Source: Candidatus Omnitrophota bacterium
Lineage (GTDB): Bacteria > Omnitrophota > Gorgyraeia > Duberdicusellales > Duberdicusellaceae
DNA: 64,000 nucleotides
NCBI GenBank assembly: GCA_016932855.1
Contig: JAFGCB010000064.1
Coordinates: 1,767-65,766 of the forward strand
Direction: 5' to 3'
The position numbers were made by a program, and so were the translations under genes. The notes beneath the pieces are model-generated. The model saw only the letters and a program-made list of their open reading frames with translations. It was not told the DNA's origin and did no database searches. This document shows, piece after piece, positions 1 through 64,000 of this stretch. How positions within the stretch are numbered: the stretch's first letter is position 1; the number at the start of each line of letters is the position of its first letter.

Positions 1-630
1 GCGCCTCAGAGCGAAGATTCAGCCTTTATGCCTCGTAGCCCTTATGCCTGCAGTAAAGTTTATTCCTATTGGATGGCCAAGAACTACCGGGAAGGTTATA
101 ATTTATTCGCCTGCAACGGCGTCGTTTTTAATCACGAAAGCCCCAGAAGAGGCGAAACATTTGTAACCAGAAAAATTACCCGGGCTATTGCTAATATCTT
201 AAAAGGCAACCAAAAAGAACTTTTCTTAGGTAATTTAGACGCGAAAAGAGACTGGGGATTTGCTCCCGAATACGTGGAGGCCATGTATATGATATTGCAG
301 CTTGATACTCCCGGCGATTTTATTATCGGGACCGGAGAGTCTCATTCGGTTAAAGAATTCGTACAGGAAGCTTTTTCTTACGCAGGTTTAGATTGGGAGA
401 AATATGTAAAAATAGATTCCCATTATTTTCGTCCTACCGAAGTAGAAAATCTAATTGCCAATTCTACCAAGGCAAATCAGATATTGGGCTGGGAGCCAAA
501 AATAATTTTTTCTGATTTGGTAAAGATAATGATAGATGCGGATATGCGTAAAGCCGGGCTTACTCCAATAGGCCGGGGAGATAAGATATTGAGCGATAAG
601 TTTCCTAATAAATGGTGGAGCAAAGACTGA
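1..630 (+). CDS. gmd: GDP-mannose 4,6-dehydratase (5'-truncated by window edge)
   Basis: Frame 1 is open from base 1. The C-terminal half matches Gmd hallmarks (…[13 protein letters not shown]…[37 protein letters not shown]…[20 protein letters not shown]…). The stop codon is at 628-630. Confidence 0.85.
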
Positions 631-1574
631 TGAGTTTTTGGGCCAATCGAAGAGTATTAGTGACCGGAGGAGCCGGTTTTCTAGGCTCATTTGTGGTGGA
701 AAAGTTAAAGCAGAGGGGCTGCGAAGATATTTTTATCCCCCTTATTGAAGATTATAACTTGGTAGAAATCGAGGCCGTAAAGCGCCTCTATCAAGATTCA
801 AAACCCGATATTGTTATTCATTTGGCAGCCCAGGTAGGAGGGATTGGGGCAAATAGAGAAAACCCCGGCAAGTTTTTTTATGATAATCTGATGATGGGCG
901 TTCAGATGATTGAAGAGGCTCGTAAGCGCAGCATAGAAAAATTCGTAGCTATCGGCACTATTTGCGCCTATCCAAAGTTTACGCCTCTTCCTTTTAAAGA
1001 AGAGAATTTATGGGACGGATATCCTGAAGAGACGAACGCCCCTTATGGTTTGGCAAAAAAGATGCTCTTAGTTCAGGCCCAGGCCTACCGCCAGCAGTAC
1101 GGCTTTAATACCATTTATCTTCTACCCTTAAATCTTTATGGCCCGCGGGATAATTTTCATCTTGAACATTCCCATGTTATCGCGGCTTTAATCAGGAAAA
1201 TCCACGAGGCTAAAGAGCAAGGCCGGGATTTTATCCAAGCCTGGGGTACGGGTAAGCCGACAAGGGGTTTTTTGTATGTTGAAGACGCATCCGAAGGGAT
1301 ACTTTTGGCTGCGGCGAAATACAACAAGTCCGCTCCGGTTAATCTAGGAAGCCCTATTGAAATATCAATAAAAGATTTAGCCGAGCTGATTTGTAGGCTT
1401 ATGGATTTTAAGGGCCATATCCGCTGGGATACTTCAAAACCCGATGGCCAGCCCCGGCGATGTCTGGATGTAGAGAGGGCTTATAAGGAATTCGGCTTTA
1501 AGGCTAAAATTGGCCTTGAAGAAGGCCTTAAGAAGACTATCGAGTGGTATGAAGCGCATCCTGTGTCTTATTAA
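630..1574 (+). CDS. fcl: GDP-L-fucose synthase (GDP-4-keto-6-deoxymannose 3,5-epimerase/4-reductase)
   Basis: Extended-SDR fold with [12 protein letters not shown]…, YxxxK (PYGLAKK) and [11 protein letters not shown]…SHVI motifs typical of Fcl/WcaG. The ATG at 630 overlaps the gmd stop (TGATG) and has a GGTGGAG SD-like upstream. An alternative in-frame ATG lies at 612. Confidence 0.8.
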
Positions 1575-1650
1575 GAGTAGCCACAGAGGTTAAGGCGTAA
1601 GGTAAAGGCATCTGAGGATTTGAGCAGGTAAAAAACACATGAGGTAGCTT

Positions 1651-2586
1651 ATGAACAGTATATTAGTTACAGGCGGAGCCGGTTATATCGGTTCGGTTAT
1701 GGTGCCGTATTTGTTAGAGAATAATTACCGGGTGACTGTAATCGATAATTTCATGTATAACCAGGCTTCTCTTTTGGATTGTTGTTACCATAATCAGTTA
1801 AAGGTTATACGAGGGGATGTGCGCGACAGAGAGTTGTTAAAAGAGGCGCTTAAGACAGCAGATTTTATACTTCCGTTTGCTTGTTTGGTCGGTGCTCCCT
1901 TGTGTCTAAAGAGGCCTAGCGAGGCAGAAGCGGTAAATCGCGATGCCATAGAAGACATTTTGCGACTGCGAAGCAGAAGTCAGCGGATTATCTTTCCTAC
2001 TACAAATAGCGGCTACGGCATAGGCCAAGACGATGTTTATTGCACTGAGGAGACTCCTCTTTGTCCCATCTCTTTATATGGCAAGCTTAAAGTCGAGGCG
2101 GAAAAGATACTTTTAAATTCAGGTAATGTTATTACCTTGCGTCTGGCTACTGTCTTTGGTATAAGCCCCCGGATGAGGCTTGATCTCTTAGTTAATGATT
2201 TTGTATACCGGGCTGTGCGGGATAATTATATAGTTCTTTTTGAGTCTCATTTCAAGCGAAACTATATTCATATACGGGATGTTGCCAGGGCGGTCTTGCA
2301 TTGCATAAATAATTTCAACAGCATGAAGGATGAGCCCTATAATCTAGGTTTAAGCGATGCTAATCTTTCGAAGCTTGAGCTTTGTCAAGAGATAAGAAGG
2401 CACATAACTACTCTACAGATCATGGAATCGTCAGTGGGTCGGGATCCCGATAAAAGAAATTATATAGTTAGTAACGCAAAGATTGAAAGGACCGGCTTTA
2501 AGCCGCAATTTAGCTTATCGGCGGGTATTGCCGAGCTAATAAAAGGGTACCAGATTATAAGAAATAATTCTTTCACTAATGTTTAA
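1651..2586 (+). CDS. NAD-dependent sugar epimerase/dehydratase (extended SDR)
   Basis: ILVTGGAGYIGS Rossmann motif; YGKLK catalytic YxxxK; ~310 aa extended-SDR length. The substrate is not inferable. Confidence 0.7.
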   Translation: MNSILVTGGAGYIGSVMVPYLLENNYRVTVIDNFMYNQASLLDCCYHNQLKVIRGDVRDRELLKEALKTADFILPFACLVGAPLCLKRPSEAEAVNRDAIEDILRLRSRSQRIIFPTTNSGYGIGQDDVYCTEETPLCPISLYGKLKVEAEKILLNSGNVITLRLATVFGISPRMRLDLLVNDFVYRAVRDNYIVLFESHFKRNYIHIRDVARAVLHCINNFNSMKDEPYNLGLSDANLSKLELCQEIRRHITTLQIMESSVGRDPDKRNYIVSNAKIERTGFKPQFSLSAGIAELIKGYQIIRNNSFTNV

Positions 2587-2616
2587 CATACGATTATTAT
2601 GCAGGATAGAGGTAGT

Positions 2617-3702
2617 ATGAAAATTCCCTGGGCAAAGCCTTATATCGGTCGTTCCGAACTTGAGGAAGTCAAGGCTTGCTTTGACCGTAGCTGGCTTTCT
2701 ATGGGGCAGAAGGTCGAGGAATTAGAAGAATTTGCTTCGGGTATCGTTGGTTCTTCATACGGGGTAGCTGTTAATTCCGGTACTGCTGCTTTGGATATTG
2801 CTTTAAAGCTTATAGGAGTTGGTCCCGGGGATGAAGTTATTGTTCCTGCTTTAGCTTATATCGCTACGGCAAATGCCGTGCTTTACCAGCAGGCTAGGCC
2901 TGTCTTTGCCGATATCGATGAAAAGAGTTACTGTATTTGTCCCAAATCAGTTGAACATAATATTACCGATAAGACTAAAGCCGTGATCGCTATAGATTAT
3001 GCCGGCCAGGCTCCGGACTATAACGCTTTAAGAGATGTTTTGGGAAAAAGAGGTATTTTTTTAATTGAAGATGGCGCTCCGGGATTAGGTGGCAGTTATC
3101 GAGGAAAGCCTCTTTGTTCAAGAGGTGATGTAAGTATAACCAGCTTTCATATGGCCAAGATATTTACCTCGGTTGAGGGTGGTATGCTTTTTACCGATAA
3201 ACAGCAGTGGGACGCAGTAGCTAGGATGATTCGTTCACAGGGGGAAGACCCTTCGCTAAAATATCACCATCCTGTTTTGGGTCATAATTACAGAATGAGC
3301 GATATATACGCGGCAATAGGCTTAGAACAGCTTAAAAGATTCGATGCTGTCCTAAATAAAAGGGCGGTTTTAGCTCAGCACTATTCGCAGGGCCTTTCAA
3401 GCCTTAATTCAATGGTTTTACCTAGAGTTCTGGACGGCAATAAACATGCCTGGTTTCTTTATCCGGTTTTAGTTTCTGACCGGGATAAAATCGCTGCCTT
3501 GCTTAAAGCTGAAGGCATAGAGACTAATATATCCTGGCCAATGCCGGTATATGAACAAAAGATTTATAAACAATATTTCAAAGAGGAATGTTCCGTAGCC
3601 AAGAGGATTACCCAGACTGTACTGTGTCTTCCGATTTATTATGAAATGACCGAGGATGAACAGGATTACGTGATTGATACTCTTGTAAGCCTTTTACGAT
3701 AA
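2617..3702 (+). CDS. DegT/DnrJ/EryC1/StrS-family PLP sugar aminotransferase
   Basis: WLSMGQKVEELE…NSGTAALDIAL… and a conserved lysine region (SFHMAKIFTS); ~360 aa. The start at 2617 has a GAGGT SD upstream. An upstream in-frame ATG at 2599 is an alternative. Confidence 0.75.
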   Translation: MKIPWAKPYIGRSELEEVKACFDRSWLSMGQKVEELEEFASGIVGSSYGVAVNSGTAALDIALKLIGVGPGDEVIVPALAYIATANAVLYQQARPVFADIDEKSYCICPKSVEHNITDKTKAVIAIDYAGQAPDYNALRDVLGKRGIFLIEDGAPGLGGSYRGKPLCSRGDVSITSFHMAKIFTSVEGGMLFTDKQQWDAVARMIRSQGEDPSLKYHHPVLGHNYRMSDIYAAIGLEQLKRFDAVLNKRAVLAQHYSQGLSSLNSMVLPRVLDGNKHAWFLYPVLVSDRDKIAALLKAEGIETNISWPMPVYEQKIYKQYFKEECSVAKRITQTVLCLPIYYEMTEDEQDYVIDTLVSLLR

Positions 3703-3713
3703 CGGGGGAGTGT

Positions 3714-4796
3714 ATGGCGGATAGCCAAGGAAATACGATTACAATAGGTGGCAGGATTGTGGGCGAGGCAGAGCCGGTATTTATCATTGCCGAGGCAGGA
3801 GTTAATCACAACGGAGATATTGAATTAGCCAAGAGACTCGTAGATATCGCAAAAGAATCTGGAGCTGACGCCGTAAAGTTTCAGACTTTTAAAACCGAGA
3901 ATATCATTATCCCCAGCGCTCCTAAATCAACCTACCACATTGAAACTACAGGCGCAGAACAGTCCTGGTTTGAGCTTTTGAAGACCCAAGAATTAGACAA
4001 AAAGGCCCACCGGATATTATTTGAATATTGCAAAAAAAGAGAGATTGTATTTCTTTCGACTCCTTACGATGAGGAAAGTGCTGATTTATTGGAGGAGCTG
4101 CCGGTTTCCGCCTTTAAAGTCGCTTCTACCGACGCGAATAATATCCCTTTTTTAAGATACTTGGCACGGAAAAGACTTCCTATTATTTTGTCTACGGGGA
4201 TGTGCACTCTTGGGGAGGTTAGAGAAAGCGTGGAAGCAATAAAAAGCGAAGGTTGTCAGGATTTGATGCTCTTACATTGTACCGCTGACTACCCGGCCAA
4301 GCTAGAAGACGCCAATCTTCGGGCTATGTTGACACTAAAGAATGAATTTAATCTGTTAGTAGGCTATTCTGACCATATTCCAGATTGTATCAATCCTATT
4401 GCGGCAACAGCTTTAGGAGCGCGGGTGTATGAAAAACATTTTACCTTGGATAAAAGCCTGCCGGGGCCAGACCACAGAGCGTCCTTAAACCCTAAAGAGT
4501 TGAAAGAATTAGTAGATAGTATAAGGAAGACAGAAGCGGCCCTTGGTTCTTCCGTGAAAAAGTGTACTTCTGCAGAGCAAGAAAATAGAATAAAACTGCG
4601 AAAAAGCATTTTAACTAAGGTAGATATCCCTAAAGATACCCCAATTGATAGTTCTATGATAGAGATTAAAAGGCCGGGTTTTGGATTGGAACCAAAATAT
4701 TATCATTCACTTATAGGCAAAAAGGTCCGTAATTCGCTAAGTTCCCATGCTCCTATTACCTATAACGATATTATATGGGAGGATTTGGATGAATAG
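3714..4796 (+). CDS. NeuB-family nonulosonic acid synthase (sialic/legionaminic-acid-synthase-like) with C-terminal SAF domain
   Basis: N-terminal PVFIIAEAGVNHNGD…GADAVKFQTF… and HCTADYP… motifs of the NeuB/PseI/LegI TIM-barrel; C-terminal SAF-like tail. A GGGGGAG SD precedes the ATG. Confidence 0.8.
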   Translation: MADSQGNTITIGGRIVGEAEPVFIIAEAGVNHNGDIELAKRLVDIAKESGADAVKFQTFKTENIIIPSAPKSTYHIETTGAEQSWFELLKTQELDKKAHRILFEYCKKREIVFLSTPYDEESADLLEELPVSAFKVASTDANNIPFLRYLARKRLPIILSTGMCTLGEVRESVEAIKSEGCQDLMLLHCTADYPAKLEDANLRAMLTLKNEFNLLVGYSDHIPDCINPIAATALGARVYEKHFTLDKSLPGPDHRASLNPKELKELVDSIRKTEAALGSSVKKCTSAEQENRIKLRKSILTKVDIPKDTPIDSSMIEIKRPGFGLEPKYYHSLIGKKVRNSLSSHAPITYNDIIWEDLDE

Positions 4797-5526
4797 GCTT
4801 CCGGAGCAATTTAAAAACTCTGGCTTTGAAGATAAGATTAAAGCTGTAAGAAGTTTAGAAGCTCAACGAGATCATCAAGGTGACATGTATAAAAAACCGC
4901 TCAATGCAAAAAGAAGAGAAATGATTAAAAGCTTATTAAAGGAATTTGTGAAGCAAAAGAAATTTATGGAGATTGGATGTGCGGAAGGGTTTTATTGCGG
5001 ATGTGCGGCAGAATATGGCGCCCTAAGCGTTACGGGAATAGACCTTGTGGCTAAAAAGCTCAATGAGGCTAAGAGAAGATACCCGGGATGCAAGTTTGCC
5101 TTAGCAGATGCTACAAAAATTGCGATAGATGACGATAAATTTGACCTGATATTATGTTCAGAGGTTCTTCAGCATTTAGTAGATTATGACGAATGTTTAA
5201 ATCGAGCGTGCGGGTTATTGAAACCCGGAGGTATTTTAGTTATATCCGTGCCTAATCTTTCTCTTTCTAGCGAGCATGAATTTGCCAATGTCTCTGAGGA
5301 TATGGAACCAGAGGAGCTACTCCATGAGATTGGAGGAGCCAGTTATGGGAAGCAAAACGCGCTCTGGAAGTTTAACACAGAAAAATTAAGTGAAGAAATA
5401 AGTTCGAACTACCCGTTGCAATTGATTGATTTTATAAAAGTTGGAGCACCACCCCTTAAGCATCAAACAGCAGCCCAGGCTGAAAATATTTTTACTATTC
5501 TCGTTTATAAACGGCGGTCAGACTGA
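4789..5526 (+). CDS. class I SAM-dependent methyltransferase
   Basis: MEIGCAEGFY… glycine-rich SAM motif I and an acidic motif II (DLILCSEVLQH). The internal ATG at 4789 overlaps the upstream stop by 8 nt. The longer ORF from 4747 would run deep into the neuB-like gene. Confidence 0.6.
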   Translation: MNRLPEQFKNSGFEDKIKAVRSLEAQRDHQGDMYKKPLNAKRREMIKSLLKEFVKQKKFMEIGCAEGFYCGCAAEYGALSVTGIDLVAKKLNEAKRRYPGCKFALADATKIAIDDDKFDLILCSEVLQHLVDYDECLNRACGLLKPGGILVISVPNLSLSSEHEFANVSEDMEPEELLHEIGGASYGKQNALWKFNTEKLSEEISSNYPLQLIDFIKVGAPPLKHQTAAQAENIFTILVYKRRSD

Positions 5527-5546
5527 TATTCAAAATATTTAATTCT

Positions 5547-6410
5547 ATGTCGGTTTTTGTATCAACGACATTTATGCCTAGTCAAAGCCCGGTAAGGCAG
5601 GCAATTGGTATGCTTAAGAGTATAGGTGTTTGTAATATCGAATTAGGTTCTATCCATTGTTACGAAGAAGGCTTGATTTCTTTTCTTAAACAACAAGGCA
5701 GTAATTACCTTATGCATAATTTCTTTCCGCCTCCCCAAGAACGCTTTATATTAAACATCGCTTCGGTTGATGAAGGGGTGCGTAGAAAGAGCCTTGACTT
5801 TATTCGAAATTCAGTTGATGTGGCCGAAGAGATTGGTTGCCGGATATACACAATTCATCCGGGGTTTATTTCTGATCCCGAAGCTGAGAGTGCTTCTTTG
5901 GACAATTATGATTTTCAGTTTGCCTCAAGTACCCTTTCTAAAGAGCTGCGGCAGAAGTCATGGGATAATTTCTTTGCTTCGTTGATAGATATTTCTTTTT
6001 ATGTCAAGGGCAAGAAGATAACAGTAGCTCTAGAGACCCAAGGGTCGGTTTCCAAGAAGGATTTTATGCTTTTTTCTACCCTTAAGGATTTTTTTTCTTT
6101 TCTAAACGATAGCCGAGCCGATAACATCGGCGTTAATCTTAACCTGGCGCATCTGAATCTTTCTTCAAAGGCCTGGGGGTATGATATGTTTAGGGCAATA
6201 GATATGCTAAAGCCGAGGATAAAAGCGGTTGAAGTAAGCCACAGCGATAGTTCAAGAGACAGCCATCAGGCTTTAGCTAAAGATGGATGGTATATAGACT
6301 TATTAAGGGATGATTTTTTTAAAACCGTTGCAGTTATTTTTGAAGGGCGTGATTTATCCTTGACTAAAGTAGAACAATCATATCAAATTTTAAACGATGT
6401 CTGTGGATAA
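5547..6410 (+). CDS. sugar phosphate isomerase/epimerase (xylose-isomerase-like TIM barrel)
   Basis: ~287 aa. The pattern of conserved acidic/His residues (…IHPGF…, …ALETQG…, …NLNLAHL…) resembles the AP-endonuclease-2/xylose-isomerase-like fold. This is a weak family-level call. Confidence 0.45.
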   Translation: MSVFVSTTFMPSQSPVRQAIGMLKSIGVCNIELGSIHCYEEGLISFLKQQGSNYLMHNFFPPPQERFILNIASVDEGVRRKSLDFIRNSVDVAEEIGCRIYTIHPGFISDPEAESASLDNYDFQFASSTLSKELRQKSWDNFFASLIDISFYVKGKKITVALETQGSVSKKDFMLFSTLKDFFSFLNDSRADNIGVNLNLAHLNLSSKAWGYDMFRAIDMLKPRIKAVEVSHSDSSRDSHQALAKDGWYIDLLRDDFFKTVAVIFEGRDLSLTKVEQSYQILNDVCG

Positions 6411-6465
6411 AAAGGATTCTTTATTGTCTGAGAAGAGGCTCGAACATAAAGAGGAAGAGCTTAAT

Positions 6466-7848
6466 ATGAAAGCGCGAAAGAAGAGGATTATTTTGCCTCA
6501 GAAGGCTAGCATAAAGGAAGTAATGGATACGATTAACCAGGTACCTTTGGGGCTTGTGGTTTTGACCGATGATGATAAGGTTCTTAAGGGAGTCGTTACC
6601 GATGGCGATATCCGAAGAGGTCTACTTGATGGTATTTGTCTTGATGAGCCGATAGAAAGAGTTATGAACACAAGCCCGGTTGTTGTGCGTAGGGGATATA
6701 GCAGTAACGAGATACTTCGTATGTTTAGTGAGCAGATAAGACGTATTCCTGTGGTTGATGAAGAGAACCGGGTCGTGGATATTGTGTTCTACGAAGAATT
6801 TCGCAATCTGCATAAAGGCGAGAAAAAAGTTATTGTTCGAGGCAGGGCTCCTCTTCGGATAAGTTTTGCCGGAGGCGGTACCGACGTAAATCCCTACATC
6901 GAAACCCGAGGTGGAGTGATATTAAGTACCACTATAAATAAGTATTGTTTTGTGACTTTGGAGAAGCGAACCGATAAAAAAATTACCATTCATTCGAGCG
7001 ATTACAATCTTACGGTTGAATCCGAAAATCTTGAAGATTTAAAGTACGATGGAGAATTAGATCTTATAAAGGCGGTTATAAAATTAATGCATCCTTCTTT
7101 TGGTATGGATCTATGTCTTTATTGCGACGTTCCTCCTGGTTCCGGCCTGGGAGGTTCAGCGGCAGCGGCAAGTGTTACCGCCGGTGTTTTAAATCATCTG
7201 CGCCATAACAAACTTGATGAATATCAATTGTCTGAACTGGCATTTCAAGCTGAGCGGGTAGAACTTGGAGTAGCCGGTGGCTGGCAGGATCAGTATGCGG
7301 CCGTATTCGGCGGTTTCAATTTTATGGAATTTAAGAAAGAAGATGTTATCGTCCATCCTTTAAGGATTAAAGAAGATATTCTCAATGAATTAGAATCGAG
7401 CTTACTTATCTGTTTTACCGGCAAGACGAGAAATTCAGGCCGGATAGTTGAATCCCAGACAAAGTCATATCTTTCGAATAAGATGGTTGTGGTTGACGCT
7501 TTACTTAAAACCAGTGATTTTGCCATTCAGATGAAGAATACTCTTTTGAAAGGTAACCTTATTAAATTCGGCAAGCTTCTGCATCAGGCCTGGCTAGTCA
7601 AGAAGAAATTCGACAGTAAAGTCTCCGACCCTTTCATCGATAGCCTTTATGAAGCCGGGATAAGCGCCGGGGCCATAGGCGGGAAGATCTTAGGGGCAGG
7701 CGGAGGCGGATATATTCTATTTTTCTGTCCGCATTTAAAGAAAATCGCTATAGCCAAAGCCTTGGAAGAGGCCGGAGGAAAGATCATGAATTTTAATTTT
7801 GATTTTCGCGGTCTTCAAACCTGGATGGTTCAATGCCATGATGAATAA
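6466..7848 (+). CDS. CBS-pair domain fused to GHMP-family sugar kinase (heptose-7-P-kinase-like)
   Basis: The N-terminal ~120 aa look like a CBS pair (…PVVDEENRVVDIV…). A GHMP kinase follows (APLRISFAGGGTDV…, PPGSGLGGSAAAASV, GAGGGGY glycine-rich C-terminus). The start at 6466 has a GGAAGAG SD upstream. The longer ORF from 6397 lacks an SD. Confidence 0.7.
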   Translation: MKARKKRIILPQKASIKEVMDTINQVPLGLVVLTDDDKVLKGVVTDGDIRRGLLDGICLDEPIERVMNTSPVVVRRGYSSNEILRMFSEQIRRIPVVDEENRVVDIVFYEEFRNLHKGEKKVIVRGRAPLRISFAGGGTDVNPYIETRGGVILSTTINKYCFVTLEKRTDKKITIHSSDYNLTVESENLEDLKYDGELDLIKAVIKLMHPSFGMDLCLYCDVPPGSGLGGSAAAASVTAGVLNHLRHNKLDEYQLSELAFQAERVELGVAGGWQDQYAAVFGGFNFMEFKKEDVIVHPLRIKEDILNELESSLLICFTGKTRNSGRIVESQTKSYLSNKMVVVDALLKTSDFAIQMKNTLLKGNLIKFGKLLHQAWLVKKKFDSKVSDPFIDSLYEAGISAGAIGGKILGAGGGGYILFFCPHLKKIAIAKALEEAGGKIMNFNFDFRGLQTWMVQCHDE

Positions 7849-8584
7849 AGTACCAATTCTTATTCTTGCCGGAGGCCTGGGCACAAGACTTAAGGCCTTA
7901 GTGCCTGATATACCTAAGCCTATGGTTGCCTTTAGGGGTAAGCCTTTTCTTGAGTATCAGATAGAGTATGTAAAGAATAAGGGTTTGGATAATATTATTC
8001 TTTGTATTTCTCATTTAAGAGACTCTATCATCGATTATTTTAAAGACGGCAAAGAACAGGGAGTTAGTCTTAGATATTCAATCGAGCCACAGCCTTTAGG
8101 TACGGCTGGAGCGATAAAGAAAGCGGCTGAAAGCTTCGATTTGCCCGATTATTTTTTTGTAATAAACGGAGACACTTTCGTTGAATGGCAGCCGAGCAAG
8201 CTTCTTAGAGTCTTTTTAAAGACAAAATCAAAGATAGTTCTTGGGCTTAGCCGGGTTTCCGGCCGGGATGTATCAAGGGTTGAGACGGCAGATGACGGTA
8301 AGATAATCTTTTATAAAGAAAAAGCTTTAGTTGCCTCTAAAGCAGCAAAAGCGGCTTATTCAGGCGCCGGCGTCTATGTTATAGCCAGGGATTTATTTAA
8401 GCTATGGCCTGAAAAGAGGCTTTCGCTGGAGTATGATTGTATCCCCAGATTAGTTTCCCAGGGCAGGGCTTACGGCCTTCTCCTCGATTCAGAGGTTTAT
8501 GATATAGGCACGCCCGAGAGGCTTAAAGTCTTTGAACGGTTTTTAGTTTCTCAGAGGGACGGGATTTTGTCATTTAGAAGATAG
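7838..8584 (+). CDS. sugar-1-phosphate nucleotidyltransferase
   Basis: ILAGGLGTRLK…PKPMV signature of NDP-sugar pyrophosphorylases; ~248 aa. The ATG overlaps the upstream stop. The ORF extends upstream to 7799 but that part lies inside the kinase gene. Confidence 0.7.
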   Translation: MMNKVPILILAGGLGTRLKALVPDIPKPMVAFRGKPFLEYQIEYVKNKGLDNIILCISHLRDSIIDYFKDGKEQGVSLRYSIEPQPLGTAGAIKKAAESFDLPDYFFVINGDTFVEWQPSKLLRVFLKTKSKIVLGLSRVSGRDVSRVETADDGKIIFYKEKALVASKAAKAAYSGAGVYVIARDLFKLWPEKRLSLEYDCIPRLVSQGRAYGLLLDSEVYDIGTPERLKVFERFLVSQRDGILSFRR

Positions 8585-8632
8585 AGCGTTTTTAAGCTTT
8601 ACCCGGCTTAAGGCAAAGAAAAGGCGTTTTTT

Positions 8633-9373
8633 ATGAAAGTGGTATTAATAATTCAGGCCAGGATGGGTTCAACCAGACTTCCGGGAAAATCAATGCTTGA
8701 TTTGGCCGGCGCTCCTTTAATCGCCAGGCTCATCGAACGGGTAAAAAGAGCCGGTGGTCTCGAGGCGATTGTCTTAGCCACGACTGTTAAAACCCAAGAC
8801 GATGTGCTTAAAAGGATAGCCGATGATTACGGCATTTTTTCTTTTCGAGGCTCGGAGAATGACCTTGTTGACCGTTATTATCAAGCAGCCAAGGTTTTCA
8901 AGGCGGATATTATCGTCCGCCTGCCGGGTGATAACCCGGTTGCGGAGCCCGGAGAAATTGACCGGATTATTGAATATCATAGAAAAGGCTTAAGTGATTT
9001 TTCTTCTAATATTATGCAGGTAGATAACAACGGTTATCCTGACGGTATCGGCGCCGAAGTTTTTAACTTTGAAGTTTTAGAGGATGTCTGGCGCCGGGGT
9101 GGTAATCCTAGCCAGCGAGAGCACCTTGCTACGAATTTCTATGATTACTTCTCCCAGAAGGCCGTATATCCTTACAGGTATAGAATAGGTACAGTAGAGT
9201 GTCCGCAGAGTTTCAGGCGTCCGGATTTGAAGTTAGATGTAAATACCGCAGAAGAATATGAGTTTATGCGTAATTTATATGAGTATTTATATTCCCGAAA
9301 TCCTCAGTTTCATATAACTGATATTATAAAATGGTACGATGAAATATTTATAAAACAAAGCCTAAGGAGATGA
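8633..9373 (+). CDS. CMP-nonulosonate (acylneuraminate) cytidylyltransferase family, SpsF/NeuA/LegF-like
   Basis: IIQARMGSTRLPGK… N-terminal motif of the CTP_transf_3 family; ~246 aa. Confidence 0.7.
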   Translation: MKVVLIIQARMGSTRLPGKSMLDLAGAPLIARLIERVKRAGGLEAIVLATTVKTQDDVLKRIADDYGIFSFRGSENDLVDRYYQAAKVFKADIIVRLPGDNPVAEPGEIDRIIEYHRKGLSDFSSNIMQVDNNGYPDGIGAEVFNFEVLEDVWRRGGNPSQREHLATNFYDYFSQKAVYPYRYRIGTVECPQSFRRPDLKLDVNTAEEYEFMRNLYEYLYSRNPQFHITDIIKWYDEIFIKQSLRR

Positions 9374-9375
9374 TT

Positions 9376-10362
9376 ATGCAAGAGAAAGGACGCGTAGTTT
9401 ATTGGAACGGAGAATTTATACCCGAGCAAGAAGCCCGAATTTCTATCTACGACTCGGCCTTGATGTTCGGGGATATGATTTTTGAGATGACCCGCTCCTT
9501 TAATAAGAAACACTTCAAGCTACGCCAGCATTTGGAAAGACTCTATACAGGAATTAAGATTTTACGGGTTCCTATATCTATGACCATTGATGAAATGGAA
9601 GAAGCTGTTTACAGAACAGTTGAGGCTAATGAGCCGGTATTTGCCGATGATGATGAGCATAGAGTTATGATTGATGTCTCCAGAGGCCTGCTTTCTCTTT
9701 ACCAAGGTGTTGTGGGAATCCCTCCCGGGCCTAATGTTATTATTGCTGATTTTCCCCTGCGCTGGACAGTAGCCGGCTGCGGACATTTATATGATGAGGG
9801 AATAAAGTTAGTGATTTCATCCCAAAGAGCGATTCCCGCCCATTTAATTGAACCAAAGATTAAGAATAGAAGCCGTCTCTTTTATCTAATGGCAAACATT
9901 GAAGTCTCCAATTACAAAGGTAGCAATAACTGGGCTTTGTTACTTGATCCCGACGGGTTTATCGCTGAAGGCACAGGAAGCAATTTTTTTATGGTAAAAG
10001 ACAATGTTATTTACACTCCCGAGGGCCGTAACATATTACGGGGCATTACCCGGGCGACTGTCATGGATGACTTAGCTCTCAAGCTGGGCATTAGGTGCGT
10101 GGAGAAGAATCTTGAGACTTATGACGTGTATACTGCTGATGAGGTTTTTCTTACTTCAACGCCTTTTTGTATTCTGCCGGCAACATACTTTAATGGAGTG
10201 CCGATAGGTGACGGTAAGCCCGGTGAAATAACCCGACTTCTTTTAAATACCTGGAGCAAAATTGCAGGGCTGGATATCGTTGAGCAGATTAAAGGCTGGG
10301 ATAAGAAAGAACAAACTAAAGACCCCAACGCGCCTTCGCCCTATCAATTTAAAGCTCGCTAA
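9376..10362 (+). CDS. class IV (fold-type IV) PLP aminotransferase, BCAT/D-amino-acid-aminotransferase-like
   Basis: WNGEFIPEQEARISIYDSALMFGDMIFE… start typical of fold-type IV enzymes; ~328 aa. GGAG SD is 7 nt upstream of the ATG at 9376, which overlaps the upstream stop region. Confidence 0.6.
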   Translation: MQEKGRVVYWNGEFIPEQEARISIYDSALMFGDMIFEMTRSFNKKHFKLRQHLERLYTGIKILRVPISMTIDEMEEAVYRTVEANEPVFADDDEHRVMIDVSRGLLSLYQGVVGIPPGPNVIIADFPLRWTVAGCGHLYDEGIKLVISSQRAIPAHLIEPKIKNRSRLFYLMANIEVSNYKGSNNWALLLDPDGFIAEGTGSNFFMVKDNVIYTPEGRNILRGITRATVMDDLALKLGIRCVEKNLETYDVYTADEVFLTSTPFCILPATYFNGVPIGDGKPGEITRLLLNTWSKIAGLDIVEQIKGWDKKEQTKDPNAPSPYQFKAR

Positions 10363-10417
10363 ATTCCTTAGAGACAAGGCAGGGTCGGTTGAATAAAAAA
10401 ATATATGAATTCTAAAA

Positions 10418-11269
10418 ATGAGCAATATTAAGACAGCTGTTAATCGAGTAGGCATTATGCAGGGACGTTTAAGCCCTATGATCGACGGCAGGATACAAGT
10501 ATTTCCGGCTAAGACCTGGAGAGAAGAATTTATTTTGGCCAAAGAATGCGGTTTTGAGCTCATTGAATGGGTTTTTGACGCTGTTCAATGGCAGGATAAC
10601 CCGATTTTATCATCTTCACAGCGTAGGCAGATTATTCAATTACAGAAAGAGTGTAAGGTTTGGGTTCCGGCTGTTTGCTGTGATTACTTCATGGAATATC
10701 CTTTGTCTAGCCCTGTTTTAGAAGAGAGAGAAAAAAGCCTTACGGTATTAAAGGACATAATCCGAATATGCCCTGAGCTGGGGATACAATACGTAGAACT
10801 TCCTTTTTTAGGTAAGGCAGAAATCAAAGAAGAATACGCGCAGACTATCATCGTGGAGTTACTCAGCGGCCTTGTTTCTTTAGCCGAAGAAAATAATGTT
10901 TACATTTTATTGGAGTTAAGCCTTTTGCCTCGCCAGGTTTACGGCCTGCTTAAGAGATTATCCTCACGGCGTATCCAGCTTAATTATGATACCGGTAATA
11001 GTGCTTATTGGGGCTATGACCCTAAAGAGGAATTCTCTCTTTACGGGGGGCGTATAGGAAATATCCACATCAAAGATTGCACCAAAAAAGACTATAGCCT
11101 GCCTTTAGGAGAGGGAGAGGTTGATTTTGATCTTGTATTCTATTTGCTTAAGAAGATAAATTACCGGAAAGATTTTATCTTGCAGACTGCCCGGGGTGAT
11201 GATGACTCAGGTCTTGCAAAGAGGTTCTATGAGTTTACCAGTTCCTATATTAAGGAGTATTTAATATGA
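10418..11269 (+). CDS. sugar phosphate isomerase/epimerase (xylose-isomerase-like TIM barrel), paralog 2
   Basis: ~283 aa. It resembles UlaE/hexulose-6-P isomerase-like TIM barrels (…ELIEW…, …YVELPFL…, …HIKD…). Family-level call only. Confidence 0.45.
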   Translation: MSNIKTAVNRVGIMQGRLSPMIDGRIQVFPAKTWREEFILAKECGFELIEWVFDAVQWQDNPILSSSQRRQIIQLQKECKVWVPAVCCDYFMEYPLSSPVLEEREKSLTVLKDIIRICPELGIQYVELPFLGKAEIKEEYAQTIIVELLSGLVSLAEENNVYILLELSLLPRQVYGLLKRLSSRRIQLNYDTGNSAYWGYDPKEEFSLYGGRIGNIHIKDCTKKDYSLPLGEGEVDFDLVFYLLKKINYRKDFILQTARGDDDSGLAKRFYEFTSSYIKEYLI

Positions 11270-12036
11270 GATTAGGTTTAGAGAAAAAAGTCTTTATAGT
11301 ATCGGGTTCCAGCCGGGGTATAGGCAAGGGGATAGCTAAAATATTGTTAGAAGAAGGAGCCTGTGTTGTGCTTACCGGCAGAGAAGAAAAATCCTTAAAA
11401 GCTACTTTCAGGGAATTTTCTTCTTTGTTTAAAGGCCGTCTTCTAGAGCAGGCCGGCGATTTAAATACAACTTCAACTCTTAAGAAACTTAGACAAAAGG
11501 TCTTAAAAAAATGGGGAAGGATTAACGGCCTTGTCGCCAATGCCGGCGGGGTAAAGCCGGTTAAGGAACTTTTTATCTCTGATTCTGACTTTAAGTGGTA
11601 TTTTCAAGCAAACTTTGAATTGGCCCGCAGGTTTGTAACTTACTTTATTGAAGACATTAAAGAGACAAAAGGAGCGATTGTTTTTATAAGCTCCATAGCA
11701 GGGCTTGAGGATGTCGGCGCCCCGCTTGCATATAGCGCGGCTAAGGCAGCCCTTGGGGTGTATGCCAAAGGTTTATCCCGGAGGCTTGCTTTCGAAGGTA
11801 TCCGGGTAAATACCGTGGCTCCCGGTAACATTTTGTTTGCCGGAGGCAATTGGGATAAAAAACAGAAAGCTAATCCCGAAGCAGTTAAGAAGATGCTTAA
11901 GGAGAAAGTTGCCTTACGATGTTTCGGAAGCCCGGAAGATATCGGAAATATCGTGGCTTTTCTTCTTTCAGAGAGAGCTGGTTTTATAACCGGAAGTTGT
12001 TTTGTAGTCGACGGAGGCCAAACCCTAAAAATGTAG
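11266..12036 (+). CDS. SDR-family oxidoreductase (FabG-like)
   Basis: FIVSGSSRGIGKGIA Rossmann motif; S…YSAAK catalytic triad spacing; ~256 aa; ATGA overlap with the upstream gene. Confidence 0.7.
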   Translation: MRLGLEKKVFIVSGSSRGIGKGIAKILLEEGACVVLTGREEKSLKATFREFSSLFKGRLLEQAGDLNTTSTLKKLRQKVLKKWGRINGLVANAGGVKPVKELFISDSDFKWYFQANFELARRFVTYFIEDIKETKGAIVFISSIAGLEDVGAPLAYSAAKAALGVYAKGLSRRLAFEGIRVNTVAPGNILFAGGNWDKKQKANPEAVKKMLKEKVALRCFGSPEDIGNIVAFLLSERAGFITGSCFVVDGGQTLKM

Positions 12037-12045
12037 AGGTAGATT

Positions 12046-12909
12046 ATGGATATGTCAAAACTATCCCAGCCGGAAAATTCGGTTAAGAAACAATTTGATT
12101 TATCAGGAAAGAATATTTTGATTACGGGAGGCGCTGGTTTCCTCGGCAGATTCTTTTGCGAGGCTGTTAGCGAAATGGGCGGTTTTCCCATTATTTTGGA
12201 TATTGACCGAGAAGCCCTGAAAGAGGCGCGTAAGCATCTTTCAAATCAGAATTTTAAAAGCGACGGCTATCTTCTTGATTTGACCGATGCTTCCGCGGTA
12301 CAAAGGACCGTCGATACTATTATTGAAAAATATAAGACTATTGATGTATTAATCAATGCCGCCGCCTTCGCCATGAAGAACCTTAAACAAGGCGGTCCAG
12401 AATTTTTTGCTTCTTTCGAAGAGTATAAAAAAGATTTATGGCAAATAAGTCTCGATGTTAATCTTACCGGGACCTTTCTTATCACCCAGGCCGTAGGCAG
12501 GATAATGAAGCTTAAAAAAAAGGGAGTGATTATAAATGTGGCATCTGACGTTGCTGTCGTCTCTCCTGACCACAGGATTTACCAGCCTGATGAGCGTTTT
12601 GACTATAAAGGGGTATCTTTCAATACGCCTTTAAGTTATGCCGTGGCTAAAGCGGGGATTCTTTCCTTTACGAGGTACTTAGCTACCTATTGGGCTAAAG
12701 ATGGTATCCGGGTAAATTCCGTTTCATTCTCAGGCGTTTACCGTAATCATGACCCGAAGTTTGTGGAGCAACTTTCTTTTCGTATTCCTTTAGGGCGAAT
12801 GGCTTTTCCTCAGGAATATAAAGGGCCTATTGTATTCTTGGCCTCAGAAGCTTCTTCGTTTATGACTGGGGCTAATTTAGTTATTGATGGAGGTAGGACC
12901 TGCTGGTAG
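12046..12909 (+). CDS. SDR-family oxidoreductase
   Basis: [13 protein letters not shown] glycine motif and YAVAK catalytic YxxxK. Confidence 0.65.
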   Translation: MDMSKLSQPENSVKKQFDLSGKNILITGGAGFLGRFFCEAVSEMGGFPIILDIDREALKEARKHLSNQNFKSDGYLLDLTDASAVQRTVDTIIEKYKTIDVLINAAAFAMKNLKQGGPEFFASFEEYKKDLWQISLDVNLTGTFLITQAVGRIMKLKKKGVIINVASDVAVVSPDHRIYQPDERFDYKGVSFNTPLSYAVAKAGILSFTRYLATYWAKDGIRVNSVSFSGVYRNHDPKFVEQLSFRIPLGRMAFPQEYKGPIVFLASEASSFMTGANLVIDGGRTCW

Positions 12910-12930
12910 GTTTAAAGCCGGCGATACATA

Positions 12931-14319
12931 ATGAAAGTCTTATTGGTAGTTTACGATAATGCTTCCTATATACATACATTCCCTCAAGGCACAGCCTATA
13001 TAGCGGCGGTATTGCAAAAAGAAGGACACCAGGTCAGTATTTATAATCAGGATGTCTATCATTATCCTGACGAGCATTTAACAGGATATTTGAATGAGAA
13101 TAAGTTCGACCTTGTCGGCCTGGGAATAATAGCCGGTTATTACCAGTATAGAAAACTTTTAGCTATTTCCCGGGCAATAAATAAGTCAAAAAACAGGCCC
13201 CTCTATATTTTAGGAGGCCATGGGCCTTCGCCTGAGCCGGAATATTTTTTGAAAAAAACCAGGGCTGATATCGTGGTTATTGGCGAGGGAGAAGAGACGA
13301 TTGTTGAGCTGCTTAGGGCAAAGGTTAAAGGTTCTTCTTTGAAGCCGGTTAAAGGAATCGCTTTTCGCCAGGGTGAGAAAGTAACGGTAAATGAGCGAAG
13401 GCTTCTCATAGCTGATGTAGATTCCTTGCCTTATCCGGCCTATGATTTGTTTCCTATTGAGTATTACCGGCTGATACGGGAGATGCACTCTACAAACAGT
13501 GACTTTGTGATGCCTGTTTTGTCCGGTCGGGGATGCCCTTTTCATTGTAATTTTTGCTACCGAATGGATGAAGGTTTTAGGCCTCGAAAAATAGAAGCGA
13601 TTATCGATGAGATTGAATTACTAAAAAGGAAGTATCTTATTAATTATATCGGTTTTTCCGATGAGCTTTTGATGTCATCGGTTCAGCGTACCGAAGATAT
13701 CTGCCGGGCATTTATTAAAGCTAAGCTTAATATCAAATGGTATTGTAATGGTCGTCTTAACTATGCTAAACCTGGTCTACTTAAGTTGATGAAGCAGGCA
13801 GGTTGCGCTTTCATTAATTACGGGATTGAGGCCGTGGATGACGAAGTGCTTAAGAATATGAGGAAGGTCTTAACAGTAAGGCAAATAACCGAAGGTATTG
13901 AGAATACTCTTAAGGCAAAGATAAGCCCGGGATTTAACATAATCTTCGGCAATATCGGGGACAACAAGAAAACCCTTAAAAGAGGCGTAGAGTTTTTATT
14001 GAAATACGACGACGCGGCTCAGATGCGGACCATTCGGCCGGTAACGCCTTATCCGGGTTCGCCTCTTTATTATTATGCTATTGAAAAAGGCCTCTTAAGA
14101 GACTGCGAGGATTTTTATGAAAACAAACACTTAAACTCTGACTTATTGGCGGTTAATTTCACCGACTTAAGCGATGAAGAATTTCACTGCTCTCTTATGA
14201 GGGCCAATATGCGTCTTCTTAAAAACTATTTTCGGAAAAAGCTTTTAAGTGTTACTTGGCAGTGTGAAGATCTTTATTTAAACCGTAATATTAATTTTAG
14301 GGGTTTTCGAAAAGTATAG
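12931..14319 (+). CDS. cobalamin(B12)-binding radical SAM enzyme (class B), paralog 1
   Basis: N-terminal B12-binding-like Rossmann region (LLVVYDN…LVGLGIIAG…ILGGHGPS). CxxxCxxC radical SAM cluster motif (RGCPFHCNFC) about 200 aa in. Confidence 0.75.
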   Translation: MKVLLVVYDNASYIHTFPQGTAYIAAVLQKEGHQVSIYNQDVYHYPDEHLTGYLNENKFDLVGLGIIAGYYQYRKLLAISRAINKSKNRPLYILGGHGPSPEPEYFLKKTRADIVVIGEGEETIVELLRAKVKGSSLKPVKGIAFRQGEKVTVNERRLLIADVDSLPYPAYDLFPIEYYRLIREMHSTNSDFVMPVLSGRGCPFHCNFCYRMDEGFRPRKIEAIIDEIELLKRKYLINYIGFSDELLMSSVQRTEDICRAFIKAKLNIKWYCNGRLNYAKPGLLKLMKQAGCAFINYGIEAVDDEVLKNMRKVLTVRQITEGIENTLKAKISPGFNIIFGNIGDNKKTLKRGVEFLLKYDDAAQMRTIRPVTPYPGSPLYYYAIEKGLLRDCEDFYENKHLNSDLLAVNFTDLSDEEFHCSLMRANMRLLKNYFRKKLLSVTWQCEDLYLNRNINFRGFRKV

Positions 14320-14348
14320 TAAAAGATGTGTAAAAAAGGAGAGAGGTT

Positions 14349-15362
14349 ATGATTTTAAAAGACAAGGTTATTTTAGTAACTGGGGGTACTGGTTCATTTG
14401 GAAACAAGTTCGCGGAAATAGTATTAAATAGGCATCGTCCTAAGAAGCTTATTATTTTAAGCCGCGATGAGTATAAGCAGCATCGAATGGCCAAGACTTT
14501 TCCCGAGGAGCGGTATCCTATCCGTTATTTTCTGGGAGATATCCGCGACCGCTACCGGCTTTTTCGGGCTTTTGAAGGAGTCGACTATGTTGTTCATGCC
14601 GCGGCTCTAAAGCAGGTGCCGGCTTTAGAGTACAATCCCACCGAAGCGGTAAAGACAAACGTTATCGGCGCGGACAATATTGTTGACGCGGCGATTGATG
14701 CCGGCGTTAAAAAAGTCATTGTTATTTCTACCGATAAGGCGGTAAACCCGGCTAATCTCTATGGAGCGACCAAGCTGGTTGCTGAGAAAATATTCGTCGC
14801 TGCCAATGCTTATGGCGGAGGTTCGGTAAAGTTTTCGGTGGTGCGCTATGGTAATGTTATCGGCTCACGCGGAAGCGTAATACCTTTATATTTGCGCTTA
14901 AAACGCGAGGGTATAAAATTATTCCCCTTGACCAGCAAAGACATGAGCCGTTTCTGGATTACTTTGGACAAAGGAGTAGAGCTAGTGCTTAAAGCAATAG
15001 AAGAATCCGAAGGGGGTGAGATTTTTGTTCCTATGTTGCCCTCGATGCGGATTGTGGATTTGGCAAAAGCAATAGAGCCTTTATGTACGTTTAAGATAAT
15101 CGGCATACGGCCGGGAGAAAAGATTCATGAGACTTTAATATCAGAGACTGAAGCGCGCAAGGCTAAAATATTCGGCGACGCCTATGTTATTTTGCCGCAA
15201 TTTCTTGACTCTGAGAATGTCCGCACAAAATACGAGCAATATCCCTTTGTTCCCGAAGGGTTCAGTTATGAAAGTGATAAGAACCAGTGGTATCTTGAAG
15301 CCGAAGAATTATCAGAGATGTTCAGTCAGCCTCAGGTAGTCCCAGAAGTGGAGAAAGTCTAA
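14349..15362 (+). CDS. pseB: UDP-N-acetylglucosamine 4,6-dehydratase (inverting)
   Basis: ILVTGGTGSFG, YGATKLVAEK and the MSRFWITL motif characteristic of PseB/FlaA1; ~337 aa. Confidence 0.85.
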   Translation: MILKDKVILVTGGTGSFGNKFAEIVLNRHRPKKLIILSRDEYKQHRMAKTFPEERYPIRYFLGDIRDRYRLFRAFEGVDYVVHAAALKQVPALEYNPTEAVKTNVIGADNIVDAAIDAGVKKVIVISTDKAVNPANLYGATKLVAEKIFVAANAYGGGSVKFSVVRYGNVIGSRGSVIPLYLRLKREGIKLFPLTSKDMSRFWITLDKGVELVLKAIEESEGGEIFVPMLPSMRIVDLAKAIEPLCTFKIIGIRPGEKIHETLISETEARKAKIFGDAYVILPQFLDSENVRTKYEQYPFVPEGFSYESDKNQWYLEAEELSEMFSQPQVVPEVEKV

Positions 15363-16513
15363 TGAGGTATATACCTTACGGCCGACAATCTATAGGGCAG
15401 GATGATTTAAGGGAAGTTACAAAGGTTCTAAAATCCGATTGGATTACCCAGGGCCCGAAGATAAAGGAATTTGAAGAAGGGCTTTGCCGATATACGCAAG
15501 CAAAGTATGCAACAGCTGTATCTAGCGGAACCGCAGCCCTGCATATCGCGGCTTTAGCGGCAGGCATAAAACAAGGCGATGAGGTGATTACTTCGCCGAT
15601 AACTTTTGTCGCTTCGGCAAACGCAGCTTTGTATTGCGGGGCAAGGCCGGTCTTTGCCGATATAGAAAAGGCTACGGGCAATATTGATACTGAAAAGATA
15701 AGCCGCAAGATTACTAAGAAGACAAAGGCTATTATCCCGGTCCATTTCGCCGGCCACCCTTGTGATTTGGAGAAGATTAAGGCCATTGCCAAAAAGAATA
15801 ATCTCATTATCATTGAAGACGCTTGTCACGCCTTAGGGGCTGAATATAAGGGTATAAAAATTGGTTCTTGCCGCCATTCGGATATGGCTGTTTTGAGCTT
15901 TCATCCTGTAAAGGCTATCACGACCGGCGAGGGAGGGGCGGTACTTACCAACAGCAAAGATTATTACAAGAAACTTATTATGTTCAGAAACCACGGTCTT
16001 ACCAAGGAGAACCTTGAGGATACCTCTCAGGGAGATTGGTATTACGAGATGCAGTATTTGGGTTACAATTATCGGATAACCGATATTCAGACTTGCCTGG
16101 GCATATCTCAGTTAAAAAAACTGGATTCTTTCATCCGTAAGAGAAGAAAAATAGCCGCATTCTACGACCGGGCTTTTAAAGGTAATGGATATTTTGATAT
16201 TCCGGCAGAGAAAGAGTACGCTTTTTCGGCCTATCACCTCTATCCTATTATCTTGAAAAAGGTTTACGCCTGTAAACGCAAAGAATTTTTTTCGAAAATG
16301 AGAGCTAGAGGCTTTGGTGTCCAGGTGCATTATATCCCCGTCTACTTACAGCCATATTATAAACGCCTGGGATACGCGGCGGGTCTCTGCCCTCTTGCCG
16401 AGTCTTTTTATAATAGGCAGATAAGTATCCCTCTATATCCGTCTATGAGCGGTAAGGATATTAAATATGTAGTAAACACTCTTTTAGGGTTATGCAAGTC
16501 TGTTTTTAAATAA
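15362..16513 (+). CDS. pseC: UDP-4-amino-4,6-dideoxy-N-acetyl-beta-L-altrosamine transaminase
   Basis: Classic PseC N-terminus (IPYGRQSIGQDDL…VLKSDWITQGPK) and a DegT-fold body; TAATG 1-nt overlap with pseB. Confidence 0.85.
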   Translation: MRYIPYGRQSIGQDDLREVTKVLKSDWITQGPKIKEFEEGLCRYTQAKYATAVSSGTAALHIAALAAGIKQGDEVITSPITFVASANAALYCGARPVFADIEKATGNIDTEKISRKITKKTKAIIPVHFAGHPCDLEKIKAIAKKNNLIIIEDACHALGAEYKGIKIGSCRHSDMAVLSFHPVKAITTGEGGAVLTNSKDYYKKLIMFRNHGLTKENLEDTSQGDWYYEMQYLGYNYRITDIQTCLGISQLKKLDSFIRKRRKIAAFYDRAFKGNGYFDIPAEKEYAFSAYHLYPIILKKVYACKRKEFFSKMRARGFGVQVHYIPVYLQPYYKRLGYAAGLCPLAESFYNRQISIPLYPSMSGKDIKYVVNTLLGLCKSVFK

Positions 16514-16577
16514 AGGAAATTACGCAGACTGCACCGCTTGTAAAACTTAAGGAAATAAAAGCAGCAAGTAGAAGAGT

Positions 16578-17330
16578 ATGAATAAAAATAGCAATAAAAA
16601 AATCGTCTCCACGATAGAGGCTCGCTTTGCTTCAACAAGGCTTGCTGGCAAGACGCTTCTTGAGATTTGCGGTAAGCCTACCCTTGAACTTCTTATTGAA
16701 AGGCTTAGACGAAGCCGGTTTATAGACGAAATCGTAGTTGCGACAACAGTTAGTTCTGATTGCGACAGAATTGAATCTTTAGCCAAAAGGCTTAAAGTCG
16801 GGTGTTTCCGGGGCAGTGAAGAAGATGTTTTAGACCGCGTTCTTAAGGCTGCTAAGGCTTATAAAGCTGATATTATCGTGGAGATTACCGGCGATGAAAC
16901 CCTTATTGACCCGGTTATTGTGGATGAGACGATTGAGTCCTATCTTAAAAATGATTTTGACTATGTAAGTAACGTCTTAGACAGAAGATATCCCCGGGGT
17001 CTGGATACGCAAGTTTTCTCCGTAAGCGTCTTGGATGAAGTTTCCCGCTTGACAAATGCGCCGGCTGACAGAGAAAACGTCTCCCTCTATATTTACGAAC
17101 ATCCCCAGCATTATCGGTTAGGAAGCGTTAGGGCTCCGGAAGAATTAAATCACCCTGATTGGCGATGGACCTTGGATACTAAAGAAGACTTCGCGTTTCT
17201 TAAGACCGTTTACCAAGCTTTGTATCCTAAGAAAAAGGATTTTAGTTCTTACGACGTGCTAGCATTTCTTAAGCAGAAGCCCTGGGTTTTAGAGATTAAT
17301 AGCAAGATACAACAGAAGCCGGTTTATTAG
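16578..17330 (+). CDS. pseF: pseudaminic acid cytidylyltransferase-like (CTP_transf_3 family)
   Basis: STIEARFASTRLAGK N-terminal motif; ~250 aa; sits between pseC and pseG/I. Confidence 0.7.
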   Translation: MNKNSNKKIVSTIEARFASTRLAGKTLLEICGKPTLELLIERLRRSRFIDEIVVATTVSSDCDRIESLAKRLKVGCFRGSEEDVLDRVLKAAKAYKADIIVEITGDETLIDPVIVDETIESYLKNDFDYVSNVLDRRYPRGLDTQVFSVSVLDEVSRLTNAPADRENVSLYIYEHPQHYRLGSVRAPEELNHPDWRWTLDTKEDFAFLKTVYQALYPKKKDFSSYDVLAFLKQKPWVLEINSKIQQKPVY

Positions 17331-17332
17331 AT

Positions 17333-18334
17333 ATGAAGAAATACAAAGCCGCTGTTATTGGGTGCGGAAGAATCGGATTTAGGTTTGATAAAGACCCCCG
17401 GCGTAAATATATCGCTACCCATACCGGGGCGTATCATTCGGTAAAGGAGACTGATCTTGTGGCAGTCTGTGATAGTAATATTCAAAGGCTAAAAGAGTGC
17501 TGCGCTGTATTTAGGGATGCCCGTCCCTACCGCGACATTAATAAGATGTTGCAAAAGGAAAACCTTGATATTGTCAGTATCTGCACCCCGCCTCAGACGC
17601 ACTATACTGTTTTTAAGAGGGTGCTTGAGTTTGACCTTAAGGCTGTTTTTTGCGAGAAGCCTTTGGCTGGCAATATTTCTGAAGCCTTAAAGATGTTTCG
17701 TCTTTCTCGTAAAAAGAAAGTTATTTTACAGGTAGACCACCAGAGACGCTTTGATCCCCTTCATGCGCGGATACGTTCCTTTATTAAAACGCGCAGATTA
17801 GGGGGAGTCCAGCAGGTAAACGCCTATTACACGGCGGGTATATATAATACAGGTTCGCACCTCTTTGATTTACTTAGGTTTTTATTTGGCGATGTTTCCT
17901 GGGTTGAAGGGTTTCCAAGCAGAAATTCTTCCCATAAGAGGAAAGATCCTAATATAGACGGCATAATAAGATTTAAGAATGGTATTTTTGCGACCTTTCA
18001 GGCCTGTGACGCCCGGCGTTATCTTGTCTTTGAGGTCAACTGTTTCCTGGAGAACGGGCGAGTAGTTCTTAAGAATAGCGGATTTGAACTTGACACTTAT
18101 ATAGCGGGTAAAAGTAAATATTTCTCCGGATATAAAGAGCTGATTAAAACCAAGCCTTTTTGCAGGACAGACTATCGACGGGCCTTTATGGTGGGTGCGG
18201 TAAAGCATATTGTGGAATGCTTAAAAAAGAATAAGAAATCCGTCTCTTCAGGCCAAGACGGTTACCGGGCATTGCAAATCATTGAGGCTGCGGTATATTC
18301 AGCCAGACATAACGGTAGAAGAATAGGCCTATAG
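17333..18334 (+). CDS. Gfo/Idh/MocA-family NAD(P)-dependent oxidoreductase
   Basis: AAVIGCGRIG Rossmann start; ICTPPQTH and EKPLA motifs typical of the family; ~333 aa. Confidence 0.7.
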   Translation: MKKYKAAVIGCGRIGFRFDKDPRRKYIATHTGAYHSVKETDLVAVCDSNIQRLKECCAVFRDARPYRDINKMLQKENLDIVSICTPPQTHYTVFKRVLEFDLKAVFCEKPLAGNISEALKMFRLSRKKKVILQVDHQRRFDPLHARIRSFIKTRRLGGVQQVNAYYTAGIYNTGSHLFDLLRFLFGDVSWVEGFPSRNSSHKRKDPNIDGIIRFKNGIFATFQACDARRYLVFEVNCFLENGRVVLKNSGFELDTYIAGKSKYFSGYKELIKTKPFCRTDYRRAFMVGAVKHIVECLKKNKKSVSSGQDGYRALQIIEAAVYSARHNGRRIGL

Positions 18335-18350
18335 GCTTAAGGAGGATTAC

Positions 18351-19619
18351 ATGAGTAAGCTTGCCTTATTGGGCGGAGAGAAGATACGAAAAACCCCCTT
18401 TGTAAGTAATGCCTGTATAAAAGATGAGGAAAAAAAGAGAGTAAGCGCTGTTCTTGATAGCGGTATGCTTTCGGGGTTTGTTGCCAAGAAGGGAGATTTT
18501 TTTCTGGGCGGTGCGCAGTTAAGGGAATTCGAAGCGTTAGTGCAAGGCTATTTTAGTATCGAATATGCAATAGCTGTTAACTCGGCAACCGCCGGCCTTC
18601 ATATAGCAGTAGCTGCCTGCGGCATCGGCGCAGGTGATGAGGTTATAGTTACGCCTTACACAATGAGCGCCTCAGCTACGGCTATAGTTATGCAGAAAGC
18701 TATACCCGTTTTTTCCGATATAACCGAAAATAGACTCTGTCTTGACCCGGCCCGGATAGAGAAAAAGATAACTTCCCGCACCAAGGCTATCATGGTTGTG
18801 CATCTTTTCGGCTGGCCGGCAGAGATGCACGAAATTCTTAATATAGCCCGGAAGCATAATTTATTTGTTATTGAAGATTGTGCCCAGGCTCCCGGCGCCA
18901 AGTATAAGGACAAGTTCGTAGGCACTCTAGGCCATATCGGGGTCTTTAGCCTTAATCAGCATAAGACTATCACTTGCGGAGAAGGAGGATTCGCTATTAC
19001 TAAGAATAGCGATCTTGCTTTGCGGATGCAGCTTGTTCGTAATCACGGCGAGGCTGTTGTAGAAGATTTTGGCAGTGAAGAAAATTACGATATAGTCGGC
19101 TATAATTACCGGATGACTGAATTAGAGGCTGCTGTAAGCATAGGCCAATTCAGGCGTCTTGACTATTTAAACAGCCATAGGATTGAGTTAGCCGAGTATT
19201 TGATTGAGAAACTGTCAAAGTTTAAGGGCATAATACTTCCCCGGAAAGATGACAACACGAATGTTTATTTTGTTTTGCCGATGCGGTTAAAAAGAGAATT
19301 GGTTGGTGTACATAGGGATACCTTTGTAAAGGCTTTGATTGCCGAAGGTATACCTTTTGCAGCCGGTTATGTAAAACCCATTTATCTTGCTCCTTTGTAC
19401 CAGAAGACGCTTAAGGATAAAAGTGTTTATGATAAAGGTATTTGTCCTGTATGTGAACGGATGTATGAGGAGGAATTAATGCTGACCGGTGTATGTAAAT
19501 ATCCCCATACAAAAGAGGATATGGATTGTGTCGTTGAGGCATTTGATAAGATATACAACCATGCTGAAGAGCTTAAAAGATTTGAAGATGAGAGCTGTTG
19601 TTCTTACCGAAGGCGGTAA
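18351..19619 (+). CDS. DegT/DnrJ/EryC1/StrS-family PLP sugar aminotransferase
   Basis: NSATAGLHIAV…GDEVIVTPYT… and a conserved Lys region (SLNQHKTITCGEGG); ~420 aa. Confidence 0.75.
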   Translation: MSKLALLGGEKIRKTPFVSNACIKDEEKKRVSAVLDSGMLSGFVAKKGDFFLGGAQLREFEALVQGYFSIEYAIAVNSATAGLHIAVAACGIGAGDEVIVTPYTMSASATAIVMQKAIPVFSDITENRLCLDPARIEKKITSRTKAIMVVHLFGWPAEMHEILNIARKHNLFVIEDCAQAPGAKYKDKFVGTLGHIGVFSLNQHKTITCGEGGFAITKNSDLALRMQLVRNHGEAVVEDFGSEENYDIVGYNYRMTELEAAVSIGQFRRLDYLNSHRIELAEYLIEKLSKFKGIILPRKDDNTNVYFVLPMRLKRELVGVHRDTFVKALIAEGIPFAAGYVKPIYLAPLYQKTLKDKSVYDKGICPVCERMYEEELMLTGVCKYPHTKEDMDCVVEAFDKIYNHAEELKRFEDESCCSYRRR

Positions 19620-21036
19620 AGATATAGGGTTTGGTCATATCGGGCGTTGCCTTTCCTTGGCGCAGGCCTTAGAAGAAAGAGGGGTTTCTCTGCGATTTAT
19701 AGTAAGAGGAGATAGCTCTGTAGAGGGGATTCTAAAGAACAGAGAGTATGAGCTTTTTGATTGGCTTAAGGAGAAGGTTTTTGAGTATATCGATGATAGC
19801 ACCATAGTTATTGTTGATTCTTATTTCGGAGATTCTGATTTTTACCGTCGGCTCTCTGGGCATTGCGGTATTATTGTCTACATTGACGATTCTAGGCGAA
19901 GGGACTTTCCCCGGGGTATCGTGGTTAATCCTGCCGCTGGCGTTAAGAAGACATCCTACCCAAAGCAGGACGGCCTTACCTACTTGCTTGGCAGCGATTA
20001 CGCGCTTCTAAGAAAAGAATTCTGGCAGGTCCCTTCAAAGACAATCGGTCAGGATATACAAAAAGTCATGCTTACCTTTGGCGGCTCTGACGGGGTAAAT
20101 CTTTCCTCTGCGATTTTAAAGTTTTTTGCGGAGAAGTTTCCTTCTTGGAGTAAGAGCGTTGTCATCGGCTCGAGCTTTAGATCTTTTGAGCAGATTCAAG
20201 AAATAAAAGATGAAAAAACCGATCTTATAATTCATCCCGACGCTAACCAAATGCGTAATATCATGCTGGATTGTGATATTGCGATTTCAGGCGGAGGCCA
20301 GACGCTTTATGAGCTCGCCCGTATAGGTACACCCGCAATAGGAATATGTGTGGCTGATAATCAAATACAGAATCTAGAAGGACTTGCCAAGCAAGGTACT
20401 CTAGAGTATATCGGCTGGTACAATCACCCTTCTTTTATTCAAAAGCTGGAGCAAGCAATAGGTTGTTTAGAAGATATAAATAGGCGTAAGACTAGTTCAG
20501 AAGCAAGCCGAAAGATGATTGATGGTCAAGGGGCCCGGCGGGTCAGCCGAGAAGTTTTATCTCAGTTTTATAAGAAAGTTATTAATATTCGTCGAGCATC
20601 CGTACAAGATATGAATGATGTATTTTCTTTATCCAATGACCCTTTGGTGCGGTTAAATAGTTTTCATCCTGAGGTGATAAGTTGGGATACGCACCAGGAG
20701 TGGTTTCAGAGGAAGTTGAAAAGCAATACAACTTTTTTCTTTGTTGCCTATACCGAAGGGATTTTCTGCGGGCAGGTTCGGTTTGAAACAGAAAAAGAAG
20801 AGGCGCTTATAGGGATTAGTTTAAAACCTTTTCTCAGAGGATTAGGCTTAGGTTCTTATATAATTAATGAAGCAATTAGGCTGATTGAGGACTGTAACAG
20901 CATTAAAAGGGTTAAAGCTTTGATAAAAGGTGATAATACCGCTTCCATAAAAGCGTTCCAGAAAGCAGGTTTTGGGTTTCTTGCCGATCAACTAGTAGAA
21001 GGATATAAAGCCAGCGTATATATAAAAGAAATATAA
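19588..21036 (+). CDS. pseG/pseH: fused UDP-2,4-diacetamido-2,4,6-trideoxy-beta-L-altropyranose hydrolase / GNAT N-acetyltransferase (PseG-PseH fusion)
   Basis: The N-terminal ~300 aa begin MRAVVLTEGGKDIGFGHIGRCLSLAQAL, the PseG signature. The C-terminal ~170 aa look GNAT-like (…FFFVAYTEGIFCGQVRF…GLGLGSYIINEA…). The start at 19588 overlaps the upstream gene by 32 nt. The tracked ORF begins at 19489. Confidence 0.7.
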   Translation: MRAVVLTEGGKDIGFGHIGRCLSLAQALEERGVSLRFIVRGDSSVEGILKNREYELFDWLKEKVFEYIDDSTIVIVDSYFGDSDFYRRLSGHCGIIVYIDDSRRRDFPRGIVVNPAAGVKKTSYPKQDGLTYLLGSDYALLRKEFWQVPSKTIGQDIQKVMLTFGGSDGVNLSSAILKFFAEKFPSWSKSVVIGSSFRSFEQIQEIKDEKTDLIIHPDANQMRNIMLDCDIAISGGGQTLYELARIGTPAIGICVADNQIQNLEGLAKQGTLEYIGWYNHPSFIQKLEQAIGCLEDINRRKTSSEASRKMIDGQGARRVSREVLSQFYKKVINIRRASVQDMNDVFSLSNDPLVRLNSFHPEVISWDTHQEWFQRKLKSNTTFFFVAYTEGIFCGQVRFETEKEEALIGISLKPFLRGLGLGSYIINEAIRLIEDCNSIKRVKALIKGDNTASIKAFQKAGFGFLADQLVEGYKASVYIKEI

Positions 21037-21051
21037 TAAACATAAAAGTAT

Positions 21052-22080
21052 ATGAGACCTATACTAGGTAAAGGAGCTAGAGTTTTTGTTATTGCCGAAA
21101 TATCGGCTAACCACTGCCAGAGTTTTAACAGGGCGGTAAAATTAATTAAAGAGGCAAAGTCTTGCGGCGCTGATAGCGTTAAATTTCAGCTCTACACGCC
21201 TGATACTTTGACTTTGGATGTAAATAACAAATATTTTAAAATACGGCACTCCAAATGGAAAGGTCAGACCCTCTACCAGTTGTATAAGAAGGCCTATACT
21301 CCCTGGAGTTGGTTTAAAAGATTGAAAAAAATAGCCCAAGACCAAGGGCTTGTTTTCTTTGCTACCGCCTATGATAAAACCTCGGTTGATTTCTTGGAAA
21401 AATTGGGGGTAGATATACATAAAATAGCTTCTTTTGAGCTGGTGGATATTCCTTTAATCAAGTATATGGCCAAGACAAAGAAGCCTTTGCTTATCTCTAG
21501 CGGTATGGCAGCTCAGCTGGAAATAAAAGAAGCATTGACAGCAGCTAGAACATCCGGCGCAAAAGAAGTGGTATTGCTTAAATGCGTAAGCAGTTATCCT
21601 GCCAGTCCTTCGGAGATGAACCTGCGGACAATACCGCATATGCGCAAGGCCTTTAAGGTTGAGGTAGGTCTTTCCGACCATACCTTAGGCATAGCTGTTG
21701 CTGTTGCCGCGGTGAGTTTAGGAGCGGTTGTAGTGGAGAAGCATTTTACCTTATCCAGGAGTATCAAAAGTCCTGATAGTTTTTTCTCATTGGAGCCTTC
21801 AGAGTTTAAACAACTTGTAGAAAACTTAAGGGTTGTAGAGAAGGCCTTGGGCGAAGTTTCTTACAAACTTACGCCCGGTCAGAAAAAAAGCAAAGTCTTT
21901 CGGCGCTCTCTTTTCGTCACCAAAGATATTAAAAGGGGCTTATCTTTTAGCGAAGATAATATTAGGTCAGTACGTCCCAGTTACGGACTTAAGCCTAAGT
22001 ATCTTGAGGATATTTTAGGCAAAAAAGCCAGAAGAGCCCTTAAGCGAGGCAGCCCTCTTACGTTTAAAGATGTTGCCTAA
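21052..22080 (+). CDS. pseI: pseudaminic acid synthase (NeuB family)
   Basis: VFVIAEISANHCQSFNRAVKLIKEAKSCGADSVKFQLYTPDTLT… motif and C-terminal SAF domain; ~342 aa; directly downstream of pseGH. Confidence 0.8.
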   Translation: MRPILGKGARVFVIAEISANHCQSFNRAVKLIKEAKSCGADSVKFQLYTPDTLTLDVNNKYFKIRHSKWKGQTLYQLYKKAYTPWSWFKRLKKIAQDQGLVFFATAYDKTSVDFLEKLGVDIHKIASFELVDIPLIKYMAKTKKPLLISSGMAAQLEIKEALTAARTSGAKEVVLLKCVSSYPASPSEMNLRTIPHMRKAFKVEVGLSDHTLGIAVAVAAVSLGAVVVEKHFTLSRSIKSPDSFFSLEPSEFKQLVENLRVVEKALGEVSYKLTPGQKKSKVFRRSLFVTKDIKRGLSFSEDNIRSVRPSYGLKPKYLEDILGKKARRALKRGSPLTFKDVA

Positions 22081-22129
22081 GGGCGGGGATTTTTGCGCAA
22101 GGAAGCCTTGAAAAAAGAAAGGATAGTCG

Positions 22130-22828
22130 ATGCACGAGTCAGTAATTATTTTTTCCTGTATTAATAATGTTTTGCTTAAGCCAATGATTGACGCTTGCCA
22201 GCAAGCAGGCCTTATAGTCGAAGGAGTTATTATGGACGGTGAATTGCCGCTGAGCGACCAAGAAAACGTTCGTGCCCGGCTTGAGCCTGAGTATCGAATA
22301 GCCGGCTTGGCTGATTTCGACTATCCCTCTATACCTTTTTATTTTGTGAAAGACCACAATTCTAAGGGCGTGGTTGCGAAAGTAACAGCCATGAAGAGCC
22401 GCTATGTCATTAATGCGGGAACGCCGCGGATCCTAAAAGGAGATATATTAAAGACCAATAAGTATTTCTTGAATTGTCACCCCGGCATACTGCCCAAGTA
22501 TCGAGGTTGCACCTGCGTGGAATGGGCTCTGTATAACAATGATCCGGTGGGGGCCACGGTATATTTCATGGACGAGGGCATTGATGAGGGTCCCATAGTT
22601 TTACAGGGCACACTGGATATTTCATTTTTTTCATCCTATGAGACGATAAGGACGCGCATGATAGGATTTACGGCAGGGCTTATGGTTGAAGGCGTTAAAA
22701 AATGCTATAAGGAGAACTTGATTCCTGATACGATGCCGCCACAAGAGGCGGGCAGCTACTTTAAGCCCATACCTGAAGATAAACTAATGGAGGTAAAGAA
22801 GAAGGTACTGGGAATCGGAAAGAAGTAG
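22130..22828 (+). CDS. formyltransferase (Fmt/PurN-like N-formyltransferase domain)
   Basis: CHPGILPKYRG…VGATVYFMDEGIDEGPIV matches the formyl_transf_N catalytic core (HxSLLPxxRG / D…G.D.GPI). Confidence 0.65.
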   Translation: MHESVIIFSCINNVLLKPMIDACQQAGLIVEGVIMDGELPLSDQENVRARLEPEYRIAGLADFDYPSIPFYFVKDHNSKGVVAKVTAMKSRYVINAGTPRILKGDILKTNKYFLNCHPGILPKYRGCTCVEWALYNNDPVGATVYFMDEGIDEGPIVLQGTLDISFFSSYETIRTRMIGFTAGLMVEGVKKCYKENLIPDTMPPQEAGSYFKPIPEDKLMEVKKKVLGIGKK

Positions 22829-22885
22829 GCTTAAGGCTTTTTTAAGAATAGGTAATTTGAATTCATAAAGAGAAAGGCTGAAAAG

Positions 22886-24100
22886 ATGGAATATTGTAAA
22901 AAATGCGTTTATCCCAAGAATACGGCGGTCAAATTAGACTGGGATGATGAGGGAGTGTGTTCCGGATGCCGTTATTTTGAAGAACTGGACAGGGCTGACT
23001 GGAAAGAGAGAAGGCTTATTTTAGATCGGCTCTTGGACAGATACCGCAATAGCGGTAATACCTACGATTGTATTATTCCGGTAAGCGGGGGCAAGGATAG
23101 CCATTATCAAACATATCTTATAAAAGAAGTCTACGGATTAAATCCCTTGCTGGTTACTTTTAACCATATTTGCAGCCCTTTGCTGGGAATAAAGAATATG
23201 GCGAATATAGTGGAGAAATTTAAGGTCGATCATATCAGGTATACGCCGAATCCGGAAGTAATTAGAAAATTAATGAAGTATACCCTTAAAAAAATGGGAG
23301 ACGCTTGCTGGTTTTGTCAGACGGGGGTTGTCACCGTTCCCATCCAGATAGCCGTGCGCTACAGGATACCTCTTATTGTTTGGGGCGAACACGGCTGGTC
23401 TCATCTTTTCGGCAAAAGTAAGCTTAGCGAGACGGTAAAATTTTCCACCGAAGAACGTACAAAACTTTTTATGCGGGGTTTGAGCGTAGATCAGGTCCTT
23501 AAAGATAATCCCGAATTTGAAAGAAGGGATTTAAGCTGGGCTATTTATCCCAGCGAGGAAGAAATACAGAAGGTTGGCATTTCCGGAATCTATTTGGGTA
23601 ATTATCTTAGATGGAATCAGAAAGAAATAACCGAGTTCGTCATTAAGAACTTCGGTTTCAAGACCAGGCCCAAGGCCAGGACGTACAATACATACGCTGA
23701 TGTTGATTGCCATTTATGTTCGGGAACAAACGACTATTTGAAATATCTTAAGTATGGGTATGGCCGGGCCACTGACCACGTAAGCCAAGATATTCGCGAG
23801 GGCAGAATAACCCGGCAAGAGGGGATAAAACTGCTTAAAAAGTACGAACATGTCCGGCCCGAAGACCTCGATACCTTTTTTAAAGAAATGGATTTGACCG
23901 AGGAAGAGCTTATGAAAATAGTAGAGCCTATGCGTGACCCAAACGTATGGCAGAAACAAGCCGACGGTTCCTGGGCTAAAAAAGTCTCTATTGACCCGGA
24001 CAATTTAGTTGATATTTCCGGAGTAGAAGAAATCGAAAAGCGGCTTAATTTCGTGAAGAACTGGGCGCCGGAAGAGCTTGACCCGAGGTGGCATTTCTAA
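22886..24100 (+). CDS. N-acetyl sugar amidotransferase (PP-loop ATPase, PseA/WbuX/WbpG-like), paralog 1
   Basis: N-terminal Cys-rich segment (CKKC…CSGC), PP-loop SGGKDS, DACWFCQTG motif; ~404 aa. Confidence 0.7.
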   Translation: MEYCKKCVYPKNTAVKLDWDDEGVCSGCRYFEELDRADWKERRLILDRLLDRYRNSGNTYDCIIPVSGGKDSHYQTYLIKEVYGLNPLLVTFNHICSPLLGIKNMANIVEKFKVDHIRYTPNPEVIRKLMKYTLKKMGDACWFCQTGVVTVPIQIAVRYRIPLIVWGEHGWSHLFGKSKLSETVKFSTEERTKLFMRGLSVDQVLKDNPEFERRDLSWAIYPSEEEIQKVGISGIYLGNYLRWNQKEITEFVIKNFGFKTRPKARTYNTYADVDCHLCSGTNDYLKYLKYGYGRATDHVSQDIREGRITRQEGIKLLKKYEHVRPEDLDTFFKEMDLTEEELMKIVEPMRDPNVWQKQADGSWAKKVSIDPDNLVDISGVEEIEKRLNFVKNWAPEELDPRWHF

Positions 24101-24158
24101 GTTTTTTAAAAGACGCTTTTTATTTTTTCTAGCGTTAAATAACTTAAGGAGGCAAATA

Positions 24159-24923
24159 ATGAAGAAGTCAGCTACCAAAACGATGAATTTAAAAACAAAT
24201 ACCAGGCGAAATTTCAGCTATATTCAAGAACTAGAGGATTATTTTAATCTTAGTCCCGGATCCTATGCGGAAAAAATGGCGGCTTTCGCCAAATTTGTAC
24301 CGCGGCAGCGGCTGACGGATTTTTTGTCCCTCTATGAAATTTTTAAAAAAGTTCTTTCCGTTCAGGGCTCTGTGATTGATTGCGGGGTTTACAGGGCAAG
24401 GACGCTTATGACCTACGCGCAATTGAGCGCCATACTTGAACCCATGAATTATCAAAGACAGATTATAGGTTTTGATACCTTTAAGGGTTTTTTAAAAATA
24501 GATAAGGAGGACTCCAAGTCAACCCATCAGGAGAGGAAGGTGGGCGGGTATAAGGCGGAATGTTATGATGATTTGCTGCGCTGCATAGAGCTGTTTGATA
24601 AGAACCGTTTTTTGAGCCATATCCCCAAGGTGATATTGGTTAAGGGTGATATAGAAAAGACCGCTCCTAAATATTTGAAAGACAATCCCCATACAATTGT
24701 CAGCTTGCTTTCGCTTGACTTGAGTTTATACGCTCCTACAAAGGCAGCTCTTAGGATATTTGTCCCCCGTATGCCAAAAGGCGGTATTATTACCTTTGGC
24801 GAAATGAATTGTTCGGATTTCAGCGGAGAGGTTATCGCGGTAATGGAAGAATTAGGTATTAATAAATTAAGGGTTCAACGAAATCCTTTTGATACGGTAG
24901 CCTCATACGCGGTTTTAGAATAG
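24159..24923 (+). CDS. TylF/MycF-like (macrocin-O-methyltransferase family) SAM-dependent methyltransferase
   Basis: …LSLYEIFKKVLSVQGSVIDCGVYRARTL… resembles the TylF-family O-MT core. The internal start at 24159 has a GGAGG SD 7 nt upstream. The longer ORF from 24078 overlaps the preceding gene. Confidence 0.55.
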   Translation: MKKSATKTMNLKTNTRRNFSYIQELEDYFNLSPGSYAEKMAAFAKFVPRQRLTDFLSLYEIFKKVLSVQGSVIDCGVYRARTLMTYAQLSAILEPMNYQRQIIGFDTFKGFLKIDKEDSKSTHQERKVGGYKAECYDDLLRCIELFDKNRFLSHIPKVILVKGDIEKTAPKYLKDNPHTIVSLLSLDLSLYAPTKAALRIFVPRMPKGGIITFGEMNCSDFSGEVIAVMEELGINKLRVQRNPFDTVASYAVLE

Positions 24924-24972
24924 CATCTATTGTTTAGAGTTTTCGGGCTAAACCTAAAAGGGTTTATTTGCG

Positions 24973-25722
24973 ATGGATGAGTTTCCAAAAATTTTTACGG
25001 TAGACGGCGGAGTTTTTTTAGGCCAAGACCCAAAGAGTTCATTATCGGCTTGTGCTGAGGATATCGTGAAGATAATGGATAATAATAATATCGATATGGC
25101 TATCGCAGCTTCGCTTAGATCGGTTTTCGGTTCTCAGGCAGAAGGAAATCGCGAGATTCTCGACAGTCTTAAAGGCTTTAGGCAGAGGCTGATGCCCATG
25201 GCGGCGCTCTCGCCTTTATCTTTTGTTGCCGGAAAAGGGACGGTTAAAAGCCTAGCCAAGGAAGGCTTTAAGATTATCGGGGCTTTTCCCTTTTATCAAT
25301 CTTGGCCTGCTGGTATACGTGTTTTTAGAAAGATGGCTGAAGAGATATCCGAAGCCGGCTTAGCGCTGCAGGTAGCTGTAGGTAATTGGGAAGGATTAAC
25401 CGCTGTGGCTTGTTGCCTGGGAGGTATGGATATGCCGGTCTTGATACGCTGGGTAAGAGGAGGGGGGTATCTATATTTGACCGAAGAGATTGCCCTGGCG
25501 CATGAGTATGGTAATCTTTATTTTGACGTTGGAAATATGACTACTGTTGGCGGTATCGCTAAGCTTTGTTCCGAAATAGGAGCTGACAGGCTTTACATAA
25601 GTTCTAATATGCCTCTTGTTTACGAAAGAAGCGTATATTATCGGGTATATGCCGAGGAACTTTCTTTCGAGGAACGGAAAAAAGTATGCGGCGTAACTCT
25701 ATCAAAGATATTAAACCTCTAG
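24973..25722 (+). CDS. amidohydrolase-2-like TIM-barrel protein (no obvious N-terminal HxH)
   Basis: Overall similarity in length and composition to the downstream amidohydrolase. It lacks a recognisable HxH metal motif near the N-terminus. Weak call. Confidence 0.35.
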   Translation: MDEFPKIFTVDGGVFLGQDPKSSLSACAEDIVKIMDNNNIDMAIAASLRSVFGSQAEGNREILDSLKGFRQRLMPMAALSPLSFVAGKGTVKSLAKEGFKIIGAFPFYQSWPAGIRVFRKMAEEISEAGLALQVAVGNWEGLTAVACCLGGMDMPVLIRWVRGGGYLYLTEEIALAHEYGNLYFDVGNMTTVGGIAKLCSEIGADRLYISSNMPLVYERSVYYRVYAEELSFEERKKVCGVTLSKILNL

Positions 25723-25727
25723 ATGTT

Positions 25728-26513
25728 ATGAATTCAAAGAGACTTAGGCCGGATAATCGCAGCGGCTTTGAATATGATTTACGTTGTCCTAAAATCGACG
25801 TCCATTGGCACGTAGGTTCCTGGAATTTAAATGAGGCCCGTCTCAGTGTAAGAGAGATGCGGCAGGATTTCGACAGGTTTGGTTATCGATACGTCCTGGT
25901 TAACTCTATAAAGGCTATAGTTTATGACATGGAAGCCGGTAATGCCGAGACAGCTAGGTTACTTAAGGAGGACGAAAGGTGCAGGGGCCTTGTGGTTATT
26001 AACCCCGTCAGACAAGACGCATCTCTTAAGGAGATAAGAAAATATCTGGGGCATCCGGGCTTTGTGGGCCTTAAATCCGCGGCAGATTATTACTCTACGA
26101 CCATAGCCGATATAAGATACGAAAAGATTTTGAGTATGGCAGAAAAAGGAGCCTGGCCGATACTTACGCATAAATATGGCATGGAGCTTATTGTCGAGAA
26201 ATATAAAAACGTTAAATTTATCCTGGCTCATAGTTTGTTTTCCGACGCCAAGAAAATGGCTGGTTTCTCAAATGTATATTTTGATATTGCCGCCAGCTAT
26301 GCTTACAGAGATGAGACTAACATTGAAGGCATGCTAGAGTTGGCAGGGCCGAAGCGGGTACTGTTTGGCACCGATGCCCAAATAATGAGCCCGGCTTGGA
26401 GCATAGGAAAGATTTCCTCGGCGCGTATCAGCCAATCAGATAAGAATAAGATTTTTCACGATAACGCCTTTGAACTTTTCGGCCGGTTTAAGAGTAATTG
26501 TTTCGGCGGTTAA
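25728..26513 (+). CDS. metal-dependent amidohydrolase (Amidohydro_2-like TIM barrel)
   Basis: N-terminal IDVHWHV (HxH) and C-terminal …LFGTDAQ… aspartate motif typical of amidohydrolase-2 enzymes. The ATG at 25728 follows the upstream stop at 25720-25722. Confidence 0.55.
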   Translation: MNSKRLRPDNRSGFEYDLRCPKIDVHWHVGSWNLNEARLSVREMRQDFDRFGYRYVLVNSIKAIVYDMEAGNAETARLLKEDERCRGLVVINPVRQDASLKEIRKYLGHPGFVGLKSAADYYSTTIADIRYEKILSMAEKGAWPILTHKYGMELIVEKYKNVKFILAHSLFSDAKKMAGFSNVYFDIAASYAYRDETNIEGMLELAGPKRVLFGTDAQIMSPAWSIGKISSARISQSDKNKIFHDNAFELFGRFKSNCFGG

Positions 26514-26548
26514 AAGAGCTTTTTAAAACACGATAGCAGGAGGTCGTC

Positions 26549-27097
26549 ATGGTTATGACTGGGTTTATTGAGGGAAAAAAGGTTTTCTTGCGTAAGTTAA
26601 GCATGGATGATGCAACCGGCAATTACTTACTCTGGCTTAACGACCCCGATGTATTACGATACCGAGGGCCAAAGGCTTATCCTTCGAATTTCGACGACCT
26701 TCGCGATTTTATTAAAAACGCTCAAACCTCTAAGGATTTATTCTTGGCGATTTGCCTTAAAAGCTCCGGCAAGCATATCGGTGGTATTTCTCTTACCTCA
26801 GTAAACTTTATTCACCGCACGGCTGAACTTTCCATTATGATCGGCGAAAAAAGCGAATGGGGCAAGGGTTATGCGCGCGACTCAATCGAAGCCCTAACCA
26901 GGCACGCCTTTACGAACATGAATTTAAATAAATTATGGGCAGAATCTCCTAGCCCGGCCTTCAACGCCGCGGTAAGAAAACTTGGCTGGGTCCATGAAGG
27001 AACGAAACGGAAAAGTTTCCTTCTTGACGGCGAATACGTTGATGTGGAATGTTACGGGCTTTTAAAATCGGATTTTATATCCTCTAAAGACAGATGA
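26549..27097 (+). CDS. GNAT-family N-acyltransferase (RimJ/RimL-like)
   Basis: ~180 aa; …HIGGISLTSVNFIHRTAELSIMIGE…WGKGYA… resembles GNAT motif A/B; AGGAGG SD upstream. Confidence 0.6.
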   Translation: MVMTGFIEGKKVFLRKLSMDDATGNYLLWLNDPDVLRYRGPKAYPSNFDDLRDFIKNAQTSKDLFLAICLKSSGKHIGGISLTSVNFIHRTAELSIMIGEKSEWGKGYARDSIEALTRHAFTNMNLNKLWAESPSPAFNAAVRKLGWVHEGTKRKSFLLDGEYVDVECYGLLKSDFISSKDR

Positions 27098-36385: not shown

Positions 36386-38023
36386 ATGAGAAATTTTGTA
36401 AAAAGGCATAGGATTTTATACAATATCATTTTTTCCCTTTGGGGTTATGTCTATATGTTAATGGTGCGATTTATTTTCAGGAATATAAAAGACGCAAAAC
36501 ATGGTTTAAGAGGGACTAAACCAAAAGTTATAATCTTCGGCTTACGGACCATACCTACTAGTAACCTGGCTTATTTTGACGCTATTTTCGCTTACGCCTT
36601 TAGAAAGTTAGGGTGTCAGGTAAAGATGCTTTATTGTGATGGGGCATTAGATTCCTGTGATGCTGATACGGTTTTCCGGGATCAAAAATCACAGTGTTTC
36701 CTTTGCCGGAAATTAGGCCCAAGCCTTAAGCGTTCTCTAGGATTGGATTGCCTTTCTTATCGTGATTACATAAGCGACACTGACAAAAAAGAAATAGCCA
36801 ATATAGTTGAAGGACTAAGAAAGGACGAGCTTTTTAGCTATGTATATAAAGGGATTAACGTCGGTAATCATGCCAAGCTTTCAGGCATAAGGTATTTCTT
36901 GTGCGGCAGGCTGGATGTAGACGATCCGACCCAGGAGGCTTTATTGAGGAAAAAACTTTTCTATGGCATGGTTACGGCTAAGGTTGCCGAAGAATTATAC
37001 CGTCAAGAAAAGCCGGATATAGTTTTCATGCTTCATGGCGAGTACAGCAGTTGGGGCCCTTTTATGGATTATTGCCGTAGTAAGCAGATCGATGTCACTG
37101 TTTATGCTCGCGAGGCTTACCGCTTCAGTTCATTTATATTTAGCCGTAACGGTAAGGAATATGAATTAACCGCGAAGCAAGCTTGGGAAGAATTTAAGCA
37201 GATTCCTTTATCTAAGGCTGAGAACGCCCAGGTCGAGGAGTATATATCCGCTAGGTTTAAAGGAACGACAAGAGATCATCTAATGTATAAAAAGAACATA
37301 AATAAAAGGTGGGCCAGCTTCTTAGAGACGCGTCTATTTCACGGTGCATATAAGCGAAGATACGTTGTATATAGCAGCATACTTTGGGATTCTCCGGTTC
37401 AGGACGGTCAAAGCCTGTTGTTTCGTGATTCCTTCGAGTGGATTGATGCCACGATAAATTATTTTATCGATAAGCCCGAATTCCAGCTTATTATCAAGCC
37501 CCATCCCGGAGAACGGATCTGGGAGAAAGGGACCCGGACTATCTACAGCTATATCCTGGATACCTATCCGGATTTACCCGATAATATAGTAGTTTTAGAT
37601 TCGGACATGCCTTTAGGTGCTCATGACTTAATTACTTCCGATACTCTTTGTTTGACTTTTACCGGTACACTTGGATTAGAGTTTGCTACCGAAGGGATCC
37701 CAGTTTTAGTGGTAGGTAAAGTTCATTATAAAGAAGCCGGAGTTGTTTATAAGGTTAACACTATTGAAGAATATCTGCGTTTACTTGATGATTTCCAGGA
37801 AGTAAGGCGATTTTCAAAAAACAATAAAGATCTGGCAAGAAAATACGCCTATTTTTATTTTTTCAGGCGCATGATCGAAATACCATTTTATAGCAAAAGT
37901 CAGTGGGCTGAAATGGATTGGCGGGTTATCGCTGATACCAAGAAATTATTCGGCGATGATAGCAATATCATGAAAATATGTAAAAAAATTATATCCGGCC
38001 ATGATATTTTAATGCCGTTATAA
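36386..38023 (+). CDS. putative GT-B glycosyltransferase with HP motif (KpsS/KpsC capsule-synthesis-like / sialyltransferase-like)
   Basis: ~545 aa. An IIKPHPGE motif is followed ~50 aa later by a T/G-rich segment (TFTGTLGLEFATEG). This resembles the HP + S/T motifs of KpsS/KpsC and bacterial sialyltransferases. Speculative family call. Confidence 0.35.
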   Translation: MRNFVKRHRILYNIIFSLWGYVYMLMVRFIFRNIKDAKHGLRGTKPKVIIFGLRTIPTSNLAYFDAIFAYAFRKLGCQVKMLYCDGALDSCDADTVFRDQKSQCFLCRKLGPSLKRSLGLDCLSYRDYISDTDKKEIANIVEGLRKDELFSYVYKGINVGNHAKLSGIRYFLCGRLDVDDPTQEALLRKKLFYGMVTAKVAEELYRQEKPDIVFMLHGEYSSWGPFMDYCRSKQIDVTVYAREAYRFSSFIFSRNGKEYELTAKQAWEEFKQIPLSKAENAQVEEYISARFKGTTRDHLMYKKNINKRWASFLETRLFHGAYKRRYVVYSSILWDSPVQDGQSLLFRDSFEWIDATINYFIDKPEFQLIIKPHPGERIWEKGTRTIYSYILDTYPDLPDNIVVLDSDMPLGAHDLITSDTLCLTFTGTLGLEFATEGIPVLVVGKVHYKEAGVVYKVNTIEEYLRLLDDFQEVRRFSKNNKDLARKYAYFYFFRRMIEIPFYSKSQWAEMDWRVIADTKKLFGDDSNIMKICKKIISGHDILMPL

Positions 38024-38106
38024 ATATAGGCCCGTCGATGAAAACCGGACAGTTTTAATCTTTGAGTGTCATTGGTTATAACGAATAAGGGAAAGCGAAA
38101 AGAATA

Positions 38107-39573
38107 ATGAAGATTAAAAGCTTTGCCGAATTAGGCTCTCTATTGACCGGTCACCATAGCCTTAAACAACTTCTGTTTAAGAATACATTCTGGGTTAGCG
38201 TATCTTTGGGGGTAGGCCAACTATTGCGGGCAGCTTTATTTATCTATATGGCCAGGATTCTGCAGGCTACGCATTACGGAATTTTTAGTTTTGTTTTAGC
38301 TTTCGTCTCTCTTTTTACTGCTTTTTTCGACCTTGGCCTTTCTTCGATAATTACCCGAGAATTTTCTCAGAATAAAGAAAGAGAAAAAGATTTTTACTCC
38401 TTGGTTTCTCTTAAGTTTTTTGTCGGCTTAGTGACTATTCTTGCCATCGTTATAAGTTCATTTTTTATTACTCCTTCTTTCCAGATCCGGAAGGCTATCT
38501 GGATTATGGCTTTTTTTTCCTTCCTTACCCAATTTTTTGAGGTTTTCTACGCTTTTTTAAGGGCCCGTCAACGTATGGAATATGAGGCCTGGGCGAATAT
38601 TTTCCAGACTTTACTGCTTGTATCCTTAGTTTTTTTTGTTCTTTTTAGGAGTCCTTCGGTAATAAATATAAGCCAGGCTTATTTACTTTCAGGTCTTATA
38701 GCTTTAGGTATATTTACATTTTTTTTTCATCGCAAGATTTTACCTTTTAAACTTAGTTTTGGACTAGAGGTTTGGAGCAAGTTTCTAAAAATGTCCTGGC
38801 CTTTGGCTTTGACTTCTATATTTACCATGCTTTATAGCTATACCGATTCGATTATCATGGGTTATTTGAGCCAAATGGCTCAGGCCGGTTGGTATAACGC
38901 AAGTTTACGAATTGTTAAAGTGGCTTGGGTTCCTGGAGGCATTATCTGCATAAGTTTTTATCCGGTTCTAACTCAGTTTGCGGATAAGGCTCGGATAGAT
39001 TTTCAAAGAATATGGGATTATTTCTTGGGAGTAATGTTTATCCTGGCGCTACCTATTGTCTTTGGGGGTATGGCTTTGGCTGAGCGGATTATAATTACTT
39101 TGTATGGCCAGGGTTTTGATCCCTCTATATTGACTTTTCGGATATTAATCGTTATGCAAGGCGTTGGGTTTGTTTCTGTTGCTTTCAGTAATCTTCTAGT
39201 TGCGGTTAATCAGCAAAAAAAGATTTTTTGGACTACTGTAAGTGGTGCGGTTATGAATATAATTTTGAATCTTATTCTTATCCCCCGGTTCAGTCTTTAC
39301 GGAGCTGCGGTAGCGAGTCTTATAAGCTATCTTGTGGTTCTAATTTTTTATTTTTGGTTTTCGTTCCGCTTTGTAGGTATAGTCTGTCTAAGCCCTAAGG
39401 TTAGCTTGATTGCCACAGCTTCAATATTTTCCAGTATAGCTATGTTTTTCGCAGTTATAACGCCCTTTGTGTATAAGCTTAATGTCTTGTTTTCAATATC
39501 TATAGGTGCCTGTATCTACGGTATGGTATTTCTAAGTTTGGCGTTAATCTGGAACGGGTTGCGAAAACAGTAA
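38107..39573 (+). CDS. MOP-superfamily polysaccharide flippase (Wzx-like)
   Basis: ~488 aa, highly hydrophobic with ~12-14 predicted TM segments; typical Wzx length and composition. Confidence 0.6.
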   Translation: MKIKSFAELGSLLTGHHSLKQLLFKNTFWVSVSLGVGQLLRAALFIYMARILQATHYGIFSFVLAFVSLFTAFFDLGLSSIITREFSQNKEREKDFYSLVSLKFFVGLVTILAIVISSFFITPSFQIRKAIWIMAFFSFLTQFFEVFYAFLRARQRMEYEAWANIFQTLLLVSLVFFVLFRSPSVINISQAYLLSGLIALGIFTFFFHRKILPFKLSFGLEVWSKFLKMSWPLALTSIFTMLYSYTDSIIMGYLSQMAQAGWYNASLRIVKVAWVPGGIICISFYPVLTQFADKARIDFQRIWDYFLGVMFILALPIVFGGMALAERIIITLYGQGFDPSILTFRILIVMQGVGFVSVAFSNLLVAVNQQKKIFWTTVSGAVMNIILNLILIPRFSLYGAAVASLISYLVVLIFYFWFSFRFVGIVCLSPKVSLIATASIFSSIAMFFAVITPFVYKLNVLFSISIGACIYGMVFLSLALIWNGLRKQ

Positions 39574-39574
39574 G

Positions 39575-40231
39575 ATGAAAAGACTTATTCTAAAATTTTT
39601 TACTCGCCTTATTAGACAGATACGTATTTTCTGGCTTTTTAAAATAGGTGTTTTTATCAGGATATTTAAAAAAAGGCCTTATCCGGTTAATAAGGACGGT
39701 AAAGTCCTTATTCATGTCGGATGCGGCGAGCTTGATGATAGGCGGTTTATAAATGTTGATAGCCGTGTTGCCGGGCATGTTCATGTTGTAGGCACAATTG
39801 AGGACTTTCCGTGCTTGTTTCCTGAAGGTTACGCTGATTTGATATATGCCTGTCATGTGCTTGAGCATGTTTCACATCTTAAGCTTATCGAGACTCTTTT
39901 AGGATTGCGTAGATGTTTAAAGAAGGGTGGTATATTGCGTGTTTCCGTGCCGGATTTTAAGACTTTAGTTTATATTTATGAAAATAATAAGTCTCTTGAT
40001 TATATTATACCTCCTCTAATGGGCGGCCAGGGATATGCTTTTAATTTCCACCATTCTGTATTTGATGAGTCCTATCTTAGCCGTCTATTCTTGGAAGCCG
40101 GCTTTTCCCAGGTAAGGCTATGGGATCCTCAAAAGGTTGAATATCATGAATTTGACGATTGGTCTAGGAGAAAAATTAATTTGTCCGGGCAGGAGTTCAG
40201 TATAAGTCTGAATTTGGAAGCTGTTAAATAG
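39575..40231 (+). CDS. class I SAM-dependent methyltransferase (Methyltransf_11-like)
   Basis: VLIHVGCGEL… SAM motif I; LIYACHVLEHV motif II; LKKGGILRVSVP motif III. Confidence 0.55.
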   Translation: MKRLILKFFTRLIRQIRIFWLFKIGVFIRIFKKRPYPVNKDGKVLIHVGCGELDDRRFINVDSRVAGHVHVVGTIEDFPCLFPEGYADLIYACHVLEHVSHLKLIETLLGLRRCLKKGGILRVSVPDFKTLVYIYENNKSLDYIIPPLMGGQGYAFNFHHSVFDESYLSRLFLEAGFSQVRLWDPQKVEYHEFDDWSRRKINLSGQEFSISLNLEAVK

Positions 40232-40234
40232 ACA

Positions 40235-41380
40235 ATGCTTACGAGTAGCGCTTTAATTTTTATTTCTTATCATCCTGGAAGTTTAATCGAATACGAGCAG
40301 ATAAAGAATAAACAGCCTAAAAAAAAGGCGAATATTCTAATTATTTGCGACCATCCTTATTTGAATCAGGAAATTATAGATTTGTATTCCAAGCGTTTCG
40401 ATAGGGTGATTATTCTTCCTTTGATAAGATACCAGCCGAATATTCTTTCAGGGTTTTTTAGACTTTGGCGATTTCACAAACTTTTTAGAAAAGAGATCGC
40501 CTCTATTTTAGAGGCTATTAGTGAATATGACATTATTTCCGATTGCTCAGCTTATTTGCCGGTAAATGTCCTTATCTCTGAGTTACGAAGAGACGTCAAG
40601 TTTAAGAGGTTAGTCAGTATTCGTCAAGATCGGCGTTATAATTTAGATATCGATATTTTTCGTACGGCTCTCGCTTTTATTTATATTTTTTTCTTTCGGC
40701 TTTCTTTGGTTTGGGTCCATAGAGTGCATAAATATACCTATTGTCGGGAGCCCCGGGATGAAATTATATTATTTCGGGATAAGTTTTTTGAAAAACATCT
40801 TTCTAAAGAAGTAAAGCCCCGGTCTGCCCCAGTCGCTTATCTTACTTGGCCTCTTCGGTCTCGGGGTTCTTTTGAAGATACGGTTATCTTTTATAGCGAT
40901 ATTGATTTTAGGAGTGATGCTTCTATTTTGTCGGAGGAAGAATTTCGCAAGCGGCTCATGATTTTCTTTAAGAAATTTGCCGAGGTTTACAAAAACTGTA
41001 GGATAATCTGTAAGCCTCATCCTTCCAATATACGAGGCATCTTACCTGGTTTAGAACAGGTAAAATATGAGTTATATCAAGGGGGACTTATTTCCCAAAT
41101 GCATCTGGAGCAGCTTATCCGGAATGTGCGGGCCTGCTATTCGATATCTTCGACTTCGCTTCTGTATTCAGCCCAAAGAGGCATCGCCTCATATGCTATG
41201 TACAAATATCTTGGGTTTGGCGGGATATATCCTAGGGTATATTTCGAAACCGATTTTGTTAAAGATAACCCTTTTCTTTATGCGCTTACCAGTATTGAGG
41301 AAATTGCTGCGATCGATTCTCTTGATGCCGAATCGGCTTTACGAGAGCGGGCTATTTCGTATACCGCAAAGAAAGAGTGA
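40235..41380 (+). CDS. hypothetical protein; possible GT-B sialyltransferase-like enzyme (HP + SS motifs)
   Basis: ~381 aa. ICKPHPSN is followed ~40 aa later by YSISSTSLLYSAQRG. This is reminiscent of HP/S-S motifs of GT38/GT52/GT80-type (poly)sialyltransferases. Speculative. Confidence 0.3.
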   Translation: MLTSSALIFISYHPGSLIEYEQIKNKQPKKKANILIICDHPYLNQEIIDLYSKRFDRVIILPLIRYQPNILSGFFRLWRFHKLFRKEIASILEAISEYDIISDCSAYLPVNVLISELRRDVKFKRLVSIRQDRRYNLDIDIFRTALAFIYIFFFRLSLVWVHRVHKYTYCREPRDEIILFRDKFFEKHLSKEVKPRSAPVAYLTWPLRSRGSFEDTVIFYSDIDFRSDASILSEEEFRKRLMIFFKKFAEVYKNCRIICKPHPSNIRGILPGLEQVKYELYQGGLISQMHLEQLIRNVRACYSISSTSLLYSAQRGIASYAMYKYLGFGGIYPRVYFETDFVKDNPFLYALTSIEEIAAIDSLDAESALRERAISYTAKKE

Positions 41381-41393
41381 TGGCAGGTTTTAG

Positions 41394-42266
41394 ATGTTGA
41401 CTATATTCACTATTCCTAAACCTTTCCTTGGACGCCTGGAGACAATACAACGAAATGCCCTTAAAAGCTGGTGTTTACTTAAGGGGGGATGTGAAATAGT
41501 CTTATTTGGAGACGACGAAGGCGTATCTGAAGCCGCAGCTGACTTTGGGGTTTTAAATATCCCTGGGATTAATAGAAATTCTACCGGTACGCCCTTTCTT
41601 GATTCGGTTTTTACTAAGGTTGAAGGCTTAGCCAGAAATTCTATTCTGGCCTATATTAATGCTGACATTATTTTAATGGACGATTTTCTCTCGGCAATTA
41701 AGGATGTTTCTAAGACTATGCGGGAGTTCCTCTTAGTAGGGCATCGTTGGGATTTAAAGATAGACGGAGCGATAGATTTTTCCCAGGGCTGGCAGGAGCA
41801 ATTGCGCTTAAAGGCCAGGCATAGTGGCAGTCTTCACTCTCATGCGGGGATAGATTATTTTGTTTTCCCCCGCGGCCTTGTGCAAAATTTTCCGCCTTTT
41901 CTCGTCGGCAGGCCTGGTTGGGATTCATGGTTTATTTACCATATTCGTTCAAAGGGTATACCGGTGGTGGATATTACGAAGCTTAGTATGGTCGTACACC
42001 ATAATCACGATTATTCCCATCATGCTCAAGGTCGCTACGGGGTTTGGCAGGGAGAAGAAGCCAGGTATAACCTTGAACTAGCCGGCGGCTACCATAATCT
42101 GTATACTTTAAAAGATGCTACTCACATTTTAACCAAGAAGGGTTTATTGTTAAATAAGAGCCTTTACCGTTTTTATAGAAGACTTGTGGCAAAATCTGTA
42201 ACATCGCCGTTTTATATGTTATTATATAAGCTTTGGCGCAGGTTTTCCGACCTTGTAAGGGCGTAA
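41394..42266 (+). CDS. hypothetical protein (possible GT-A-like fold)
   Basis: Intact 290-aa ORF in operon context. Contains a DxD-like stretch (INADIILMDD). No confident family assignment. Confidence 0.3.
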   Translation: MLTIFTIPKPFLGRLETIQRNALKSWCLLKGGCEIVLFGDDEGVSEAAADFGVLNIPGINRNSTGTPFLDSVFTKVEGLARNSILAYINADIILMDDFLSAIKDVSKTMREFLLVGHRWDLKIDGAIDFSQGWQEQLRLKARHSGSLHSHAGIDYFVFPRGLVQNFPPFLVGRPGWDSWFIYHIRSKGIPVVDITKLSMVVHHNHDYSHHAQGRYGVWQGEEARYNLELAGGYHNLYTLKDATHILTKKGLLLNKSLYRFYRRLVAKSVTSPFYMLLYKLWRRFSDLVRA

Positions 42267-42277
42267 TTCTTTTTATC

Positions 42278-43558
42278 ATGTTGGATAGGATACGATCACT
42301 GCTTATTACTTTATTGATACTTGCTATAGGGTTTTCTCCCAGAATACCCTTAGGAATTTTCATTCCCGGTCGTAGATTTGATTTGCGGATTGTAGATATA
42401 GTTCTAGTCGTCATTTGCCTGTTTTGGATTTTATATCTTATGATGCGGCCTTACTTGCATTTGACTTCTTTAGCCAAGCCTATAGGTCTGTACTTAGGTA
42501 TTTGTTTTATTACAACTTTTCTCTCCTTGGTTTTTCTTTCTCGGGTTAGTCTTTTAAGGTCTTTCTTTTATTTTTTAAAAGAAGTCGAATACTTCCTTAT
42601 TTTTTTTGTTGTAGCTAATTGGGTAAGTAGCAAAAATGCGCTATTAAGAGGGCTTCAGGCAATTATTGTAAGTGGGCTGGCAAACGTTTCTTGGGTTGTG
42701 TATCAGCTTATTTCCGGAAAAAACGGCCCTTTGTTTAAATTCCTTACTCCCGAAGGAGCTTTTGACAGGCCAAGGATTTTCGCTAGTTACGGTCCGACTC
42801 TTATCGGGGAAGCTTCACCTCTTTCTATCGCCTGTTTTTTCTCATTCCTTTTTTTATTGAGCCTTTGCTGTGCTTATTTCTGGACTGCAAAGAGGAAACT
42901 CTTTTTTCTCTTAGCATTTCTTTTCTTACCTTGCGCTTTGCTTAGCGGCACAAAAATGAGTTTAGGGTTAATCTTAGTGGGAGGATTTGTTCTTTTATTA
43001 AGGTTTAAAATGAAAAGAAAAATATTTTTCTTTTTATTTATACTGACTTTGCTTATGTTTATAAGCGGAGGTCTTCTATATCATATCCCCATAGCCGGAC
43101 GGGCTTTTCATTTCAAGTCATATCTTACTGCAATTTTTCAAGAGCGGTTACTGTTTGTGTGGAAGCCTATTTTTTTTGCTAGCCTTAATTACTTTTTGAC
43201 CGGCGTAGGTAAAGGCGCGGTAGTATTGCCCGGGTTCGGCTTTGTGGATGAGACCCACTGTCATTACCTAAAGGTATTTATTGATTCGGGCATTTTCGGG
43301 CTGCTGGCATTTATTGTGCTGATTCTTTCCGTGATTAAGTTATCTTGGAAAATAGGTCTGCGTAGCAGGTTTATTTTTACCAAGATTTTCTCAGCCGCTA
43401 CTTTAGGTATTATTGTCTCGTTGGCTATAGCAGCCGTGTATCATGATGTATTTCGGCCTTTTGTCCCTAATGAATTACTTTGGGTTTTTATCGGGCTTGC
43501 TTGCGCAAGCTGGCGCATAGAACGTAAGAGTTTGCAAAATTCTAATGGTATAGTATGA
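42278..43558 (+). CDS. O-antigen ligase/polymerase-like integral membrane protein (Wzy_C-like)
   Basis: ~427 aa with many TM helices and a large periplasmic-loop-like segment. The start was chosen at an internal ATG after the upstream stop. The tracked ORF begins at 42233. Confidence 0.45.
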   Translation: MLDRIRSLLITLLILAIGFSPRIPLGIFIPGRRFDLRIVDIVLVVICLFWILYLMMRPYLHLTSLAKPIGLYLGICFITTFLSLVFLSRVSLLRSFFYFLKEVEYFLIFFVVANWVSSKNALLRGLQAIIVSGLANVSWVVYQLISGKNGPLFKFLTPEGAFDRPRIFASYGPTLIGEASPLSIACFFSFLFLLSLCCAYFWTAKRKLFFLLAFLFLPCALLSGTKMSLGLILVGGFVLLLRFKMKRKIFFFLFILTLLMFISGGLLYHIPIAGRAFHFKSYLTAIFQERLLFVWKPIFFASLNYFLTGVGKGAVVLPGFGFVDETHCHYLKVFIDSGIFGLLAFIVLILSVIKLSWKIGLRSRFIFTKIFSAATLGIIVSLAIAAVYHDVFRPFVPNELLWVFIGLACASWRIERKSLQNSNGIV

Positions 43559-44937
43559 AAGTAGCTTTAGTAGTACCGCCGAAACAGAAACTCGCCCAGG
43601 ACCAGTTTCATCGGACCCCCCAGATGGGGATAGGCTACATCGCCGGGGGGCTAAAAAGAGAAGGAGTCGAGTTTACGGTCTACAATTCCAAGCACGCCGG
43701 TATTTATGAAGACGAGCTTACGAGATTATTGATTAATGGAGATTATGATCTTGTGGGTTTCAGCTCCATGACTTTTGAAATTAAATCCGTAGGAAGAATA
43801 GCTAAAAATATAAAGAAAGCCAAAAAAAATTGCCGTATTGTCGTGGGAGGCTGCCATACAAACGCCTTACCTAAAGAGAGCATGGAAGAATTTCCTGATT
43901 TTGACCTTATTTGTATCGGCGAGCATGAAGACCAAATCGCAAGCATCTTCAAACTGTTATATACTCGCGATTACGGGGAACTAGAGAAATTTGACCATAT
44001 CATCTTTCGAAAAAACGGCGGGTTATTTTATCGGAATTTAACCCGTCGCTTCATTAAAGATGTCGATAGCGTATTTTGGCCGGCATATGAACTTTTCGCC
44101 AGCAAAGACTTAACCCCGGCATACTTCAGCGCCCGGGGATGCCCTTATTTTTGTTCTTTTTGCCAGCAAAATTCCGGAAGAGTTATAAGAAGACGTAGTC
44201 CCCAGGCGGTCTGTGATGAGATAGAGCATTTTTCTGATTATTTCAAGCAGGACACTTTTACCTTCAGAGACGAGTCATTTACCGTGGATAAAAAGCATAC
44301 CGCTTCCATATGTAATGAGCTTATAAAGCGCGGTCTTAATAAAAAACTTAAATGGACCTGCGAGACTCATTCCCGGGCCGCGGATTATGATTTATTCCGC
44401 TTAATGAAAGAGGCCGGCTGTTACTACGTTGATATCGGAGGAGAGTCGGGCTCTAATGAAATTTTGAAAGCTACCGGTAAAAGCACAACAGTTGAGGCTA
44501 TAATTGACGCCTGCCGTAAGGTAAGGAAGGCGAAACTAAAATTAGGAGGGCTTTTTATATTAGGGCACCCTAATGAGACAAAGAGGACAATGCTTAAGAC
44601 AATTGCTTTAGGCACAAAGCTTAACCCCGACTCAATTACATTTTCCATGATGACGCCGTTTCCGGGAACCAAAGTTTATGAGTATGCTTTGAGGAATGAA
44701 GCGGGCTTAAAGCTCTTAACCAAAGACTGGGAACGCTACGACAATATAACCGGATCAGCCATGGCCTGGGATGCTTTCTCTCTAAAAACGATTAAAATTT
44801 TTCAGCTAGTGGGGCTTGTTTTGTATCATATTTATAATTTGCGACTTGTGCAGTTTACCAAGTATTTACATCGGCACAAGAAGGGGATTATCAGTTACTT
44901 TCTTGCATTTTTCGGTATCCGCTATAAAGAGTTTTGA
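43555..44937 (+). CDS. cobalamin(B12)-binding radical SAM enzyme, paralog 2
   Basis: B12-binding-like N-terminus (VALVVPP…LVGFSSMT…VVGGCH); CxxxCxxC (RGCPYFCSFC); ATGA overlap with the upstream gene. Confidence 0.75.
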   Translation: MKVALVVPPKQKLAQDQFHRTPQMGIGYIAGGLKREGVEFTVYNSKHAGIYEDELTRLLINGDYDLVGFSSMTFEIKSVGRIAKNIKKAKKNCRIVVGGCHTNALPKESMEEFPDFDLICIGEHEDQIASIFKLLYTRDYGELEKFDHIIFRKNGGLFYRNLTRRFIKDVDSVFWPAYELFASKDLTPAYFSARGCPYFCSFCQQNSGRVIRRRSPQAVCDEIEHFSDYFKQDTFTFRDESFTVDKKHTASICNELIKRGLNKKLKWTCETHSRAADYDLFRLMKEAGCYYVDIGGESGSNEILKATGKSTTVEAIIDACRKVRKAKLKLGGLFILGHPNETKRTMLKTIALGTKLNPDSITFSMMTPFPGTKVYEYALRNEAGLKLLTKDWERYDNITGSAMAWDAFSLKTIKIFQLVGLVLYHIYNLRLVQFTKYLHRHKKGIISYFLAFFGIRYKEF

Positions 44938-45017
44938 TAGGATATGGGACTCGATAACGAGCTTGACTTAATTTTTTATAAGTAATTATAAAGTAAAGAA
45001 GCTTATCTTGGGGTTTA

Positions 45018-46439
45018 TTGATAGTTATGGATGTATTATTGCTTAAGCCTTATTCAGATATTTTTAATGTAGTTGCGCCTTTAGGTTTGGGTTATTTAGC
45101 CGCGGCTTTAAAAAAAGAAGGCATTTCGTCGAGAATAATCAACCTTAATAAAGATCGGTTTACTATTCCGGAATTAGCCGATTTTATAAAACGGGAAAAG
45201 ATTTCTGTGGTCGGAGTTTCCTGTTGTTCTAACGAGCATAGTTGGCTTGAAGATTTTTCCCGGATTCTTGAATATTTGCCCGAGGTATCGCTGGTTGCAG
45301 GGGGTCCGCATCCCACGGGTTTGTCTAAAAGATTAATGGAATTAATCCCCCGAATTAATTTTATTATCCGGGCTGAAGCAGAAGAATCTCTGCCTCAGCT
45401 TGTCAGGATATTGATTAATAGAAGGACAGACGACTTTTCTTTGTCAAATATAGCCAATTTAGTTTGGAGAGATAACTCAGGTTCTCTTATTGAAAATACC
45501 CTAAGGTTTCCCGATAATCTTGATGCCTTAGAGTTTCCTGATTGGAATGCGCTTTCGCCGGCAGACTACTCTAGGTTTTCTCCTCACGGGGGTTTTAGAA
45601 AATCTTTGCCCGTAGCTCAAATAATTACTACCCGAGGCTGTCCCTGCGCCTGCAGGTATTGCGCTGCTGAGCTCATGAATGGCAAGGCCTTAAGGAAGCG
45701 CAGCTGCCGCTCGGTCTTATCGGAGATTGATTACTTGGTAAATAAACACAATGTTAAAGAAATCCACATAGAAGACGACAACTTTACGTTTGATAAGAAC
45801 CACGCCCTAGGTATTTGCAGGGCTATTCAAAAGAGCGGCTATAAGCTTTATTTTGGTTTGCCTAACGGGATAAGATTAGATAGATTCGATGAAGAGGTTC
45901 TTAAAGAGCTTAAGAATACAGGATTTTACTTTTTTTCCTTAGGTATAGAAAGCGGCAGCCCCGCGACACTTAAGAAGATGGGTAAATTCATTGATTTAGA
46001 TAAAGTAAAAAGCGCCCTTAGCTTAATGAGAAGATATGATTTTATAATAAAAGGGTTTTTTATTATAGGTTATCCCGGTGAGACGAAGAAGGATATCTTT
46101 AAGACTATAGAATTTGCGAAATCCTTGGATTTAGACCAGGCTTTTTTTTCTTTTTACATTCCTTTTCCCGGAACCCCGGAGTTTTCCCGGCTTGAGGCGG
46201 AGGGAAAAATAGATACCACCAGTTGTAATTGGGATAATTTTTATAGCGGTAAGTTTACCAAGCCGCCGTATATTCCCGAGGGAATTAATGAGCAGGAACT
46301 AAAGAAAATGCTCGCGCTGGCTTTCCGGTCATTTTATTTTCGGCCGAAGATAGCCGTAAGACTGGTAAAGGATTTTCACTCTTTTGTTCATGTTAAAAGC
46401 GTTTTCAGAGCTGTTTTGTCATTGATGAGCAAAGCTTAA
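45018..46439 (+). CDS. cobalamin(B12)-binding radical SAM enzyme, paralog 3
   Basis: B12-binding-like N-terminus; CxxxCxxC (RGCPCACRYC); ~473 aa. Confidence 0.75.
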   Translation: MIVMDVLLLKPYSDIFNVVAPLGLGYLAAALKKEGISSRIINLNKDRFTIPELADFIKREKISVVGVSCCSNEHSWLEDFSRILEYLPEVSLVAGGPHPTGLSKRLMELIPRINFIIRAEAEESLPQLVRILINRRTDDFSLSNIANLVWRDNSGSLIENTLRFPDNLDALEFPDWNALSPADYSRFSPHGGFRKSLPVAQIITTRGCPCACRYCAAELMNGKALRKRSCRSVLSEIDYLVNKHNVKEIHIEDDNFTFDKNHALGICRAIQKSGYKLYFGLPNGIRLDRFDEEVLKELKNTGFYFFSLGIESGSPATLKKMGKFIDLDKVKSALSLMRRYDFIIKGFFIIGYPGETKKDIFKTIEFAKSLDLDQAFFSFYIPFPGTPEFSRLEAEGKIDTTSCNWDNFYSGKFTKPPYIPEGINEQELKKMLALAFRSFYFRPKIAVRLVKDFHSFVHVKSVFRAVLSLMSKA

Positions 46440-46552
46440 AGTATAATAAGATTTGTCTTATTTAACCGGTTTTTAAGTCCGAAGAGATATATTCTTTGTT
46501 TATTTTGGGAATTTATTTATTGGCGTTTTTCAATATCTTAAGAGGTTTTTAA

Positions 46553-48526
46553 ATGAAAAATATTGACGGTCCTGGTCTAGTTTCCGTAATTATCCCTTGC
46601 CGTAATGAGGAAAATTACATTGCCAAGTGTCTTGATTCTCTGGTAGATCAGGATTACCCTAAAGATAAGCTGGAGGTTTTGGTTGTTGACGGAATGAGCC
46701 TAGATTCTACGCGGCAAATCGTTTCAGAATACTCTGCAAAGCACCCCTTCATACGCATACTTGATAATCCGGATAAAATAACTCCTTTTGCCATGAATAG
46801 AGGTATTCATCATGCTAAAGGCGATATCATTATGAAAGTTGATGCTCATACTGTTTATGACCCAAGATACATTTCGAATTCAGTAAGGTATCTTCATGGA
46901 TTTAAGTCTGATAATGTGGGTGGCGTTCTTAAGCCTATATTTGATCACAAAACTCTTATAGCTCGAGCCATTGGTCTTTCTATTTCTTCTCCTTTTGGGG
47001 TAGGTAATTCTTATTTTCGTATTGGAAGCAAAAAGCCCCGCTGGGTGGATACTGTTGCCTTCGGCTGTTACCGTAAGAAAATCTTTGATAAAATCGGCTT
47101 TTATAATGAGAAGCTTGTTCGGGGTCAAGATATCGAACTTAACTTACGTTTGCAAAGAGCAGGCGGAAGAATTCTTCTTCATCCCGATATTGTAGGTTTT
47201 TATTATCCTCCTTCTAAATTGATTGTTTTTTTAAGGCATAGTTTTCGCAACGGCCTCTGGGCGATCTTACCGTTCAAGTATACTGATGCTTTGCCGGTAA
47301 GACTTCGGCACTTGGTTCCTTTGGTATTTGTTTTAAGTCTTTTTGGTGCTTTATTTTTCTCAGTTTTGCATATTAGTTTTTTGTGGCTAGTTTTGGGGAT
47401 AGTTCTTTTGTACGGTATCACCAGCCTTTATTTCTCGCTCCAGATAGCCCGTAAGGAAAAAGATAGCAGTCTTTTGTTGATTCTACCCTTTATCTTTTTC
47501 CTTTTCCATGTTAGCTACGGCGTAGGCTCGCTTCTGGGGGTATTGCAGTGCGTATTTGTTCTGAATTTCTGGAAAAAAATGCTTCAGATGTATTTTCGGT
47601 ATGCTTCGAGATTACATATAGGTCCGGTGGTTAAAAAGATAATAAAGGAAATAAAAAACGGATGGAAAAAGCAAGAATGGTGGAGCTTTAGGCTTCCTAG
47701 TCTATTCGTAAGAGGAGTTTTCCATTATCTAATAAGAGAAAAAAACGAAGGCATCTATGTTATGGATGAAGATTGGGATAATCTTTTAATTTTGGATGCC
47801 TGTAGATTTGATTTATTTACTCAGACTAATTGGATCGAGGGCGTATTAGAGAAAAAAATATCCCGGGGCAGCCATACCTGGATGTTTTTGCGGGAAAACT
47901 TTACCGGCTTTTATCCCGATACTATCTATGTTTCATCGAATCCTTTCATCTGGGAGTTCAGGTACTCTTTTTATAAAACGGTTTACATTGCTCCGGAAGA
48001 AGAAATAGAAAAATACGGGACAGTCTTGCCGGAAACAGTAAACAAGGCAGCCCTAGAGGTGCATAGGCTTCATCCTAACAAGCGCTTGATTGTGCATTAT
48101 TTGCAGCCCCATGATCCTTTCATAGGCAAGATTCAGATAGAAGAGGTGAAAAACAAGGATATAAGTCCTTTTTATCTTTTTGCCCGGGGTAAAATAAAGA
48201 AATCCCTTCTCTGGCAGGCTTATCAGGATAATCTTAAGAGGGTCTTGCCTTTGGTAGAGGAGTTGACAGAAGCACTTTCCGGAAAGACAGTCATAACTTC
48301 TGACCACGGTGAATCATTCGGTTCAAAGGTGCGGATATTTCCGGTTAGGATTTACGGTCACTCCGGGCCGCGAATTAAAGACCTTATTGAGATTCCTTGG
48401 TTTGTGATTGATAAGGGCCCCCGAAAGAAAATTGAAGTCGAGATAGAACAGCTTTTTCCGGTGGAAGAGGTTGCTGTCGATGAGAGCAAAATCAGAGAGC
48501 ACTTAAGAACTTTAGGTTATATTTAA
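46553..48526 (+). CDS. fusion: GT2 family glycosyltransferase / TM segment / alkaline-phosphatase-superfamily (NPP- or PglZ-like) domain
   Basis: N-terminal GT2 motifs (VSVIIPCRNEE…, DxD in LVVDGMSLD, …KVDAHT…). Central hydrophobic helices at roughly 240-330 aa. The C-terminal ~300 aa carry LLILDACRFDLF (NPP-like D-x-x-R-x-D), HYLQPHDPF and SDHGESFG (DHG) motifs of the alkaline phosphatase clan. Confidence 0.5.
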   Translation: MKNIDGPGLVSVIIPCRNEENYIAKCLDSLVDQDYPKDKLEVLVVDGMSLDSTRQIVSEYSAKHPFIRILDNPDKITPFAMNRGIHHAKGDIIMKVDAHTVYDPRYISNSVRYLHGFKSDNVGGVLKPIFDHKTLIARAIGLSISSPFGVGNSYFRIGSKKPRWVDTVAFGCYRKKIFDKIGFYNEKLVRGQDIELNLRLQRAGGRILLHPDIVGFYYPPSKLIVFLRHSFRNGLWAILPFKYTDALPVRLRHLVPLVFVLSLFGALFFSVLHISFLWLVLGIVLLYGITSLYFSLQIARKEKDSSLLLILPFIFFLFHVSYGVGSLLGVLQCVFVLNFWKKMLQMYFRYASRLHIGPVVKKIIKEIKNGWKKQEWWSFRLPSLFVRGVFHYLIREKNEGIYVMDEDWDNLLILDACRFDLFTQTNWIEGVLEKKISRGSHTWMFLRENFTGFYPDTIYVSSNPFIWEFRYSFYKTVYIAPEEEIEKYGTVLPETVNKAALEVHRLHPNKRLIVHYLQPHDPFIGKIQIEEVKNKDISPFYLFARGKIKKSLLWQAYQDNLKRVLPLVEELTEALSGKTVITSDHGESFGSKVRIFPVRIYGHSGPRIKDLIEIPWFVIDKGPRKKIEVEIEQLFPVEEVAVDESKIREHLRTLGYI

Positions 48527-48530
48527 TAGT

Positions 48531-50081
48531 ATGGGTAACACGATACTTAAAGAAAAGCTTGTTGAGGAGATTAGCGTTGTCCGCGGTACCTTTTACGGTT
48601 CAATGGGGGTGGCTTCAAGGATTATCTTTCTTTTTCTTGCTAATTTGATTCTGGCCAGAAGCTTAGGCCCGGCTTCTTACGGGGTATTATCCTTGGTTTT
48701 CCTTATCGTAACTTTAGGAAACGCTATAGTGATAATGGGCTTGGACAGAGGGTTAAGCAGGTTTATCGGGAGATTCCGGGCAGATAACCAAAAAGATGCA
48801 TTAGCTCATACCGTAAAATCCGGCATAGTCTTAAGCGGAGGCCTTTCTATTCTTTTTTCCTTACTTTTATTTATTTTTTCTTCAGGTCTTGCTGCAGTAT
48901 TCGGTATGCCGCGGCTTTCCTGGATGCTTAAGATTATTTCTTTTACCTTCTTGCCGGCCGCTTTTATAGAAGTAGTCGGAAGTGTATTCCAGGGCTATGA
49001 AAACATTAAGATTTCCAGAGCTGTTACTTCTTTTATTCCCAGTTTTTTATGGTTTTTTGCCTCCGGCCTATTGGTATTTTTAAGAAAAGCAACGCTTCTA
49101 AATTTTTGTCTATATTATGTAGCTCTTACCTGGCTTAGCGGGATTGTAGCCTTTTATTTTTTAGTCCGTAGTTTTTCCAATCTGTTTCGAGCGGGCGCGT
49201 TACTGCATTCCCTTAAAGAAACGGCCTTTTCTCTGTTTTCTTTTTGTCTTCCTTTGCTTTTATTTAATTTTTTAGCCCTTGCCAGTGTCTATGTAGACAG
49301 TTTTCTTATCGGATATTTTCTAGATGCCTACAAGGTAGGGATTTATCAGGTAGCCTTCAGAATAGCCCGCTTAAGCCCTTTTGTTTTTTTGGGCTTAAGG
49401 GACGTATTCATTCCCCTTATGTCCAGGAATTTAGCTCAGAGAGATTTGGCTTACGAGAGCATTAATGAGACATACGTAAGGGTTGCAAAGTGGGTGTCGG
49501 CTTTGACTTTCTTGATTATCATAACCATTATGGTTTTTTCGGACTTTTTTGTCGGTTGGTTCGGCAAGGAATATTTAGAGAGTTCTTTGGTTTTAAAGAT
49601 ACTCTTAATCGCTTATTTGGTTTACAGTCTTTTTGGCCCGACCGAAGCGATGAATATTGCCTTAGGAAGCACGCGATTTGTGGCCGGATATACCTTACTT
49701 AGTGCGGTGACAGCAGCTGTTCTTAATTGGATTATAATACCTCGTTTCGGTATTATCGGCGCCTCATGGGTTGCTGTTGTAAGTATAGCTGTTATGAAAT
49801 TAGTAGCCTTTATAAAGCTTTATAAAATTAACCGGATAATACTTTTTAAAGCCTCATATACTAGCTTTATCGTAGTTTCCTTTTTTGGAGGGTTATTGTT
49901 TGGCTTTTCCATATTCCGCTTTATAAATACCGGCTTATATGGCATACTTTTATTTATTCCTTGTTTTGCCGTCTTTGAGGTATTTACGCTAAAGAAGCTG
50001 GGGTTAATAGATCAGAAAGATTTGGCGCTTCTTAAGCTTATTTTTATAAAAGGCAAATCTTTTTTTGCCGGCGTTTCCTAA
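48531..50081 (+). CDS. MOP-superfamily polysaccharide flippase (Wzx/MATE-like), paralog 2
   Basis: ~516 aa, hydrophobic throughout with ~12-14 TM segments. Confidence 0.55.
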   Translation: MGNTILKEKLVEEISVVRGTFYGSMGVASRIIFLFLANLILARSLGPASYGVLSLVFLIVTLGNAIVIMGLDRGLSRFIGRFRADNQKDALAHTVKSGIVLSGGLSILFSLLLFIFSSGLAAVFGMPRLSWMLKIISFTFLPAAFIEVVGSVFQGYENIKISRAVTSFIPSFLWFFASGLLVFLRKATLLNFCLYYVALTWLSGIVAFYFLVRSFSNLFRAGALLHSLKETAFSLFSFCLPLLLFNFLALASVYVDSFLIGYFLDAYKVGIYQVAFRIARLSPFVFLGLRDVFIPLMSRNLAQRDLAYESINETYVRVAKWVSALTFLIIITIMVFSDFFVGWFGKEYLESSLVLKILLIAYLVYSLFGPTEAMNIALGSTRFVAGYTLLSAVTAAVLNWIIIPRFGIIGASWVAVVSIAVMKLVAFIKLYKINRIILFKASYTSFIVVSFFGGLLFGFSIFRFINTGLYGILLFIPCFAVFEVFTLKKLGLIDQKDLALLKLIFIKGKSFFAGVS

Positions 50082-50381
50082 AGGTTAGCGGCCGTTATTT
50101 AAGAAGAGTAAATTTCCGTAGATTTTTCAATAAAATCAAGATAAAATACGACAATATCGGTAATGCCAAAGCTTGCATGAAAGGATGAGAGATAAATCAT
50201 TGATTTTAAAGGACTATTTTTCATGCAAGGGGGGAGGAAATTCAACCCCCAAAATTGCAATTCAAAATTTAAAATTTTGGATTTTAACTTGAACTTTTTA
50301 CTTTTGCCTTTTGAATTTTGACTTACTTAAGTATAGGGTTAAGACTTTGACAATACGATAATAGCTAAAGGGGCCGATTTC

Positions 50382-50996
50382 ATGCTTAAGCGTTTATTTG
50401 ATATTATTTTTTCTCTGACAGGGCTCATCCTTACCTTCCCTTTGTTTCTTATTGTGGCTATATTTATAAAATTGGAGGATAAAGGCCCGGTTTTTTATCC
50501 CGGGATAAGGGTAGGAAAAGGAGGTAAGCATTTTAAGATGTTTAAATTTCGGACCATGGTGGTAAATGCCGATAAAATAGGGGGCCCTTCAACTGCTGAT
50601 GATGATCCCAGGCTTACCAGAGTGGGAAGACTTATCCGCAAATTCAAATTGGATGAAATCCCTCAGCTTATAAATGTTTTTTTAGGCCAGATGAGTTTTG
50701 TAGGACCCCGGCCGGAAGTTCCTTTTTATGTAGATATGTTTACCCAAGAGGAACGTAAGATTTTGAATGTCCGGCCCGGTATTACTGATTGGGCTTGTCT
50801 TTGGAATCCTGACGAAGGAGCGATTTTGGCCGGAAGTCCTGACCCGGAAAAGGCCTATATGGAGAAAATAAGGCCGACAAAGATTAAGCTTCAATTAAAA
50901 TATGTAAACGAGCATTCTTTTTTTACTGATTTAAAGATAATGTTTTTAACTTTAAAAACCATCATAACTAAACAGAAGACGGAAGTTGAAGTCTAA
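50382..50996 (+). CDS. initiating polyprenyl-phosphate phosphoglycosyltransferase (bacterial sugar transferase, PglC/WbaP C-terminal-domain type)
   Basis: ~204 aa with a single N-terminal TM helix. KRLFDIIFSL…, PGITDWA and …VGPRPE… motifs are diagnostic of the small monotopic PGT family. Confidence 0.75.
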   Translation: MLKRLFDIIFSLTGLILTFPLFLIVAIFIKLEDKGPVFYPGIRVGKGGKHFKMFKFRTMVVNADKIGGPSTADDDPRLTRVGRLIRKFKLDEIPQLINVFLGQMSFVGPRPEVPFYVDMFTQEERKILNVRPGITDWACLWNPDEGAILAGSPDPEKAYMEKIRPTKIKLQLKYVNEHSFFTDLKIMFLTLKTIITKQKTEVEV

Positions 50997-51046
50997 TGGT
51001 AATTAATTTCAAAATTCCAAACTCAAATACTACCAATACTACCAAA

Positions 51047-51087
51047 CAAATCCCAAACCCCAACAGGTTTTGGATTTGGGATTTTGA
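51047..51087 (+). repeat. second, imperfect copy of the ~40-nt caaatcccaaa(c/t)ccc-aac(a/g)gg-ttttggatttgggatttg hairpin element
   Basis: Near-identical to the 52157-52194 element. It lies in the 145-bp gap between the phosphoglycosyltransferase and E1-alpha genes and is followed by further gggatttgg/ggattttggattt reiterations up to ~51120. Confidence 0.4.
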
Positions 51088-51141
51088 ACTTGGGATTTGG
51101 TAGCATTTGGATTTTGGATTTAAGTCCTAGGGGATAGATGT

Positions 51142-52155
51142 ATGAGCATAATAGAATCTTGTTCCAAGCCGATTAATAAAGACTCAATAAAAGGCATTAG
51201 CCCTAAGCAGTTAGTTTCTATGTACGAAATGATGCTCAAGATTCGCCTTGTTGAGGATTACATAGGCCGGATGGTCGCTAGACGCGAGGTCAAGACGCCC
51301 TGTCATCTTTATCTAGGGCAGGAAGCGGTTGCCGTAGGTGTATGCGCCCATCTTAAGAAAGACGATTTTGTTTTTAGTACCCATCGTTCCCATGGCCATT
51401 ACTTGGCTAAGGGCGGGGATTTAAAGTCTCTTATGGCTGAGATTTTCGGGAAAGCTACCGGCTGTTGCCGGGGCAGGGGCGGCTCTATGCATATAGCCCA
51501 GCCGTCACTCGGTCTTCCCGGAAGTTCGGCAATAGTCGGCGGAACCATTCCCCTTGCGGTAGGCGCGGGCTTAGGGATTTCGTTGAAAAGTAGGCCTAAT
51601 GTTGCGGTTGCTTTTTTCGGTGACGGAGCCACCAACGAAGGCATTTTCTATGAATCTCTTAACTTCGCACGTTTAAAGAATTTGCCGGTTATCTTTATCT
51701 GCGAAAATAATTTTTATTCTACTCATATGCATATTTCAAAGATTCAGGCGGTTTCCCAGCTTTATAAGATAGGAGAGTTATTTGATATCCCCTCTTTTCA
51801 GGTAAACGGCTATAACATTATTGAGGTATATACTCTTGCTAAGAAAACCATAGAGACGGCTAAAAAAGGCAAGGGGCCTGTATTTGTCGAGGCTTTTACC
51901 TATCGTTGGAGAGGCCATGTCGGGCCTAACTGGGATTTGGATACAAACATCCGGGCGAAAGAGGAAGTCTACTGGTGGGTCAAGAACTGTACTATAAAAA
52001 GACTCGAAAGGCTTTTATTAGGGGAAAAGATACTTAATAGTAAAAAAAGAAAAGATATCTTTAGGAAGCTACATGCTGAAATTCGCCAGGCAATAAAGTT
52101 TGCCAAAGAAAGCCCTTATCCCGATAAAAAGGAACTAAAAGACGTATATGCATAG
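51142..52155 (+). CDS. thiamine-diphosphate-dependent dehydrogenase E1 component, alpha subunit-like
   Basis: ThDP-binding motif GDGATNEG…N and …YRWRGH…; ~337 aa. Confidence 0.7.
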   Translation: MSIIESCSKPINKDSIKGISPKQLVSMYEMMLKIRLVEDYIGRMVARREVKTPCHLYLGQEAVAVGVCAHLKKDDFVFSTHRSHGHYLAKGGDLKSLMAEIFGKATGCCRGRGGSMHIAQPSLGLPGSSAIVGGTIPLAVGAGLGISLKSRPNVAVAFFGDGATNEGIFYESLNFARLKNLPVIFICENNFYSTHMHISKIQAVSQLYKIGELFDIPSFQVNGYNIIEVYTLAKKTIETAKKGKGPVFVEAFTYRWRGHVGPNWDLDTNIRAKEEVYWWVKNCTIKRLERLLLGEKILNSKKRKDIFRKLHAEIRQAIKFAKESPYPDKKELKDVYA

Positions 52156-52156
52156 C

Positions 52157-52194
52157 AAATCCCAAATCCCAACGGGTTTTGGATTTGGGATTTG
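52157..52194 (+). terminator. stem-loop (14-bp perfect stem) immediately 3' of the E1-alpha gene; possible intrinsic terminator/attenuator or RNA-processing site
   Basis: caaatcccaaatcc (52157-52170) pairs perfectly with ggatttgggatttg (52181-52194); the loop is caacgggtttt. There is no clear U-tract, so function is uncertain. Confidence 0.35.
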
Positions 52195-52209
52195 ATAAAT
52201 AGAGTAAAT

Positions 52210-53211
52210 ATGAAAAGAAAACTTACTTACGCAGAAGCTATTAATGAAGCTCTGCATCAATTGATGCAAAAAGATAAAAATGTCATTGTTATCGGTCAGG
52301 GCGTGACCAGTCCCTGGTATGTCGGTGCTACCACGGTCGGTCTTCTTGATAAATTCGGCGAGAAAAGAATTATTGATACTCCGGTATCCGAGAGTGCCAT
52401 AACCGGTGTAGCCGGGGGCTGCAGTCTTACGGGAGCTAGGCCGATACTTGTCCACCCCCGAATGGATTTTATGTATTATGCTTTTGACCAGATTATAAAT
52501 CATATGGCAGGTTGGCATTTTATGTTCGGTGGTAAAGTCAATATGCCTGTAGTCTTCTGGGCGATTATCAATCGGGGAGGAGAACAGGCTGCTCAGCATT
52601 CTCAAGCCTTGCAAGGGCTATTTATGCATATTCCCGGCCTAAAACTGGTTATGCCTTCAACTGCCTACGACGCAAAGGGTCTTTTAGTAAGCGCGGTAGA
52701 GGATAATAGCCCGGTTATGTATATTGATGACAGATGGCTTTATAGCCAAAAAGAGCATGTGCCAGAAGATTTATATAGAGTTTCTATTGGTAAATCGCAA
52801 ATAAGGCGTAAGGGTAAAGATTTAACTATTATTGCCAGCTCTTATATGACTCTTAAGGCCTTAGAAGCCTGTGAAGTTCTTGAAAACGAAGGCATAGAGG
52901 CTGAGGTTATTGATTTAAGAAGCATTAAACCCCTTGATACAGAAACGCTTTGTAAGTCGGTTAAAAAAACCGGCCGGCTGGTGATTGCCGACGGAGGCTG
53001 GAGGACTTGTGGATTAGCCGCGGAGATTTCAGCGCAGATTTCAGAGAAAGTTTTTAATTATTTGAAGAAGCCCATTGTAAGAGTAACTTTGCCTGATGCT
53101 CCTGCGCCGGCAAGTTCTGCCTTAGAGAGGGCTTATTACCCGACAGAAAAGAACATCATCAAAGCCGCCAAATCCCTATGCAATAAAAATTCGGTTCGCC
53201 GAAAAAAATAA
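52210..53211 (+). CDS. E1 component beta subunit-like (transketolase-like pyrimidine-binding + C-terminal domain)
   Basis: …TPVSESAITGVAGG… Pyr domain and C-terminal transketolase_C-like region. The ATG at 52210 was preferred over the TTG-initiated tracked start at 52192, which lies inside a hairpin. Confidence 0.65.
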   Translation: MKRKLTYAEAINEALHQLMQKDKNVIVIGQGVTSPWYVGATTVGLLDKFGEKRIIDTPVSESAITGVAGGCSLTGARPILVHPRMDFMYYAFDQIINHMAGWHFMFGGKVNMPVVFWAIINRGGEQAAQHSQALQGLFMHIPGLKLVMPSTAYDAKGLLVSAVEDNSPVMYIDDRWLYSQKEHVPEDLYRVSIGKSQIRRKGKDLTIIASSYMTLKALEACEVLENEGIEAEVIDLRSIKPLDTETLCKSVKKTGRLVIADGGWRTCGLAAEISAQISEKVFNYLKKPIVRVTLPDAPAPASSALERAYYPTEKNIIKAAKSLCNKNSVRRKK

Positions 53212-53238
53212 ATATAAAAAAAATGCCAAATTTATTTA

Positions 53239-53294
53239 CCCCTACAAGAATCGGCGAAATATAAAATATGTAGGGGCCGGGCTTGCCCCGGCCC
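53239..53294 (+). terminator. nested inverted repeats / GC-rich hairpin downstream of the E1-beta gene
   Basis: cccctaca (53239-53246) pairs with tgtagggg (53269-53276). It overlaps a GC hairpin: gggccggg (53274-53281), loop cttgc, cccggccc (53287-53294), followed by an A/T-rich tract. Confidence 0.35.
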
Positions 53295-53317
53295 ATTAAA
53301 ACAATAATATTAAATAC

Positions 53318-54433
53318 ATGAAATATAAAGTCCCTTTCGTAAATTACCCCCTTCAATACCGTAACCTAAAAACAGAGATTGATTCTGCTGTCCAGTCTGT
53401 TTTAGAAAGAGGCGATTTAATATTACGTCAGGATGTCGAAGATTTTGAAAAAGACCTGGCTTCTTTTTTAGGAGTAAAATTCGCCGTCGGCCTTGATGAC
53501 GGCACTAACGCCATAATTTTTGCTTTAAAGGCTGCCGGAGTAGGCCCCGGCGATGAAGTAATTACCGTAAGCCACACTTTTGTGGCCTCTGTAGCTTCTA
53601 TTGTTCACTGTGGTGCAACCCCGGTGCTTATAGATGTAAAAGAATACGATTATCTTATGGATATGGATAAATTAGAAAAGGTTATAACTCCCAAGACAAA
53701 GGCAGTTATACCTGTGCATCTTAATGGTCGAGGCTGCGACATGGAAAAATTAATGTTTATAGCAAAAAAACACAATTTAGCTGTTGTTGAGGATACAGCC
53801 CAAGCCTTAGGGGCAAAGTTTAAAGGTAAGATGATAGGTTCTTTTGGCCTAGCTTCAACTTACAGCTTTTATCCGGCAAAAATCTTAGGAGGCGTAGGTG
53901 ACGCAGGAGCCCTTGCTACAAACGATAAAGAGGTTTATGAGCAGGCCATTCTTTTACGCGATCACGGCCAGAAGACTAAGACCGACATAGTCTGCTACGG
54001 CTTTACCGGTCGTTTGGACAATTTACATGCGGCGATCCTGAATGTTAAGTTTAAGCGTCTGCCTGGGTGGATTGAGCGTCGCAGAGAAATTGCCGGGATT
54101 TACCAGGTGGGCCTAAGCGACTTAGATCAAGTTGGTCTTCCGCCGGCCCCGGATAGCGACAGCCGTTTCTTTGATGTTTATCAAAATTATGTTTTGCGGG
54201 CTCAAGAAAGAGATGAGCTTGCTCAGTTTTTGAAAGAAAACGGGGTTGAGATTTTGATAAAAGACCCGGTTGCCCTTCATCATCAAAAAGGCTTAAAGCT
54301 TGAGAAGTTTAAATTACCCGTATCTGAGAAATTGGCTCAAGAGGTGATTTCTCTTCCCATGTATCCTGAGCTTAGCAACGAGCAGGTTCGCTACGCAATA
54401 GATTGCGTTAAGAGGTTTTATTCAAACGGGTAA
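53318..54433 (+). CDS. DegT/DnrJ/EryC1/StrS-family PLP sugar aminotransferase (4th in window)
   Basis: DegT fold; conserved segments …DDGTNAIIFALKAAGVGPGDEVI… and …STYSFYPAKILGGVGDAGAL…. Confidence 0.7.
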   Translation: MKYKVPFVNYPLQYRNLKTEIDSAVQSVLERGDLILRQDVEDFEKDLASFLGVKFAVGLDDGTNAIIFALKAAGVGPGDEVITVSHTFVASVASIVHCGATPVLIDVKEYDYLMDMDKLEKVITPKTKAVIPVHLNGRGCDMEKLMFIAKKHNLAVVEDTAQALGAKFKGKMIGSFGLASTYSFYPAKILGGVGDAGALATNDKEVYEQAILLRDHGQKTKTDIVCYGFTGRLDNLHAAILNVKFKRLPGWIERRREIAGIYQVGLSDLDQVGLPPAPDSDSRFFDVYQNYVLRAQERDELAQFLKENGVEILIKDPVALHHQKGLKLEKFKLPVSEKLAQEVISLPMYPELSNEQVRYAIDCVKRFYSNG

Positions 54434-54473
54434 TATACAACAGGTATTAAATCTTTCCTTAATATAAATAATT

Positions 54474-55679
54474 ATGTTTACCCCTAGTCAGAAAAAACAG
54501 TTTATGGTCTATTTCGGGATTTTTCTAATGGCGCTAGTTATCCATTTCTGCTTTTGGTTTGGCTATTATCAAGGCCGGCCTGGGACCTCATCTGATTTTG
54601 TGCATCAATTGGATCCAAACGCAAGACAATTAGTGGAATATCTCAGGGGAAATATTGTCTTGTCGGCGATTTCTTTTGAGCACCCCTTAGGCGTAATTGC
54701 CCATTTTAACTGGCTTATTTTCGTCAGCCTTATGTATTTTTTCTTCGGTTTGGGTAATGTAACAGCGATTATCGTTTTTCAAATAATAGCCGTTTCTCTG
54801 GTAACAGTGCTATTCTTCAAGATTACACTTAGACATTACCGTTCAAGAGTTATTGCCTTTGTTTTTACTTTTATTTCAATGGTTTTTATTGATAATATAT
54901 CCTGGAACCTCTGGGCTTCTACCGAATGTTTTTACCGCATCCTATTCTTCGTTTTTTATTATTATTTGCTTCAACTTTTCTTTATTAAGAAAAATTATAA
55001 ATACTTTTCTTTAGTTTTTTTCATTTCATTCTTCATTCTTGTTTTTACGAGGATTGACACGATTATTTTATATTTGCCTTTCTATATCTTATTAATCGGC
55101 TTAGGTGTAAAGTATTTGCGTCTTCGAATAAAATTAATAATCGCGGCAGCTGTCATAGGGCTTTTTTCCTGGATAATCCTTTCTTTTGATTTGTCGGCGG
55201 CCAGGATGTTGACCCTGGGCAGCGTGGAGAAGTTCTACAAAGACGGGATTGTAGTGCATTTCTATAGATTCATCGAACCTTTTGATAATACTATGAGCGG
55301 CAACTACTTATATCTGTTTTCACGGTGGATTAAGCTCTGGTTCTACCGGGCCTATGAATTTTTCAACCTAATGCCTTATCGATGGTCGAATATCCACAAA
55401 TTGCAGTATGCCTTTTTTATGATTATATTTTATTTTTTTTCTTTCTTTGCCTTGCTGAGGATGTTCAGGAATAAGGATTATCACTTTCTTTTCTTTTTTC
55501 TTGTGTATGTTTCAAGCGCTATAATGCATATTTTTCTATTTGGAGTAACCGCTGATTTGAGGACTACTTTTACTCATGTCCCTTTTTTGATTTTAACTGC
55601 CGGTTACGGCTGCGATTATTTATTTTCACTTTTTAAAGATAAGAAAGATCGTCCTAACGGCGACTTTTACAGAAGCTGA
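54474..55679 (+). CDS. hypothetical polytopic membrane protein (possible membrane glycosyltransferase/polymerase)
   Basis: ~401 aa, rich in F/Y/L with ~10 or more predicted TM helices. No confident family. Confidence 0.3.
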   Translation: MFTPSQKKQFMVYFGIFLMALVIHFCFWFGYYQGRPGTSSDFVHQLDPNARQLVEYLRGNIVLSAISFEHPLGVIAHFNWLIFVSLMYFFFGLGNVTAIIVFQIIAVSLVTVLFFKITLRHYRSRVIAFVFTFISMVFIDNISWNLWASTECFYRILFFVFYYYLLQLFFIKKNYKYFSLVFFISFFILVFTRIDTIILYLPFYILLIGLGVKYLRLRIKLIIAAAVIGLFSWIILSFDLSAARMLTLGSVEKFYKDGIVVHFYRFIEPFDNTMSGNYLYLFSRWIKLWFYRAYEFFNLMPYRWSNIHKLQYAFFMIIFYFFSFFALLRMFRNKDYHFLFFFLVYVSSAIMHIFLFGVTADLRTTFTHVPFLILTAGYGCDYLFSLFKDKKDRPNGDFYRS

Positions 55680-55697
55680 AGAAATAATATAAATTTA

Positions 55698-56381
55698 ATG
55701 CAGGCAGTAATACTTGCAGGAGGCAGGGGCTTGCGTCTTAAGCCTTTTACCGATACAGCGCCTAAAGTTATGGCTCTTGTTAAAGGAAAGCCTTTTCTTG
55801 AGCATCTTTTAAGATATATAAGGTCTTTTTCGATAAAAGATATCCTTTTGCTTACGGGATATTTGGGAAAACAGATAGAGGTTTATTTTGGGAATGGAGA
55901 GCAGTTAGGCCTTAGCATTGAGTATGTGAACGAGGCCAAGCCTTTAGGTACAGGCGGCGCATTAAAAAATGCGGAAGATAAATTAAGGGGTGAGTTTTTA
56001 CTTTTTAACGGGGACACCTATTTGCCTATAGACTATAAAGAAGTTATTGAGTCTTTTCAGCGGCGGGCTGCTTCCTGCATGATTGTTGCTCATAATAATT
56101 CCGACAAGATATTCGTTAATAATATGCGTGTGGGTGAGGATAGCCGCGTTCTTGCCTATAGCAAGACAGACACCCAGGCAATGACTGAGGTGGACGCGGG
56201 CCTTACGTTGTTTAAAAGAGAAGCGATAGATTACATTCCGGAAAAAAAGCCGTGTTCTTTCGAAAGAGAGGCCTTGCCACGGCTTATTGAGAAAGGTTAT
56301 GTTTCAGCCTTTATCACCGGCCAGCGCTTTTATGATATGGGCACTCCTGGAGGACTAAAAGATATGGAGGATATTTTGTAA
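55698..56381 (+). CDS. hddC: D-glycero-D-manno-heptose-1-phosphate guanylyltransferase-like nucleotidyltransferase
   Basis: AVILAGGRGLRLKPFT…PKVMA… signature; ~227 aa; immediately precedes the GHMP kinase and SIS isomerase genes. Confidence 0.6.
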   Translation: MQAVILAGGRGLRLKPFTDTAPKVMALVKGKPFLEHLLRYIRSFSIKDILLLTGYLGKQIEVYFGNGEQLGLSIEYVNEAKPLGTGGALKNAEDKLRGEFLLFNGDTYLPIDYKEVIESFQRRAASCMIVAHNNSDKIFVNNMRVGEDSRVLAYSKTDTQAMTEVDAGLTLFKREAIDYIPEKKPCSFEREALPRLIEKGYVSAFITGQRFYDMGTPGGLKDMEDIL

Positions 56382-57349
56382 TGATTATAACTCGTACTCC
56401 TTTTAGAGTAAGTTTTATGGGCGGCGGGAGCGATTTCAGGGATTTCTATAATAAGAACGGATATGGAGCCGTGGTCAGCGCCGCAATTGACAGATATATG
56501 TACATAGTCATCCATCCTTACTTTCATGATAAGATACGCATAAAATATTCTAAGACAGAAGATGTAGAGCGCCTTGCCGATATTAATCATCCTTTGGTAA
56601 GAGAATGCTTGAAAAAGGTTGAAGTTGAGAAAGGGATTGAGATCGCCAGTTTCGCCGATGTGCCGGCAGGGACTGGTCTAGGTTCTTCCAGCGCCTTTAC
56701 CGTAGGGCTATTGCACGCTTTGTATGTCTATAAAGGTAAGAGCGTATCGAAAGAGAAGCTCGCTCAAGAGGCCTGTGAGATAGAAATAGATATACTGGGC
56801 GAGCCTATAGGCAAGCAGGATCAATACGCCTCTGCTTACGGCAATATTAATTATTTTAAGTTCAAAAAAGATGAGACAGTAGAAGTTTGTCCTATTCCAG
56901 TAAAGCAGGAAGTAGAAGATAAGCTTAAGCGGGATTTCTGCCTTTATTATACAGGCCGGATGAGACAGGCCAGGGATATTCTTATTGAGCAGAAAAACAA
57001 TATTGCTGATAGGGATAAATTTGTGGTTTTAAGAAAGATGCTTGGCTTAACGCAAGAGCTTAAGGAAATTTTCCAGAAAGAAGAGATTGACCGCATAGGT
57101 TCTTTTTTACACAGAGGATGGCTTTACAAGAAAGAGCTAGCCGAAGGCATTTCTAATTCGGGGGTTGATGAATTTTACAATAAATCCTTGCAGTACGGCG
57201 CTGTAGGCGGAAAGCTCCTGGGTGCCGGAGGAGGAGGCTTTTTACTCTTATATTCTTTAGACCATGCAAGCTTAAAGAAAAAATTAGGCTGCAAGACTTT
57301 GCCTTTTAATATAGATAAAGAAGGAACAAAAATATTATTTAATGGATAA
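56381..57349 (+). CDS. hddA: GHMP-family sugar kinase (D-glycero-D-manno-heptose-7-phosphate kinase-like)
   Basis: TPFRVSFMGGGSDF…, PAGTGLGSSSAF and GAGGGGFLLL motifs; ~322 aa. Confidence 0.65.
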   Translation: MIITRTPFRVSFMGGGSDFRDFYNKNGYGAVVSAAIDRYMYIVIHPYFHDKIRIKYSKTEDVERLADINHPLVRECLKKVEVEKGIEIASFADVPAGTGLGSSSAFTVGLLHALYVYKGKSVSKEKLAQEACEIEIDILGEPIGKQDQYASAYGNINYFKFKKDETVEVCPIPVKQEVEDKLKRDFCLYYTGRMRQARDILIEQKNNIADRDKFVVLRKMLGLTQELKEIFQKEEIDRIGSFLHRGWLYKKELAEGISNSGVDEFYNKSLQYGAVGGKLLGAGGGGFLLLYSLDHASLKKKLGCKTLPFNIDKEGTKILFNG

Positions 57350-57361
57350 AGGAGGTTTTCG

Positions 57362-57928
57362 TTGATGCCGGCAGAATTCTTGAAAAAATATTTCGCGGAC
57401 ATGCAAAGAATTTTCCAGGCTTTCAGTGTTGAGGAATTTGCTAAGTTTATCTCGGAATTGAAAGATGCCTACGAGAAGGGTTTGTCTATTTTCGTCTTCG
57501 GTAACGGTGGCAGCGGCTTAAACGCTTCTCATTTTGCTTCGGACTTAAACAAAGAAGCCAGCCTCGGCAAACCTAAGCGGTTTAAGGTGACCTGTCTTAA
57601 CGACAGCCCCGCGCTTATTTCTTCTTACGCTAATGATATCTCCTATGCCGATATATTCTCAGAGCAGCTAAAGAATTTTATGAAGGAAAAAGACCTTGTC
57701 ATCGGGATTTCCGGCAGCGGCAATTCCGAAAATGTCATAAGAGCGATAGACTACGCCAACGAAGAAGGCGCAAGGACTCTGGGTATATGCGGCTTTAAAG
57801 GAGGCAGGTTGAAGAAAGTCGCCCTAAACTGTCTAGTCATTGACAGCGATGATATGCAGAAGGTTGAAGATGCGCATCTTATAATTCTTCATTGCGCTGT
57901 GCAGTGGTTGAAACTTAACTTACCTTAA
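57362..57928 (+). CDS. gmhA: SIS-domain sedoheptulose-7-phosphate isomerase
   Basis: ~188 aa single SIS domain with …VFGNGGSG…ASHFASDL… and …GISGSGNS… motifs. Confidence 0.7.
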   Translation: MMPAEFLKKYFADMQRIFQAFSVEEFAKFISELKDAYEKGLSIFVFGNGGSGLNASHFASDLNKEASLGKPKRFKVTCLNDSPALISSYANDISYADIFSEQLKNFMKEKDLVIGISGSGNSENVIRAIDYANEEGARTLGICGFKGGRLKKVALNCLVIDSDDMQKVEDAHLIILHCAVQWLKLNLP

Positions 57929-57966
57929 AGAGGAAGATAAGGCTTCGCGATAATTGAAACTATTCC

Positions 57967-58611
57967 ATGGTTTTCTTAAAATCAACGCGTCTAAAGAATA
58001 TTATTTGTATTTTTAGCGGTATAGCTATCTTTATTTTAGTCGTTATTCTATTTACGCCTTTGGCTGAGCAGTTATGTAAGGCGCTTATTATTGATGAAGC
58101 GCCTGTGTCTAGTGAAGGAATTGTTATTTTATCGGGAGGGGTTTATAAGTGTGGTCTTCCTGATTTTGGCACCTTGGTAAGGTTGAGGAAAGGGTTAGAA
58201 TTGTATCGGGAAGAATACGCAGATAAGATTATTTGTCTCGGAGGAAATATGGTAGAAAAGACCCAGAAAACCTTCGCCCAACATATGAAAGATACCCTTA
58301 TACTTAACGGTGTTGCTGCCGACGATATTTTAATTCAGGATGAGACGGTTAATACCTATCGGGATGTGGCGCATTTGGTCAAAAAGTTTAACGGTATTTT
58401 TGATTTTAATCAGGTACTTTTTGTGACCTCAGCTTACCATACTTACCGCCTAAAAAAAATTTTGCAGAAAATGGGGATCAACGCCCGGGTGATTTCGGCT
58501 GAACCATACGAATTAACGCCTAGGTTCTGGCCGGAGAGATTACTTTTTTTCTATTACATCATAAGGGAATACGGCGCAATCTGCTATTTTAAGCTAAAGG
58601 GTTATATCTAA
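57967..58611 (+). CDS. DUF218/YdcF-ElyC-SanA-family protein with N-terminal membrane anchor
   Basis: N-terminal TM helix. …GIVILSGG… and …VTSAYHTYR… motifs are typical of the DUF218 family. Confidence 0.5.
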   Translation: MVFLKSTRLKNIICIFSGIAIFILVVILFTPLAEQLCKALIIDEAPVSSEGIVILSGGVYKCGLPDFGTLVRLRKGLELYREEYADKIICLGGNMVEKTQKTFAQHMKDTLILNGVAADDILIQDETVNTYRDVAHLVKKFNGIFDFNQVLFVTSAYHTYRLKKILQKMGINARVISAEPYELTPRFWPERLLFFYYIIREYGAICYFKLKGYI

Positions 58612-58660
58612 TGGGCAGTAAACTTTGGGGAGGGCAAATTTTTTTGTTGATGCTTGAGTA

Positions 58661-60046
58661 ATGAGGCAAGAAGATAAGAGAAAAGACCCTTGCTTAGTTT
58701 TCGTAAATCCGCCTTCCTTTAGACAGACAGAGGTTCACGACAGCCCTCCTTACCCCAATATTAGCATTGCCTATATTGCTGCAGTAGCCAGAGAAGCAGG
58801 ATATCCTAATTGTTTCAATATTGACGCTAAATTGGAGCGTTTGACGCTAAGGGAGGTTGTCCAGCGTATTCTTGAATATTCGCCCGCTTTAGTCGGCTTT
58901 ACCGGCCTTACTAACGATATAGAGCAGGTTCGCCGTATCGCCGAAGCCCTAAAAGGATACAGCAAGGATATCATAACCGTCGTCGGCGGGGTTCATGTTT
59001 CAGCTTTGCCGCGGCAGACCCTATATGAAATTCCTGCGGTTGATTTTGTGGTCATAAATGAAGGAGAGCTGACGTTTCCAAGGTTACTTAGGGCTTTTTT
59101 TGACAAGTCCGAAAAAATCTCGGAGGTTCCCAATCTTTGCTATCGGAAAAACGGGGGAATAGTCGTTACCAAGAAGGAGGATTGGATAGAAGATTTGGAT
59201 AAGCTTCCTTTTCCCGCCTGGGATTTATTTCCGCCGGTGCAATTTTATCCGTTCATGGCAAGCCGGGGTTGTCCTTTTGGCTGCCGTTTTTGTAACCCTA
59301 TGGGCAAAAAGGTTCGCGAACGTTCCCTGGAAAACATGCTTAGAGAGGTTCAACAGCTTATTGAGAAGTATAACCCCAAGATTATTTCTTTTTTCGATGA
59401 GACATTCGGCTTAGATAAAGAAAAGACCGCTGCTCTTATGGATGCTTTCATTAAGATTGATTTGGCCAAGAAGTTAAAGTGGTACGCTGCTTTGCGCGTA
59501 AGCACAACCACTGTTGAGGTTATGTCTCATATGTATGAGGCTGGCTGTCGCTTGGTTGGATTCGGTATTGAATCTGGGTCACAACGAATATTGGGTGAAA
59601 AAATGGTTGATATCAATTATGCCCGGACATTGGTAAGGCACGGGATAAATCTCGGCATGGAGGTTAACAATTTTTTTATTTTAGGCCATCCCGATGAGAC
59701 TGCCTGGGAGATGCTGAAGACTATAAGACTTGCTGCAAAGCTTAATCCCACCCGTCCCATATTTGGGATTATGGTTCCTTATCCCGGCACAGAAATTTAT
59801 GATTTAGCCAAAGAAGGTAAGTCCGGCTATAAACTTATTGCCCGGTCGTGGAATGATTACAATAAGCATATCGGAAACGCCCTTAGGTTCACTAAAGTCG
59901 GAAATCTAACAGTCGAGTTTTTACGGATATCAGCATATTTATATTTTTTTATCTATAATCTGCGGTTTCGGGATTTATTGATTTTCATTAAAGATTACTG
60001 CCGCACGGCATTCGGGGTCTTGAAGAACATCCACCGAAGGATTTAG
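58661..60046 (+). CDS. cobalamin(B12)-binding radical SAM enzyme, paralog 4
   Basis: B12-binding-like N-terminus; CxxxCxxC (RGCPFGCRFC); ~461 aa. Confidence 0.75.
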   Translation: MRQEDKRKDPCLVFVNPPSFRQTEVHDSPPYPNISIAYIAAVAREAGYPNCFNIDAKLERLTLREVVQRILEYSPALVGFTGLTNDIEQVRRIAEALKGYSKDIITVVGGVHVSALPRQTLYEIPAVDFVVINEGELTFPRLLRAFFDKSEKISEVPNLCYRKNGGIVVTKKEDWIEDLDKLPFPAWDLFPPVQFYPFMASRGCPFGCRFCNPMGKKVRERSLENMLREVQQLIEKYNPKIISFFDETFGLDKEKTAALMDAFIKIDLAKKLKWYAALRVSTTTVEVMSHMYEAGCRLVGFGIESGSQRILGEKMVDINYARTLVRHGINLGMEVNNFFILGHPDETAWEMLKTIRLAAKLNPTRPIFGIMVPYPGTEIYDLAKEGKSGYKLIARSWNDYNKHIGNALRFTKVGNLTVEFLRISAYLYFFIYNLRFRDLLIFIKDYCRTAFGVLKNIHRRI

Positions 60047-60109
60047 AGTAAGGCTATTTAGGCTTTAGAGAGTTAATAAGAATATTTAACCCGATTAAAA
60101 GAAGGTATT

Positions 60110-61201
60110 ATGAAAAGATCTGACAGCCGGATTGCCGATCGCCTTAAATATACTTTAGTTACTTTATGTAACCGAATAAGGTATGGTTCTACTTGGAAGA
60201 AGCCGTTTTATATGCTGCGGCTACTAAAAAATTTATTCCTTCGGATTTGCTTTAATAAAAGGCCTTTACGGGGGATTGATTTTGCAGTTGATTTCGCCTG
60301 CGACTTAAAATGCGCGCACTGTTTTAACCGCGATATACTTACGCCTGGCAACAGCCGGAAGATGGGCATAGATGATTACGCCCGTGTTTTTAAGGAGGCT
60401 GAGAAAGAGGGGATCCTGAATTTTTGTTTTCAGGGCGGCGAATTTTTAATCCTTAAAAACTGGCAGGATATTTTGAGGTTGCTGGATTCACGAAAGTTTT
60501 CTATTTCAGTAACTACGAACGGAACTCACCTGGACGAGGAGGTTGCGAAAAAATTAAAAGAACTTGGGGTTAATACCGTCACCGTCAGTATTGACAGCGG
60601 GATAGCCGCCGAGCACGATGAATTTAGAGGTCAAGAGGGAAGTCATGCTAAGGCCCTAAAGGCGATAGAGAATTCCCTGAAGCAGGGATTTAAGGTCGTA
60701 CTTAATGCGACCATAACTCCTGCGAGTATGCGCTCGGAGGGTTTTTTAAAACTTTTAGAATATGCGGCTCAAAAGAAGACTTTATTAAATACTATTTTTG
60801 CAGCTCCTTCCGGCAATTGGAGCGGCAAAGAAGAGATTATTATGCGCGATGAGGATATTTCAGAATATAAAGCTATTTGTAAGAGATATCCTAACGTAGT
60901 TCGTGATATGGATTCGTTATATTTAGGCAGGGGTTGTCCGGCTGCCAATGAGTCAATTTATATTACTCCTTATGGTGATGTGTTTGCCTGTGCCTATATA
61001 CATATTACTTTAGGTAATATCTTTACCGAACCTTTGCATCAGATTAGAAAAAGGGGCAGAAAATATTTTAAATATCAGAGTAAATGTCCCATCTCCGAGA
61101 ATAGAGATTTTATTGAGCAGTATAATCGCCTGGTAAAAGGGGCTAAGGCTCTGCCTTTGCCTTACGAGGCCCATAACGAGATTACAGCCTGGGATTCTTA
61201 A
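60110..61201 (+). CDS. radical SAM enzyme with C-terminal SPASM/twitch-like Cys-rich domain
   Basis: CxxxCxxC near the N-terminus (CDLKCAHC) and C-terminal cysteines (…GRGCPAANES…FACAY…) compatible with an auxiliary Fe-S (SPASM/twitch) domain; ~363 aa. Confidence 0.6.
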   Translation: MKRSDSRIADRLKYTLVTLCNRIRYGSTWKKPFYMLRLLKNLFLRICFNKRPLRGIDFAVDFACDLKCAHCFNRDILTPGNSRKMGIDDYARVFKEAEKEGILNFCFQGGEFLILKNWQDILRLLDSRKFSISVTTNGTHLDEEVAKKLKELGVNTVTVSIDSGIAAEHDEFRGQEGSHAKALKAIENSLKQGFKVVLNATITPASMRSEGFLKLLEYAAQKKTLLNTIFAAPSGNWSGKEEIIMRDEDISEYKAICKRYPNVVRDMDSLYLGRGCPAANESIYITPYGDVFACAYIHITLGNIFTEPLHQIRKRGRKYFKYQSKCPISENRDFIEQYNRLVKGAKALPLPYEAHNEITAWDS

Positions 61202-61226
61202 GCCGGGGACATTCTTATTTTAAGTA

Positions 61227-62759
61227 TTGGCCTTAGCGCCGGGATTTAAAATTATGATTAATAGCCTTTTGGATGGAGTTAAGCCTCAGGATATTCGAGT
61301 AGCATTCGTTCATGATTTAACCTTTAATGAGCCGATAGGAATAGGATATTTGGCCGCTTATATAAAGAAACATTTTCCTTTGGTTAAAGTTGCCTTGTTT
61401 GATCCTAAGGTTGATCCTATATCTTCCATAGCCGACTTTCAGCCTACGTTAGTTCTTTATAGTATTATGACTGGTCAGCAGAAGCAGTATATTGAGCGGA
61501 ACATAAGGATAAAGAAGTTGCTTAAACCTTTCATATCTGTTTTTGGAGGGGCTCATCCGACATATTTTCCGGAGATGGTCACAGAAGAAGGCGTTGATAT
61601 TATTTGCCGGGGTGAAGGGGAGAAACCTTTAGGAAATTTGATACAGGCAATGGTATCGCATTCAGACATACGTTTTATAAAGGGACTTTGGGTCAAATAC
61701 GACGATAAGATCCACAGAAACGAGGTTGATTTGCTTATCGATGATTTAAGCGCTTTGCCTTTTCCGGACAGGGATATATATTACGGTAAGTCATCTTTTC
61801 TAAGAACCTACGGCAGAAAACCCGTGGTGGGCGCCCGGGGATGCCCCTTTAAATGTTCGTATTGTTATAACAGCGGGTTAAACGCCTTGTTTGCGGGCAA
61901 GGGAAAGGTTTTTCGTTCCAGGAGCCCTCAGTCCGTGGTTAGTGAAGTTAAGGCTATTAAGTCTAAGTTTAATCTTCGTTTTATCGCTTTTATAGAAGAC
62001 GTATTTTCCGGGATAGACATCGAGTGGCTGAAGGCATTCCAGGCAGAATATTCGAAACTGGATATCCCTTTTTTTGTAAGCTTAAGGGCGGAATTTGTCA
62101 ATTCCAGGCTAGCTAAGTATCTGCGTAAAAGCGGCTGCGTCTCAGCTTCCATGGCGATTGAGCACGGTGAATATGAATATCGCAAAAAGTATCTTTTTCG
62201 TAATATGTCCAACGATATGCTTATCGAAGGCACGCGGATACTTGAGTCCGAAGGCATACGCGTTGCTTCGCCGGTTATGCTGGGCCTTCCCTTTTCCGAC
62301 TTAAACAGCGATATTGAAACGCTTAGGCTGGTATCTAAGACTAGGCCGACGCACGCGACGACAGCGGTGTTTCAGCCTTATCCCGGCACGGCTCTTACCA
62401 ATATGTGCCTTGAGAAAAAACTTCTTGAGGCCGTTGACGTTGATAATCTTCAAGACGATTTTTATTCTCCGGCGCCCCTTAAGGGCGTTGATTATAAGAA
62501 AGTCTTGAAGCTTCATAACAGTTTCAGCGTGATATTGTTAATCAATAGATGGTTTAAAACGGACGTAGGCAAGTGTTTTAAGAGGCTGCCGGATTTATCC
62601 ATTATAGGGCTGGTAAATGTCTTCTTAAAATATTTATCCTTTCGAAAGATAATTAGTTATCGGCGTTCCTTAATAGAAATAATCCGAGAGATATATAATG
62701 CCTTAAGCAGCGGGGTCTTCGGCGTAGGCGCAAAAAGAAAAAGAGAGCCTAGCTGGTAA
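61227..62759 (+). CDS. cobalamin(B12)-binding radical SAM enzyme, paralog 5
   Basis: B12-binding-like N-terminus; CxxxCxxC (RGCPFKCSYC); ~510 aa. Confidence 0.75.
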   Translation: MALAPGFKIMINSLLDGVKPQDIRVAFVHDLTFNEPIGIGYLAAYIKKHFPLVKVALFDPKVDPISSIADFQPTLVLYSIMTGQQKQYIERNIRIKKLLKPFISVFGGAHPTYFPEMVTEEGVDIICRGEGEKPLGNLIQAMVSHSDIRFIKGLWVKYDDKIHRNEVDLLIDDLSALPFPDRDIYYGKSSFLRTYGRKPVVGARGCPFKCSYCYNSGLNALFAGKGKVFRSRSPQSVVSEVKAIKSKFNLRFIAFIEDVFSGIDIEWLKAFQAEYSKLDIPFFVSLRAEFVNSRLAKYLRKSGCVSASMAIEHGEYEYRKKYLFRNMSNDMLIEGTRILESEGIRVASPVMLGLPFSDLNSDIETLRLVSKTRPTHATTAVFQPYPGTALTNMCLEKKLLEAVDVDNLQDDFYSPAPLKGVDYKKVLKLHNSFSVILLINRWFKTDVGKCFKRLPDLSIIGLVNVFLKYLSFRKIISYRRSLIEIIREIYNALSSGVFGVGAKRKREPSW

Positions 62760-62822
62760 CTGGTTCTTAAGAGTTTCCGCAAGGCCATAGGCTTTTTTAA
62801 AGGCATTAATACAGATCGCTTT

Positions 62823-64000
62823 ATGAACGATACCAGGCGTACTAAAATTCTTCTTGTGGCTCTTAATCCCGGTTCGCTGTATATTTACGGCGTAAGAAGC
62901 CTTAGCGCTGTTTTAAACTCCCAGGGCTTTGATACAAGGATACTCTTTTTCTTTCCTAACCAATTCGCTTGGGACAACGATAAGGCTATAAGTAATTTTA
63001 TTCAATTCTGCGTAAATTTCGACCTTATCGGTTTTTCCTTTACTTCTTATAACTTTTTTCTCGCGGTAAAACTCGCTGAGGCCATTAAACGAAACAGCCC
63101 GGATAAGATTATCCTTTTCGGCGGCGCTGACCCGACTGCCGAACCCCAGCGCAGTTTAAAGGTAGCTGATGCTGTTTGCGTCGGAGAAGGCGAAGTAGCC
63201 TTGCCGGCATTTGTTAAGGCCCTGGAAGAAGGCAAGGCCAAGCCTTCTGTCCCGGGCTTATGGCTTAAGGATCAAAAAGAAAATTTGAACCAGCCGCTGC
63301 AGCCTTTAGTCAGGGATTTTAGCCGGATACCTACCGTGGATAATAATTTCCAGCGGCATTTTGTTTTGCATAGAGGAAATATACTTAACATAGAAGGCCG
63401 TATCGCCAAGCTCTATCTTATGAGCAATTACATGACAATGACTTCATTCGGCTGTTCGCTTATGTGCACTTATTGTTTGAATAACAGGATGAAGGTTCTT
63501 TATCCTGATTGGGCGGTTGTCCGGCGCAGGCCGGTTAAATATATTATCGAAGAATTTAAGGACGCAACTAAACAGATTCCCTGGATTCGTTCTATCGATT
63601 TGGTTGACGATGATTTTGGTAACGCCCCTATTGAGTATCTGCGTGAATTTCAGCGGGAATACCGGAGAAATATCGGTCTGCCCTTGGATGTCATGGGTCT
63701 GCGCCCGCCGGATATCATCCCTGAAAAACTGGATGTTTTACGGGAGGCCGGCACTGTCAAAGTCCGGATGGGGATACAGACAGTTAATCAAGAGACAAAG
63801 AGTATTTTTAAGCGGGGCTATTCCAATGATTTTCTTATGGAGAAAATCAAACTTCTCAATCAATACAAAGAAGCCTTCTACGGCATTCGTTACGATTTTA
63901 TTATTGATACTCCCTGGGATATCCAGGGAGCTTCTCTTGAGACGCTGGAATTTATTTCCCGCATACCGTCTCCTTTCATTGTGAATATTTTTACCTTGGC
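62823..64000 (+). CDS. cobalamin(B12)-binding radical SAM enzyme, paralog 6 (3'-truncated by window edge)
   Basis: Read directly from the sequence: ATG at 62823 opens a frame that stays open to the window end. N-terminus MNDTRRTKILLVALNPGS… (B12-binding-like) and CxxxCxxC (FGCSLMCTYC). It is not in the supplied ORF track, presumably because it has no stop. The tracked 63517-63984 ORF lies in another frame and is likely spurious. Confidence 0.7.
   Translation, partial: MNDTRRTKILLVALNPGSLYIYGVRSLSAVLNSQGFDTRILFFFPNQFAWDNDKAISNFIQFCVNFDLIGFSFTSYNFFLAVKLAEAIKRNSPDKIILFGGADPTAEPQRSLKVADAVCVGEGEVALPAFVKALEEGKAKPSVPGLWLKDQKENLNQPLQPLVRDFSRIPTVDNNFQRHFVLHRGNILNIEGRIAKLYLMSNYMTMTSFGCSLMCTYCLNNRMKVLYPDWAVVRRRPVKYIIEEFKDATKQIPWIRSIDLVDDDFGNAPIEYLREFQREYRRNIGLPLDVMGLRPPDIIPEKLDVLREAGTVKVRMGIQTVNQETKSIFKRGYSNDFLMEKIKLLNQYKEAFYGIRYDFIIDTPWDIQGASLETLEFISRIPSPFIVNIFTL

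Follow-up and report, generated by a model that had tools for sequence, protein, structure and literature searches.

A twelve-gene block and its neighbours

The window, which is the whole 64 kb stretch of DNA analysed, comes from an uncultured Omnitrophica bacterium and is a mosaic of sugar pathways. An ORF listing combined with Pfam and NCBIfam scans places a block of 12 genes at 1651-12909, all on the + strand and with intergenic gaps of at most 77 nt. Every gene listed in an earlier note on this DNA is found at its coordinates on the + strand, but that inventory omitted a SAM methyltransferase at 4747-5526, which sits between NeuB1 and TIM1. The genes of the block, followed by two other features of the window, are:

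1651..2586, + strand: extended SDR (extSDR), predicted to be a Cj1427-type C4-dehydrogenase of an NDP(GDP)-sugar rather than a 4,6-dehydratase
2599..3702, + strand: DegT1, DegT-family PLP aminotransferase (PF01041, 347 bits), predicted C4 transaminase of a 4-keto GDP-sugar
3714..4796, + strand: NeuB1, NeuB-family PEP-condensing ulosonic acid synthase, NeuB plus SAF (PF03102, 315 bits)
4747..5526, + strand: class I SAM-dependent methyltransferase (Methyltransf_31/11/23/25), start probably near 4789
5547..6410, + strand: TIM1, TIM barrel of the AP_endonuc_2 family whose multi-metal site resembles that of endonuclease IV, predicted phosphoesterase
6397..7848, + strand: CBS pair plus GHMP sugar kinase, HddA-like anomeric kinase (Pfam CBS x2, GHMP_N, GHMP_C), start probably near 6424
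7799..8584, + strand: sugar-1-phosphate nucleotidyltransferase (NTase), HddC/ManC-like (PF00483 NTP_transferase), start probably near 7838
8633..9373, + strand: CMPt1, SpsF/KdsB-like cytidylyltransferase (CTP_transf_3, PF02348, 108.8 bits), predicted CMP-ulosonic acid synthetase
9370..10362, + strand: class IV aminotransferase, BCAT/(R)-amine transaminase fold (PF01063, 146 bits), predicted to carry out a second amination
10418..11269, + strand: TIM2, AP_endonuc_2 TIM barrel of the sugar-(phosphate) epimerase type (PF01261, 97.6 bits)
11266..12036, + strand: SDRa, classical SDR oxidoreductase (adh_short/adh_short_C2)
12046..12909, + strand: SDRb, classical SDR oxidoreductase resembling the KduD, gluconate-5-dehydrogenase and GolD families
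12931..14319, + strand: B12-binding radical SAM enzyme (PF02310 and PF04055), directly 3' of the block
55698..57928, + strand: plain NTP_transferase, GHMP kinase and SIS_2 (GmhA-like) set (Pfam, NCBIfam)

The B12-radical SAM enzyme is a possible sugar C-methylase whose membership in the module is uncertain; such genes also occur in six of the loci compared here (L002, L007, L060, L082, L085, and L088). Downstream lie the pse genes, including those for PseB (14349; 458 bits, cutoff 408), PseC (15362; 525 bits, cutoff 423) and PseI (21052; 467 bits, cutoff 340). Wzx/Wzy polysaccharide machinery is also encoded downstream of the block. The set at 55698..57928 is a possible source of heptose-7-phosphate, and its kinase and nucleotidyltransferase are only about 31% identical to those of the module.

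A protein in NCBI from a Candidatus Omnitrophica MAG is 100% identical to NeuB1. NeuB1 scores 421.5 bits against the NeuB/NnaB model TIGR03569, above the cutoff of 399.65, and 314 bits against the PseI model, below the cutoff of 340. Its best PDB match is SpsE (1VLI, 244 bits), and in a neighbour-joining tree it forms a separate clade nearest to B. subtilis SpsE, with no grouping with KDO-8-P or DAHP synthases. It is only 34% identical to the PseI of the window, which falls in a different clade. This agrees with the suggestion that the window holds a second NeuB-based ulosonic acid pathway, distinct from the adjacent pse genes.

The grouping of the block genes is a real unit and not chance. 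The gene set is found again in independent metagenomic contigs, and orthologs of extSDR, DegT1, NeuB1, TIM1, the kinase, and the NTase occur together in L082, L084, and L085 at 41-72% identity. The most complete example, L092, is a compact island between unrelated genes that carries nearly the whole set (extSDR, DegT, TIM1, NTase, CBS-kinase, NeuB, TIM2, SDRa, SDRb, CTP_transf_3, and an aminotransferase). The NTase adjoins the kinase in most loci, and triple fusions of NTP_transferase, CBS, and GHMP domains exist. TIM2 and the two SDRs co-occur in at least 15 loci, and the methyltransferase is also present in L082, L084, L085, and L088 to L091. Of the 28 CBS-kinase loci, 21 have a NeuB homolog no more than 10 kb away, vs. 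one of the 52 plain-kinase loci (Fisher p = 2e-12, kinship between genomes ignored). The TIM barrels and the class IV aminotransferase, which had seemed foreign to such a pathway, are thus recurrent members of it and not bystanders.

The precursor arm

The label of dehydratase/epimerase previously attached to extSDR is not supported. The LegB model gives 56 bits against a cutoff of 475, whereas PDB 6VO6/6VO8 give 376.6 bits at about 57% identity over residues 3-310. The 6VO6 chain was deposited under a generic name only, and we take it to be Cj1427, a GDP-heptose C4-dehydrogenase. The T(D/S)E motif is the acid/base signature of SDR dehydratases; its acidic residue is absent from extSDR, which has a TNSGYG motif in common with 6VO6. 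The function of Cj1427 as a GDP-heptose C4-dehydrogenase comes from published work (PMC10680097, PMC7949155). A 9-deoxy product is therefore unlikely. Orthologs of extSDR at 53-68% identity occur in L002, L084, L085, L090, and L092.

DegT1 has GDP-perosamine synthases as its best solved relatives (3BN1/3DR4/3DR7, 214 bits, vs. 112 bits for PseC 2FNU). It falls below the PseC and LegC cutoffs of NCBIfam, and its orthologs in related loci are 51-66% identical. The best NCBIfam model for the kinase is HddA (285 bits, cutoff of 600 not reached), and its best PDB matches are heptokinases (4USM/4USK, 3K85, and 4N3O, 225-263 bits); its CBS region resembles the CBS pair of KpsF/GutQ. The NTase is closest to HddC (134.5 bits, cutoff 300), followed by mannose-1-phosphate guanylyltransferase (123 bits), and is probably GTP-dependent. 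Together with the relatives of DegT1, this makes the GDP-type nucleotide of the earlier reading plausible. Both scores are well below the equivalog cutoffs, so the substrates of the kinase and NTase may differ from those of HddA and HddC. Nevertheless, with extSDR close to 6VO6/6VO8 and heptokinases as the nearest solved relatives of the kinase, the precursor arm looks heptose-type.

A true GmhB (179 bits, cutoff 149.6) is encoded in related clusters, as is a GmhA-like SIS protein. The module contains neither GmhA nor GmhB, and the only SIS gene of the window lies 45 kb away and matches GmhA weakly (97 bits, cutoff 209). Six DPANN archaeal loci (L003, L006, L007, L008, L023, and L026) have extSDR, NTase, and CBS-kinase, in some cases with HAD, and no NeuB within 10 kb, which indicates that the precursor arm can exist alone.

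Release, tailoring, and activation

The reported lack of a NeuC/LegG-type enzyme is borne out: among the ORFs of 120 aa or more in the whole 64 kb, none carries a Pfam Epimerase_2 domain, so no neuC is seen outside the block either. One candidate for the release step is TIM1. Its AF2 model has a pLDDT of 94, and hhalign relates it to E. coli Nfo with 94.7% probability. Nfo residues H109, E145, D179, H182, H216, D229, H231, and E261 correspond to TIM1 H104, E163, N199, H202, E229, D238, H240, and E266, and the metal-ligand positions are invariant or nearly so in alignments of 29 and 46 sequences. The TIM1 of the window has N and E at two of nine ligand positions. In Foldseek the closest structure is MJ1311, a protein with no assigned function, and sugar epimerases rank about as high as endonuclease IV.

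Another clue is the company that TIM1 keeps. Its family includes fusions with NeuB (P0307), with a GNAT acetyltransferase, and with a methyltransferase (P0300). TIM1 adjoins NeuB, or NeuB and an acetyltransferase, in L082, L084, L085, L088, L089, and L090, and shares a gene cluster with NeuB in L091 and L092. The order NeuB, acetyltransferase, TIM1 occurs in loci lacking both Epimerase_2 and PseG; in one of these the arm starts with a true PseB and there is no kinase or NTase. Since the adjacency is kept there, TIM1 follows NeuB and not the kinase. The endonuclease IV ligands and the fusions suggest that TIM1 is a phosphoesterase that probably frees the sugar in place of LegG or PseG.

TIM2 is different. 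It matches UlaE (3CQH) at 1e-15 and keeps only the E-D-H(-E) ligands, without equivalents of Nfo H109, H182, and H231. SDRa has no NCBIfam equivalog match and is 35-48% identical to its counterparts in related clusters; SDRb is 60% identical to that of L092 and 37-48% elsewhere. With the PtmA model SDRb reaches 111 bits where the cutoff is 350, and dozens of other SDR models match it at least as well. The class IV aminotransferase is below every BCAT and DAAT cutoff, and its PDB matches are BCATs (183 bits) and (R)-amine transaminases (about 117 bits). Orthologs at 54-67% identity occur in L014, L016, L022, L028, and L089, and a class III aminotransferase replaces it in L092 and L093. For CMPt1 the NCBIfam hits are only weak ones, to the KdsB and PseF models; its orthologs are neighbours of the class IV enzyme in L016, L022, and L028 (56-59% identity) and in L089 (44%). 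Most relatives also have a NeuD/PglD-type acetyltransferase (216 bits, cutoff 161), which is absent from the module of the window.

The proposed route and its alternatives

The preferred reading, on which we are evenly divided between belief and doubt, is that the block is one self-contained, previously undescribed route from a GDP-heptose-type sugar to a CMP-activated, NeuB-made 2-keto-3-deoxy sugar acid. The data show which domains are present, which characterised proteins are nearest, that the set recurs, that fusions exist, and that the metal ligands are conserved; from these we infer every substrate, the nucleotide used, the number of carbons in the product, and the order of methylation, release, condensation, and tailoring. 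The CBS-regulated HddA-like kinase and HddC-like NTase would convert a heptose-type sugar phosphate, most likely D-glycero-D-manno-heptose 7-phosphate, to a GDP-sugar. The extSDR would then oxidise C4 with the C6 hydroxyl kept, and the perosamine-synthase-like DegT1 would turn the 4-keto group into a 4-amino group. The methyltransferase may modify the amine or a hydroxyl, and the NeuD/PglD-type N-acetyltransferase of relatives would act at this stage too. TIM1 would remove the nucleotide to give a free reducing sugar, with no need for a 2-epimerase because the sugar would already be manno-configured. NeuB1 would condense this sugar with PEP; a heptose substrate would yield 7-amino-3,7-dideoxy-dec-2-ulosonic acid, which has 10 carbons. 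Tailoring by TIM2, the two SDRs, and the class IV aminotransferase would probably involve oxidation of a hydroxyl, then epimerisation and/or a second amino group, and CMPt1 would activate the product with CTP for the Wzx/Wzy machinery. There is some precedent. C10 CMP-ulosonic acids have mass-spectrometric evidence with genes not assigned (PMC8157484; preprint 10.64898/2026.04.20.719630), and in septacidin biosynthesis a 4-keto-heptose is transaminated and is also the substrate of a TIM-barrel epimerase (PMC9978623).

What if the product has nine carbons? This was essentially the idea of the earlier note, and it is an unlikely but serious contender. A hexosamine would lead to a legionaminic-like or 9-hydroxy-5,7-diamino nonulosonic acid: the kinase and an unlinked phosphatase would replace the PgmL mutase, the NTase would produce GDP-GlcN(Ac) in the manner of PtmE, the 4-amino group would come from the SDR and DegT, and TIM1 would do the job of LegG. 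C. jejuni uses PtmF and PtmE in a GDP-linked legionaminic route (Schoenhofen 2009, via PMC6137143 and PMC3438082). PtmF is GmhA-like and PtmE bears CBS domains. GmhA-like (PtmF) and SDR (PtmA) proteins are therefore at work in a hexosamine route too. NeuB1 also passes the model that NCBI uses for NeuB-type synthases, its close homologs are named "N,N'-diacetyllegionaminate synthase" by JGI, its nearest solved relative is the B. subtilis legionaminic acid synthase SpsE, and relatives carry the NeuD/PglD-type acetyltransferase. In L089 the NeuB1 clade and TIM1 family are paired with a PseB arm on UDP-GlcNAc, so NeuB1 need not take a heptose. However, the precursor arm fits poorly: extSDR is not LegB-like, the structures closest to DegT1 are those of GDP-perosamine synthase and not of the PseC or LegC type, and all the best kinase matches are heptokinases. 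In addition, a start from a hexosamine in the gluco configuration would require a 2-epimerase as well, and the 64 kb shows none, nor does the module of the window have an LbH acetyltransferase or GlmU-like gene. The likeness to PtmE/PtmA in particular fares poorly, given the SDRb score and a CBS pair on the kinase instead of the nucleotidyltransferase, although a GDP-type nucleotide is plausible. With a heptose-type arm, parsimony does not favour a nine-carbon legionaminic-like sugar; the better candidates are a 10-carbon acid or a 9-hydroxylated 7-amino nonulosonic acid.

There are two other schemes. HddA-type GHMP kinases phosphorylate the anomeric carbon, which bears on a rather improbable scheme in which NeuB condenses PEP with a sugar phosphate (such as heptose-7-phosphate or a hexose-6-phosphate), and a side branch is formed by the kinase, NTase, SDR, and DegT. 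A TIM barrel would then take the terminal phosphate off the ulosonate as KdsC and NANP do. Phosphomonoester hydrolysis is compatible with the endonuclease IV-like site, NeuB::AP_endonuc_2 fusions occur in 19 loci as well as within the TIM1 family (P0307), and a GmhA-like SIS gene directly follows the NeuB::TIM fusion in L013, L014, L019, L022, L027, and L043. However, the kinase is unfit as an adapter here, because an anomeric phosphate would block NeuB chemistry, and its tight linkage with NeuB is left unexplained. The PseB arm of L089 gives a 6-deoxy sugar with no terminal hydroxyl for a phosphate, and the acetyltransferase::TIM1 and TIM1::methyltransferase fusions, with the NeuB-acetyltransferase-TIM1 order, tie TIM1 to NDP-sugar steps. 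The idea itself is already published, for Leptospira, by Ricaldi et al. (PMC3438082). It is distinctly improbable that two unrelated pathways are simply neighbours, one making a GDP-4-amino-4-deoxy-heptose building block and the other a NeuB/CMP-transferase ulosonic acid fed from elsewhere in the genome. The six NeuB-less DPANN loci, the presence of NeuB and TIM1 without the kinase in L088, L089, and L091, and the mosaic nature of the window speak for such a split. Against this, NeuB lies near most CBS-kinase loci and near only one plain-kinase locus, the two gene sets that the split supposes are interleaved in the window, L084, L090, and L092, and the L092 island is bounded by unrelated genes. 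Moreover, nothing in the window would then make a substrate for NeuB1, as NeuC, LegG, and a second PseG are all absent.

If the heptose route is correct, an activated seven-carbon-type sugar would enter an undescribed pathway in which a metal-dependent barrel enzyme replaces the release/epimerase step. The product may therefore be a sialic-acid-like surface sugar that is possibly a 10-carbon ulosonic acid instead of a nine-carbon one, and the block that would make it recurs in many other microbes.

Gene content and precursor arm

A single long glycan-biosynthesis locus, all on the + strand and with a GC content of about 0.42, makes up the window. Pfam and NCBIfam scans confirm every gene that the earlier note had listed between 1651 and 12909, and add a SAM methyltransferase that it had overlooked.

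Genes of the module (coordinates in the window, strand, assignment)
1651-2586, + strand: extended SDR (extSDR)
2599-3702, + strand: DegT aminotransferase (DegT1), PF01041
3714-4796, + strand: NeuB synthase with SAF domain (NeuB1), TIGR03569 421.5 bits, cutoff 399.65
4747-5526, + strand: SAM methyltransferase
5547-6410, + strand: AP_endonuc_2 barrel (TIM1), PF01261
6397-7848, + strand: CBS pair plus GHMP kinase (CBS-kinase), HddA-like
7799-8584, + strand: NTP_transferase (NTase), HddC-like
8633-9373, + strand: CTP_transf_3 protein (CMPt1), weak KdsB/PseF matches
9370-10362, + strand: class IV aminotransferase, PF01063
10418-11269, + strand: second AP_endonuc_2 barrel (TIM2), UlaE-like
11266-12036 and 12046-12909, + strand: two classical SDRs (SDRa and SDRb), no equivalog match

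The module is followed by a B12-radical-SAM gene and a pse set, and these in turn by acyl-chain enzymes, Wzx and Wzy, glycosyltransferases and an initiating transferase. No Epimerase_2 protein (NeuC/LegG) is encoded by any ORF of at least 120 aa across the whole 64 kb, and the family is likewise missing from eight related loci of other genomes or metagenomic contigs (L082, L084, L085, L088, L089, L090, L091 and L092). The window also has no Hexapep or PglD_N protein, that is, no N-acetyltransferase of the LegH/PglD type. Such an acetyltransferase is found in its relatives L082, L084, L085, L088, L089, L090 and L091.

The best solved match of extSDR is PDB 6VO6/6VO8 (376.6 bits, about 57% identity over the full length of 308 residues), which we take to be the Campylobacter jejuni GDP-heptose C4-dehydrogenase Cj1427, an enzyme with an alpha-ketoglutarate ping-pong activity. 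Both proteins contain a 'TNSGYG' segment, and the acidic residue of the 4,6-dehydratases (T(D/S)E motif) is missing in extSDR. This close full-length homology and the lack of a dehydratase motif place extSDR among the Cj1427-type enzymes, provided that our identification of 6VO6 is right. extSDR is not LegB (56 bits against TIGR04180, cutoff 475) and DegT1 is not LegC (242 bits against TIGR04181, cutoff 420). The best solved relatives of DegT1 are GDP-perosamine synthases, which score far above PseC. The substrate of GDP-perosamine synthases is a GDP-linked, manno-configured 4-keto sugar.

The activation enzymes have a similar affinity. The four top PDB matches of the kinase domain are all heptokinases (225-263 bits), and the best NCBIfam models are HddA for the kinase (285 bits, cutoff 600) and HddC for NTase (134.5 bits, cutoff 300). 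Since both scores lie below the equivalog cutoffs, the substrate can only be predicted. GDP-heptose enzymes are the closest characterised relatives of the kinase, NTase and extSDR. The kinase differs from its GDP-heptose counterpart by an N-terminal CBS pair, and there is no CBS on NTase. Neither GmhA nor GmhB is encoded within 1651-12909; the window's only GmhA-like gene is a weak SIS match at 57362-57928 (97 bits, cutoff 209), and no GmhB-like match occurs anywhere in the window. The related Leptospira and proteobacterial clusters (type B, below) resemble GDP-heptose systems in having a true GmhB (179 bits, cutoff 149.6) and a GmhA-like isomerase.

Taken by homology, the precursor arm looks heptose-type rather than PtmE/LegB-type. 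SDRb was considered as a PtmA and rejected, as its 111 bits against the PtmA cutoff of 350 are a non-specific score. The earlier note had proposed a divergent second route to a legionaminic-like or other nine-carbon ulosonic acid, reminiscent of PtmE/PtmA. That interpretation is partly supported. The divergent second route stands, whereas its kinship seems to be with GDP-heptose chemistry plus a new predicted release enzyme, and not with the PtmE/PtmA legionaminic route. All biochemical assignments are predictions that draw on sequence homology, neighbouring genes, fused domains and residue conservation.

A second NTase, GHMP kinase and SIS_2 set lies at 55698-57928. It has no CBS, shares about 31% identity with the module copies and gives poorer matches to the HddA and HddC models than they do. 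For its NTase the closest match is mannose-1-P guanylyltransferase, and a DUF218 protein follows (region 55698-58611).

The pse cluster itself (14349-22828) is atypical. PseB, PseC and an SpsF-like CTP_transf_3 protein without a PseF model match are accompanied by an inserted Gfo/Idh/MocA oxidoreductase and a third DegT, then by a fusion of PseG-like (Glyco_tran_28_C) and GNAT domains, PseI and a formyltransferase. This content suggests that the product may be a formylated or further aminated Pse derivative. At 28465-36341 an 836-aa fusion of Antibiotic_NAT and FkbH-like domains precedes genes for a MaoC dehydratase, an SDR, a protein resembling C-methyltransferases, an unknown protein and an amidase. 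The set resembles a compact pathway for building an acyl chain, which might end up as an unusual N-acyl substituent of one of the amino sugars; in L089 an Antibiotic_NAT gene adjoins the module too. The alpha and beta subunits of an E1-type 2-oxoacid dehydrogenase (E1_dh; Transket_pyr/Transketolase_C) lie beside a fourth DegT at 51142-54433 and might serve to branch a sugar with a two-carbon unit. The protein at 40235-41380, a weak match to alpha-2,8-polysialyltransferase (PF07388), could be the transferase that uses one of the two CMP-ulosonic acids.

Five B12-binding radical SAM genes (12931-14319, 43555-44937, 45018-46439, 58661-60046 and 61227-62759) and an rSAM/SPASM gene (60110-61201) are also present, and B12-radical-SAM genes lie beside the module in L002, L007, L060, L082, L085 and L088. 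Those of the window may C-methylate sugars, which would be another route to 'extra-carbon' ulosonic acids. A further recurring component is a group of Pfam-less paralogs of about 365-410 aa, found in the window (22886-24100 and 33846-34943) and in the Leptospira NulO locus L014 (3606-4571 and 6165-7406), with 31-33% identity between the two.

Recurrence of the module

A profile search of the genome collection with an alignment of CBS-kinase homologs gave 80 loci, and the window proteins were compared by tblastn. NeuB lies within 10 kb at 21 of the 28 CBS-kinase loci, as against 1 of 52 where the HddA-like kinase is plain (Fisher's exact p = 2e-12, uncorrected for relatedness). Some of the kinase homologs are triple fusions of NTP_transferase, CBS and GHMP domains.

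Two types of cluster can be told apart. Type A comprises the nearest relatives of the window (41-72% identity), all metagenomic, plus one Nanoarchaeia MAG. Its order begins with extSDR - DegT, continues to MTase / CTP_transf_3 - NeuB and ends with NeuD/PglD-type acetyltransferase - TIM1 - CBS-kinase - NTase. Type B occurs in Leptospira, Bradyrhizobium, Burkholderiales, Rubrivivax, SAR86, Chlorobium, Sediminibacterium and Algibacillus, and cultured organisms with its fusion include Bradyrhizobium sp. OK095, Algibacillus agarilyticus RQJ05 and Leptospira sp. 96542. Here the order is (GmhB) - NTase - CBS-kinase - NeuB::AP_endonuc_2 fusion - (GmhA-like SIS) - (MTase) - TIM2 - (CTP_transf_3 - class IV aminotransferase) - SDR - SDR. 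The window combines a type A core with the block CTP_transf_3 - class IV aminotransferase - TIM2 - SDR - SDR that is typical of type B.

Does the block form one functional unit? The compact island L092, reached via a distant TIM1 homolog, argues that it does. This island contains extSDR, DegT, TIM1, NTase, CBS-kinase, NeuB, TIM2, SDRa, SDRb, CTP_transf_3 and an aminotransferase, and it is bordered by unrelated genes. Because nearly the whole gene set is repeated between unrelated flanks, the entire stretch 1651-12909 behaves as one functional unit. Among the flanking genes of L092 (1-816) are those of a histidine-phosphatase-superfamily protein, which could stand in for GmhB, and of a glyoxalase/VOC protein. 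A VOC gene also occurs in L090, and in septacidin biosynthesis a VOC-family C3 epimerase works on a heptose.

The AP_endonuc_2 domain of the NeuB fusions is 64-75% identical across phyla, far above the NeuB domain or the neighbouring genes (loci L005, L009, L010, L011, L013-L016, L019, L022, L024, L025, L027, L028, L034, L038, L043, L059 and L060). This conservation points to strong constraint on its putative activity. Part of the system also occurs in DPANN archaea, where a set of Cj1427-like SDR - (GmhB-like HAD) - NTase - CBS-kinase is found in Woese- and Pacearchaeota MAGs (L003, L006, L007, L008, L023 and L026) and in Nanoarchaeia (L002), the last of which has DegT1 and NeuB1 orthologs as well. 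Either the pathway or its precursor arm is thus shared by bacteria and archaea.

The synthase and a candidate release enzyme

NeuB1 is of the LegI/NeuB type, with PF03102 and SAF domains and a TIGR03569 score above cutoff, this being a model that lumps LegI with NeuB. It falls short of the PseI model (314 bits, cutoff 340), whereas the window's true PseI at 21052-22080 (NeuB2) scores 467 bits. Its nearest solved relative is the Bacillus subtilis Leg synthase SpsE. The sequence is 100% identical to an NCBI protein from a Candidatus Omnitrophica MAG and recurs on a read-archive contig. In a neighbour-joining tree (no bootstrap, few references) NeuB1 shares a clade with its counterparts from L002, L046, L082, L084, L085, L088, L089, L090 and L092, apart from the fusion clade, Neisseria meningitidis NeuB and a PseI clade that holds NeuB2. 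The earlier note had allowed that the protein might group with KDO-8-P or DAHP synthases, or be a true NeuB with a neuC elsewhere. NeuB1 is not of the former enzyme type, and within the window the latter does not hold either.

If NeuC, LegG and PseG do not serve this synthase, what might? The candidate is TIM1, which has no close relative among solved structures. Its family comprises at least about 750 clusters at 50% identity (E <= 1e-30, full HMMER search), almost all of them unnamed. The nearest fold to its AF2 model (pLDDT 94) is the uncharacterised MJ1311, followed by endonuclease IV, UlaE and xylose isomerases at similar scores. With scores so nearly equal, the fold by itself does not decide function. 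The active site is more informative. The TIM1 family profile matches genuine E. coli Nfo (endonuclease IV) with 94.7% probability in hhalign at an overall identity of about 16%, and the metal ligands correspond as follows.

Metal ligands of Nfo and the corresponding residues of TIM1
Nfo H69: TIM1 H57 (probably)
Nfo H109: TIM1 H104
Nfo E145: TIM1 E163
Nfo D179: TIM1 N199
Nfo H182: TIM1 H202
Nfo H216: TIM1 E229
Nfo D229: TIM1 D238
Nfo H231: TIM1 H240
Nfo E261: TIM1 E266

Seven of the nine ligands are identical in the window's TIM1, the other two being changed from D to N and from H to E. The family alignments show little or no variation at these positions, and the consensus of 46 TIM1 sequences has D at 199 and H at 229, so that all nine endonuclease IV positions are matched. 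TIM1 has the trinuclear-site ligands of an endonuclease IV-like metallo-phosphoesterase. It shares fold and metal ligands with the Nfo phosphodiesterases but sits in a sugar-biosynthesis gene context, not one of DNA repair.

Gene context bears on the step at which TIM1 would act. The order NeuB - acetyltransferase - TIM1, without Epimerase_2 or PseG, was found in all three loci picked by NeuB1 similarity alone. In one of them, L089, the arm starts with a true PseB, and kinase and NTase are both missing. TIM1 therefore associates with NeuB and not with the kinase, and is placed between N-acylation and condensation. Within the family there are fusions with NeuB (P0307), with a GNAT acetyltransferase (P0401) and with a methyltransferase (P0300), and the GNAT fusion parallels the PseG-like and GNAT fusion of the window. 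The TIM domain that is fused to NeuB in type B is remotely homologous to TIM1 (hhalign 96.8%). The window's TIM1 was also considered as an ortholog of the Leptospira domain, which was rejected because tblastn gives no match and only the profiles match. The function that best fits ligands and context is that of a putative metal-dependent nucleotide-sugar hydrolase that replaces LegG/PseG. If the sugar is manno-configured like heptose, no 2-epimerisation would be needed, which would account for the missing NeuC/LegG.

Two other roles have to be weighed. As a sugar-bisphosphate phosphatase, TIM1 would substitute for GmhB. This is rejected as the main role because TIM1 accompanies NeuB and the acetyltransferase in the kinase-free loci L088, L089 and L091, and because Leptospira-type clusters have a true GmhB and the NeuB-fused TIM domain together. 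The default annotation, an ordinary sugar isomerase or epimerase, is allowed by the fold but disfavoured by the ligand pattern and by the contrast with TIM2. TIM2 matches UlaE (3CQH) at 1e-15 and has only the E-D-H(-E) ligands of UlaE, the extra endonuclease IV histidines being missing. With a single E-D-H-E site and UlaE homology, it belongs with the AP_endonuc_2 sugar 3-epimerases and isomerases.

Tailoring, known relatives and the predicted product

CTP_transf_3 and the class IV aminotransferase adjoin and are unusually conserved (54-67% identity) in L014, L016, L022, L028 and L089, and in L092 and L093 a class III aminotransferase takes the place of the class IV enzyme. This swap suggests a simple keto- or aldehyde-transaminase step, which the class IV enzyme would catalyse after SDR oxidation. 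The logic is that of Kdo8N biosynthesis, in which oxidation is followed by transamination. There KdnB/KdnA oxidise a hydroxyl and transaminate on the finished ulosonic acid; in septacidin heptosamine formation (SepI/SepJ/SepG) the same sequence acts on a 4-keto-heptose. As described, these systems use an Fe-ADH with DegT and a GMC oxidase with DegT, respectively, which sets them apart from the tailoring enzymes of the module. TIM2 and both SDRs are always found together, and septacidin again offers a precedent in a TIM-barrel epimerase that acts beside the 4-keto group of the heptose (PMC9978623). The tailoring enzymes could act on the GDP-sugar, the free acid or the CMP-acid.

A close known system is the GDP-linked CMP-Leg route of C. 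jejuni (PtmF/PtmA/PgmL/PtmE/GlmU, LegB, LegC, LegH, LegG, LegI, LegF). Like that route, the module would use a dedicated non-UDP nucleotide sugar, made 4-keto and then 4-amino at the NDP level, and would release a free sugar for NeuB-type condensation with PEP and CMP activation. Each has a CBS pair on an activation enzyme and a methyltransferase in the cluster. However, the module lacks LegG, its SDR is neither a LegB nor a carrier of the 4,6-dehydratase motif, the mutase is replaced by a GHMP kinase that bears the CBS pair, and the LbH acetyltransferase is missing in the window. It has in addition the endonuclease IV-like and epimerase-type TIM barrels, two classical SDRs and the class IV aminotransferase. 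A literature search found no paper on a GHMP kinase together with legionaminic acid. In C. jejuni GDP-heptose synthesis the 4-keto-heptose undergoes epimerisation and reduction and then serves as a GDP-heptose donor, whereas in the module an aminotransferase, a NeuB synthase and a CMP-transferase would come next.

The sps Leg pathway of B. subtilis (SpsM, C, D, G, E, F; PMC7439481) shares the SpsE-like synthase and an SpsF-type CTP_transf_3 cytidylyltransferase in place of a NeuA- or PseF-type enzyme. Nevertheless, it is UDP-GlcNAc-based, uses the PseG-like SpsG for release and has no kinase, NTase or TIM barrels. The NulO synthase of L. interrogans has a C-terminal 'endonuclease-like' domain that was noticed in 2012 and guessed to be a phosphatase (Ricaldi et al., 2012, PMC3438082). 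That cluster resembles the module in coupling NeuB to an AP_endonuc_2 barrel, with nucleotidyltransferase, aminotransferase and CMP-synthetase, and Leptospira-type L014 shares NTase, CBS-kinase, TIM2, CTP_transf_3, the class IV aminotransferase and both SDRs with the window. It differs in that the fused domain is so distant from TIM1, its NeuB is of another clade and below the TIGR03569 cutoff, and GmhA and GmhB are present while the Cj1427-like SDR and DegT are not.

The proposed scheme runs as follows. GDP-activated D-glycero-D-manno-heptose would be oxidised and then aminated at C4. A new family of endonuclease IV-like nucleotide-sugar hydrolases would free the sugar in place of NeuC/LegG/PseG, and a dedicated NeuB clade would condense it with PEP to an amino-deoxy-dec-2-ulosonic acid, which would be aminated again and then CMP-activated. 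Starting from a heptose, PEP condensation would yield a ten-carbon 3-deoxy-dec-2-ulosonic acid with a 7-amino group, probably carrying the second amine and a methyl group as well. That the block is a single pathway of this kind seems an evenly balanced proposition. A ten-carbon product specifically is a tentative reading, on which we lean slightly towards doubt. The full scheme of GDP-heptose, hydrolase and NeuB as the missing genetic basis of ten-carbon CMP-activated ulosonic acids is likewise possible but falls somewhat short of probable.

Ten-carbon CMP-ulosonic acids are known from mass spectrometry in Magnetospirillum and elsewhere, with genes unassigned (PMC8157484; preprint 10.64898/2026.04.20.719630), and a literature search found no paper naming a dec-2-ulosonic acid. 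An alternative source of the extra carbon is C-methylation of a nine-carbon acid by B12-radical-SAM enzymes, the genes of which are abundant in the window. Alternatively, a hexose or hexosamine substrate would give a 9-hydroxylated 7-amino nonulosonic acid, which also appears to be undescribed. Bradyrhizose, a conceivable product for the copies in Bradyrhizobium, was considered and discarded, as it has no carboxylate and the cluster spans many phyla.

Sialic-acid-like sugars govern how hosts, phages and immune systems perceive microbial surfaces. To our knowledge, their biosynthesis follows three well-known nine-carbon routes, each with a release step of the NeuC, LegG or PseG type. The module would add a fourth route, widespread and distinct in both its entry enzymes and its predicted release enzyme, and would provide a concrete gene set for ten-carbon ulosonic acids so far seen by mass spectrometry alone. 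Current automated labels (N-acetylneuraminate synthase, heptose kinase, sugar phosphate isomerase) mask the joint action of these genes, which may supply candidate enzymes for the chemo-enzymatic synthesis of new sialic acid analogues. A candidate function is also offered for the NeuB-'endonuclease' fusion of pathogenic Leptospira. If the proposed scheme is true, a new class of 'sialic-acid-like' sugars would be widespread in bacteria (Omnitrophota, Marinimicrobia) and DPANN archaea, with a related NeuB::TIM fusion cluster in Leptospira and Bradyrhizobium.

Follow-up and report, generated by a model that had tools for sequence, protein, structure and literature searches.

The open reading frame at 6466-7848 (+) of the window, by which we mean the whole 64-kb stretch of DNA that was analysed, encodes a 460-amino-acid sugar kinase with an N-terminal CBS pair. 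Kinases of this build make up a monophyletic, heptokinase-like subfamily, for which our literature searches returned no published characterisation. In bacterial and archaeal genomes alike, their genes mark almost perfectly a distinct type of NeuB cluster, one for sialic-acid-like sugars. We propose, at roughly even odds (about 0.5), that the CBS-gated, HddA-type kinase and an HddC-type nucleotidyltransferase supply a NeuB/CMP-transferase pathway with a GDP-heptose-like sugar.

A CBS pair and a heptokinase-like domain in one protein

The mechanically called reading frame spans 6397-7848 (+) and 483 amino acids. Alignment with 32 homologues of 451-474 amino acids places the conserved N-terminus at its M24, the ATG at 6466, and AGAGGAAGAG, a Shine-Dalgarno-like stretch, lies 7-16 nt 5′ of that codon. 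Because this alignment backs the ATG at 6466, the CBS pair is part of the kinase protein, and a Pfam scan found PF00571, GHMP_kinases_N and GHMP_kinases_C together in it. The first-pass annotation had proposed this start and this fusion, and had named two ways in which the proposal could fail, the lack of a CBS fold at the N-terminus or a true start downstream of it; neither applies, because the fold is present in both the profile search and the structure model and the supported start leaves the CBS pair inside the protein. Two upstream starts, ATG 6397 and TTG 6424, were dropped, as the homologues begin at the position of 6466; TTG 6424 is the start implied by the 474-amino-acid length of an identical Logan protein (P0001). 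The CBS pair is included in the kinase whichever of the three starts is used.

PF00571 matched the kinase protein above its gathering score, in two stretches (E 1.7e-13). Residues 1-121, modelled alone, gave a pLDDT of 90.5 and a secondary structure that fits two tandem CBS repeats. This model had 387 PDB matches at E ≤ 0.001, with 3k2v at the top, and each of the 50 listed is a CBS pair or a protein that contains CBS domains. By profile, fold and sequence comparison, the nearest relatives are the CBS pairs of the Kdo-pathway arabinose-5-phosphate isomerases KdsD/KpsF. The first repeat (CBS1) reads GVVTDGDIRR and aligns with GVFTDGDLRR of the KdsD CBS pairs 4o9k and 3fna, which are among the top matches with 3k2v, so that a TDGD(I/L)RR motif is common to the window protein and the KdsD/KpsF/GutQ group. 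The catalytic domain of that group is a SIS isomerase, whereas the window protein has a kinase in its place and no SIS domain; TIGR00393 scores 54.8 bits on the CBS region of the kinase, with only profile positions 170-267, its CBS part, matching.

The best-conserved residues of the CBS region (G42, T45, D46, G47, D48, I49 and R50) are those of the canonical ribose-binding motif. CBS1 carries the ribose-phosphate motif G-h-h-(T/S)-x-x-(D/N) as G42-V-V-T45-D-G-D48, at least 90% conserved in the family. CBS2 of the kinase lacks the motif, and the pair therefore has at most one canonical ligand site. Sensing of an adenylate or another ligand, which the first-pass annotation had envisaged, is plausible. 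A nucleotide-sugar may be at least as likely a ligand as AMP, ATP or SAM, because the nearest CBS relatives are the pairs of Kdo-pathway isomerases. Like the KdsD-type enzymes, the window kinase would, in the scheme proposed below, be a CBS-bearing enzyme that catalyses the first committed step towards an ulosonic acid. The CBS pair of KdsD has been suggested to sense the end product of the Kdo pathway, and 4o9k has CMP-Kdo bound; the analogy serves only as a lead. A literature search on CMP-Kdo, CBS and arabinose 5-phosphate isomerase returned nothing on the CBS-kinase architecture. In the AlphaFold2 model of the full-length protein (pLDDT 91.2), linker residues 111-120 reach a pLDDT of 61, which makes the model uninformative on how CBS pair and kinase are coupled.

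Both GHMP kinase domains scored above their Pfam cut-offs (PF00288, E 5.3e-18, 65.5 bits against 22.3; PF08544, E 9.3e-8, 32.8 bits against 21). The phosphate-binding motif reads PPGSGLGGSA, for a GHMP pattern of PxGSGLGSSA, and G227, G229 and S231 are invariant in the family. The kinase part of the model has the GHMP fold and superposes on WcbL 4usk (TM 0.92, E 3.8e-37, Foldseek); sequence matches in the PDB include WcbL 4usm (E 3.5e-77), 3k85 of B. thetaiotaomicron and 4n3o of C. jejuni. Four WcbL residues that were picked for mutagenesis and matter for activity, R13, D22, Q162 and D163 (PMC4691232), correspond to R131, D140, Q274 and D275 of the kinase and are invariant in 64 family members. 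By sequence, the heptokinases HddA/WcbL are the nearest relatives of the kinase domain; the predicted catalytic residues are conserved, and a further resemblance is the adjoining HddC-like nucleotidyltransferase gene. The window kinase differs from them in several respects: neither HddA nor WcbL carries a CBS pair, the genes of both lie beside GmhA/GmhB and never beside NeuB in the sampled loci, and the window kinase belongs to a separate clade, matching HddA NF049969 as its best NCBIfam model (285.1 bits, profile positions 2-338 of 338) without reaching the 600-bit equivalog cut-off.

The nucleotidyltransferase was expected as the next, overlapping gene, and it is a separate 248-amino-acid protein without CBS (NTP_transferase, E 1.5e-25). 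Its top NCBIfam match is HddC NF049965 (134.8 bits), and its top PDB matches, 6jq8 and 5xhw, are named '6-deoxy-D-mannoheptose pathway protein'. The second, CBS-less set of kinase, nucleotidyltransferase and GmhA-like genes is likewise present, some 50 kb from the CBS-kinase (Table 1). Its nucleotidyltransferase and kinase are only 30-31% identical to the first pair, so the second set is not a recent duplicate of it.

PtmE (Cj1329) of Campylobacter presumably carries its CBS pair on the nucleotidyltransferase and involves no kinase, whereas in the window the pair is on the kinase. The two systems are alike in making a nucleotide-sugar at the entry to a nonulosonic pathway (PMC5378307). The comparison with PtmE drawn in the first-pass annotation is apt, since the CBS subtype of the kinase is also fused to NTP-transferases, as in the 355-amino-acid P0220, where CBS is followed by the nucleotidyltransferase. 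Other partners of this subtype are NDP-sugar dehydratases/epimerases, a GT2 and a protein that joins a Maf/MptE-like part to a nucleotidyltransferase.

Table 1. Features of the window, with coordinates and strand.
Feature	Position	Strand	Remarks
Cj1427-like gene	1651-2586	+	matches 6VO6/6VO8, E 6.8e-112 over residues 3-310, ~58% identity
DegT-family PLP aminotransferase, PseC/LegC-like	2599-3702	+	below both cut-offs; LegC family model 242 bits
NeuB-family ulosonic acid synthase with SAF domain	3714-4796	+	PF03102 4e-94; TIGR03569 421.5 against cut-off 399.65
SAM-dependent methyltransferase	4747-5526	+	
TIM1, xylose-isomerase-like TIM barrel (AP_endonuc_2)	5547-6410	+	NeuB-fused in many relatives
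CBS pair (Bateman module)	6466-6804	+	residues 1-113 of the kinase protein; Pfam, two stretches
HddA/WcbL-like GHMP sugar(-phosphate) kinase domain	6829-7848	+	residues about 122-460, then stop codon
HddC-like sugar-1-phosphate nucleotidyltransferase	7838-8584	+	PF00483; 11-nt overlap with the end of the kinase gene
CTP_transf_3 cytidylyltransferase, CMP-ulosonate synthetase-like	8633-9373	+	PF02348 4.4e-31; 35% identical to the PseF-like gene at 16578
Class IV aminotransferase (branched-chain/D-amino-acid type)	9370-10362	+	profile match
TIM2, second AP_endonuc_2 TIM barrel	10418-11269	+	resembles sugar-phosphate 3-epimerases
Two SDR oxidoreductases	11266-12909	+	11266-12036; 12046-12909 (second PtmA-like)
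B12-binding radical SAM enzyme, module end	12931-14319	+	59% identical counterpart in L003
Second, CBS-less set	55698-57928	+	nucleotidyltransferase 55698-56381; HddA-like GHMP kinase 56381-57349; GmhA-like isomerase 57362-57928

Distribution and gene neighbourhood of the CBS-kinases

The architecture had been called uncommon in the first-pass annotation, and the database survey that it recommended does not bear this out: the CBS-kinase is widespread. CBS and GHMP domains are on record together in 108 of the 120 best database matches, the junction between CBS pair and kinase is covered in about 94 of the 150 top-ranking representatives of clusters at 50% identity (at least about 94 clusters), and CBS-kinases occur in 28 of the best 80 species-level loci, in Bacteria and Archaea and from DPANN to Pseudomonas and Bradyrhizobium. 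Cultivable carriers include Pseudomonas (P. chlororaphis PCL1601, P. fulva NBRC 16637), Stutzerimonas (S. nitrititolerans GL14), Bradyrhizobium (strain OK095) and Algibacillus (A. agarilyticus). All 33 CBS-bearing kinases fell into one clade of a neighbour-joining tree that has no support values and was rooted on the second-set kinase (56381-57349), chosen as a distant outgroup. As a negative control, a plasmid search yielded 109 records in which the kinases are all CBS-less and lie beside GmhA or HAD genes. Family relationships were established directly, as were the domain architecture, the conserved catalytic residues and ligand motif, the fusions and the linkage of the genes. Literature searches on GHMP or CBS with legionaminic acid, NeuB, hddA and cytidylyltransferase returned nothing on the CBS-GHMP architecture; a large study of NeuB phylogeny is silent on kinases, CBS and fusions, and a paper on legionaminic acid in Halorubrum mentions no kinase.

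Fusions of nucleotidyltransferase, CBS pair and kinase account for 16 of the 120 best database matches; in P0035 a single chain holds the nucleotidyltransferase (residues 2-228), the CBS pair from residue 234 and then the GHMP kinase. The bifunctional L-fucokinase/GDP-fucose pyrophosphorylase FKP (9iit, 5yys) resembles the 680-amino-acid triple fusions in joining a GHMP anomeric kinase and a GTP-dependent nucleotidyltransferase in one chain. Unlike the window family, FKP has no CBS pair and salvages a free sugar; identity is only about 23-25%.

The gene neighbourhoods of CBS-kinases and CBS-less kinases differ sharply, although the loci compared (28 and 52) are not phylogenetically independent. 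NeuB lies within 10 kb in 23 of the 28 CBS-kinase loci and in none of the 52 CBS-less loci, and in about 20 it is directly downstream of the CBS-kinase, across phyla and both prokaryotic domains. TIM2 (18/28), SDR1 (19/28) and SDR2 (18/28) follow the same pattern, with 0/52 among CBS-less loci in each case. Conversely, GmhA-like genes occur in 4 of 28 CBS-kinase loci against 42 of 52 CBS-less loci, and GmhB-like genes in 6 of 28 against 40 of 52. The order nucleotidyltransferase, kinase, NeuB::TIM forms the tight core of most CBS-kinase loci, and NeuB::AP_endonuc_2 fusions of about 630 amino acids occur in L002, L003, L006 and L064.

Other genes of the window recur in these loci. The gene at 1651 has orthologues (48-57% identity) next to the CBS-kinase in L004, which is archaeal, in L055 and in DPANN loci. 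The many loci of the Sulfurimonas/Pseudomonas/Bradyrhizobium type are without a Cj1427-like gene. The aminotransferase at 2599 is 54% identical to its counterpart in L004, and that at 9370 is 62-66% identical in L017, L020 and L025. A DPANN operon (L010, L023) encodes a Cj1427-like protein, a HAD phosphatase, a nucleotidyltransferase and the CBS-kinase, without NeuB.

A proposed route into a NeuB pathway

We hypothesize that the kinase and its translationally coupled nucleotidyltransferase would be the entry module of the adjacent ulosonic-acid pathway. After the kinase has acted, a phosphatase encoded elsewhere would remove the distal phosphate and the nucleotidyltransferase would yield a GDP-sugar, whose C4 would be oxidised by the Cj1427-like enzyme. 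TIM-barrel and SDR enzymes would then tailor the sugar, and the aminotransferase at 2599, that at 9370 or both would transaminate it. Freed from the nucleotide, it would be condensed with PEP by NeuB and CMP-activated by the cytidylyltransferase at 8633. The CBS pair, with its one intact nucleotide-type site, would throttle the first committed step on sensing a nucleotide or nucleotide-sugar, which may be the end product of the pathway itself. What we infer here are the substrate, the order of the steps, the passage of the GDP-sugar on to NeuB, and which effector the CBS pair responds to and in which direction.

Several observations fit this scheme. The PDB match of the gene at 1651, 6VO6/6VO8, we take to be Cj1427, a GDP-heptose C4-dehydrogenase; the 6VO6 chain length of 321 equals 313 plus a tag and fits this reading together with the depositor's molecule name. 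The gene had also been considered as LegB, a GDP-GlcNAc 4,6-dehydratase; this was dropped because its product is about 58% identical to 6VO6 and does not match the LegB model. The order of the DPANN operon mirrors the kinase, phosphatase, nucleotidyltransferase and NDP-sugar oxidase logic of the proposed pathway, and the lack of a NeuC/LegG-type 2-epimerase among window ORFs of at least 150 amino acids fits a precursor already in the manno configuration. On sequence comparison, the kinase, the nucleotidyltransferase and the gene at 1651 point to heptose chemistry and not to a GlcNAc-type legionaminic acid route. Septacidin biosynthesis offers a precedent, with epimerases of the TIM-barrel and VOC types and an aminotransferase tailoring a 4-keto-heptose (PMC9978623); these enzyme classes also occur in CBS-kinase clusters. 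Counting against the scheme are the missed HddA cut-off and the rarity of GmhA- and GmhB-like genes beside CBS-kinases (4/28 and 6/28); the window has no GmhB-like HAD gene, and its only GmhA-like gene is that of the second set. Also against it, a Cj1427-like gene is missing from the many loci of the Sulfurimonas/Pseudomonas/Bradyrhizobium type, no GDP-releasing enzyme was identified, and the NeuB at 3714 passes the N-acetylneuraminate synthase cut-off.

A more specific form of the proposal, which we think less likely than not, is that the module is a route to heptose-derived ten-carbon or 'higher-carbon' CMP-ulosonic acids, with the CBS pair sensing the CMP-ulosonate end product. GDP-heptose would be oxidised at C4, epimerised, aminated, released and condensed with PEP by NeuB. 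Mass spectrometry recently revealed ten-carbon or other higher-carbon, CMP-activated ulosonic acids in Magnetospirillum gryphiswaldense; the SugarBase preprint that reports them names no genes for the C10 acid (10.64898/2026.04.20.719630).

The CBS-kinase and NeuB genes could instead simply be co-located, the kinase and nucleotidyltransferase supplying GDP-heptose for a separate residue of the same glycan while a different precursor is turned into a common nine-carbon nonulosonic acid by the products of the NeuB and CMP-transferase genes; the routes would then share an operon but no intermediates. Many independent sugar pathways are gathered in the window, a glycan island with its genes on one strand, among them gmd/fcl and a complete Pse set, alongside two flippases and several glycosyltransferases; the NeuB at 3714 passes the N-acetylneuraminate synthase cut-off, and no GDP-sugar hydrolase or other GDP-releasing enzyme joining the two halves was found, all of which would suit independent routes. 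The presence of NeuB in 23 of 28 CBS-kinase loci, so often directly downstream, against 0 of 52 CBS-less HddA loci argues against mere co-location, as does the absence, among window ORFs of at least 150 amino acids outside the Pse set, of a NeuC/LegG-type 2-epimerase as another source of NeuB substrate, and we regard this reading as unlikely.

The nonulosonic setting of the genes, with a DegT aminotransferase that scores 242 bits against the LegC model, NeuB, a CMP-transferase and a PtmA-like SDR, would also suit a supply of GDP-GlcNAc for legionaminic acid. Here the kinase would phosphorylate GlcN(Ac)-6-phosphate at O1 and, after dephosphorylation, the nucleotidyltransferase would form GDP-GlcN(Ac), the two replacing the PgmL and PtmE steps of Campylobacter in an otherwise Leg-type route. 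In the Leg pathway the guanylyltransferase for GlcN-1-P is the GTP-specific PtmE (PMC5378307), proteins such as P0220 join the CBS subtype of the kinase to a nucleotidyltransferase, and L004 encodes a PglD-like acetyltransferase. However, the nearest characterised relatives of the kinase, the nucleotidyltransferase and the gene at 1651 are heptose-pathway enzymes; the latter had no match to the NCBIfam LegB model at E ≤ 1e-15, the aminotransferase at 2599 falls below both the LegC and the PseC cut-off, and a Leg route from GlcNAc requires a hydrolysing 2-epimerase, and none is present among window ORFs of at least 150 amino acids. This reading is improbable in our view.

Late activation, in which NeuB and the tailoring enzymes make a free higher-carbon sugar that kinase and nucleotidyltransferase then convert into an NDP-sugar in the manner of fucokinase/GDP-fucose pyrophosphorylase, would suit the nucleotidyltransferase, kinase, NeuB::TIM core of most loci, the structural kinship of the kinase with FKP and the finding that no more than 5 of 28 CBS-kinase loci have a cytidylyltransferase recognisable by similarity to that of the window, but it is very improbable, since Pfam finds CTP_transf_3 in L002, L003, L004 and L006, ulosonic acids are so far known only in CMP-activated form (10.64898/2026.04.20.719630), and the DPANN loci without NeuB place the kinase upstream of the NDP-sugar oxidase.

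Meaning of the subfamily

As the fusion of a CBS pair to a GHMP kinase is not rare, it is of little interest as an oddity of domain architecture. It matters because it delimits a sensor-bearing, heptokinase-like subfamily that marks a distinct type of NeuB cluster. For annotation, the names that these proteins now carry ('CBS domain-containing protein', 'sugar kinase' or 'heptose-7-phosphate kinase') hide their tie to a specific pathway. If the proposed heptose link holds, the CBS-kinases would make the higher-carbon ulosonic acids reported of late accessible to genetics and would add a new entry route beside the Neu, Leg and Pse schemes, and they would be the second example, after the Kdo pathway, of CBS control at the first committed step towards an ulosonic acid.

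The CBS-kinase and its nearest relatives

In the 64-kb window, ORFs of 150 aa or more lie almost exclusively on the + strand, and the mechanical ORF of the CBS-kinase runs from 6397 to 7848 (483 aa). In an alignment with 32 homologues (451-474 aa), the conserved N-terminus falls on M24 of this ORF, the ATG at 6466, and AGAGGAAGAG stands 5′ of that codon. Because the homologue N-termini align there, the coordinates of the first-pass annotation (6466-7848) are correct and the product is 460 residues long. By Pfam, it contains two CBS repeats (E 1.7e-13) and both GHMP kinase domains, GHMP_kinases_N (5.3e-18) and GHMP_kinases_C (9.3e-8), each exceeding its gathering score. An AlphaFold2 model built with 64 homologues reached a mean pLDDT of 91.2, with linker residues 111-120 (pLDDT 61) as its sole uncertain part. 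Residues 1-121, modelled separately (pLDDT 90.5), matched 387 PDB chains at E≤0.001, and all 50 of the 50 listed were CBS pairs or CBS-containing proteins. The Pfam repeats and the models thus bear out the proposed fusion of a CBS pair to a GHMP kinase, and since the CBS fold is seen in both and the alignment supports ATG 6466, neither the lack of an N-terminal CBS fold nor a true start downstream of it applies. A 26-kb contig of a public assembly (Logan SRR13394437) carries the same gene set, with a kinase product 100% identical across the 460-aa query; its 474-aa length implies a call from a TTG, equivalent to window position 6424, which is probably 14 codons upstream of the true start.

For the kinase domain, matches include the heptokinase WcbL of B. 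pseudomallei (E 3.5e-77), on which the CBS-kinase model superposes with a TM of 0.92, and HddA-type structures from B. thetaiotaomicron and C. jejuni. Residues R13, D22, Q162 and D163 of WcbL, previously probed by mutagenesis (PMC4691232), align with R131, D140, Q274 and D275 of the CBS-kinase, which are invariant across 64 family members. The best NCBIfam model was HddA; the score of 285 bits falls short of its 600-bit cut-off, and we therefore do not class the protein as an HddA equivalog. The next gene is an overlapping nucleotidyltransferase, as first annotated: Pfam identifies an NTP_transferase that overlaps the CBS-kinase stop codon by 11 nt (ATGATGAATAA), and its closest NCBIfam model is HddC and its closest structures are 6jq8 and 5xhw (‘6-deoxy-D-mannoheptose pathway protein’). 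We read the CBS-kinase as a presumably regulated, pathway-specific paralogue of heptokinase.

Distribution of the fusion and a predicted ligand site

The first-pass annotation had called this architecture uncommon, which our searches contradict. Among the best 120 matches in a collection of 5.8 billion proteins (all E≤1e-121), CBS and GHMP domains are on record in 108, and the other twelve are mostly of the same length (~450 aa). Sixteen of the 120 are proteins of 560-740 aa with an additional NTP_transferase, in the order NTase (2-228), CBS (from 234) and GHMP in the homologue P0035. With residues 1-200 as query against 50%-identity representatives, ~94 of the best 150, counted by hand, gave one continuous match from the CBS pair through the junction into the kinase. 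GTDB, sampled at one genome per species, yielded the full-length form in 28 of the best 80 loci, spanning archaea (Pace-, Woese- and Nanoarchaeota) and bacteria (Nitromaritima, Sediminibacterium, Bacteroidia, Puniceicoccaceae, Burkholderiales, Rubrivivax, several Bradyrhizobium, Algibacillus, Pseudomonas chlororaphis, P. fulva, Stutzerimonas and Phytopseudomonas). The relatives found in 72,556 plasmids were all CBS-less, with no CBS-bearing kinase among them. The CBS fusion is a minority form among HddA-like kinases, yet widespread, and all 33 sequences with a CBS pair fall into a single clade in a neighbor-joining tree of kinase domains only, drawn without support values. Database names for the subfamily are generic, and a literature search found no paper on it.

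The best-conserved positions of the CBS pair (G42, T45, D46, G47, D48, I49 and R50) make up the G-h-h-T-x-x-D ribose-binding motif of CBS1; CBS2 is without this motif, and so one canonical site is expected from the sequence. By profile, the CBS pair comes closest to those of KpsF/GutQ/KdsD arabinose-5-phosphate isomerases (TIGR00393, 54.8 bits), with which it shares the signature TDGD(I/L)RR; its top matches by structure and sequence include 3k2v, 4o9k and 3fna. If 4o9k holds CMP-Kdo, as we presume, end-product sensing would by analogy be a reasonable lead. The same CBS subtype occurs on NTP-transferases in a PtmE-like order (P0220), with a Maf/MptE-like domain plus NTase (P0221), on NDP-sugar dehydratases/epimerases (P0206, P0219, P0256) and on a GT2 glycosyltransferase (P0155), and looks like a transferable regulatory unit for nucleotide-sugar metabolism and glycan biosynthesis.

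Gene company of the CBS-kinase

Features of the glycan island in window coordinates (range, or start only)
Position	Strand	Feature
1651-2586		SDR
2599		DegT aminotransferase
3714		NeuB
4747		methyltransferase
5547		AP_endonuc_2 TIM barrel
6466-7848	+	CBS-kinase
7838-8584	+	NTase
8633		CTP_transf_3
9370		class IV aminotransferase
10418		second TIM barrel (TIM2)
11266		SDR (SDR1)
12046		SDR (SDR2)
12931-14319		B12-binding radical SAM enzyme
14349-22080		separate, complete pseudaminic acid-type set: PseB-like, PseC-like, PseF-like, GFO oxidoreductase, second DegT, PseI-like NeuB
19489-21036		PseG-like GT28 domain fused to GNAT, in the same set
28465-32578		836-aa protein (aminoglycoside-3-N-acetyltransferase-like and FkbH N-terminal domains), then MaoC dehydratase, SDR
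40235-41380		381-aa protein, weak match to alpha-2,8-polysialyltransferase family (E 1.9e-7)
43555-44937		B12-binding radical SAM enzyme
45018-46439		B12-binding radical SAM enzyme
51142-53211		thiamine-diphosphate enzyme, E1 alpha and beta subunits
55698-57928	+	second set: NTase, CBS-less HddA-like kinase, GmhA-like isomerase, then DUF218 protein
58661-60046		B12-binding radical SAM enzyme
60110-61201		further radical SAM enzyme
61227-62759		B12-binding radical SAM enzyme

With one NeuB in the CBS-kinase cluster and a PseI-like NeuB in the pseudaminic acid-type set, the island encodes two separate ulosonic acid synthases. The earlier suggestion that two activated-sugar routes co-exist is supported as gene content, the second set being only 30-31% identical to the first kinase/NTase pair. 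The five B12-binding radical SAM enzymes (24-30% identical among themselves) and the further radical SAM enzyme may carry out C-methylation or other radical sugar tailoring, the 28465-32578 genes look like machinery for unusual N-acyl decoration, for example glyceroyl or hydroxyacyl, and the polysialyltransferase-like protein could be the enzyme that transfers one of the ulosonic acids.

Similar company recurs in relatives. Sulfurimonas and related contigs have the order NTase, CBS-kinase, NeuB::TIM-barrel fusion, SIS, CTP_transf_3, aminotransferase, VOC protein, methyltransferase, TIM barrel and SDRs; a marine archaeon has TIM barrel, NTase-CBS-kinase fusion, CTP_transf_3-HAD fusion, SDR, DegT, NeuB and a PglD-like acetyltransferase. 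Across the best 80 species-level loci, NeuB accompanies 23 of 28 CBS-kinases and none of 52 CBS-less kinases, with a similar split for TIM2 (18/28 versus 0/52), SDR1 (19/28 versus 0/52) and SDR2 (18/28 versus 0/52); GmhA-like (4/28 versus 42/52) and GmhB-like genes (6/28 versus 40/52) show the reverse. This NeuB/TIM2/SDR linkage is nearly all-or-none (Fisher p 1e-15 for NeuB, overstated because the loci are non-independent), and NeuB lies directly downstream of the CBS-kinase in ~20 loci. Such co-location could instead reflect an independent heptose route that shares its place with NeuB genes.

NeuB and AP_endonuc_2, separate in the window, are fused in many relatives (~630 aa; L002 11359-13248, L003 11361-13250, L006 11359-13248, L064 11332-13224). 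In L064, from Pseudomonas chlororaphis PCL1601, an acetolactate-synthase-like thiamine-diphosphate enzyme (13221-15062) directly follows this fusion; thiamine-diphosphate enzymes here and in the window's sugar cluster hint at a sugar with a two-carbon branch or an extended chain. Two GT2-containing glycosyltransferases of ~950-980 aa (55-5874) precede the L064 CBS-kinase/NeuB module, in an arrangement that resembles pseudomonad flagellin glycosylation islands.

A possible link from heptose to ulosonic acids

An unexpected enzyme heads the NeuB cluster. The SDR at 1651 matches PDB 6VO6/6VO8 over its full length (E 6.8e-112, ~58% identity), which we take to be C. jejuni Cj1427; a chain of 321 residues agrees with 313 aa plus a tag, and the molecule name given by the depositor is also consistent with Cj1427. 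Orthologues (48-57% identity) stand beside the CBS-kinase in the marine archaeon (L004), in locus L055 and in DPANN archaea, where the order of Cj1427-like enzyme, HAD phosphatase, NTase and CBS-kinase would, by analogy, be the logic of a GDP-heptose pathway followed by C4 oxidation. These DPANN operons are without NeuB, which conflicts with a role for the kinase and NTase in late NDP-activation of the NeuB product. Septacidin biosynthesis uses a TIM-barrel enzyme and a VOC enzyme to epimerise a 4-keto-heptose before its transamination (PMC9978623); the same TIM-barrel, VOC and aminotransferase classes populate CBS-kinase clusters.

No NeuC/LegG-type 2-epimerase was found among window ORFs of at least 150 aa, which fits a precursor already in the manno configuration. 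GDP-GlcNAc supply for legionaminic acid, in place of PgmL and PtmE, would require that 2-epimerase and is at odds with the closest relatives of three distinct enzymes. The best explanation is that a CBS-gated HddA-type kinase, acting with a coupled HddC-type NTase, would supply the NeuB/CMP-transferase pathway with a GDP-heptose-like sugar. As the window has no GmhB-like phosphatase and its sole GmhA-like gene belongs to the second set, the GmhA/GmhB steps must come from elsewhere.

CMP-activated ulosonic acids with a C10 backbone were reported in Magnetospirillum gryphiswaldense, with no genes given (2026 preprint, 10.64898/2026.04.20.719630). By carbon count, condensation of a heptose with PEP by NeuB would yield exactly a C10 backbone, and we tentatively propose, at about one chance in four, that the CBS-kinase/NTase/NeuB module is a route to heptose-derived, C10 CMP-activated ulosonic acids; the window's B12-radical SAM enzymes may offer an alternative route to C10 by C-methylation. 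The CBS-kinase is of moderate interest as found, and would gain in interest were heptose indeed linked to a ulosonic acid.

Follow-up and report, generated by a model that had tools for sequence, protein, structure and literature searches.

A glycan locus with seven radical SAM genes

The window, by which we mean the whole 64-kb stretch of DNA analysed, belongs to a Candidatus Omnitrophica MAG and constitutes a single glycan locus: its 58 genes all lie on one strand at a coding density of 97.5%, and they include the full gene set for pseudaminic-acid synthesis, a further NeuB-type synthase, glycosyltransferases and Wzx/Wzy. Among them are seven radical SAM genes, i.e., six of the B12-binding type (R1 to R6) and one with a SPASM-like tail (S7), whose coordinates in a first-pass annotation we confirmed, all on the + strand. 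The radical SAM genes are interspersed among the other genes of the operon; the gaps adjoining every one of them are below 115 bp, the sole 300-bp gap lying at 50081-50382. Window positions 51034-64000 are matched at 100% identity, over 12,967 bp, by an independent Logan contig (L021). It is very unlikely that seven radical SAM genes came to lie among 58 co-directional genes by chance, and clustering of such genes was seen again in unrelated genomes. The features are as follows.

1651..12909, +, second nonulosonic-acid-type module, upstream of R1 (Pfam assignments)
12931..14319, +, R1, 462 aa, MBN2121139.1 (PF02310 59 bits, PF04055 72 bits, motif CPFHCNFC), with an SDR pair on one side and PseB on the other
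14349..22080, +, pseudaminic-acid pathway (NCBIfam equivalog scores, Pfam assignments)
36386..50996, +, assembly/export genes around R2 and R3 (Pfam assignments)
43555..44937, +, R2, 460 aa, MBN2121166.1, directly after the Wzy-like gene
45018..46439, +, R3, 473 aa (PF02310 57 bits, PF04055 83 bits, motif CPCACRYC), start TTG with an ATG 9 nt downstream, GT2 gene next
51142..54433, +, TPP-dependent E1 alpha and beta subunits and a DegT-type aminotransferase
55698..58611, +, heptose-like sugar-activation module and DUF218 protein, directly upstream of R4-S7-R5-R6 (Pfam)
58661..60046, +, R4, 461 aa (PF02310 81 bits, PF04055 60 bits), between DUF218 and S7
60110..61201, +, S7, 363 aa, MBN2121180.1 (PF04055 88 bits; SPASM PF13186 27.0 bits, cut-off 21.5)
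61227..62759, +, R5, 510 aa from a TTG start (PF02310 and PF04055)
62823..64000, +, R6, truncated by the window end (PF02310 and PF04055)

The module upstream of R1 encodes a NeuB-type synthase (NeuB1; 421.5 bits against NeuB_NnaB, cut-off 399.65) together with DegT, an SDR epimerase/dehydratase and two further SDRs, a methyltransferase, a CBS-GHMP kinase, a nucleotidyltransferase, a CMP-transferase, a class IV aminotransferase and two TIM proteins that resemble xylose isomerase. The pseudaminic-acid genes encode PseB, PseC, a cytidylyltransferase, a GFO oxidoreductase, DegT, a PseG-GNAT fusion and PseI; PseB (458 bits, cut-off 408), PseC (525, 424), PseG (172, 154) and PseI (467, 340) all pass their NCBIfam cut-offs. 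Around R2 and R3, two Wzx proteins, a Wzy-like protein and a Bac_transf initiating transferase are encoded along with a GT2 fusion, a methyltransferase, a polysialyltransferase-like protein and an unknown protein of 545 aa. That the locus serves glycan and nonulosonic-acid synthesis, as had been proposed, is thus confirmed. The enzymes of the heptose-like module, a nucleotidyltransferase, a GHMP kinase and an SIS isomerase, are related only distantly to HddC (100 bits, cut-off 300), HddA (151, 600) and GmhA (97, 209), respectively.

Six divergent B12-type enzymes and a seventh radical SAM enzyme

Each of R1 to R6 matched both the B12-binding domain PF02310 (52-81 bits, Pfam cut-off 32.1) and the radical SAM domain PF04055 (52-83 bits, cut-off 29.5), and each carries one CxxxCxxC motif within residues ~196-218. 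An AlphaFold (AF2) model of R2 (pLDDT 92) aligned over its whole length with the cobalamin-bound enzymes TsrM, MgmA, OxsB, CysS and TokK. The architecture that the first-pass annotation had read from the letters, a B12-binding-like domain followed by a radical SAM core, is therefore present in all six. The full R6, recovered from the Logan contig L021, has 512 aa and the same two domains, ending at window-equivalent position 64361; an identical R4 is encoded on this contig as well, and the R5 gene call there starts 27 nt later, giving 501 aa.

Pairwise identity among the six enzymes is a mere 23-31%, and for this reason the term "paralogous", which had been applied to them, is true at the superfamily level only; they are old, distinct lineages rather than a recent paralogue family. 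None of the seven radical SAM enzymes reached the cut-off of any curated family, R1 to R6 falling below those of BchE, HpnJ, HpnR, PhpK, MgmA, BzaD, TsrM and all others. By these cut-offs none falls into a known cofactor-maturation family, and no function can be transferred to them in this way; neither this outcome nor that of the domain search speaks against the first-pass annotation. The best NCBIfam match was HpnJ for R2, R4 and R6 (the HpnJ scores being 75-169 bits against a cut-off of 577.6) and BchE for R1, R3 and R5, while TIGR03975 and ApyD were partial matches. The curated models of the cobalamin enzymes PhpK, BzaD and MgmA, and also of BchE, align from residue ~15-20, whereas the AprD4 model (34-81 bits, cut-off 500) aligns to the radical SAM core alone, from residue ~127-200. 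When the PDB was searched with a profile of the six enzymes, AprD4 came out on top (127 bits) across profile positions 166-400, compared with 26-373 for OxsB and 25-378 for CysS; by fold, AprD4 ranked third against the R2 model (TM-score 0.73).

The SPASM match in S7 is partial and twitch-like, covering profile positions 1-44 of 67, in keeping with the SPASM/twitch-like tail previously ascribed to it. Over 24 family members the only invariant cysteines were C64/C68/C71 and C276/C294/C326, indicating that S7 has one predicted three-cysteine auxiliary cluster site and not the full SPASM motif. This site recalls MoaA, whose auxiliary cluster binds substrate at an open iron site. The folds nearest to the S7 AF2 model (pLDDT 93) were SkfB, MoaA, SuiB, BlsE, anSME, viperin and DesII, all at 14-21% identity, with peptide maturases scoring as high as the others. 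BlsE, DesII, MoaA and the viperin-like enzymes have nucleotides or (nucleotide-)sugars as substrates, as does BtrN, which was absent among the matches listed.

Recurrence with glycan genes in other genomes

The best 120 database matches to R1 share 69-74% identity with it, nearly all have its length of 462 aa, and they come from several phyla; R1 orthologues were located in glycan loci of other genomes, in one case (L034) directly after CTP_transf_3 of a legionaminic-type cluster. For R2, orthologues of 54-74% identity were found on short metagenome contigs only, one of them (65%) adjoining TylF, a split transketolase and DegT. Of the 20 genome loci retrieved with R2, 14 showed sugar genes next to the homologue. 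One Omnitrophota locus combines two B12-radical SAM genes and a SPASM enzyme with GT2, Wzy, Wzx and NeuB, and a B12-radical SAM relative was also found in an Elusimicrobia glycan locus. R2-like enzymes recur with genes for a TPP-dependent E1/transketolase, an aminotransferase and a GHMP kinase: E1 alpha/beta and DegT co-occur with B12-radical SAM genes in L001 and in S. magneticus pDMC1, and a split transketolase replaces these partners in L025 and in plasmid p5 of A. argentinense Az39. Cultured carriers, among them Solidesulfovibrio and Azospirillum with the genes on plasmids, hold GT2, GT-C, E1 alpha/beta, DegT, GHMP kinase and SIS genes. A GT2 gene adjoins a B12-radical SAM gene in the window (R3 and then GT2) and in L002, L004, L006, L022 and L029.

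S7, R5 and R6 form a conserved cassette, which on two contigs (L029 and L030) is part of a six-radical-SAM core. The order is the same on both, with identities to the window of 66-68% for S7, 64% and 57% for R5, and 59% and 54% for R6 (L029 and L030, respectively); just two 50%-cluster representatives reach at least 44% identity to R5, and an R4 orthologue at the equivalent position is absent from both contigs. On L029 the cassette is preceded by NTP-transferase, GHMP kinase, SIS and DUF218 genes, as in the window (DUF218 proteins 55% identical), and on a further contig (L031) radical SAM genes are interleaved with sugar genes. On L030 there is no sugar gene within 10 kb of the core, and seven radical SAM genes adjoin an LPG_synthase_TM protein. 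This sugar-free core, like the standing of AprD4 in the PDB profile and fold rankings, we counted against a glycan-methylation reading.

These data establish that the association of radical SAM with glycan genes is real, recurrent and uncharacterised; far from being confined to one sugar locus, the arrangement is a widespread, unstudied theme that extends to cultured bacteria. In line with the first-pass annotation, we found no report in the literature of enzymes of this type in O-antigen or nonulosonic-acid pathways. The presence of related enzymes in sugar clusters of many bacteria points to carbohydrate chemistry that nobody has characterised. To our knowledge, no glycan structure is known for any member of the Omnitrophota.

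Proposed glycan tailoring and its alternatives

We propose that the seven radical SAM enzymes modify the building blocks from which a cell-surface glycan is made (probability roughly 0.6) and that, if so, most of them are probably C-methyltransferases. It had been suggested that six such enzymes imply iterative or multiple C-alkylations; this is not supported, as R1 to R6 are deeply divergent and sit in separate conserved units with separate gene partners. They and S7 are not a paralogue family performing one iterated reaction but make up at least three units. One would be R1, which here lies between two nonulosonic-acid modules and whose orthogroup is very large, highly conserved and accompanied by glycan genes from genome to genome. 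Another would be the S7-R5-R6 cassette, joined here by R4, which follows a heptose-like module and DUF218 in both the window and L029. R2 and R3, between the Wzy-like and GT2 genes, would form the third; R2-type enzymes are found repeatedly in the company of a DegT aminotransferase, methyltransferases of the TylF type or class I, and a TPP-dependent E1/transketolase.

In a B12-type enzyme of this kind, SAM would be reductively cleaved by the [4Fe-4S] cluster, and the resulting 5'-deoxyadenosyl radical would take a hydrogen from an unactivated sp3 carbon of a sugar or its N-acyl group, the sugar being either nucleotide-activated or polyprenyl-phosphate-linked. Methylcobalamin would then pass its methyl group to the substrate radical, and a second SAM would re-methylate the cob(I)alamin. 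On the same sugar S7 would carry out another radical reaction, whether oxidation, epimerisation, dehydration or decarboxylation. Domain architecture, motifs, fold and the conservation of gene neighbourhoods are observed, whereas cobalamin use, methyl transfer, the substrates and the choice between nucleotide sugars and lipid-linked sugars are what we infer. According to a 2026 review of the class, methylation is its commonest characterised activity, C-methyltransferases occur in each group that has a characterised member, and GenK, GenD1, Fms7 and MoeK5 are among the Csp3-methyltransferases.

It is possible, if unlikely, that some or all of R1 to R6 act on sugars without methylating them, either through rearrangement, ring contraction or carbocycle formation, as HpnJ and OxsB do, or through cobalamin-independent 1,2-diol dehydration leading to deoxygenation, as AprD4 does. 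HpnJ and BchE are indeed the top NCBIfam matches, and the GT2 genes that often adjoin B12-radical SAM genes are reminiscent of hpnJ, which is genetically paired with the GT2 gene hpnI; the HpnJ and AprD4 scores, however, are far under their cut-offs. AprD4, for all that it is the best PDB sequence match of the profile and among the top folds, resembles the six enzymes in the radical SAM core only, while their N-terminal domains pass the PF02310 threshold. The same review found no sequence or structural feature that sets methylases apart from non-methylating members, and noted that AprD4 and ArsL have this architecture without bound cobalamin. Methylation, which the first-pass annotation had put forward, thus stands as the best guess given its prevalence among characterised members, and is unproven, since sequence does not tell methylases from relatives that rearrange their substrate or use no B12.

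We regard it as improbable that S7-R5-R6, with the radical SAM genes that follow them elsewhere, modify a membrane lipid or a glycolipid head group, and not a unit of a polysaccharide, on the model of Hbs, Hgm and Grs. The tetraether synthase structure in the PDB was absent among the sequence and fold matches listed. Hbs, a SPASM/twitch enzyme, does cluster with the B12-binding Hgm and Grs in archaea and bacteria, its homologues occur in 12 Omnitrophota genomes, and the sugar-free core with its LPG_synthase_TM neighbour on L030 fits such a role, as does a partial match of R1 to a ladderane-type "lipid biosynthesis B12-binding/radical SAM" model (133 bits, cut-off 360). Yet Hbs is defined by a length of at least 400 aa, a COG4001 N-terminal extension of ~100 aa, 7-8 conserved C-terminal cysteines and close similarity to AhbD, whereas S7 has 363 aa, three invariant C-terminal cysteines and an AhbD score of 90 bits (cut-off 500) over the core only. 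Moreover, in the window, L029 and L031, genes for nucleotide-sugar synthesis and glycosyltransferases either adjoin the cassette or are interspersed with its genes. Still more remote is the idea that S7 and its B12-type neighbours mature a RiPP beside the glycan locus by coincidence: the intergenic gaps around R4-S7-R5-R6 measure 26-64 bp and thus leave no space for a precursor gene, neither a RiPP recognition element nor a protease or transporter gene lies next to the cassette, and its sugar-gene neighbours are the same in other genomes. RiPP pathways do include B12-radical SAM C-methyltransferases, the TIGR03975 and ApyD matches being partial, and the solved relatives nearest to S7 include the peptide maturases SkfB, SuiB and anSME, but its one three-cysteine auxiliary site is not a full SPASM motif.

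Comparison with known systems

Glycan tailoring by R1 to R6 would have its closest parallels in GenK, GenD1/GntE and Fms7 of aminoglycoside pathways and in MoeK5 of the moenomycin pathway, whose substrate is a lipid-linked sugar. GenK, GenD1, Fms7 and MoeK5 all act on sugars and, in a comparison at the level of architecture, share the N-terminal B12-binding Rossmann domain and CxxxCxxC core. They make actinomycete antibiotics, however, whereas R1 to R6 belong to a Wzx/Wzy-type surface-glycan locus with nonulosonic-acid and heptose-like pathways alongside.

HpnJ, which forms the hopanoid cyclitol ether, and OxsB of oxetanocin biosynthesis likewise act on sugar moieties. The former is the best, if far sub-threshold, NCBIfam match of R2, R4 and R6, and the latter ranks high in both the sequence and the fold searches; the window holds no hopanoid genes. 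AprD4, a 1,2-diol dehydratase for the 3'-deoxygenation of an aminoglycoside sugar in apramycin biosynthesis, has a B12-like domain without cobalamin, its likeness to the six being that of the core. The Hbs, Hgm and Grs enzymes of membrane-spanning lipids similarly combine a SPASM/twitch protein with several B12-binding radical SAM enzymes and have reported homologues in Omnitrophota, but S7 lacks the length, COG4001 extension and 7-8-cysteine SPASM domain of Hbs, and sugar-activation and glycosyltransferase genes flank its cassette.

In fosfomycin biosynthesis Fom3, acting with Fom1, Fom2 and FomC, methylates cytidylyl-2-hydroxyethylphosphonate. No PEP mutase was found among the Pfam assignments in the window, and Fom-type chemistry therefore does not account for R1 to R6. 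A counterpart of this set does lie in the Elusimicrobia glycan locus, where the relative found with R2 (34% identical to both R2 and R4) is next to a cytidylyltransferase-PEP mutase fusion, a TPP decarboxylase, an Fe-ADH and a sulfatase-like transferase; this gene set shows one concrete route by which enzymes of this type can contribute to glycan decoration.

Architecture and family placement of the radical SAM enzymes

The radical SAM enzymes of the window are the following:

12931-14319, + strand: R1, radical SAM ORF with a B12-binding domain
43555-44937, + strand: R2, of the same type
45018-46439, + strand: R3, of the same type
58661-60046, + strand: R4, of the same type
60110-61201, + strand: S7, radical SAM enzyme with a partial SPASM tail
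61227-62759, + strand: R5, of the same type as R1
62823-end, + strand: R6, of the same type as R1

The first-pass annotation had assigned R1-R6 a common architecture, a B12-binding Rossmann domain joined to a CxxxCxxC radical SAM core, and Pfam profile searches bear this out: in all six proteins the B12-binding domain (PF02310) scores 52-81 bits and the Radical_SAM domain (PF04055) 52-83 bits, above the gathering thresholds of 32.1 and 29.5 bits, respectively. Each protein carries a single CxxxCxxC, located within residues 196-218, whose three cysteines are invariant across the six-way alignment; in the radical SAM core, this motif ligates the [4Fe-4S] cluster that cleaves SAM. The AlphaFold model of R2 is confident (pLDDT 92.1) and, in a fold search, aligns from end to end with the cobalamin-bound structures of TsrM, OxsB, TokK, CysS and MgmA (9CCB). 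AprD4 is also matched along the whole length, and the fold search gives no split of AprD4 from the cobalamin binders. Profile alignments do separate them: the NCBIfam models of PhpK, BzaD, MgmA and BchE begin to align at residue ~15-20 of R1-R5, whereas the AprD4 model does so only at residue ~127-200, and in a PDB profile search AprD4 matched the core alone, while OxsB, TokK and CysS matched both domains. The alignments favour, short of proof, a real B12 domain at the N-terminus. An Rfam scan of the window returned zero matches, and hence no cobalamin riboswitch.

The six had also been described as paralogous, but at 23-31% pairwise identity they do not form one paralogue family. A recent paralogue expansion is ruled out by these identities together with the closer orthologues that R1, R2, R5, R6 and S7 have in other genomes. 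When the whole proteins were scored against the curated NCBIfam families (BchE, HpnJ, HpnR, PhpK, MgmA, BzaD, TsrM, ladderane-type, KedN5, ApyD and AprD4), none of R1-R6 reached a cut-off (best scores 75-169 bits against cut-offs of 251-775). BchE, HpnJ, PhpK, ApyD and the ladderane-type lipid enzyme gave the best partial matches, and their cut-offs are 360-750 bits. R1 and R2 are identical to NCBI proteins MBN2121139.1 and MBN2121166.1, and S7 to MBN2121180.1, which are annotated as Candidatus Omnitrophica bacterium MAG proteins and come from a 66,303-bp contig. A Logan contig (run SRR13394437) that is 100% identical to window positions 51034-64000 extends 498 bp beyond them and yields the complete R6, of 512 aa.

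A twitch-like seventh enzyme

S7 combines a Radical_SAM core with a SPASM match (PF13186) that lies barely over threshold and covers profile positions 1-44 of 67. Across S7 and 23 relatives, down to 31% identity, the only invariant cysteines outside the SAM motif are C276, C294 and C326, fewer than the seven of the SPASM motif that binds two auxiliary [4Fe-4S] clusters. Thus, of the SPASM/twitch-like tail originally ascribed to this enzyme, the twitch-like character holds and the full SPASM does not: because just three C-terminal cysteines are invariant, S7 is better termed twitch-like, with one predicted three-cysteine auxiliary site. Its AlphaFold model is confident (pLDDT 93.0) and matches SkfB, MoaA, SuiB, BlsE, anSME, viperins and DesII about equally well.

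Identity of S7 with Hbs, the SPASM/twitch H-GDGT bridge synthase, is ruled out by length, cysteine number and the missing N-terminal domain. According to the Hbs preprint, such enzymes are 400 aa or longer, bear a COG4001 domain of ~100 aa at the N-terminus, conserve 7-8 cysteines in the C-terminal part and closely resemble AhbD. S7, in contrast, has 363 aa (aligned family members at ≥52% identity have 325-349 aa) and three C-terminal cysteines, and its AhbD match reaches 90 bits against a cut-off of 500, over residues 58-229 only. No accession number from the window appears in the supplements of the preprint.

The surrounding glycan locus

All 58 genes of the window lie on the + strand, with a coding density of ~97.5% and a GC content of 37-45% all along. 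The largest intergenic gap, and the sole sizeable one, spans 300 bp (50081-50382) just 5' of the Bac_transf gene. An internal promoter may lie there and divide the locus into two transcription units. Apart from the radical SAM genes, the located features are:

3714-4796, + strand: second synthase, NeuB/NnaB-type, passing its NCBIfam equivalog cut-off
22886-24100, + strand: WbuX-family N-acetyl-sugar amidotransferase (PP-loop), 352 bits against a cut-off of 203
28465-32578, + strand: aminoglycoside-N-acetyltransferase-like/FkbH fusion (836 aa), MaoC dehydratase and SDR
33846-34943, + strand: second WbuX-family amidotransferase (PP-loop), 356 bits against the same cut-off
34977-36341, + strand: amidase, near the WbuX-family genes
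36386-38023, + strand: 545-aa ORF just upstream of Wzx, with no Pfam or NCBIfam match
40235-41380, + strand: alpha-2,8-polysialyltransferase-like ORF (PF07388, 29.5 bits against 23.3), a weak match with no single stretch significant
46553-48526, + strand: GT2 fusion, comprising GT2, a hydrophobic membrane-like stretch and a ~300-aa C-terminal region without Pfam match
51142-54433, + strand: PDH-type E1 alpha and beta subunits plus a DegT-type aminotransferase (Pfam)
55698-58611, + strand: nucleotidyltransferase, GHMP kinase and SIS isomerase trio plus a DUF218 protein (Pfam)

The glycan setting proposed for the locus is upheld by equivalogs of PseB, PseC, PseG, PseI and a NeuB/NnaB-type synthase, along with Wzx, Wzy-like, GT2 and Bac_transf genes. 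PseB scores 458 bits (cut-off 408), PseC 525 (424), PseG 172 (154) and PseI 467 (340), while, at Pfam level only, the PseH counterpart is a GNAT domain fused to PseG and the PseF counterpart a CTP_transf_3 protein. When read from its GTG, the PseG-GNAT ORF shares 131 nt (19489-19619) with the DegT gene before it; its true start probably lies further downstream, since the PseG model aligns only from residue 35. On the same strand, Pfam further marks Gmd and Fcl-like enzymes, five DegT aminotransferases, two CMP-transferases, a formyltransferase, a TylF-like methyltransferase, the FkbH-MaoC-SDR set, a C-methyltransferase-type protein, two Wzx flippases, a Wzy-like protein, the GT2 fusion, the Bac_transf initiating transferase and, with the nucleotidyltransferase trio, a DUF218 protein.

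Several of these genes hint at the substituents of the glycan. By their family assignment, the two WbuX-type amidotransferases point to acetamidino groups; an amidohydrolase, a GNAT protein and a DUF4910/DUF2172 aminopeptidase-like protein also lie around them. The set at 28465-32578, whose SDR has a ~125-aa C-terminal extension without Pfam match, is suggestive of an N-acyl donor, of glyceryl or hydroxyacyl type, for an amino sugar, and the ORF at 40235-41380 is a candidate nonulosonic-acid transferase. The C-terminal region of the GT2 fusion includes 'TSDHGESFG', reminiscent of a motif of the alkaline-phosphatase/sulfatase superfamily, and a protein of the sulfatase family adjoins a B12-radical SAM gene in an Elusimicrobia locus (L023). 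Upstream of R4, the trio scores below every equivalog cut-off (HddC 100 bits against 300, HddA 151 against 600, GmhA 97 against 209), and Pfam finds no HAD (GmhB-type) phosphatase within the module. We call it heptose-like because it bears only a distant likeness to HddC, HddA and GmhA, which with GmhB make up the GDP-D-glycero-alpha-D-manno-heptose pathway.

Conservation in other genomes

R1 belongs to a well-conserved group: its best 120 database clusters are 69-74% identical, nearly all exactly 462 aa long, and represent Omnitrophota, Nitrospirota/Thermodesulfovibrionales, Dehalococcoidales and Actinobacteria. R1 itself is flanked in the window by the NeuB1 module and PseB, and all three orthologue contexts that we read are glycan loci (L032, L033, L034). 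In L034 the orthologue lies directly 3' of a legionaminic-type set (dehydratase, DegT, hexapeptide acetyltransferase, NeuB, NeuC-type epimerase, formyltransferase, PIG-L, CBS-nucleotidyltransferase and, last, CTP_transf_3) and is followed by a ~690-aa protein, Wzx, a methyltransferase and a second B12-radical SAM gene. In L032 it is found amid GT2 genes, three other B12-radical SAM genes, a SPASM enzyme, DegT and again a ~690-aa protein, and in L033 it lies near genes for a HAD hydrolase, epimerases and a DegT aminotransferase. The ~690-aa proteins, directly 3' of the orthologue (L032 11448-13490; L034 11476-13530), are 36% identical to each other, have no recorded Pfam match and no homologue in the window; they may be partners of, or transferases for, the R1 product.

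Orthologues of R2 at 54-74% identity were found on short contigs only, and among GTDB species representatives no relative is closer than 33%. The 65% orthologue (L025) is preceded by a TylF methyltransferase, a split transketolase and a DegT, the last sharing 47% identity with the window DegT at 53318. A Pirellulales locus (L001) has an R2-like enzyme behind Gmd-like, E1 alpha, E1 beta and transketolase-like genes and ahead of Fcl-like genes, two TylF and a GHMP kinase. Plasmid pDMC1 of Solidesulfovibrio magneticus RS-1 carries two GT2 genes, a B12-radical SAM gene, NUDIX, GHMP kinase (40% identity), E1 alpha (38%) and E1 beta (50%), as well as Fcl-like, DegT, SDR epimerase (55%), nucleotidyltransferase, GT-C and SIS genes. 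On plasmid p5 of Azospirillum argentinense Az39, a kinase (41%) and an oxidoreductase (61% to the window SDR at 1651) precede a B12-radical SAM gene, after which come a split transketolase, another B12-radical SAM gene and a methyltransferase. On pDCAR1 of S. carbinolicus (DSM 3852), an epimerase, an acyltransferase, a glycosyltransferase, a B12-radical SAM gene, a sialate O-acetylesterase and a DUF4910 gene (35% to that of the window) precede three more genes annotated as radical SAM, two of which align with R4 and R1, the third being truncated where the plasmid segment that we read ends.

An E1 alpha/beta pair or split transketolase is thus a repeated companion of B12-radical SAM genes, both in distant phyla and on plasmids from cultured bacteria (window 51142-54433; L037, NC_012797.1, 22514-39663; L036; L001; L025), usually accompanied, in varying combination, by DegT, GHMP kinase, nucleotidyltransferase and an SDR epimerase/dehydratase (55-61% to window 1651-2586). 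These sets look like one uncharacterised nucleotide-sugar pathway. In deoxysugar clusters, PDH-type E1 pairs add two-carbon branches to keto-sugars, and we infer by analogy that the product of this pathway would be a branched or extended amino sugar, further modified by a B12-radical SAM enzyme.

S7, R5 and R6 travel as a cassette. Other MAGs encode S7 orthologues at 52-69% identity; in L029 (GCA_024449935.1) the order is nucleotidyltransferase, GHMP kinase, SIS, DUF218 (55%), S7 (68%), R5 (64%) and R6 (59%), followed by two B12-radical SAM genes, a plain radical SAM gene, another B12-radical SAM gene and GT2. L030 (GCA_002753615.1, a Nitrospirae/Magnetococcales MAG) keeps S7 (66%), R5 (57%) and R6 (54%) in the order of the window, and shares three further orthologous radical SAM genes with L029 (70%, 55% and 62%). 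These unrelated MAGs thus have in common a core of six radical SAM genes at 51-70% identity (L029 9968-20024; L030 7347-15712), namely S7, R5, R6, two further B12-type enzymes and a plain radical SAM enzyme. Since the window's contig stops just after R6, the remaining members may lie beyond its end and be missing only through assembly. R4 has no positional orthologue in either MAG. More distantly, an Elusimicrobia locus (L031) has a 46% S7 relative and four B12-radical SAM genes interleaved with sugar genes (epimerase, nucleotidyltransferases, GT2 genes, GHMP kinase, SIS and a PMT/ArnT-like GT-C), and one of three loci from a metagenome scan with S7, a 5-kb contig (L026), encodes two B12-radical SAM enzymes, a 41% S7 relative and one more B12-radical SAM enzyme. 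R5 is of a rare lineage: of 2,005 50%-cluster representatives related to it at E ≤1e-30, only two have ≥44% identity.

The association with sugar genes is broad. In 14 of 20 species-representative loci, spanning Planctomycetota, Desulfobacterota, Chloroflexota, Omnitrophota, Bacteroidota and an archaeon, the R2 homologue adjoins such genes (Gmd, Fcl-like, PseB-like, GT2, Wzx, TylF, WbuX-like). A second Omnitrophota locus places two B12-radical SAM genes and a SPASM enzyme amid GT2, Wzy, Wzx, NeuB, CMP-transferase and carbamoyltransferase genes. L023 (3800-11380; ERZ27254812) combines a B12-radical SAM gene with phosphonate-type genes inside a GT4/Wzy/Bac_transf locus; its neighbours (a cytidylyltransferase-PEP mutase fusion, TPP decarboxylase, Fe-ADH, a glycerophosphotransferase-like and the sulfatase-like protein) together with this gene resemble the fosfomycin set Fom1, Fom2, FomC and Fom3, and by this analogy suggest a hydroxypropylphosphonate-type glycan decoration. 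A Fom3-like phosphonate reading is plausible for this relative and ruled out for the window, as Pfam finds no PEP mutase there.

Discussion

Carried over to R1-R6 from established knowledge of class B enzymes, the default mechanism would begin with cleavage of SAM to a 5'-deoxyadenosyl radical, which would take a hydrogen from an unactivated carbon; methylcobalamin would then give its methyl group to the substrate carbon radical, and cob(I)alamin would be re-methylated by a second SAM. The radical SAM enzymes are cytoplasmic, and their substrates would be either nucleotide sugars or polyprenyl-phosphate sugars that the adjacent GT2 enzymes produce and a GT-C subsequently takes up, a route analogous to the Arn pathway and MoeK5.

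We arrived at the tentative hypothesis, at a probability of roughly 0.3, that the B12-type and twitch-type enzymes jointly form the catalytic core of an undescribed, horizontally spread higher-sugar pathway serving the surface glycans of anaerobes. Its products would be C-methylated, carbon-extended or skeleton-rearranged higher sugars, with R1 acting on a CMP-nonulosonic acid or its precursor and S7-R5-R6 on the product of the heptose-like activation module. Such chemistry could be a source of the 'higher-carbon ulosonic acids' that have been detected in environmental and cultured microbes by mass spectrometry only, with no biosynthetic explanation (PMC8157484).

The main rival of methylation by R1-R6, which we regard as rather improbable, keeps the sugar substrate and makes the chemistry non-methylating or cobalamin-free. 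A 2026 review speaks for it: no structural or sequence feature tells methylases from the non-methylating BchE, HpnJ, ThnL and OxsB, and AprD4 and ArsL carry related domains without cobalamin. [quoted passage not shown] That the S7-R5-R6 cassette acts on a lipid or glycolipid is quite unlikely. Hbs does cluster with the B12-binding lipid-modifying enzymes Hgm and Grs in archaea and some bacteria, including Omnitrophota, and L030 has no sugar genes near its cassette, but S7 departs from Hbs in every feature that defines it. A role in RiPP maturation is less likely still and was rejected, because there is no space for a precursor gene; partner genes are also lacking.

Should the higher-sugar pathway be borne out, the consequences would reach beyond this locus. 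Surface glycans, including nonulosonic acids, decide phage and immune recognition, and to our knowledge their known diversity is one of polar chemistry, for example acyl, amidino, O-methyl and N-methyl groups. Were radical SAM enzymes also to introduce C-C bonds or rearrangements into these sugars, there would be a layer of glycan structure invisible to standard pathway prediction, and several large B12-radical SAM groups without assigned function would gain a biological role. As related cassettes lie on plasmids of cultured S. magneticus RS-1, S. carbinolicus DSM 3852 and A. argentinense Az39, the question is open to experiment.

The first-pass annotation knew of no characterised nonulosonic acid or O-antigen pathway with such enzymes, and our literature search agrees: it found nothing on radical SAM or cobalamin enzymes in O-antigen, polysaccharide, LPS, glycan, pseudaminic or legionaminic acid pathways, and no description of a conserved multi-radical-SAM cassette. 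The sole marginal precedent is a pair of uncharacterised, phase-variable SPASM-type genes of Campylobacter fetus (CFT03427_1545 and _1558), which appear in a list with methyltransferase, SDR and formyltransferase genes (PMC6321876). C. fetus offers a pathogen-side case of radical SAM genes in a glycosylation-like locus. The search likewise found no account of a systematic presence of these enzymes in surface-glycan loci, be they of Wzx/Wzy, nonulosonic-acid or heptose-like type; the enzyme class itself is known, with sugar-acting members in antibiotic and hopanoid pathways.

Follow-up and report, generated by a model that had tools for sequence, protein, structure and literature searches.

Two adjacent genes in the 64-kb stretch of DNA analyzed here (the window) encode the α and β subunits of a ThDP-dependent E1 enzyme within a glycan locus, and we put at about even chances the proposal that this pair acts as an AviB1/AviB2-type carboligase that adds C-branches to sugars and that the aminotransferase (AT) encoded next to it then aminates the ketone of the new branch. 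A C-branched sugar had been suggested in the original prediction by analogy with AviB1/AviB2; this part of the prediction is favored by the E2-less clade in which the pair falls, the glycan loci in which that clade resides, the keto-sugar enzymes beside its members, and the alternation of an AT with an aldo-keto reductase (AKR) in related cassettes. The aminated branch is predicted because the pair shares an operon with a DegT AT.

The E1 α subunit (51142..52155, + strand; 337 aa) matches Pfam E1_dh (PF00676) with E = 1.4e-65, and the E1 β subunit (52210..53211, + strand) matches Transket_pyr (1.2e-32) and Transketolase_C (4.7e-40). The interval 51142–53211 runs exactly from the α start to the β stop, and both subunits are intact. 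By domains and motifs, the pair is assigned to the heterotetrameric ThDP-dependent 2-oxo-acid dehydrogenase E1 superfamily. The longest β open reading frame (52192–53211, + strand; 339 aa) begins at a TTG at 52192, but the real start is probably the ATG at 52210, because the TTG lies inside a 14-bp hairpin and alignments with solved chains begin at residue 10. This hairpin (−20.2 kcal/mol, z = −3.5) is formed by one copy of a 37-nt palindromic element (52157..52193, + strand), located between the α stop and the probable β start; the other copy (51048..51084, + strand), 58 nt upstream of the α start, also folds as a hairpin, and these are the only two copies in the window, with 0 expected by chance. 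As originally predicted, the pair directly follows a phosphoglycosyltransferase (PGT), a small monotopic enzyme of the PglC type (50382..50996, + strand; 204 aa; Bac_transf E = 5e-60) whose best solved relative is PglC (8g1n; 100 bits).

In fold, domain order, and catalytic residues, the pair resembles the α2β2 E1s of pyruvate dehydrogenase (PDH) and acetoin dehydrogenase (1W85, 1NI4), with scores to solved chains ranging from 167 bits (α against human PDH E1 α, 1ni4) to 254 bits (β against G. stearothermophilus E1 β, 1w85_B/3duf_B, with residues mapped). This high overall similarity raises the alternative of a conventional E1 of pyruvate or acetoin dehydrogenase that lies in a glycan locus by chance and whose E2 and E3 are encoded elsewhere, for example for acetyl-CoA. 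The β score of 336 bits against NCBIfam NF006667, above the 321-bit subfamily cut-off, and the retention of all catalytic residues, including both His, are consistent with such a role, which we nonetheless regard as very improbable for reasons that begin with the α subunit, whose 318 bits against the PDH model NCBIfam TIGR03182 fall below the 394-bit equivalog cut-off. Against the equivalog model NF008854, β scored 312 bits (cut-off 454).

The ThDP/Mg motif of α, sought as GDG-X(24-27)-NN, is intact (G160-D161-G162 ... N189-N190) and is invariant both in the clade described below and in E2-linked E1s. The α subunit keeps His259 (H271α in G. stearothermophilus), and the β subunit keeps Glu67 (E59β), Phe93 (F85β), and His136 (H128β), residues whose roles in the G. 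stearothermophilus E1 have been described (PMC2663715). Because both catalytic His for lipoyl acetylation are still present, loss of lipoyl chemistry is unproven by sequence. Other positions distinguish the pair from PDH and acetoin dehydrogenase E1s, and these are clade-specific: an inner-loop Ile is changed to Thr (α Thr194 in place of I206α), the start of the outer loop after the catalytic His is altered (α V260, G261, and D265), and β carries H88, R90, W108, R128, R181, K246, and K292, including extra Arg and His residues near active-site motifs. H88 and R90 are close to F93, R128 is eight residues ahead of H136, and R90, R128, and R181 do not vary within the clade, while E2-linked E1s seldom or never have them. 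These substitutions suggest that the active-site entrance has been remodeled in the clade, with changes that would suit an anionic nucleotide-sugar acceptor. Two further features of β argue against an ordinary dehydrogenase E1. Its canonical GEDV motif reads GQGV, with Q36 and G37 at the G. stearothermophilus E28 and D29 positions. In addition, K292 replaces Glu285, a position that is acidic in 81% of E2-linked E1s and that presumably contacts the E2 binding domain in the G. stearothermophilus enzyme. The pair also differs from known dehydrogenase E1s at two of the four acidic 'proton wire' residues, E28 and E88, which are Q36 and Y96 here.

The expectation that E2 and E3 partners would be missing was borne out within the 64 kb. 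A Pfam scan of non-overlapping ORFs of at least 150 aa in the window, which covers 51 kb upstream to 10.8 kb downstream of the E1 pair, found no E2, E3, or lipoyl domains, and blastp with Streptococcus E2, E3, and LplA references gave no match there. Neither the E1 pair of the window nor that of any clade member has an adjoining E2 or E3 in a normal operon arrangement, and an E2 neighbor was present at 0 of 23 classified clade loci, unlike the more distant E1s (38–45% identity), which usually have E2 directly downstream; the 68 comparison E1 loci were picked because E2 adjoins. Comparison with dehydrogenase E1s in a midpoint-rooted NJ distance tree of 107 E1 α sequences, built without bootstrap, grouped the window sequence, all sampled top matches, and the E2-less loci in one clade, set apart from the E2-linked E1s. 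At the loci examined, clade members always lie inside glycan loci, and all members seen are from uncultivated bacteria. E1 α searches of genome and metagenome contigs mostly listed canonical E2-linked E1s at 38–45% identity, the clade members among the listed matches being only L006–L012, L014, L094, L095, L097–L100, L102, and L105, and these searches therefore served mainly as an E2-linked control set. Matches in the plasmid collection were all canonical E1s at no more than 42% identity, and the searches turned up no cultured organism with the cassette described below. We propose that the pair has given up its partnership with a lipoyl-E2 and functions as a stand-alone α2β2 ThDP enzyme.

The genes around the pair are conserved in its relatives. 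In the closest of these, the cassette reads PGT, E1 α, E1 β, AT, and genes for a methyltransferase and a PglF-type UDP-GlcNAc 4,6-dehydratase often come next. Among the 16 core-clade loci examined, including the window (E1 α at least 46% identical), an orthologous AT (46–77% identity) adjoins the E1 pair or is separated from it only by a methyltransferase at 13 (12 of 15 without the window), and PGT orthologs (48–72% identity) are next to or near the pair at most. The E1 pairs of relatives adjoin enzymes that would make NDP-4-keto sugars, either PglF-type dehydratases, found at 10 of the 15 other core-clade loci, or GalE/UXS/RmlB-like SDRs; the SDR is directly upstream of E1 α in two loci (L090 and L091), and in L095 the distance is ~1 kb. 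Judged by these neighborhoods, the E1 pair is firmly tied to the PGT and to a single AT orthogroup. The arrangement of the pair with PGT, AT, AKR, and PglF genes is kept across MAGs labeled Omnitrophota, Acidiferrales (Acidobacteriota), Terriglobia, and Dehalococcoidales, which again argues against a dehydrogenase E1 placed in a glycan locus by chance.

An AKR ortholog is present in L086, L091, L092, L174, L175, and L176. Four of these loci (L091, L092, L174, and L176) have the AKR and no cassette AT, and L086 has both enzymes, each with its own PGT alongside; when AKR orthologs were sampled solely by identity and length of available sequence, three of three were in such a cassette. Because both enzymes consume a carbonyl, the alternation of AT and AKR fits the fate of a branch ketone. 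In L175, a split transketolase stands where the E1 pair would be, and the AT (64% identical to that of the window), AKR, PGT, and PglF remain; it appears that the ThDP enzyme of the cassette can be swapped. Methyltransferases fall into two groups: group A (39–53% mutual identity) goes with the AT, and group B (44–56% mutual identity) goes with the AKR and is also found in L093, which has an AT and no AKR. A GNAT acetyltransferase follows the AT in L090. These separate methyltransferase groups and the GNAT indicate that the amine would be tailored by enzymes of its own.

The alternation of AT and AKR would fit a free acyloin ketone equally well, and E1-type enzymes give acyloins as side reactions. 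On this reading, the product of the E1 pair and AT would be a small amine or alcohol that is not itself a sugar: pyruvate-derived acetoin or another acyloin would be aminated (or, with the AKR, reduced) and joined to the glycan at a later stage. We give this possibility very little weight, as the relatives of the AT use ketones of sugars or cyclitols, with nucleotide-sugar aminotransferases the top-scoring named ones; a nucleotide sugar is also indicated by the tight linkage to a dehydratase and a PGT that both use UDP-sugars; and the cassette encodes nothing to activate or transfer a small amine. Two other ideas were dropped during the analysis: a phosphonate-type decarboxylase plus aminotransferase (AEP-like), because the fold family is wrong and there is no PEP mutase, and a link to the FkbH/ACP acyl module at 28–33 kb, because that module lies at a distance of 20 kb and does not accompany the E1 pair in relatives.

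The AT of the window (53318..54433, + strand; 371 aa) is a DegT-family PLP enzyme (DegT_DnrJ_EryC1 E = 5e-102) encoded immediately downstream of E1 β. The original prediction placed the E1 pair among sugar aminotransferases; one is indeed adjacent, but the other three (at 2599, 15362, and 18351) are 33–49 kb away and sit in nonulosonic-acid modules. Against solved relatives, the adjacent AT scores 316 bits with 7b0d, 262 with QdtB, 260 with DesV, and 235 with WbpE, compared with 116 bits for PseC, and PglE is absent among solved matches at E ≤ 1e-30. By these scores, it belongs to the 3-keto-sugar AT lineage and is not PglE-like.

This assignment bears on a second product considered in the original prediction, an acetyl- or lactyl-type donor, which is less likely because the AT is of the 3-keto-sugar lineage rather than PglE-like. 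In its most explicit form, the AT would make a 4-amino sugar as PglE does, and the E1 would replace PglD by acylating the amine (or the hydroxyl in AKR cassettes) from a 2-oxo acid via acyl-ThDP. The cassette does resemble PglF-PglE-PglD-PglC with E1 α/β in place of PglD, and the cassettes contain no hexapeptide acetyltransferase. However, conversion of pyruvate to acyl-ThDP needs an oxidant, and no lipoyl, flavin, or Fe-S partner is present in the cassettes; moreover, the AT resembles neither PglE nor PseC, the amine has its own tailoring enzymes (the group A methyltransferase in most loci and the GNAT in L090), 4-ketoreductases are normally SDRs rather than AKRs, and the ability of a transketolase to replace the E1 fits C–C bond chemistry. 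We consider an acyl-donor role quite unlikely, and a PglFEDC pathway with the E1 as acetyl donor was dropped for three of these reasons: the dissimilarity of the AT to PglE, the separate methyltransferase or GNAT for the amine, and the lack of an encoded oxidant.

The AT lineage also lends some weight to a different division of labor, in which the E1 pair still C-branches a keto sugar and the AT (or AKR) acts on a ring C-3 or C-4 ketone of the same or another sugar; possible outcomes include a 4-C-acetyl sugar aminated on the ring, or two different sugars. QdtB, DesV, and WbpE, with which the AT groups, are ring C-3 aminotransferases, the AKR family also includes ring ketoreductases of deoxysugar pathways, and several further sugar pathways are encoded in the window. 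Three considerations make this outcome unlikely in our estimation, if the strongest of the alternatives: no cassette contains a 3,4-ketoisomerase, 2,3-dehydratase, or C-3 oxidase to make a second ring ketone; after branching at C-4, the sole remaining carbonyl would be on the branch; and the AT orthogroup stays with the ThDP enzyme even where a transketolase replaces the E1. Counting against amination of the branch, the closest solved relatives of the AT aminate ring C-3 ketones, and its lineage offers no direct precedent for amination of an exocyclic branch ketone. The nearest case is the DegT-family Kdo8N transaminase (5k8b), whose target is an exocyclic carbonyl.

For the branching carboligase that we favor, the chemistry would begin with a 4,6-dehydratase, PglF-type and within the cassette in relatives, that converts UDP-GlcNAc to UDP-2-acetamido-2,6-dideoxy-hexos-4-ulose. 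The E1 α/β enzyme would then decarboxylate pyruvate to hydroxyethylidene-ThDP, and attack of this carbanion on the C-4 ketone would give a 4-C-acetyl, tertiary-alcohol sugar nucleotide (+44 Da). The AT is predicted to aminate the side-chain ketone made in the E1 step, forming a 4-C-(1-aminoethyl) branch, on which a dedicated methyltransferase might often act afterward; in sister cassettes, the AKR would instead reduce the branch ketone to a 1-hydroxyethyl group. Finally, the PglC-type PGT is predicted to move the branched sugar-1-phosphate from the modified UDP-sugar to undecaprenyl phosphate, making it the first sugar of the repeat unit and the reducing-end sugar of a surface glycan. Next to the window cassette, there is no PglF-type dehydratase, methyltransferase, or AKR, and the whole window has no long PglF-type gene. 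The window encodes a single Polysacc_synt_2 enzyme, a PseB-like UDP-GlcNAc 4,6-dehydratase (14349..15362, + strand; E = 8e-96) that lies 36 kb upstream of the E1 pair and shares 36% identity with the L004 PglF. It might supply the 4-keto acceptor but more probably belongs to the pseudaminic-acid module.

AviB1/B2 and Plm8/9 (= Pau11/12) have been implicated genetically in attaching two carbons from pyruvate, as a branch, to C-4 of NDP-4-keto sugars (PMC4802897, PMC4753412), and in paulomycin biosynthesis the AKR Pau7 reduces the C-4' acetyl branch that the AviB1/B2 homologs Pau11/Pau12 are proposed to install (PMC4753412). The window pair is likened to AviB1/AviB2 of avilamycin and Pau11/Pau12 of paulomycin by context, not sequence: each is a two-gene E1 pair in a sugar cluster without E2 or E3, and the same chemistry, a pyruvate-derived acetyl branch at C-4, is proposed. 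Pairs in relatives also adjoin an NDP-4-keto-sugar enzyme, as those of the AviB1/AviB2 and Pau11/Pau12 type do, whereas no dehydratase is adjacent in the window; the AKR that follows the E1 pair in sister cassettes is like Pau7 by family, not sequence. Unlike the pairs of the Streptomyces antibiotic clusters, the one described here lies in surface-glycan loci of uncultivated bacteria and shares its operon with genes for a PglC-type PGT and a DegT aminotransferase, and its predicted substrate is UDP-HexNAc-derived rather than a dTDP-deoxyhexose or UDP-pentose. YerE, from the yersiniose pathway of the Yersinia pseudotuberculosis O-antigen, is likewise a ThDP enzyme that forms a pyruvate-derived two-carbon branch at C-4 in a surface polysaccharide, and its branching of a nucleotide 4-keto sugar is cited in PMC4753412 as shown biochemically. 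YerE differs in being a single-chain flavoprotein of the acetolactate-synthase type that uses a CDP-3,6-dideoxy sugar and is followed by no aminotransferase. The bacillosamine pathway of Campylobacter and Neisseria (PglF-PglE-PglD-PglC) shares with the cassette a membrane-anchored PglF-type dehydratase (in relatives), a DegT AT, a small PglC-type PGT, and a modified HexNAc as the first sugar on the lipid carrier (predicted here); the cassette differs in lacking PglD, in having an AT of the QdtB/DesV/WbpE rather than PglE/PseC lineage, and in the ThDP enzyme inserted between dehydratase and AT.

More tentatively, and with somewhat less confidence than we place in the branching and amination proposed above, we suggest that this cassette of a 4,6-dehydratase, an E1- or transketolase-type ThDP carboligase, a DegT AT, and a PglC-type PGT is widespread and makes an undescribed class of branched amino sugars. 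The product may be a 2-acetamido-2,6-dideoxy-4-C-(1-aminoethyl)-hexose, often N-methylated or N-acetylated; carried on lipid, it would form the first residue of the surface glycans of Omnitrophota, Acidobacteriota, Dehalococcoidia, and deltaproteobacterial lineages. The AKR-containing sister version would yield the 1-hydroxyethyl form, and a few β arginine substitutions would have traded lipoyl-E2 recognition for that of a nucleotide sugar. Our literature searches returned no relevant report of a 1-aminoethyl-branched sugar, of an E1 pair with a DegT enzyme or PGT in polysaccharide loci, or of acetoin dehydrogenase in O-antigen clusters.

Genome pipelines call such genes pyruvate dehydrogenase E1, a label that hides a glycan-tailoring enzyme and inflates the central-metabolism capacity credited to MAGs of anaerobes such as Omnitrophota. 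E1-type sugar branching has so far rested only on Streptomyces genetics, and a compact cassette, together with commercially accessible UDP-GlcNAc, would make it directly testable in vitro. Should the AT use the branch ketone as its substrate, the reaction would yield a branched amino sugar new to the known bacterial monosaccharide repertoire, and the range of substrates recorded for DegT enzymes and PglC-type PGTs would widen. The clade would also represent a natural experiment in the conversion of a multienzyme-complex component to a free-standing carboligase.

The original prediction placed a ThDP-dependent E1 alpha/beta pair immediately after a phosphoglycosyltransferase (PGT), and Pfam matches bear out this arrangement. 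Two open reading frames in the same direction fill window positions 51142–53211: E1 alpha (51142–52155, + strand, 337 aa; E1_dh, E = 1.4e-65) and E1 beta (52192–53211 as the longest reading frame, + strand, 339 aa; Transket_pyr, 1.2e-32, and Transketolase_C, 4.7e-40). Directly upstream of E1 alpha lies the PGT gene (50382–50996, + strand), encoding a 204-aa Bac_transf protein whose top solved match is PglC, and directly downstream of E1 beta lies a gene for a DegT-family aminotransferase (AT; 53318–54433, + strand). Judging from the sequence, the ATG at 52210 is the likelier start of E1 beta, because the TTG at 52192 falls within a strong hairpin and solved beta chains align only from residue 10 of the longest reading frame.

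A 37-nt palindromic element, AAATCCCAAAYCCCAACRGGTTTTGGATTTGGGATTT, is present in the window in just two copies, one immediately upstream of E1 alpha (51048–51084) and one separating the E1 alpha stop codon from the start of E1 beta (52157–52193), with degenerate half-sites at 51107–51121. The copy at 52157–52193 folds into a hairpin with a 14-bp stem (−20 kcal/mol, z = −3.5) that lacks a following T-run. The copies may mark sites where mRNA is processed or stabilized, or they may be a small repeat. A GC-rich 8-bp hairpin (GGGGCCGGGCTTGCCCCGGCCC, 53274–53295), again without a T-run, lies in the AT-rich stretch that separates the aminotransferase gene from E1 beta; the surrounding 86 nt fold no better than shuffled sequence (z = −1.0). 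Directly after the aminotransferase gene, a 401-aa polytopic membrane protein without a Pfam match (54474–55679) occupies the place held in relatives by a methyltransferase (MT) or a PglF-type membrane dehydratase, and a GDP-heptose module (HddC, HddA and GmhA; 55698–57928) comes next.

The pair was also predicted to lack E2 and E3 partners, and this held across the 64-kb window: Pfam searches of non-overlapping open reading frames of at least 150 aa detected no lipoyl, E2-catalytic or E3 domains, and blastp with Streptococcus E2, E3 and LplA references gave no match. The pair belongs to the E1 structural superfamily, with pyruvate dehydrogenase (PDH) E1 of human and Geobacillus stearothermophilus (Bst) as its top solved-structure relatives. 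The E1 beta protein scored 336 bits against the NCBIfam subfamily model NF006667, above the cut-off of 321, and E1 alpha scored 318 bits against TIGR03182, the PDH E1 alpha equivalog, below the cut-off of 394. The best 120 database matches to E1 alpha were 53–72% identical. For 176 loci that surround relatives of E1 alpha, neighbors were labelled by blastp and Pfam. E1s at 38–45% identity were usually followed directly by E2, with E3 and LplA frequently present too (e.g., Streptococcus acoABCL-type operons). In a distance-based, midpoint-rooted neighbor-joining tree of 107 E1 alpha sequences, calculated without support values, the window sequence, all sampled top matches and loci L001–L012, L014, and L086–L090 formed one clade, no member of which had an E2 neighbor. 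The classified sets comprised 23 clade loci without an E2 neighbor and 68 comparison loci, the latter defined by having one. Deeper branches of the clade also sit in glycan loci, for example between an SDR and a DegT or SDR gene (L006, L012, L014) or between radical-SAM/SPASM and GT2 genes (L008–L010). The lack of E2 and E3 in the window and clade neighborhoods, the separate clade, and the sub-cut-off equivalog score of the alpha subunit thus argue against a place for the pair in the PDH complex or that of acetoin dehydrogenase.

Residue conservation was compared between the clade and E2-linked E1s. Both share the ThDP/Mg motif, beta E67, H136 and F93, and alpha H259. Beta E67 corresponds to E59 beta, which functions in cofactor activation, and beta H136 to H128 beta, which contacts pyruvate (PMC2663715); alpha H259 and beta F93 are equivalent to H271 alpha and F85 beta. 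We called a position clade-specific if its residue was kept in 85% or more of the clade and in no more than 15% of E2-linked E1s; in sequence, such positions concentrate around the entrance to the active site. The inner-loop residue I206 alpha is replaced by alpha T194; alpha V260, G261, and D265 come right after the catalytic histidine, where the lipoyl-recognizing outer loop begins; beta H88 and R90 adjoin F93; and H136 is closely preceded by beta I125, I126, and R128. W108, R181, W182, K246, and Y316 are further clade-specific beta residues. The three clade-invariant beta arginines would suit a nucleotide-diphosphate acceptor. In place of an acidic residue kept in 81% of E2-linked E1s (Bst E285, which we take to contact E2), the beta subunit has K292. 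Its canonical GEDV motif reads GQGV, with Q36/G37 at the positions of Bst E28/D29. Q36 and Y96 occupy the positions of Bst beta E28 and E88, presumably two of four acidic 'proton wire' residues between the two E1 active sites, and the E59 and D91 equivalents are kept; these changes may alter half-of-the-sites behavior.

The pair is embedded in a conserved cassette. The core clade, with E1 alpha at least 46% identical to that of the window, comprised 16 distinct loci with usable flanks (the window and 15 relatives at 46–72% identity). The window has the minimal form, PGT–E1 alpha–E1 beta–AT, with no PglF-type gene, neither MT orthogroup and no aldo-keto reductase (AKR) in its cassette; its sole Polysacc_synt_2 dehydratase (14349–15362) lies inside the pseudaminic-acid module. 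This form is extended by MT in L001, L094, and L007, by MT–PglF in L004/5, L086, and L088/9, and by PglF in L097 and L098 (the L098 PGT being ~1.4 kb upstream). Other orders are MT–PGT–E1 alpha–E1 beta–AT–PglF (L087), MT–E1 alpha–E1 beta–MT–AT–PGT (L093), SDR–E1 alpha–E1 beta–AT–GNAT–AT–WbqC (L090), and SDR ... E1 alpha–E1 beta–AT (L095). The cassette ATs are orthologous, with 46–77% identity to the window AT, and the PGTs are 48–72% identical to the window PGT. The cassette PglF is a ~620-aa membrane dehydratase with CoA_binding_3 and Polysacc_synt_2 domains, the classical architecture of UDP-GlcNAc 4,6-dehydratases.

Two clade members have an AKR in the usual place of the AT, in the orders SDR–E1 alpha–E1 beta–AKR–MT–MT (L091) and PGT–AKR–MT–E1 alpha–E1 beta–PglF (L092). 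In L091, the SDR adjoining E1 alpha is similar to GalE, Pal, RmlB, and UXS, each of which acts via a 4-keto intermediate. In a reciprocal test with the L092 AKR as query, three orthologs (59–66% identity) were chosen solely on identity and contig size, and all three lay in the same kind of cassette: L174 has the L092 order, L176 (a Terriglobia MAG) has MT–PGT–AKR–E1 alpha–E1 beta–PglF, and L175 has MT–PGT–AKR–split transketolase–AT–PglF, with an AT 64% identical to that of the window. The L175 transketolase-like ThDP enzyme (8934–10242; GCA_041643025.1, JBGGHK010000081.1) stands in the E1 alpha/beta position as Transketolase_N (269 aa) and Transket_pyr (168 aa) proteins without a C-terminal domain. 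By its sequence it looks like a non-orthologous replacement of E1, and it might provide a glycolyl instead of an acetyl branch. From the AKR search and the cassette comparison, therefore, a ThDP enzyme of E1 or transketolase type is the constant partner, followed by an AT or an AKR, each of which consumes a carbonyl, with fate-specific MTs: group A (39–53% mutual identity) accompanies the AT, and group B (44–56%) goes with the AKR but is found in L093 as well, where an AT is present and an AKR is not. L086 (4135–15828) combines both modules and two PGTs with one E1 pair plus one PglF (MT, MT, PGT2, AKR ... PGT, E1 alpha, E1 beta, AT, MT, PglF), which suggests two alternative branched sugars from one intermediate.

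Published genetics implicates the stand-alone E1 pairs AviB1/B2 and Plm8/9 (= Pau11/12) of Streptomyces in installing a pyruvate-derived acetyl group at C-4 of NDP-4-keto sugars, and Pau7, an AKR, has been characterized as reducing the acetyl branch to hydroxyethyl (PMC4802897, PMC4753412). The PglF–E1 alpha/beta–AKR cassettes repeat this logic with a UDP-HexNAc precursor. In its proposed function the pair would resemble AviB1/B2, Pau11/12 and, as an analog, YerE, a grouping made on function. In the proposed pathway, a 4,6-dehydratase would convert UDP-GlcNAc to UDP-4-keto-6-deoxy-HexNAc, E1 alpha/beta would decarboxylate pyruvate to hydroxyethylidene-ThDP, which would add to C-4 to give a 4-C-acetyl sugar (+44 Da), the AT would convert the branch ketone to a 1-aminoethyl group, and the PGT would make an undecaprenyl-PP-linked sugar, the primer for assembly of the repeat unit. 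We observed the gene content, the separation of the clade, and the conservation of cassette and residues; donor, acceptor, regiochemistry, and the AT site of action are what we infer.

The top solved relatives of the window AT were 7b0d (316 bits), QdtB (262), DesV (260), 3uwc (250), and WbpE (235), of which the named proteins belong to the 3-keto-sugar AT lineage. Because the relatives are QdtB, DesV, and WbpE, PseC scored only 116 bits, and PglE was not among the matches to solved structures at E ≤ 1e-30, a PglE-type C-4 aminotransferase is ruled out, and so is a plain bacillosamine pathway. The matches include the Kdo8N transaminase 5k8b, a DegT-family enzyme with an exocyclic carbonyl substrate. 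After C-4 addition, the only carbonyl left is the branch ketone, and no cassette encodes a 3,4-ketoisomerase, 2,3-dehydratase, or C-3 oxidase to supply another ring ketone. Amination of the branch ketone best explains the AT that replaces the AKR, because this is the only remaining carbonyl and the AT takes the AKR's place; we regard this site of action as possible, somewhat short of an even chance.

The window as a whole is one long glycan locus on a single strand, with flippases, Wzy-like proteins, glycosyltransferases, and an FkbH/ACP acyl module. It has two separate nonulosonic-acid modules (2599–10362 and 14349–22080), each with its own NeuB (3714, 21052), CMP-transferase (8633, 16578), and DegT protein (2599, 15362); the second also encodes PseB-like and PseC-like proteins and, at 19489, a PseG-like/GNAT fusion. 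At 28465–33817, an 836-aa fusion of Antibiotic_NAT (aminoglycoside-3-N-acetyltransferase-like) and FkbH-type domains precedes a MaoC dehydratase, an SDR whose C-terminal tail, unmatched in Pfam, is ACP-like by eye, and a C-methyltransferase-like protein, together resembling a carrier-protein-based acyl pathway that would N-acylate an amino sugar. Six radical-SAM genes are present (B12-binding at 12931, 43555, 45018, 58661, and 61227; SPASM at 60110), the number of cobalamin-dependent ones being unusually high for a single glycan locus. Similar genes recur in L001, L006, L009, L090, L091, and L174, and hint that sugars undergo C-methylation or some other radical-based modification.

Thus, the E2-less clade, the cassette, and the AT/AKR alternation support and sharpen the prediction of a C-branched sugar. 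C-branching by the E1 pair is, taken alone, probable, and we consider the full mechanism of 4,6-dehydratase, E1 C-branching, AT, and PGT evenly balanced. Our literature search, outside which much subscription literature lay, found no paper linking an E1 pair with a DegT AT plus a PglC-type PGT and no 1-aminoethyl-branched sugar. A branch-ketone aminotransferase of the 3-keto-sugar lineage would be new.
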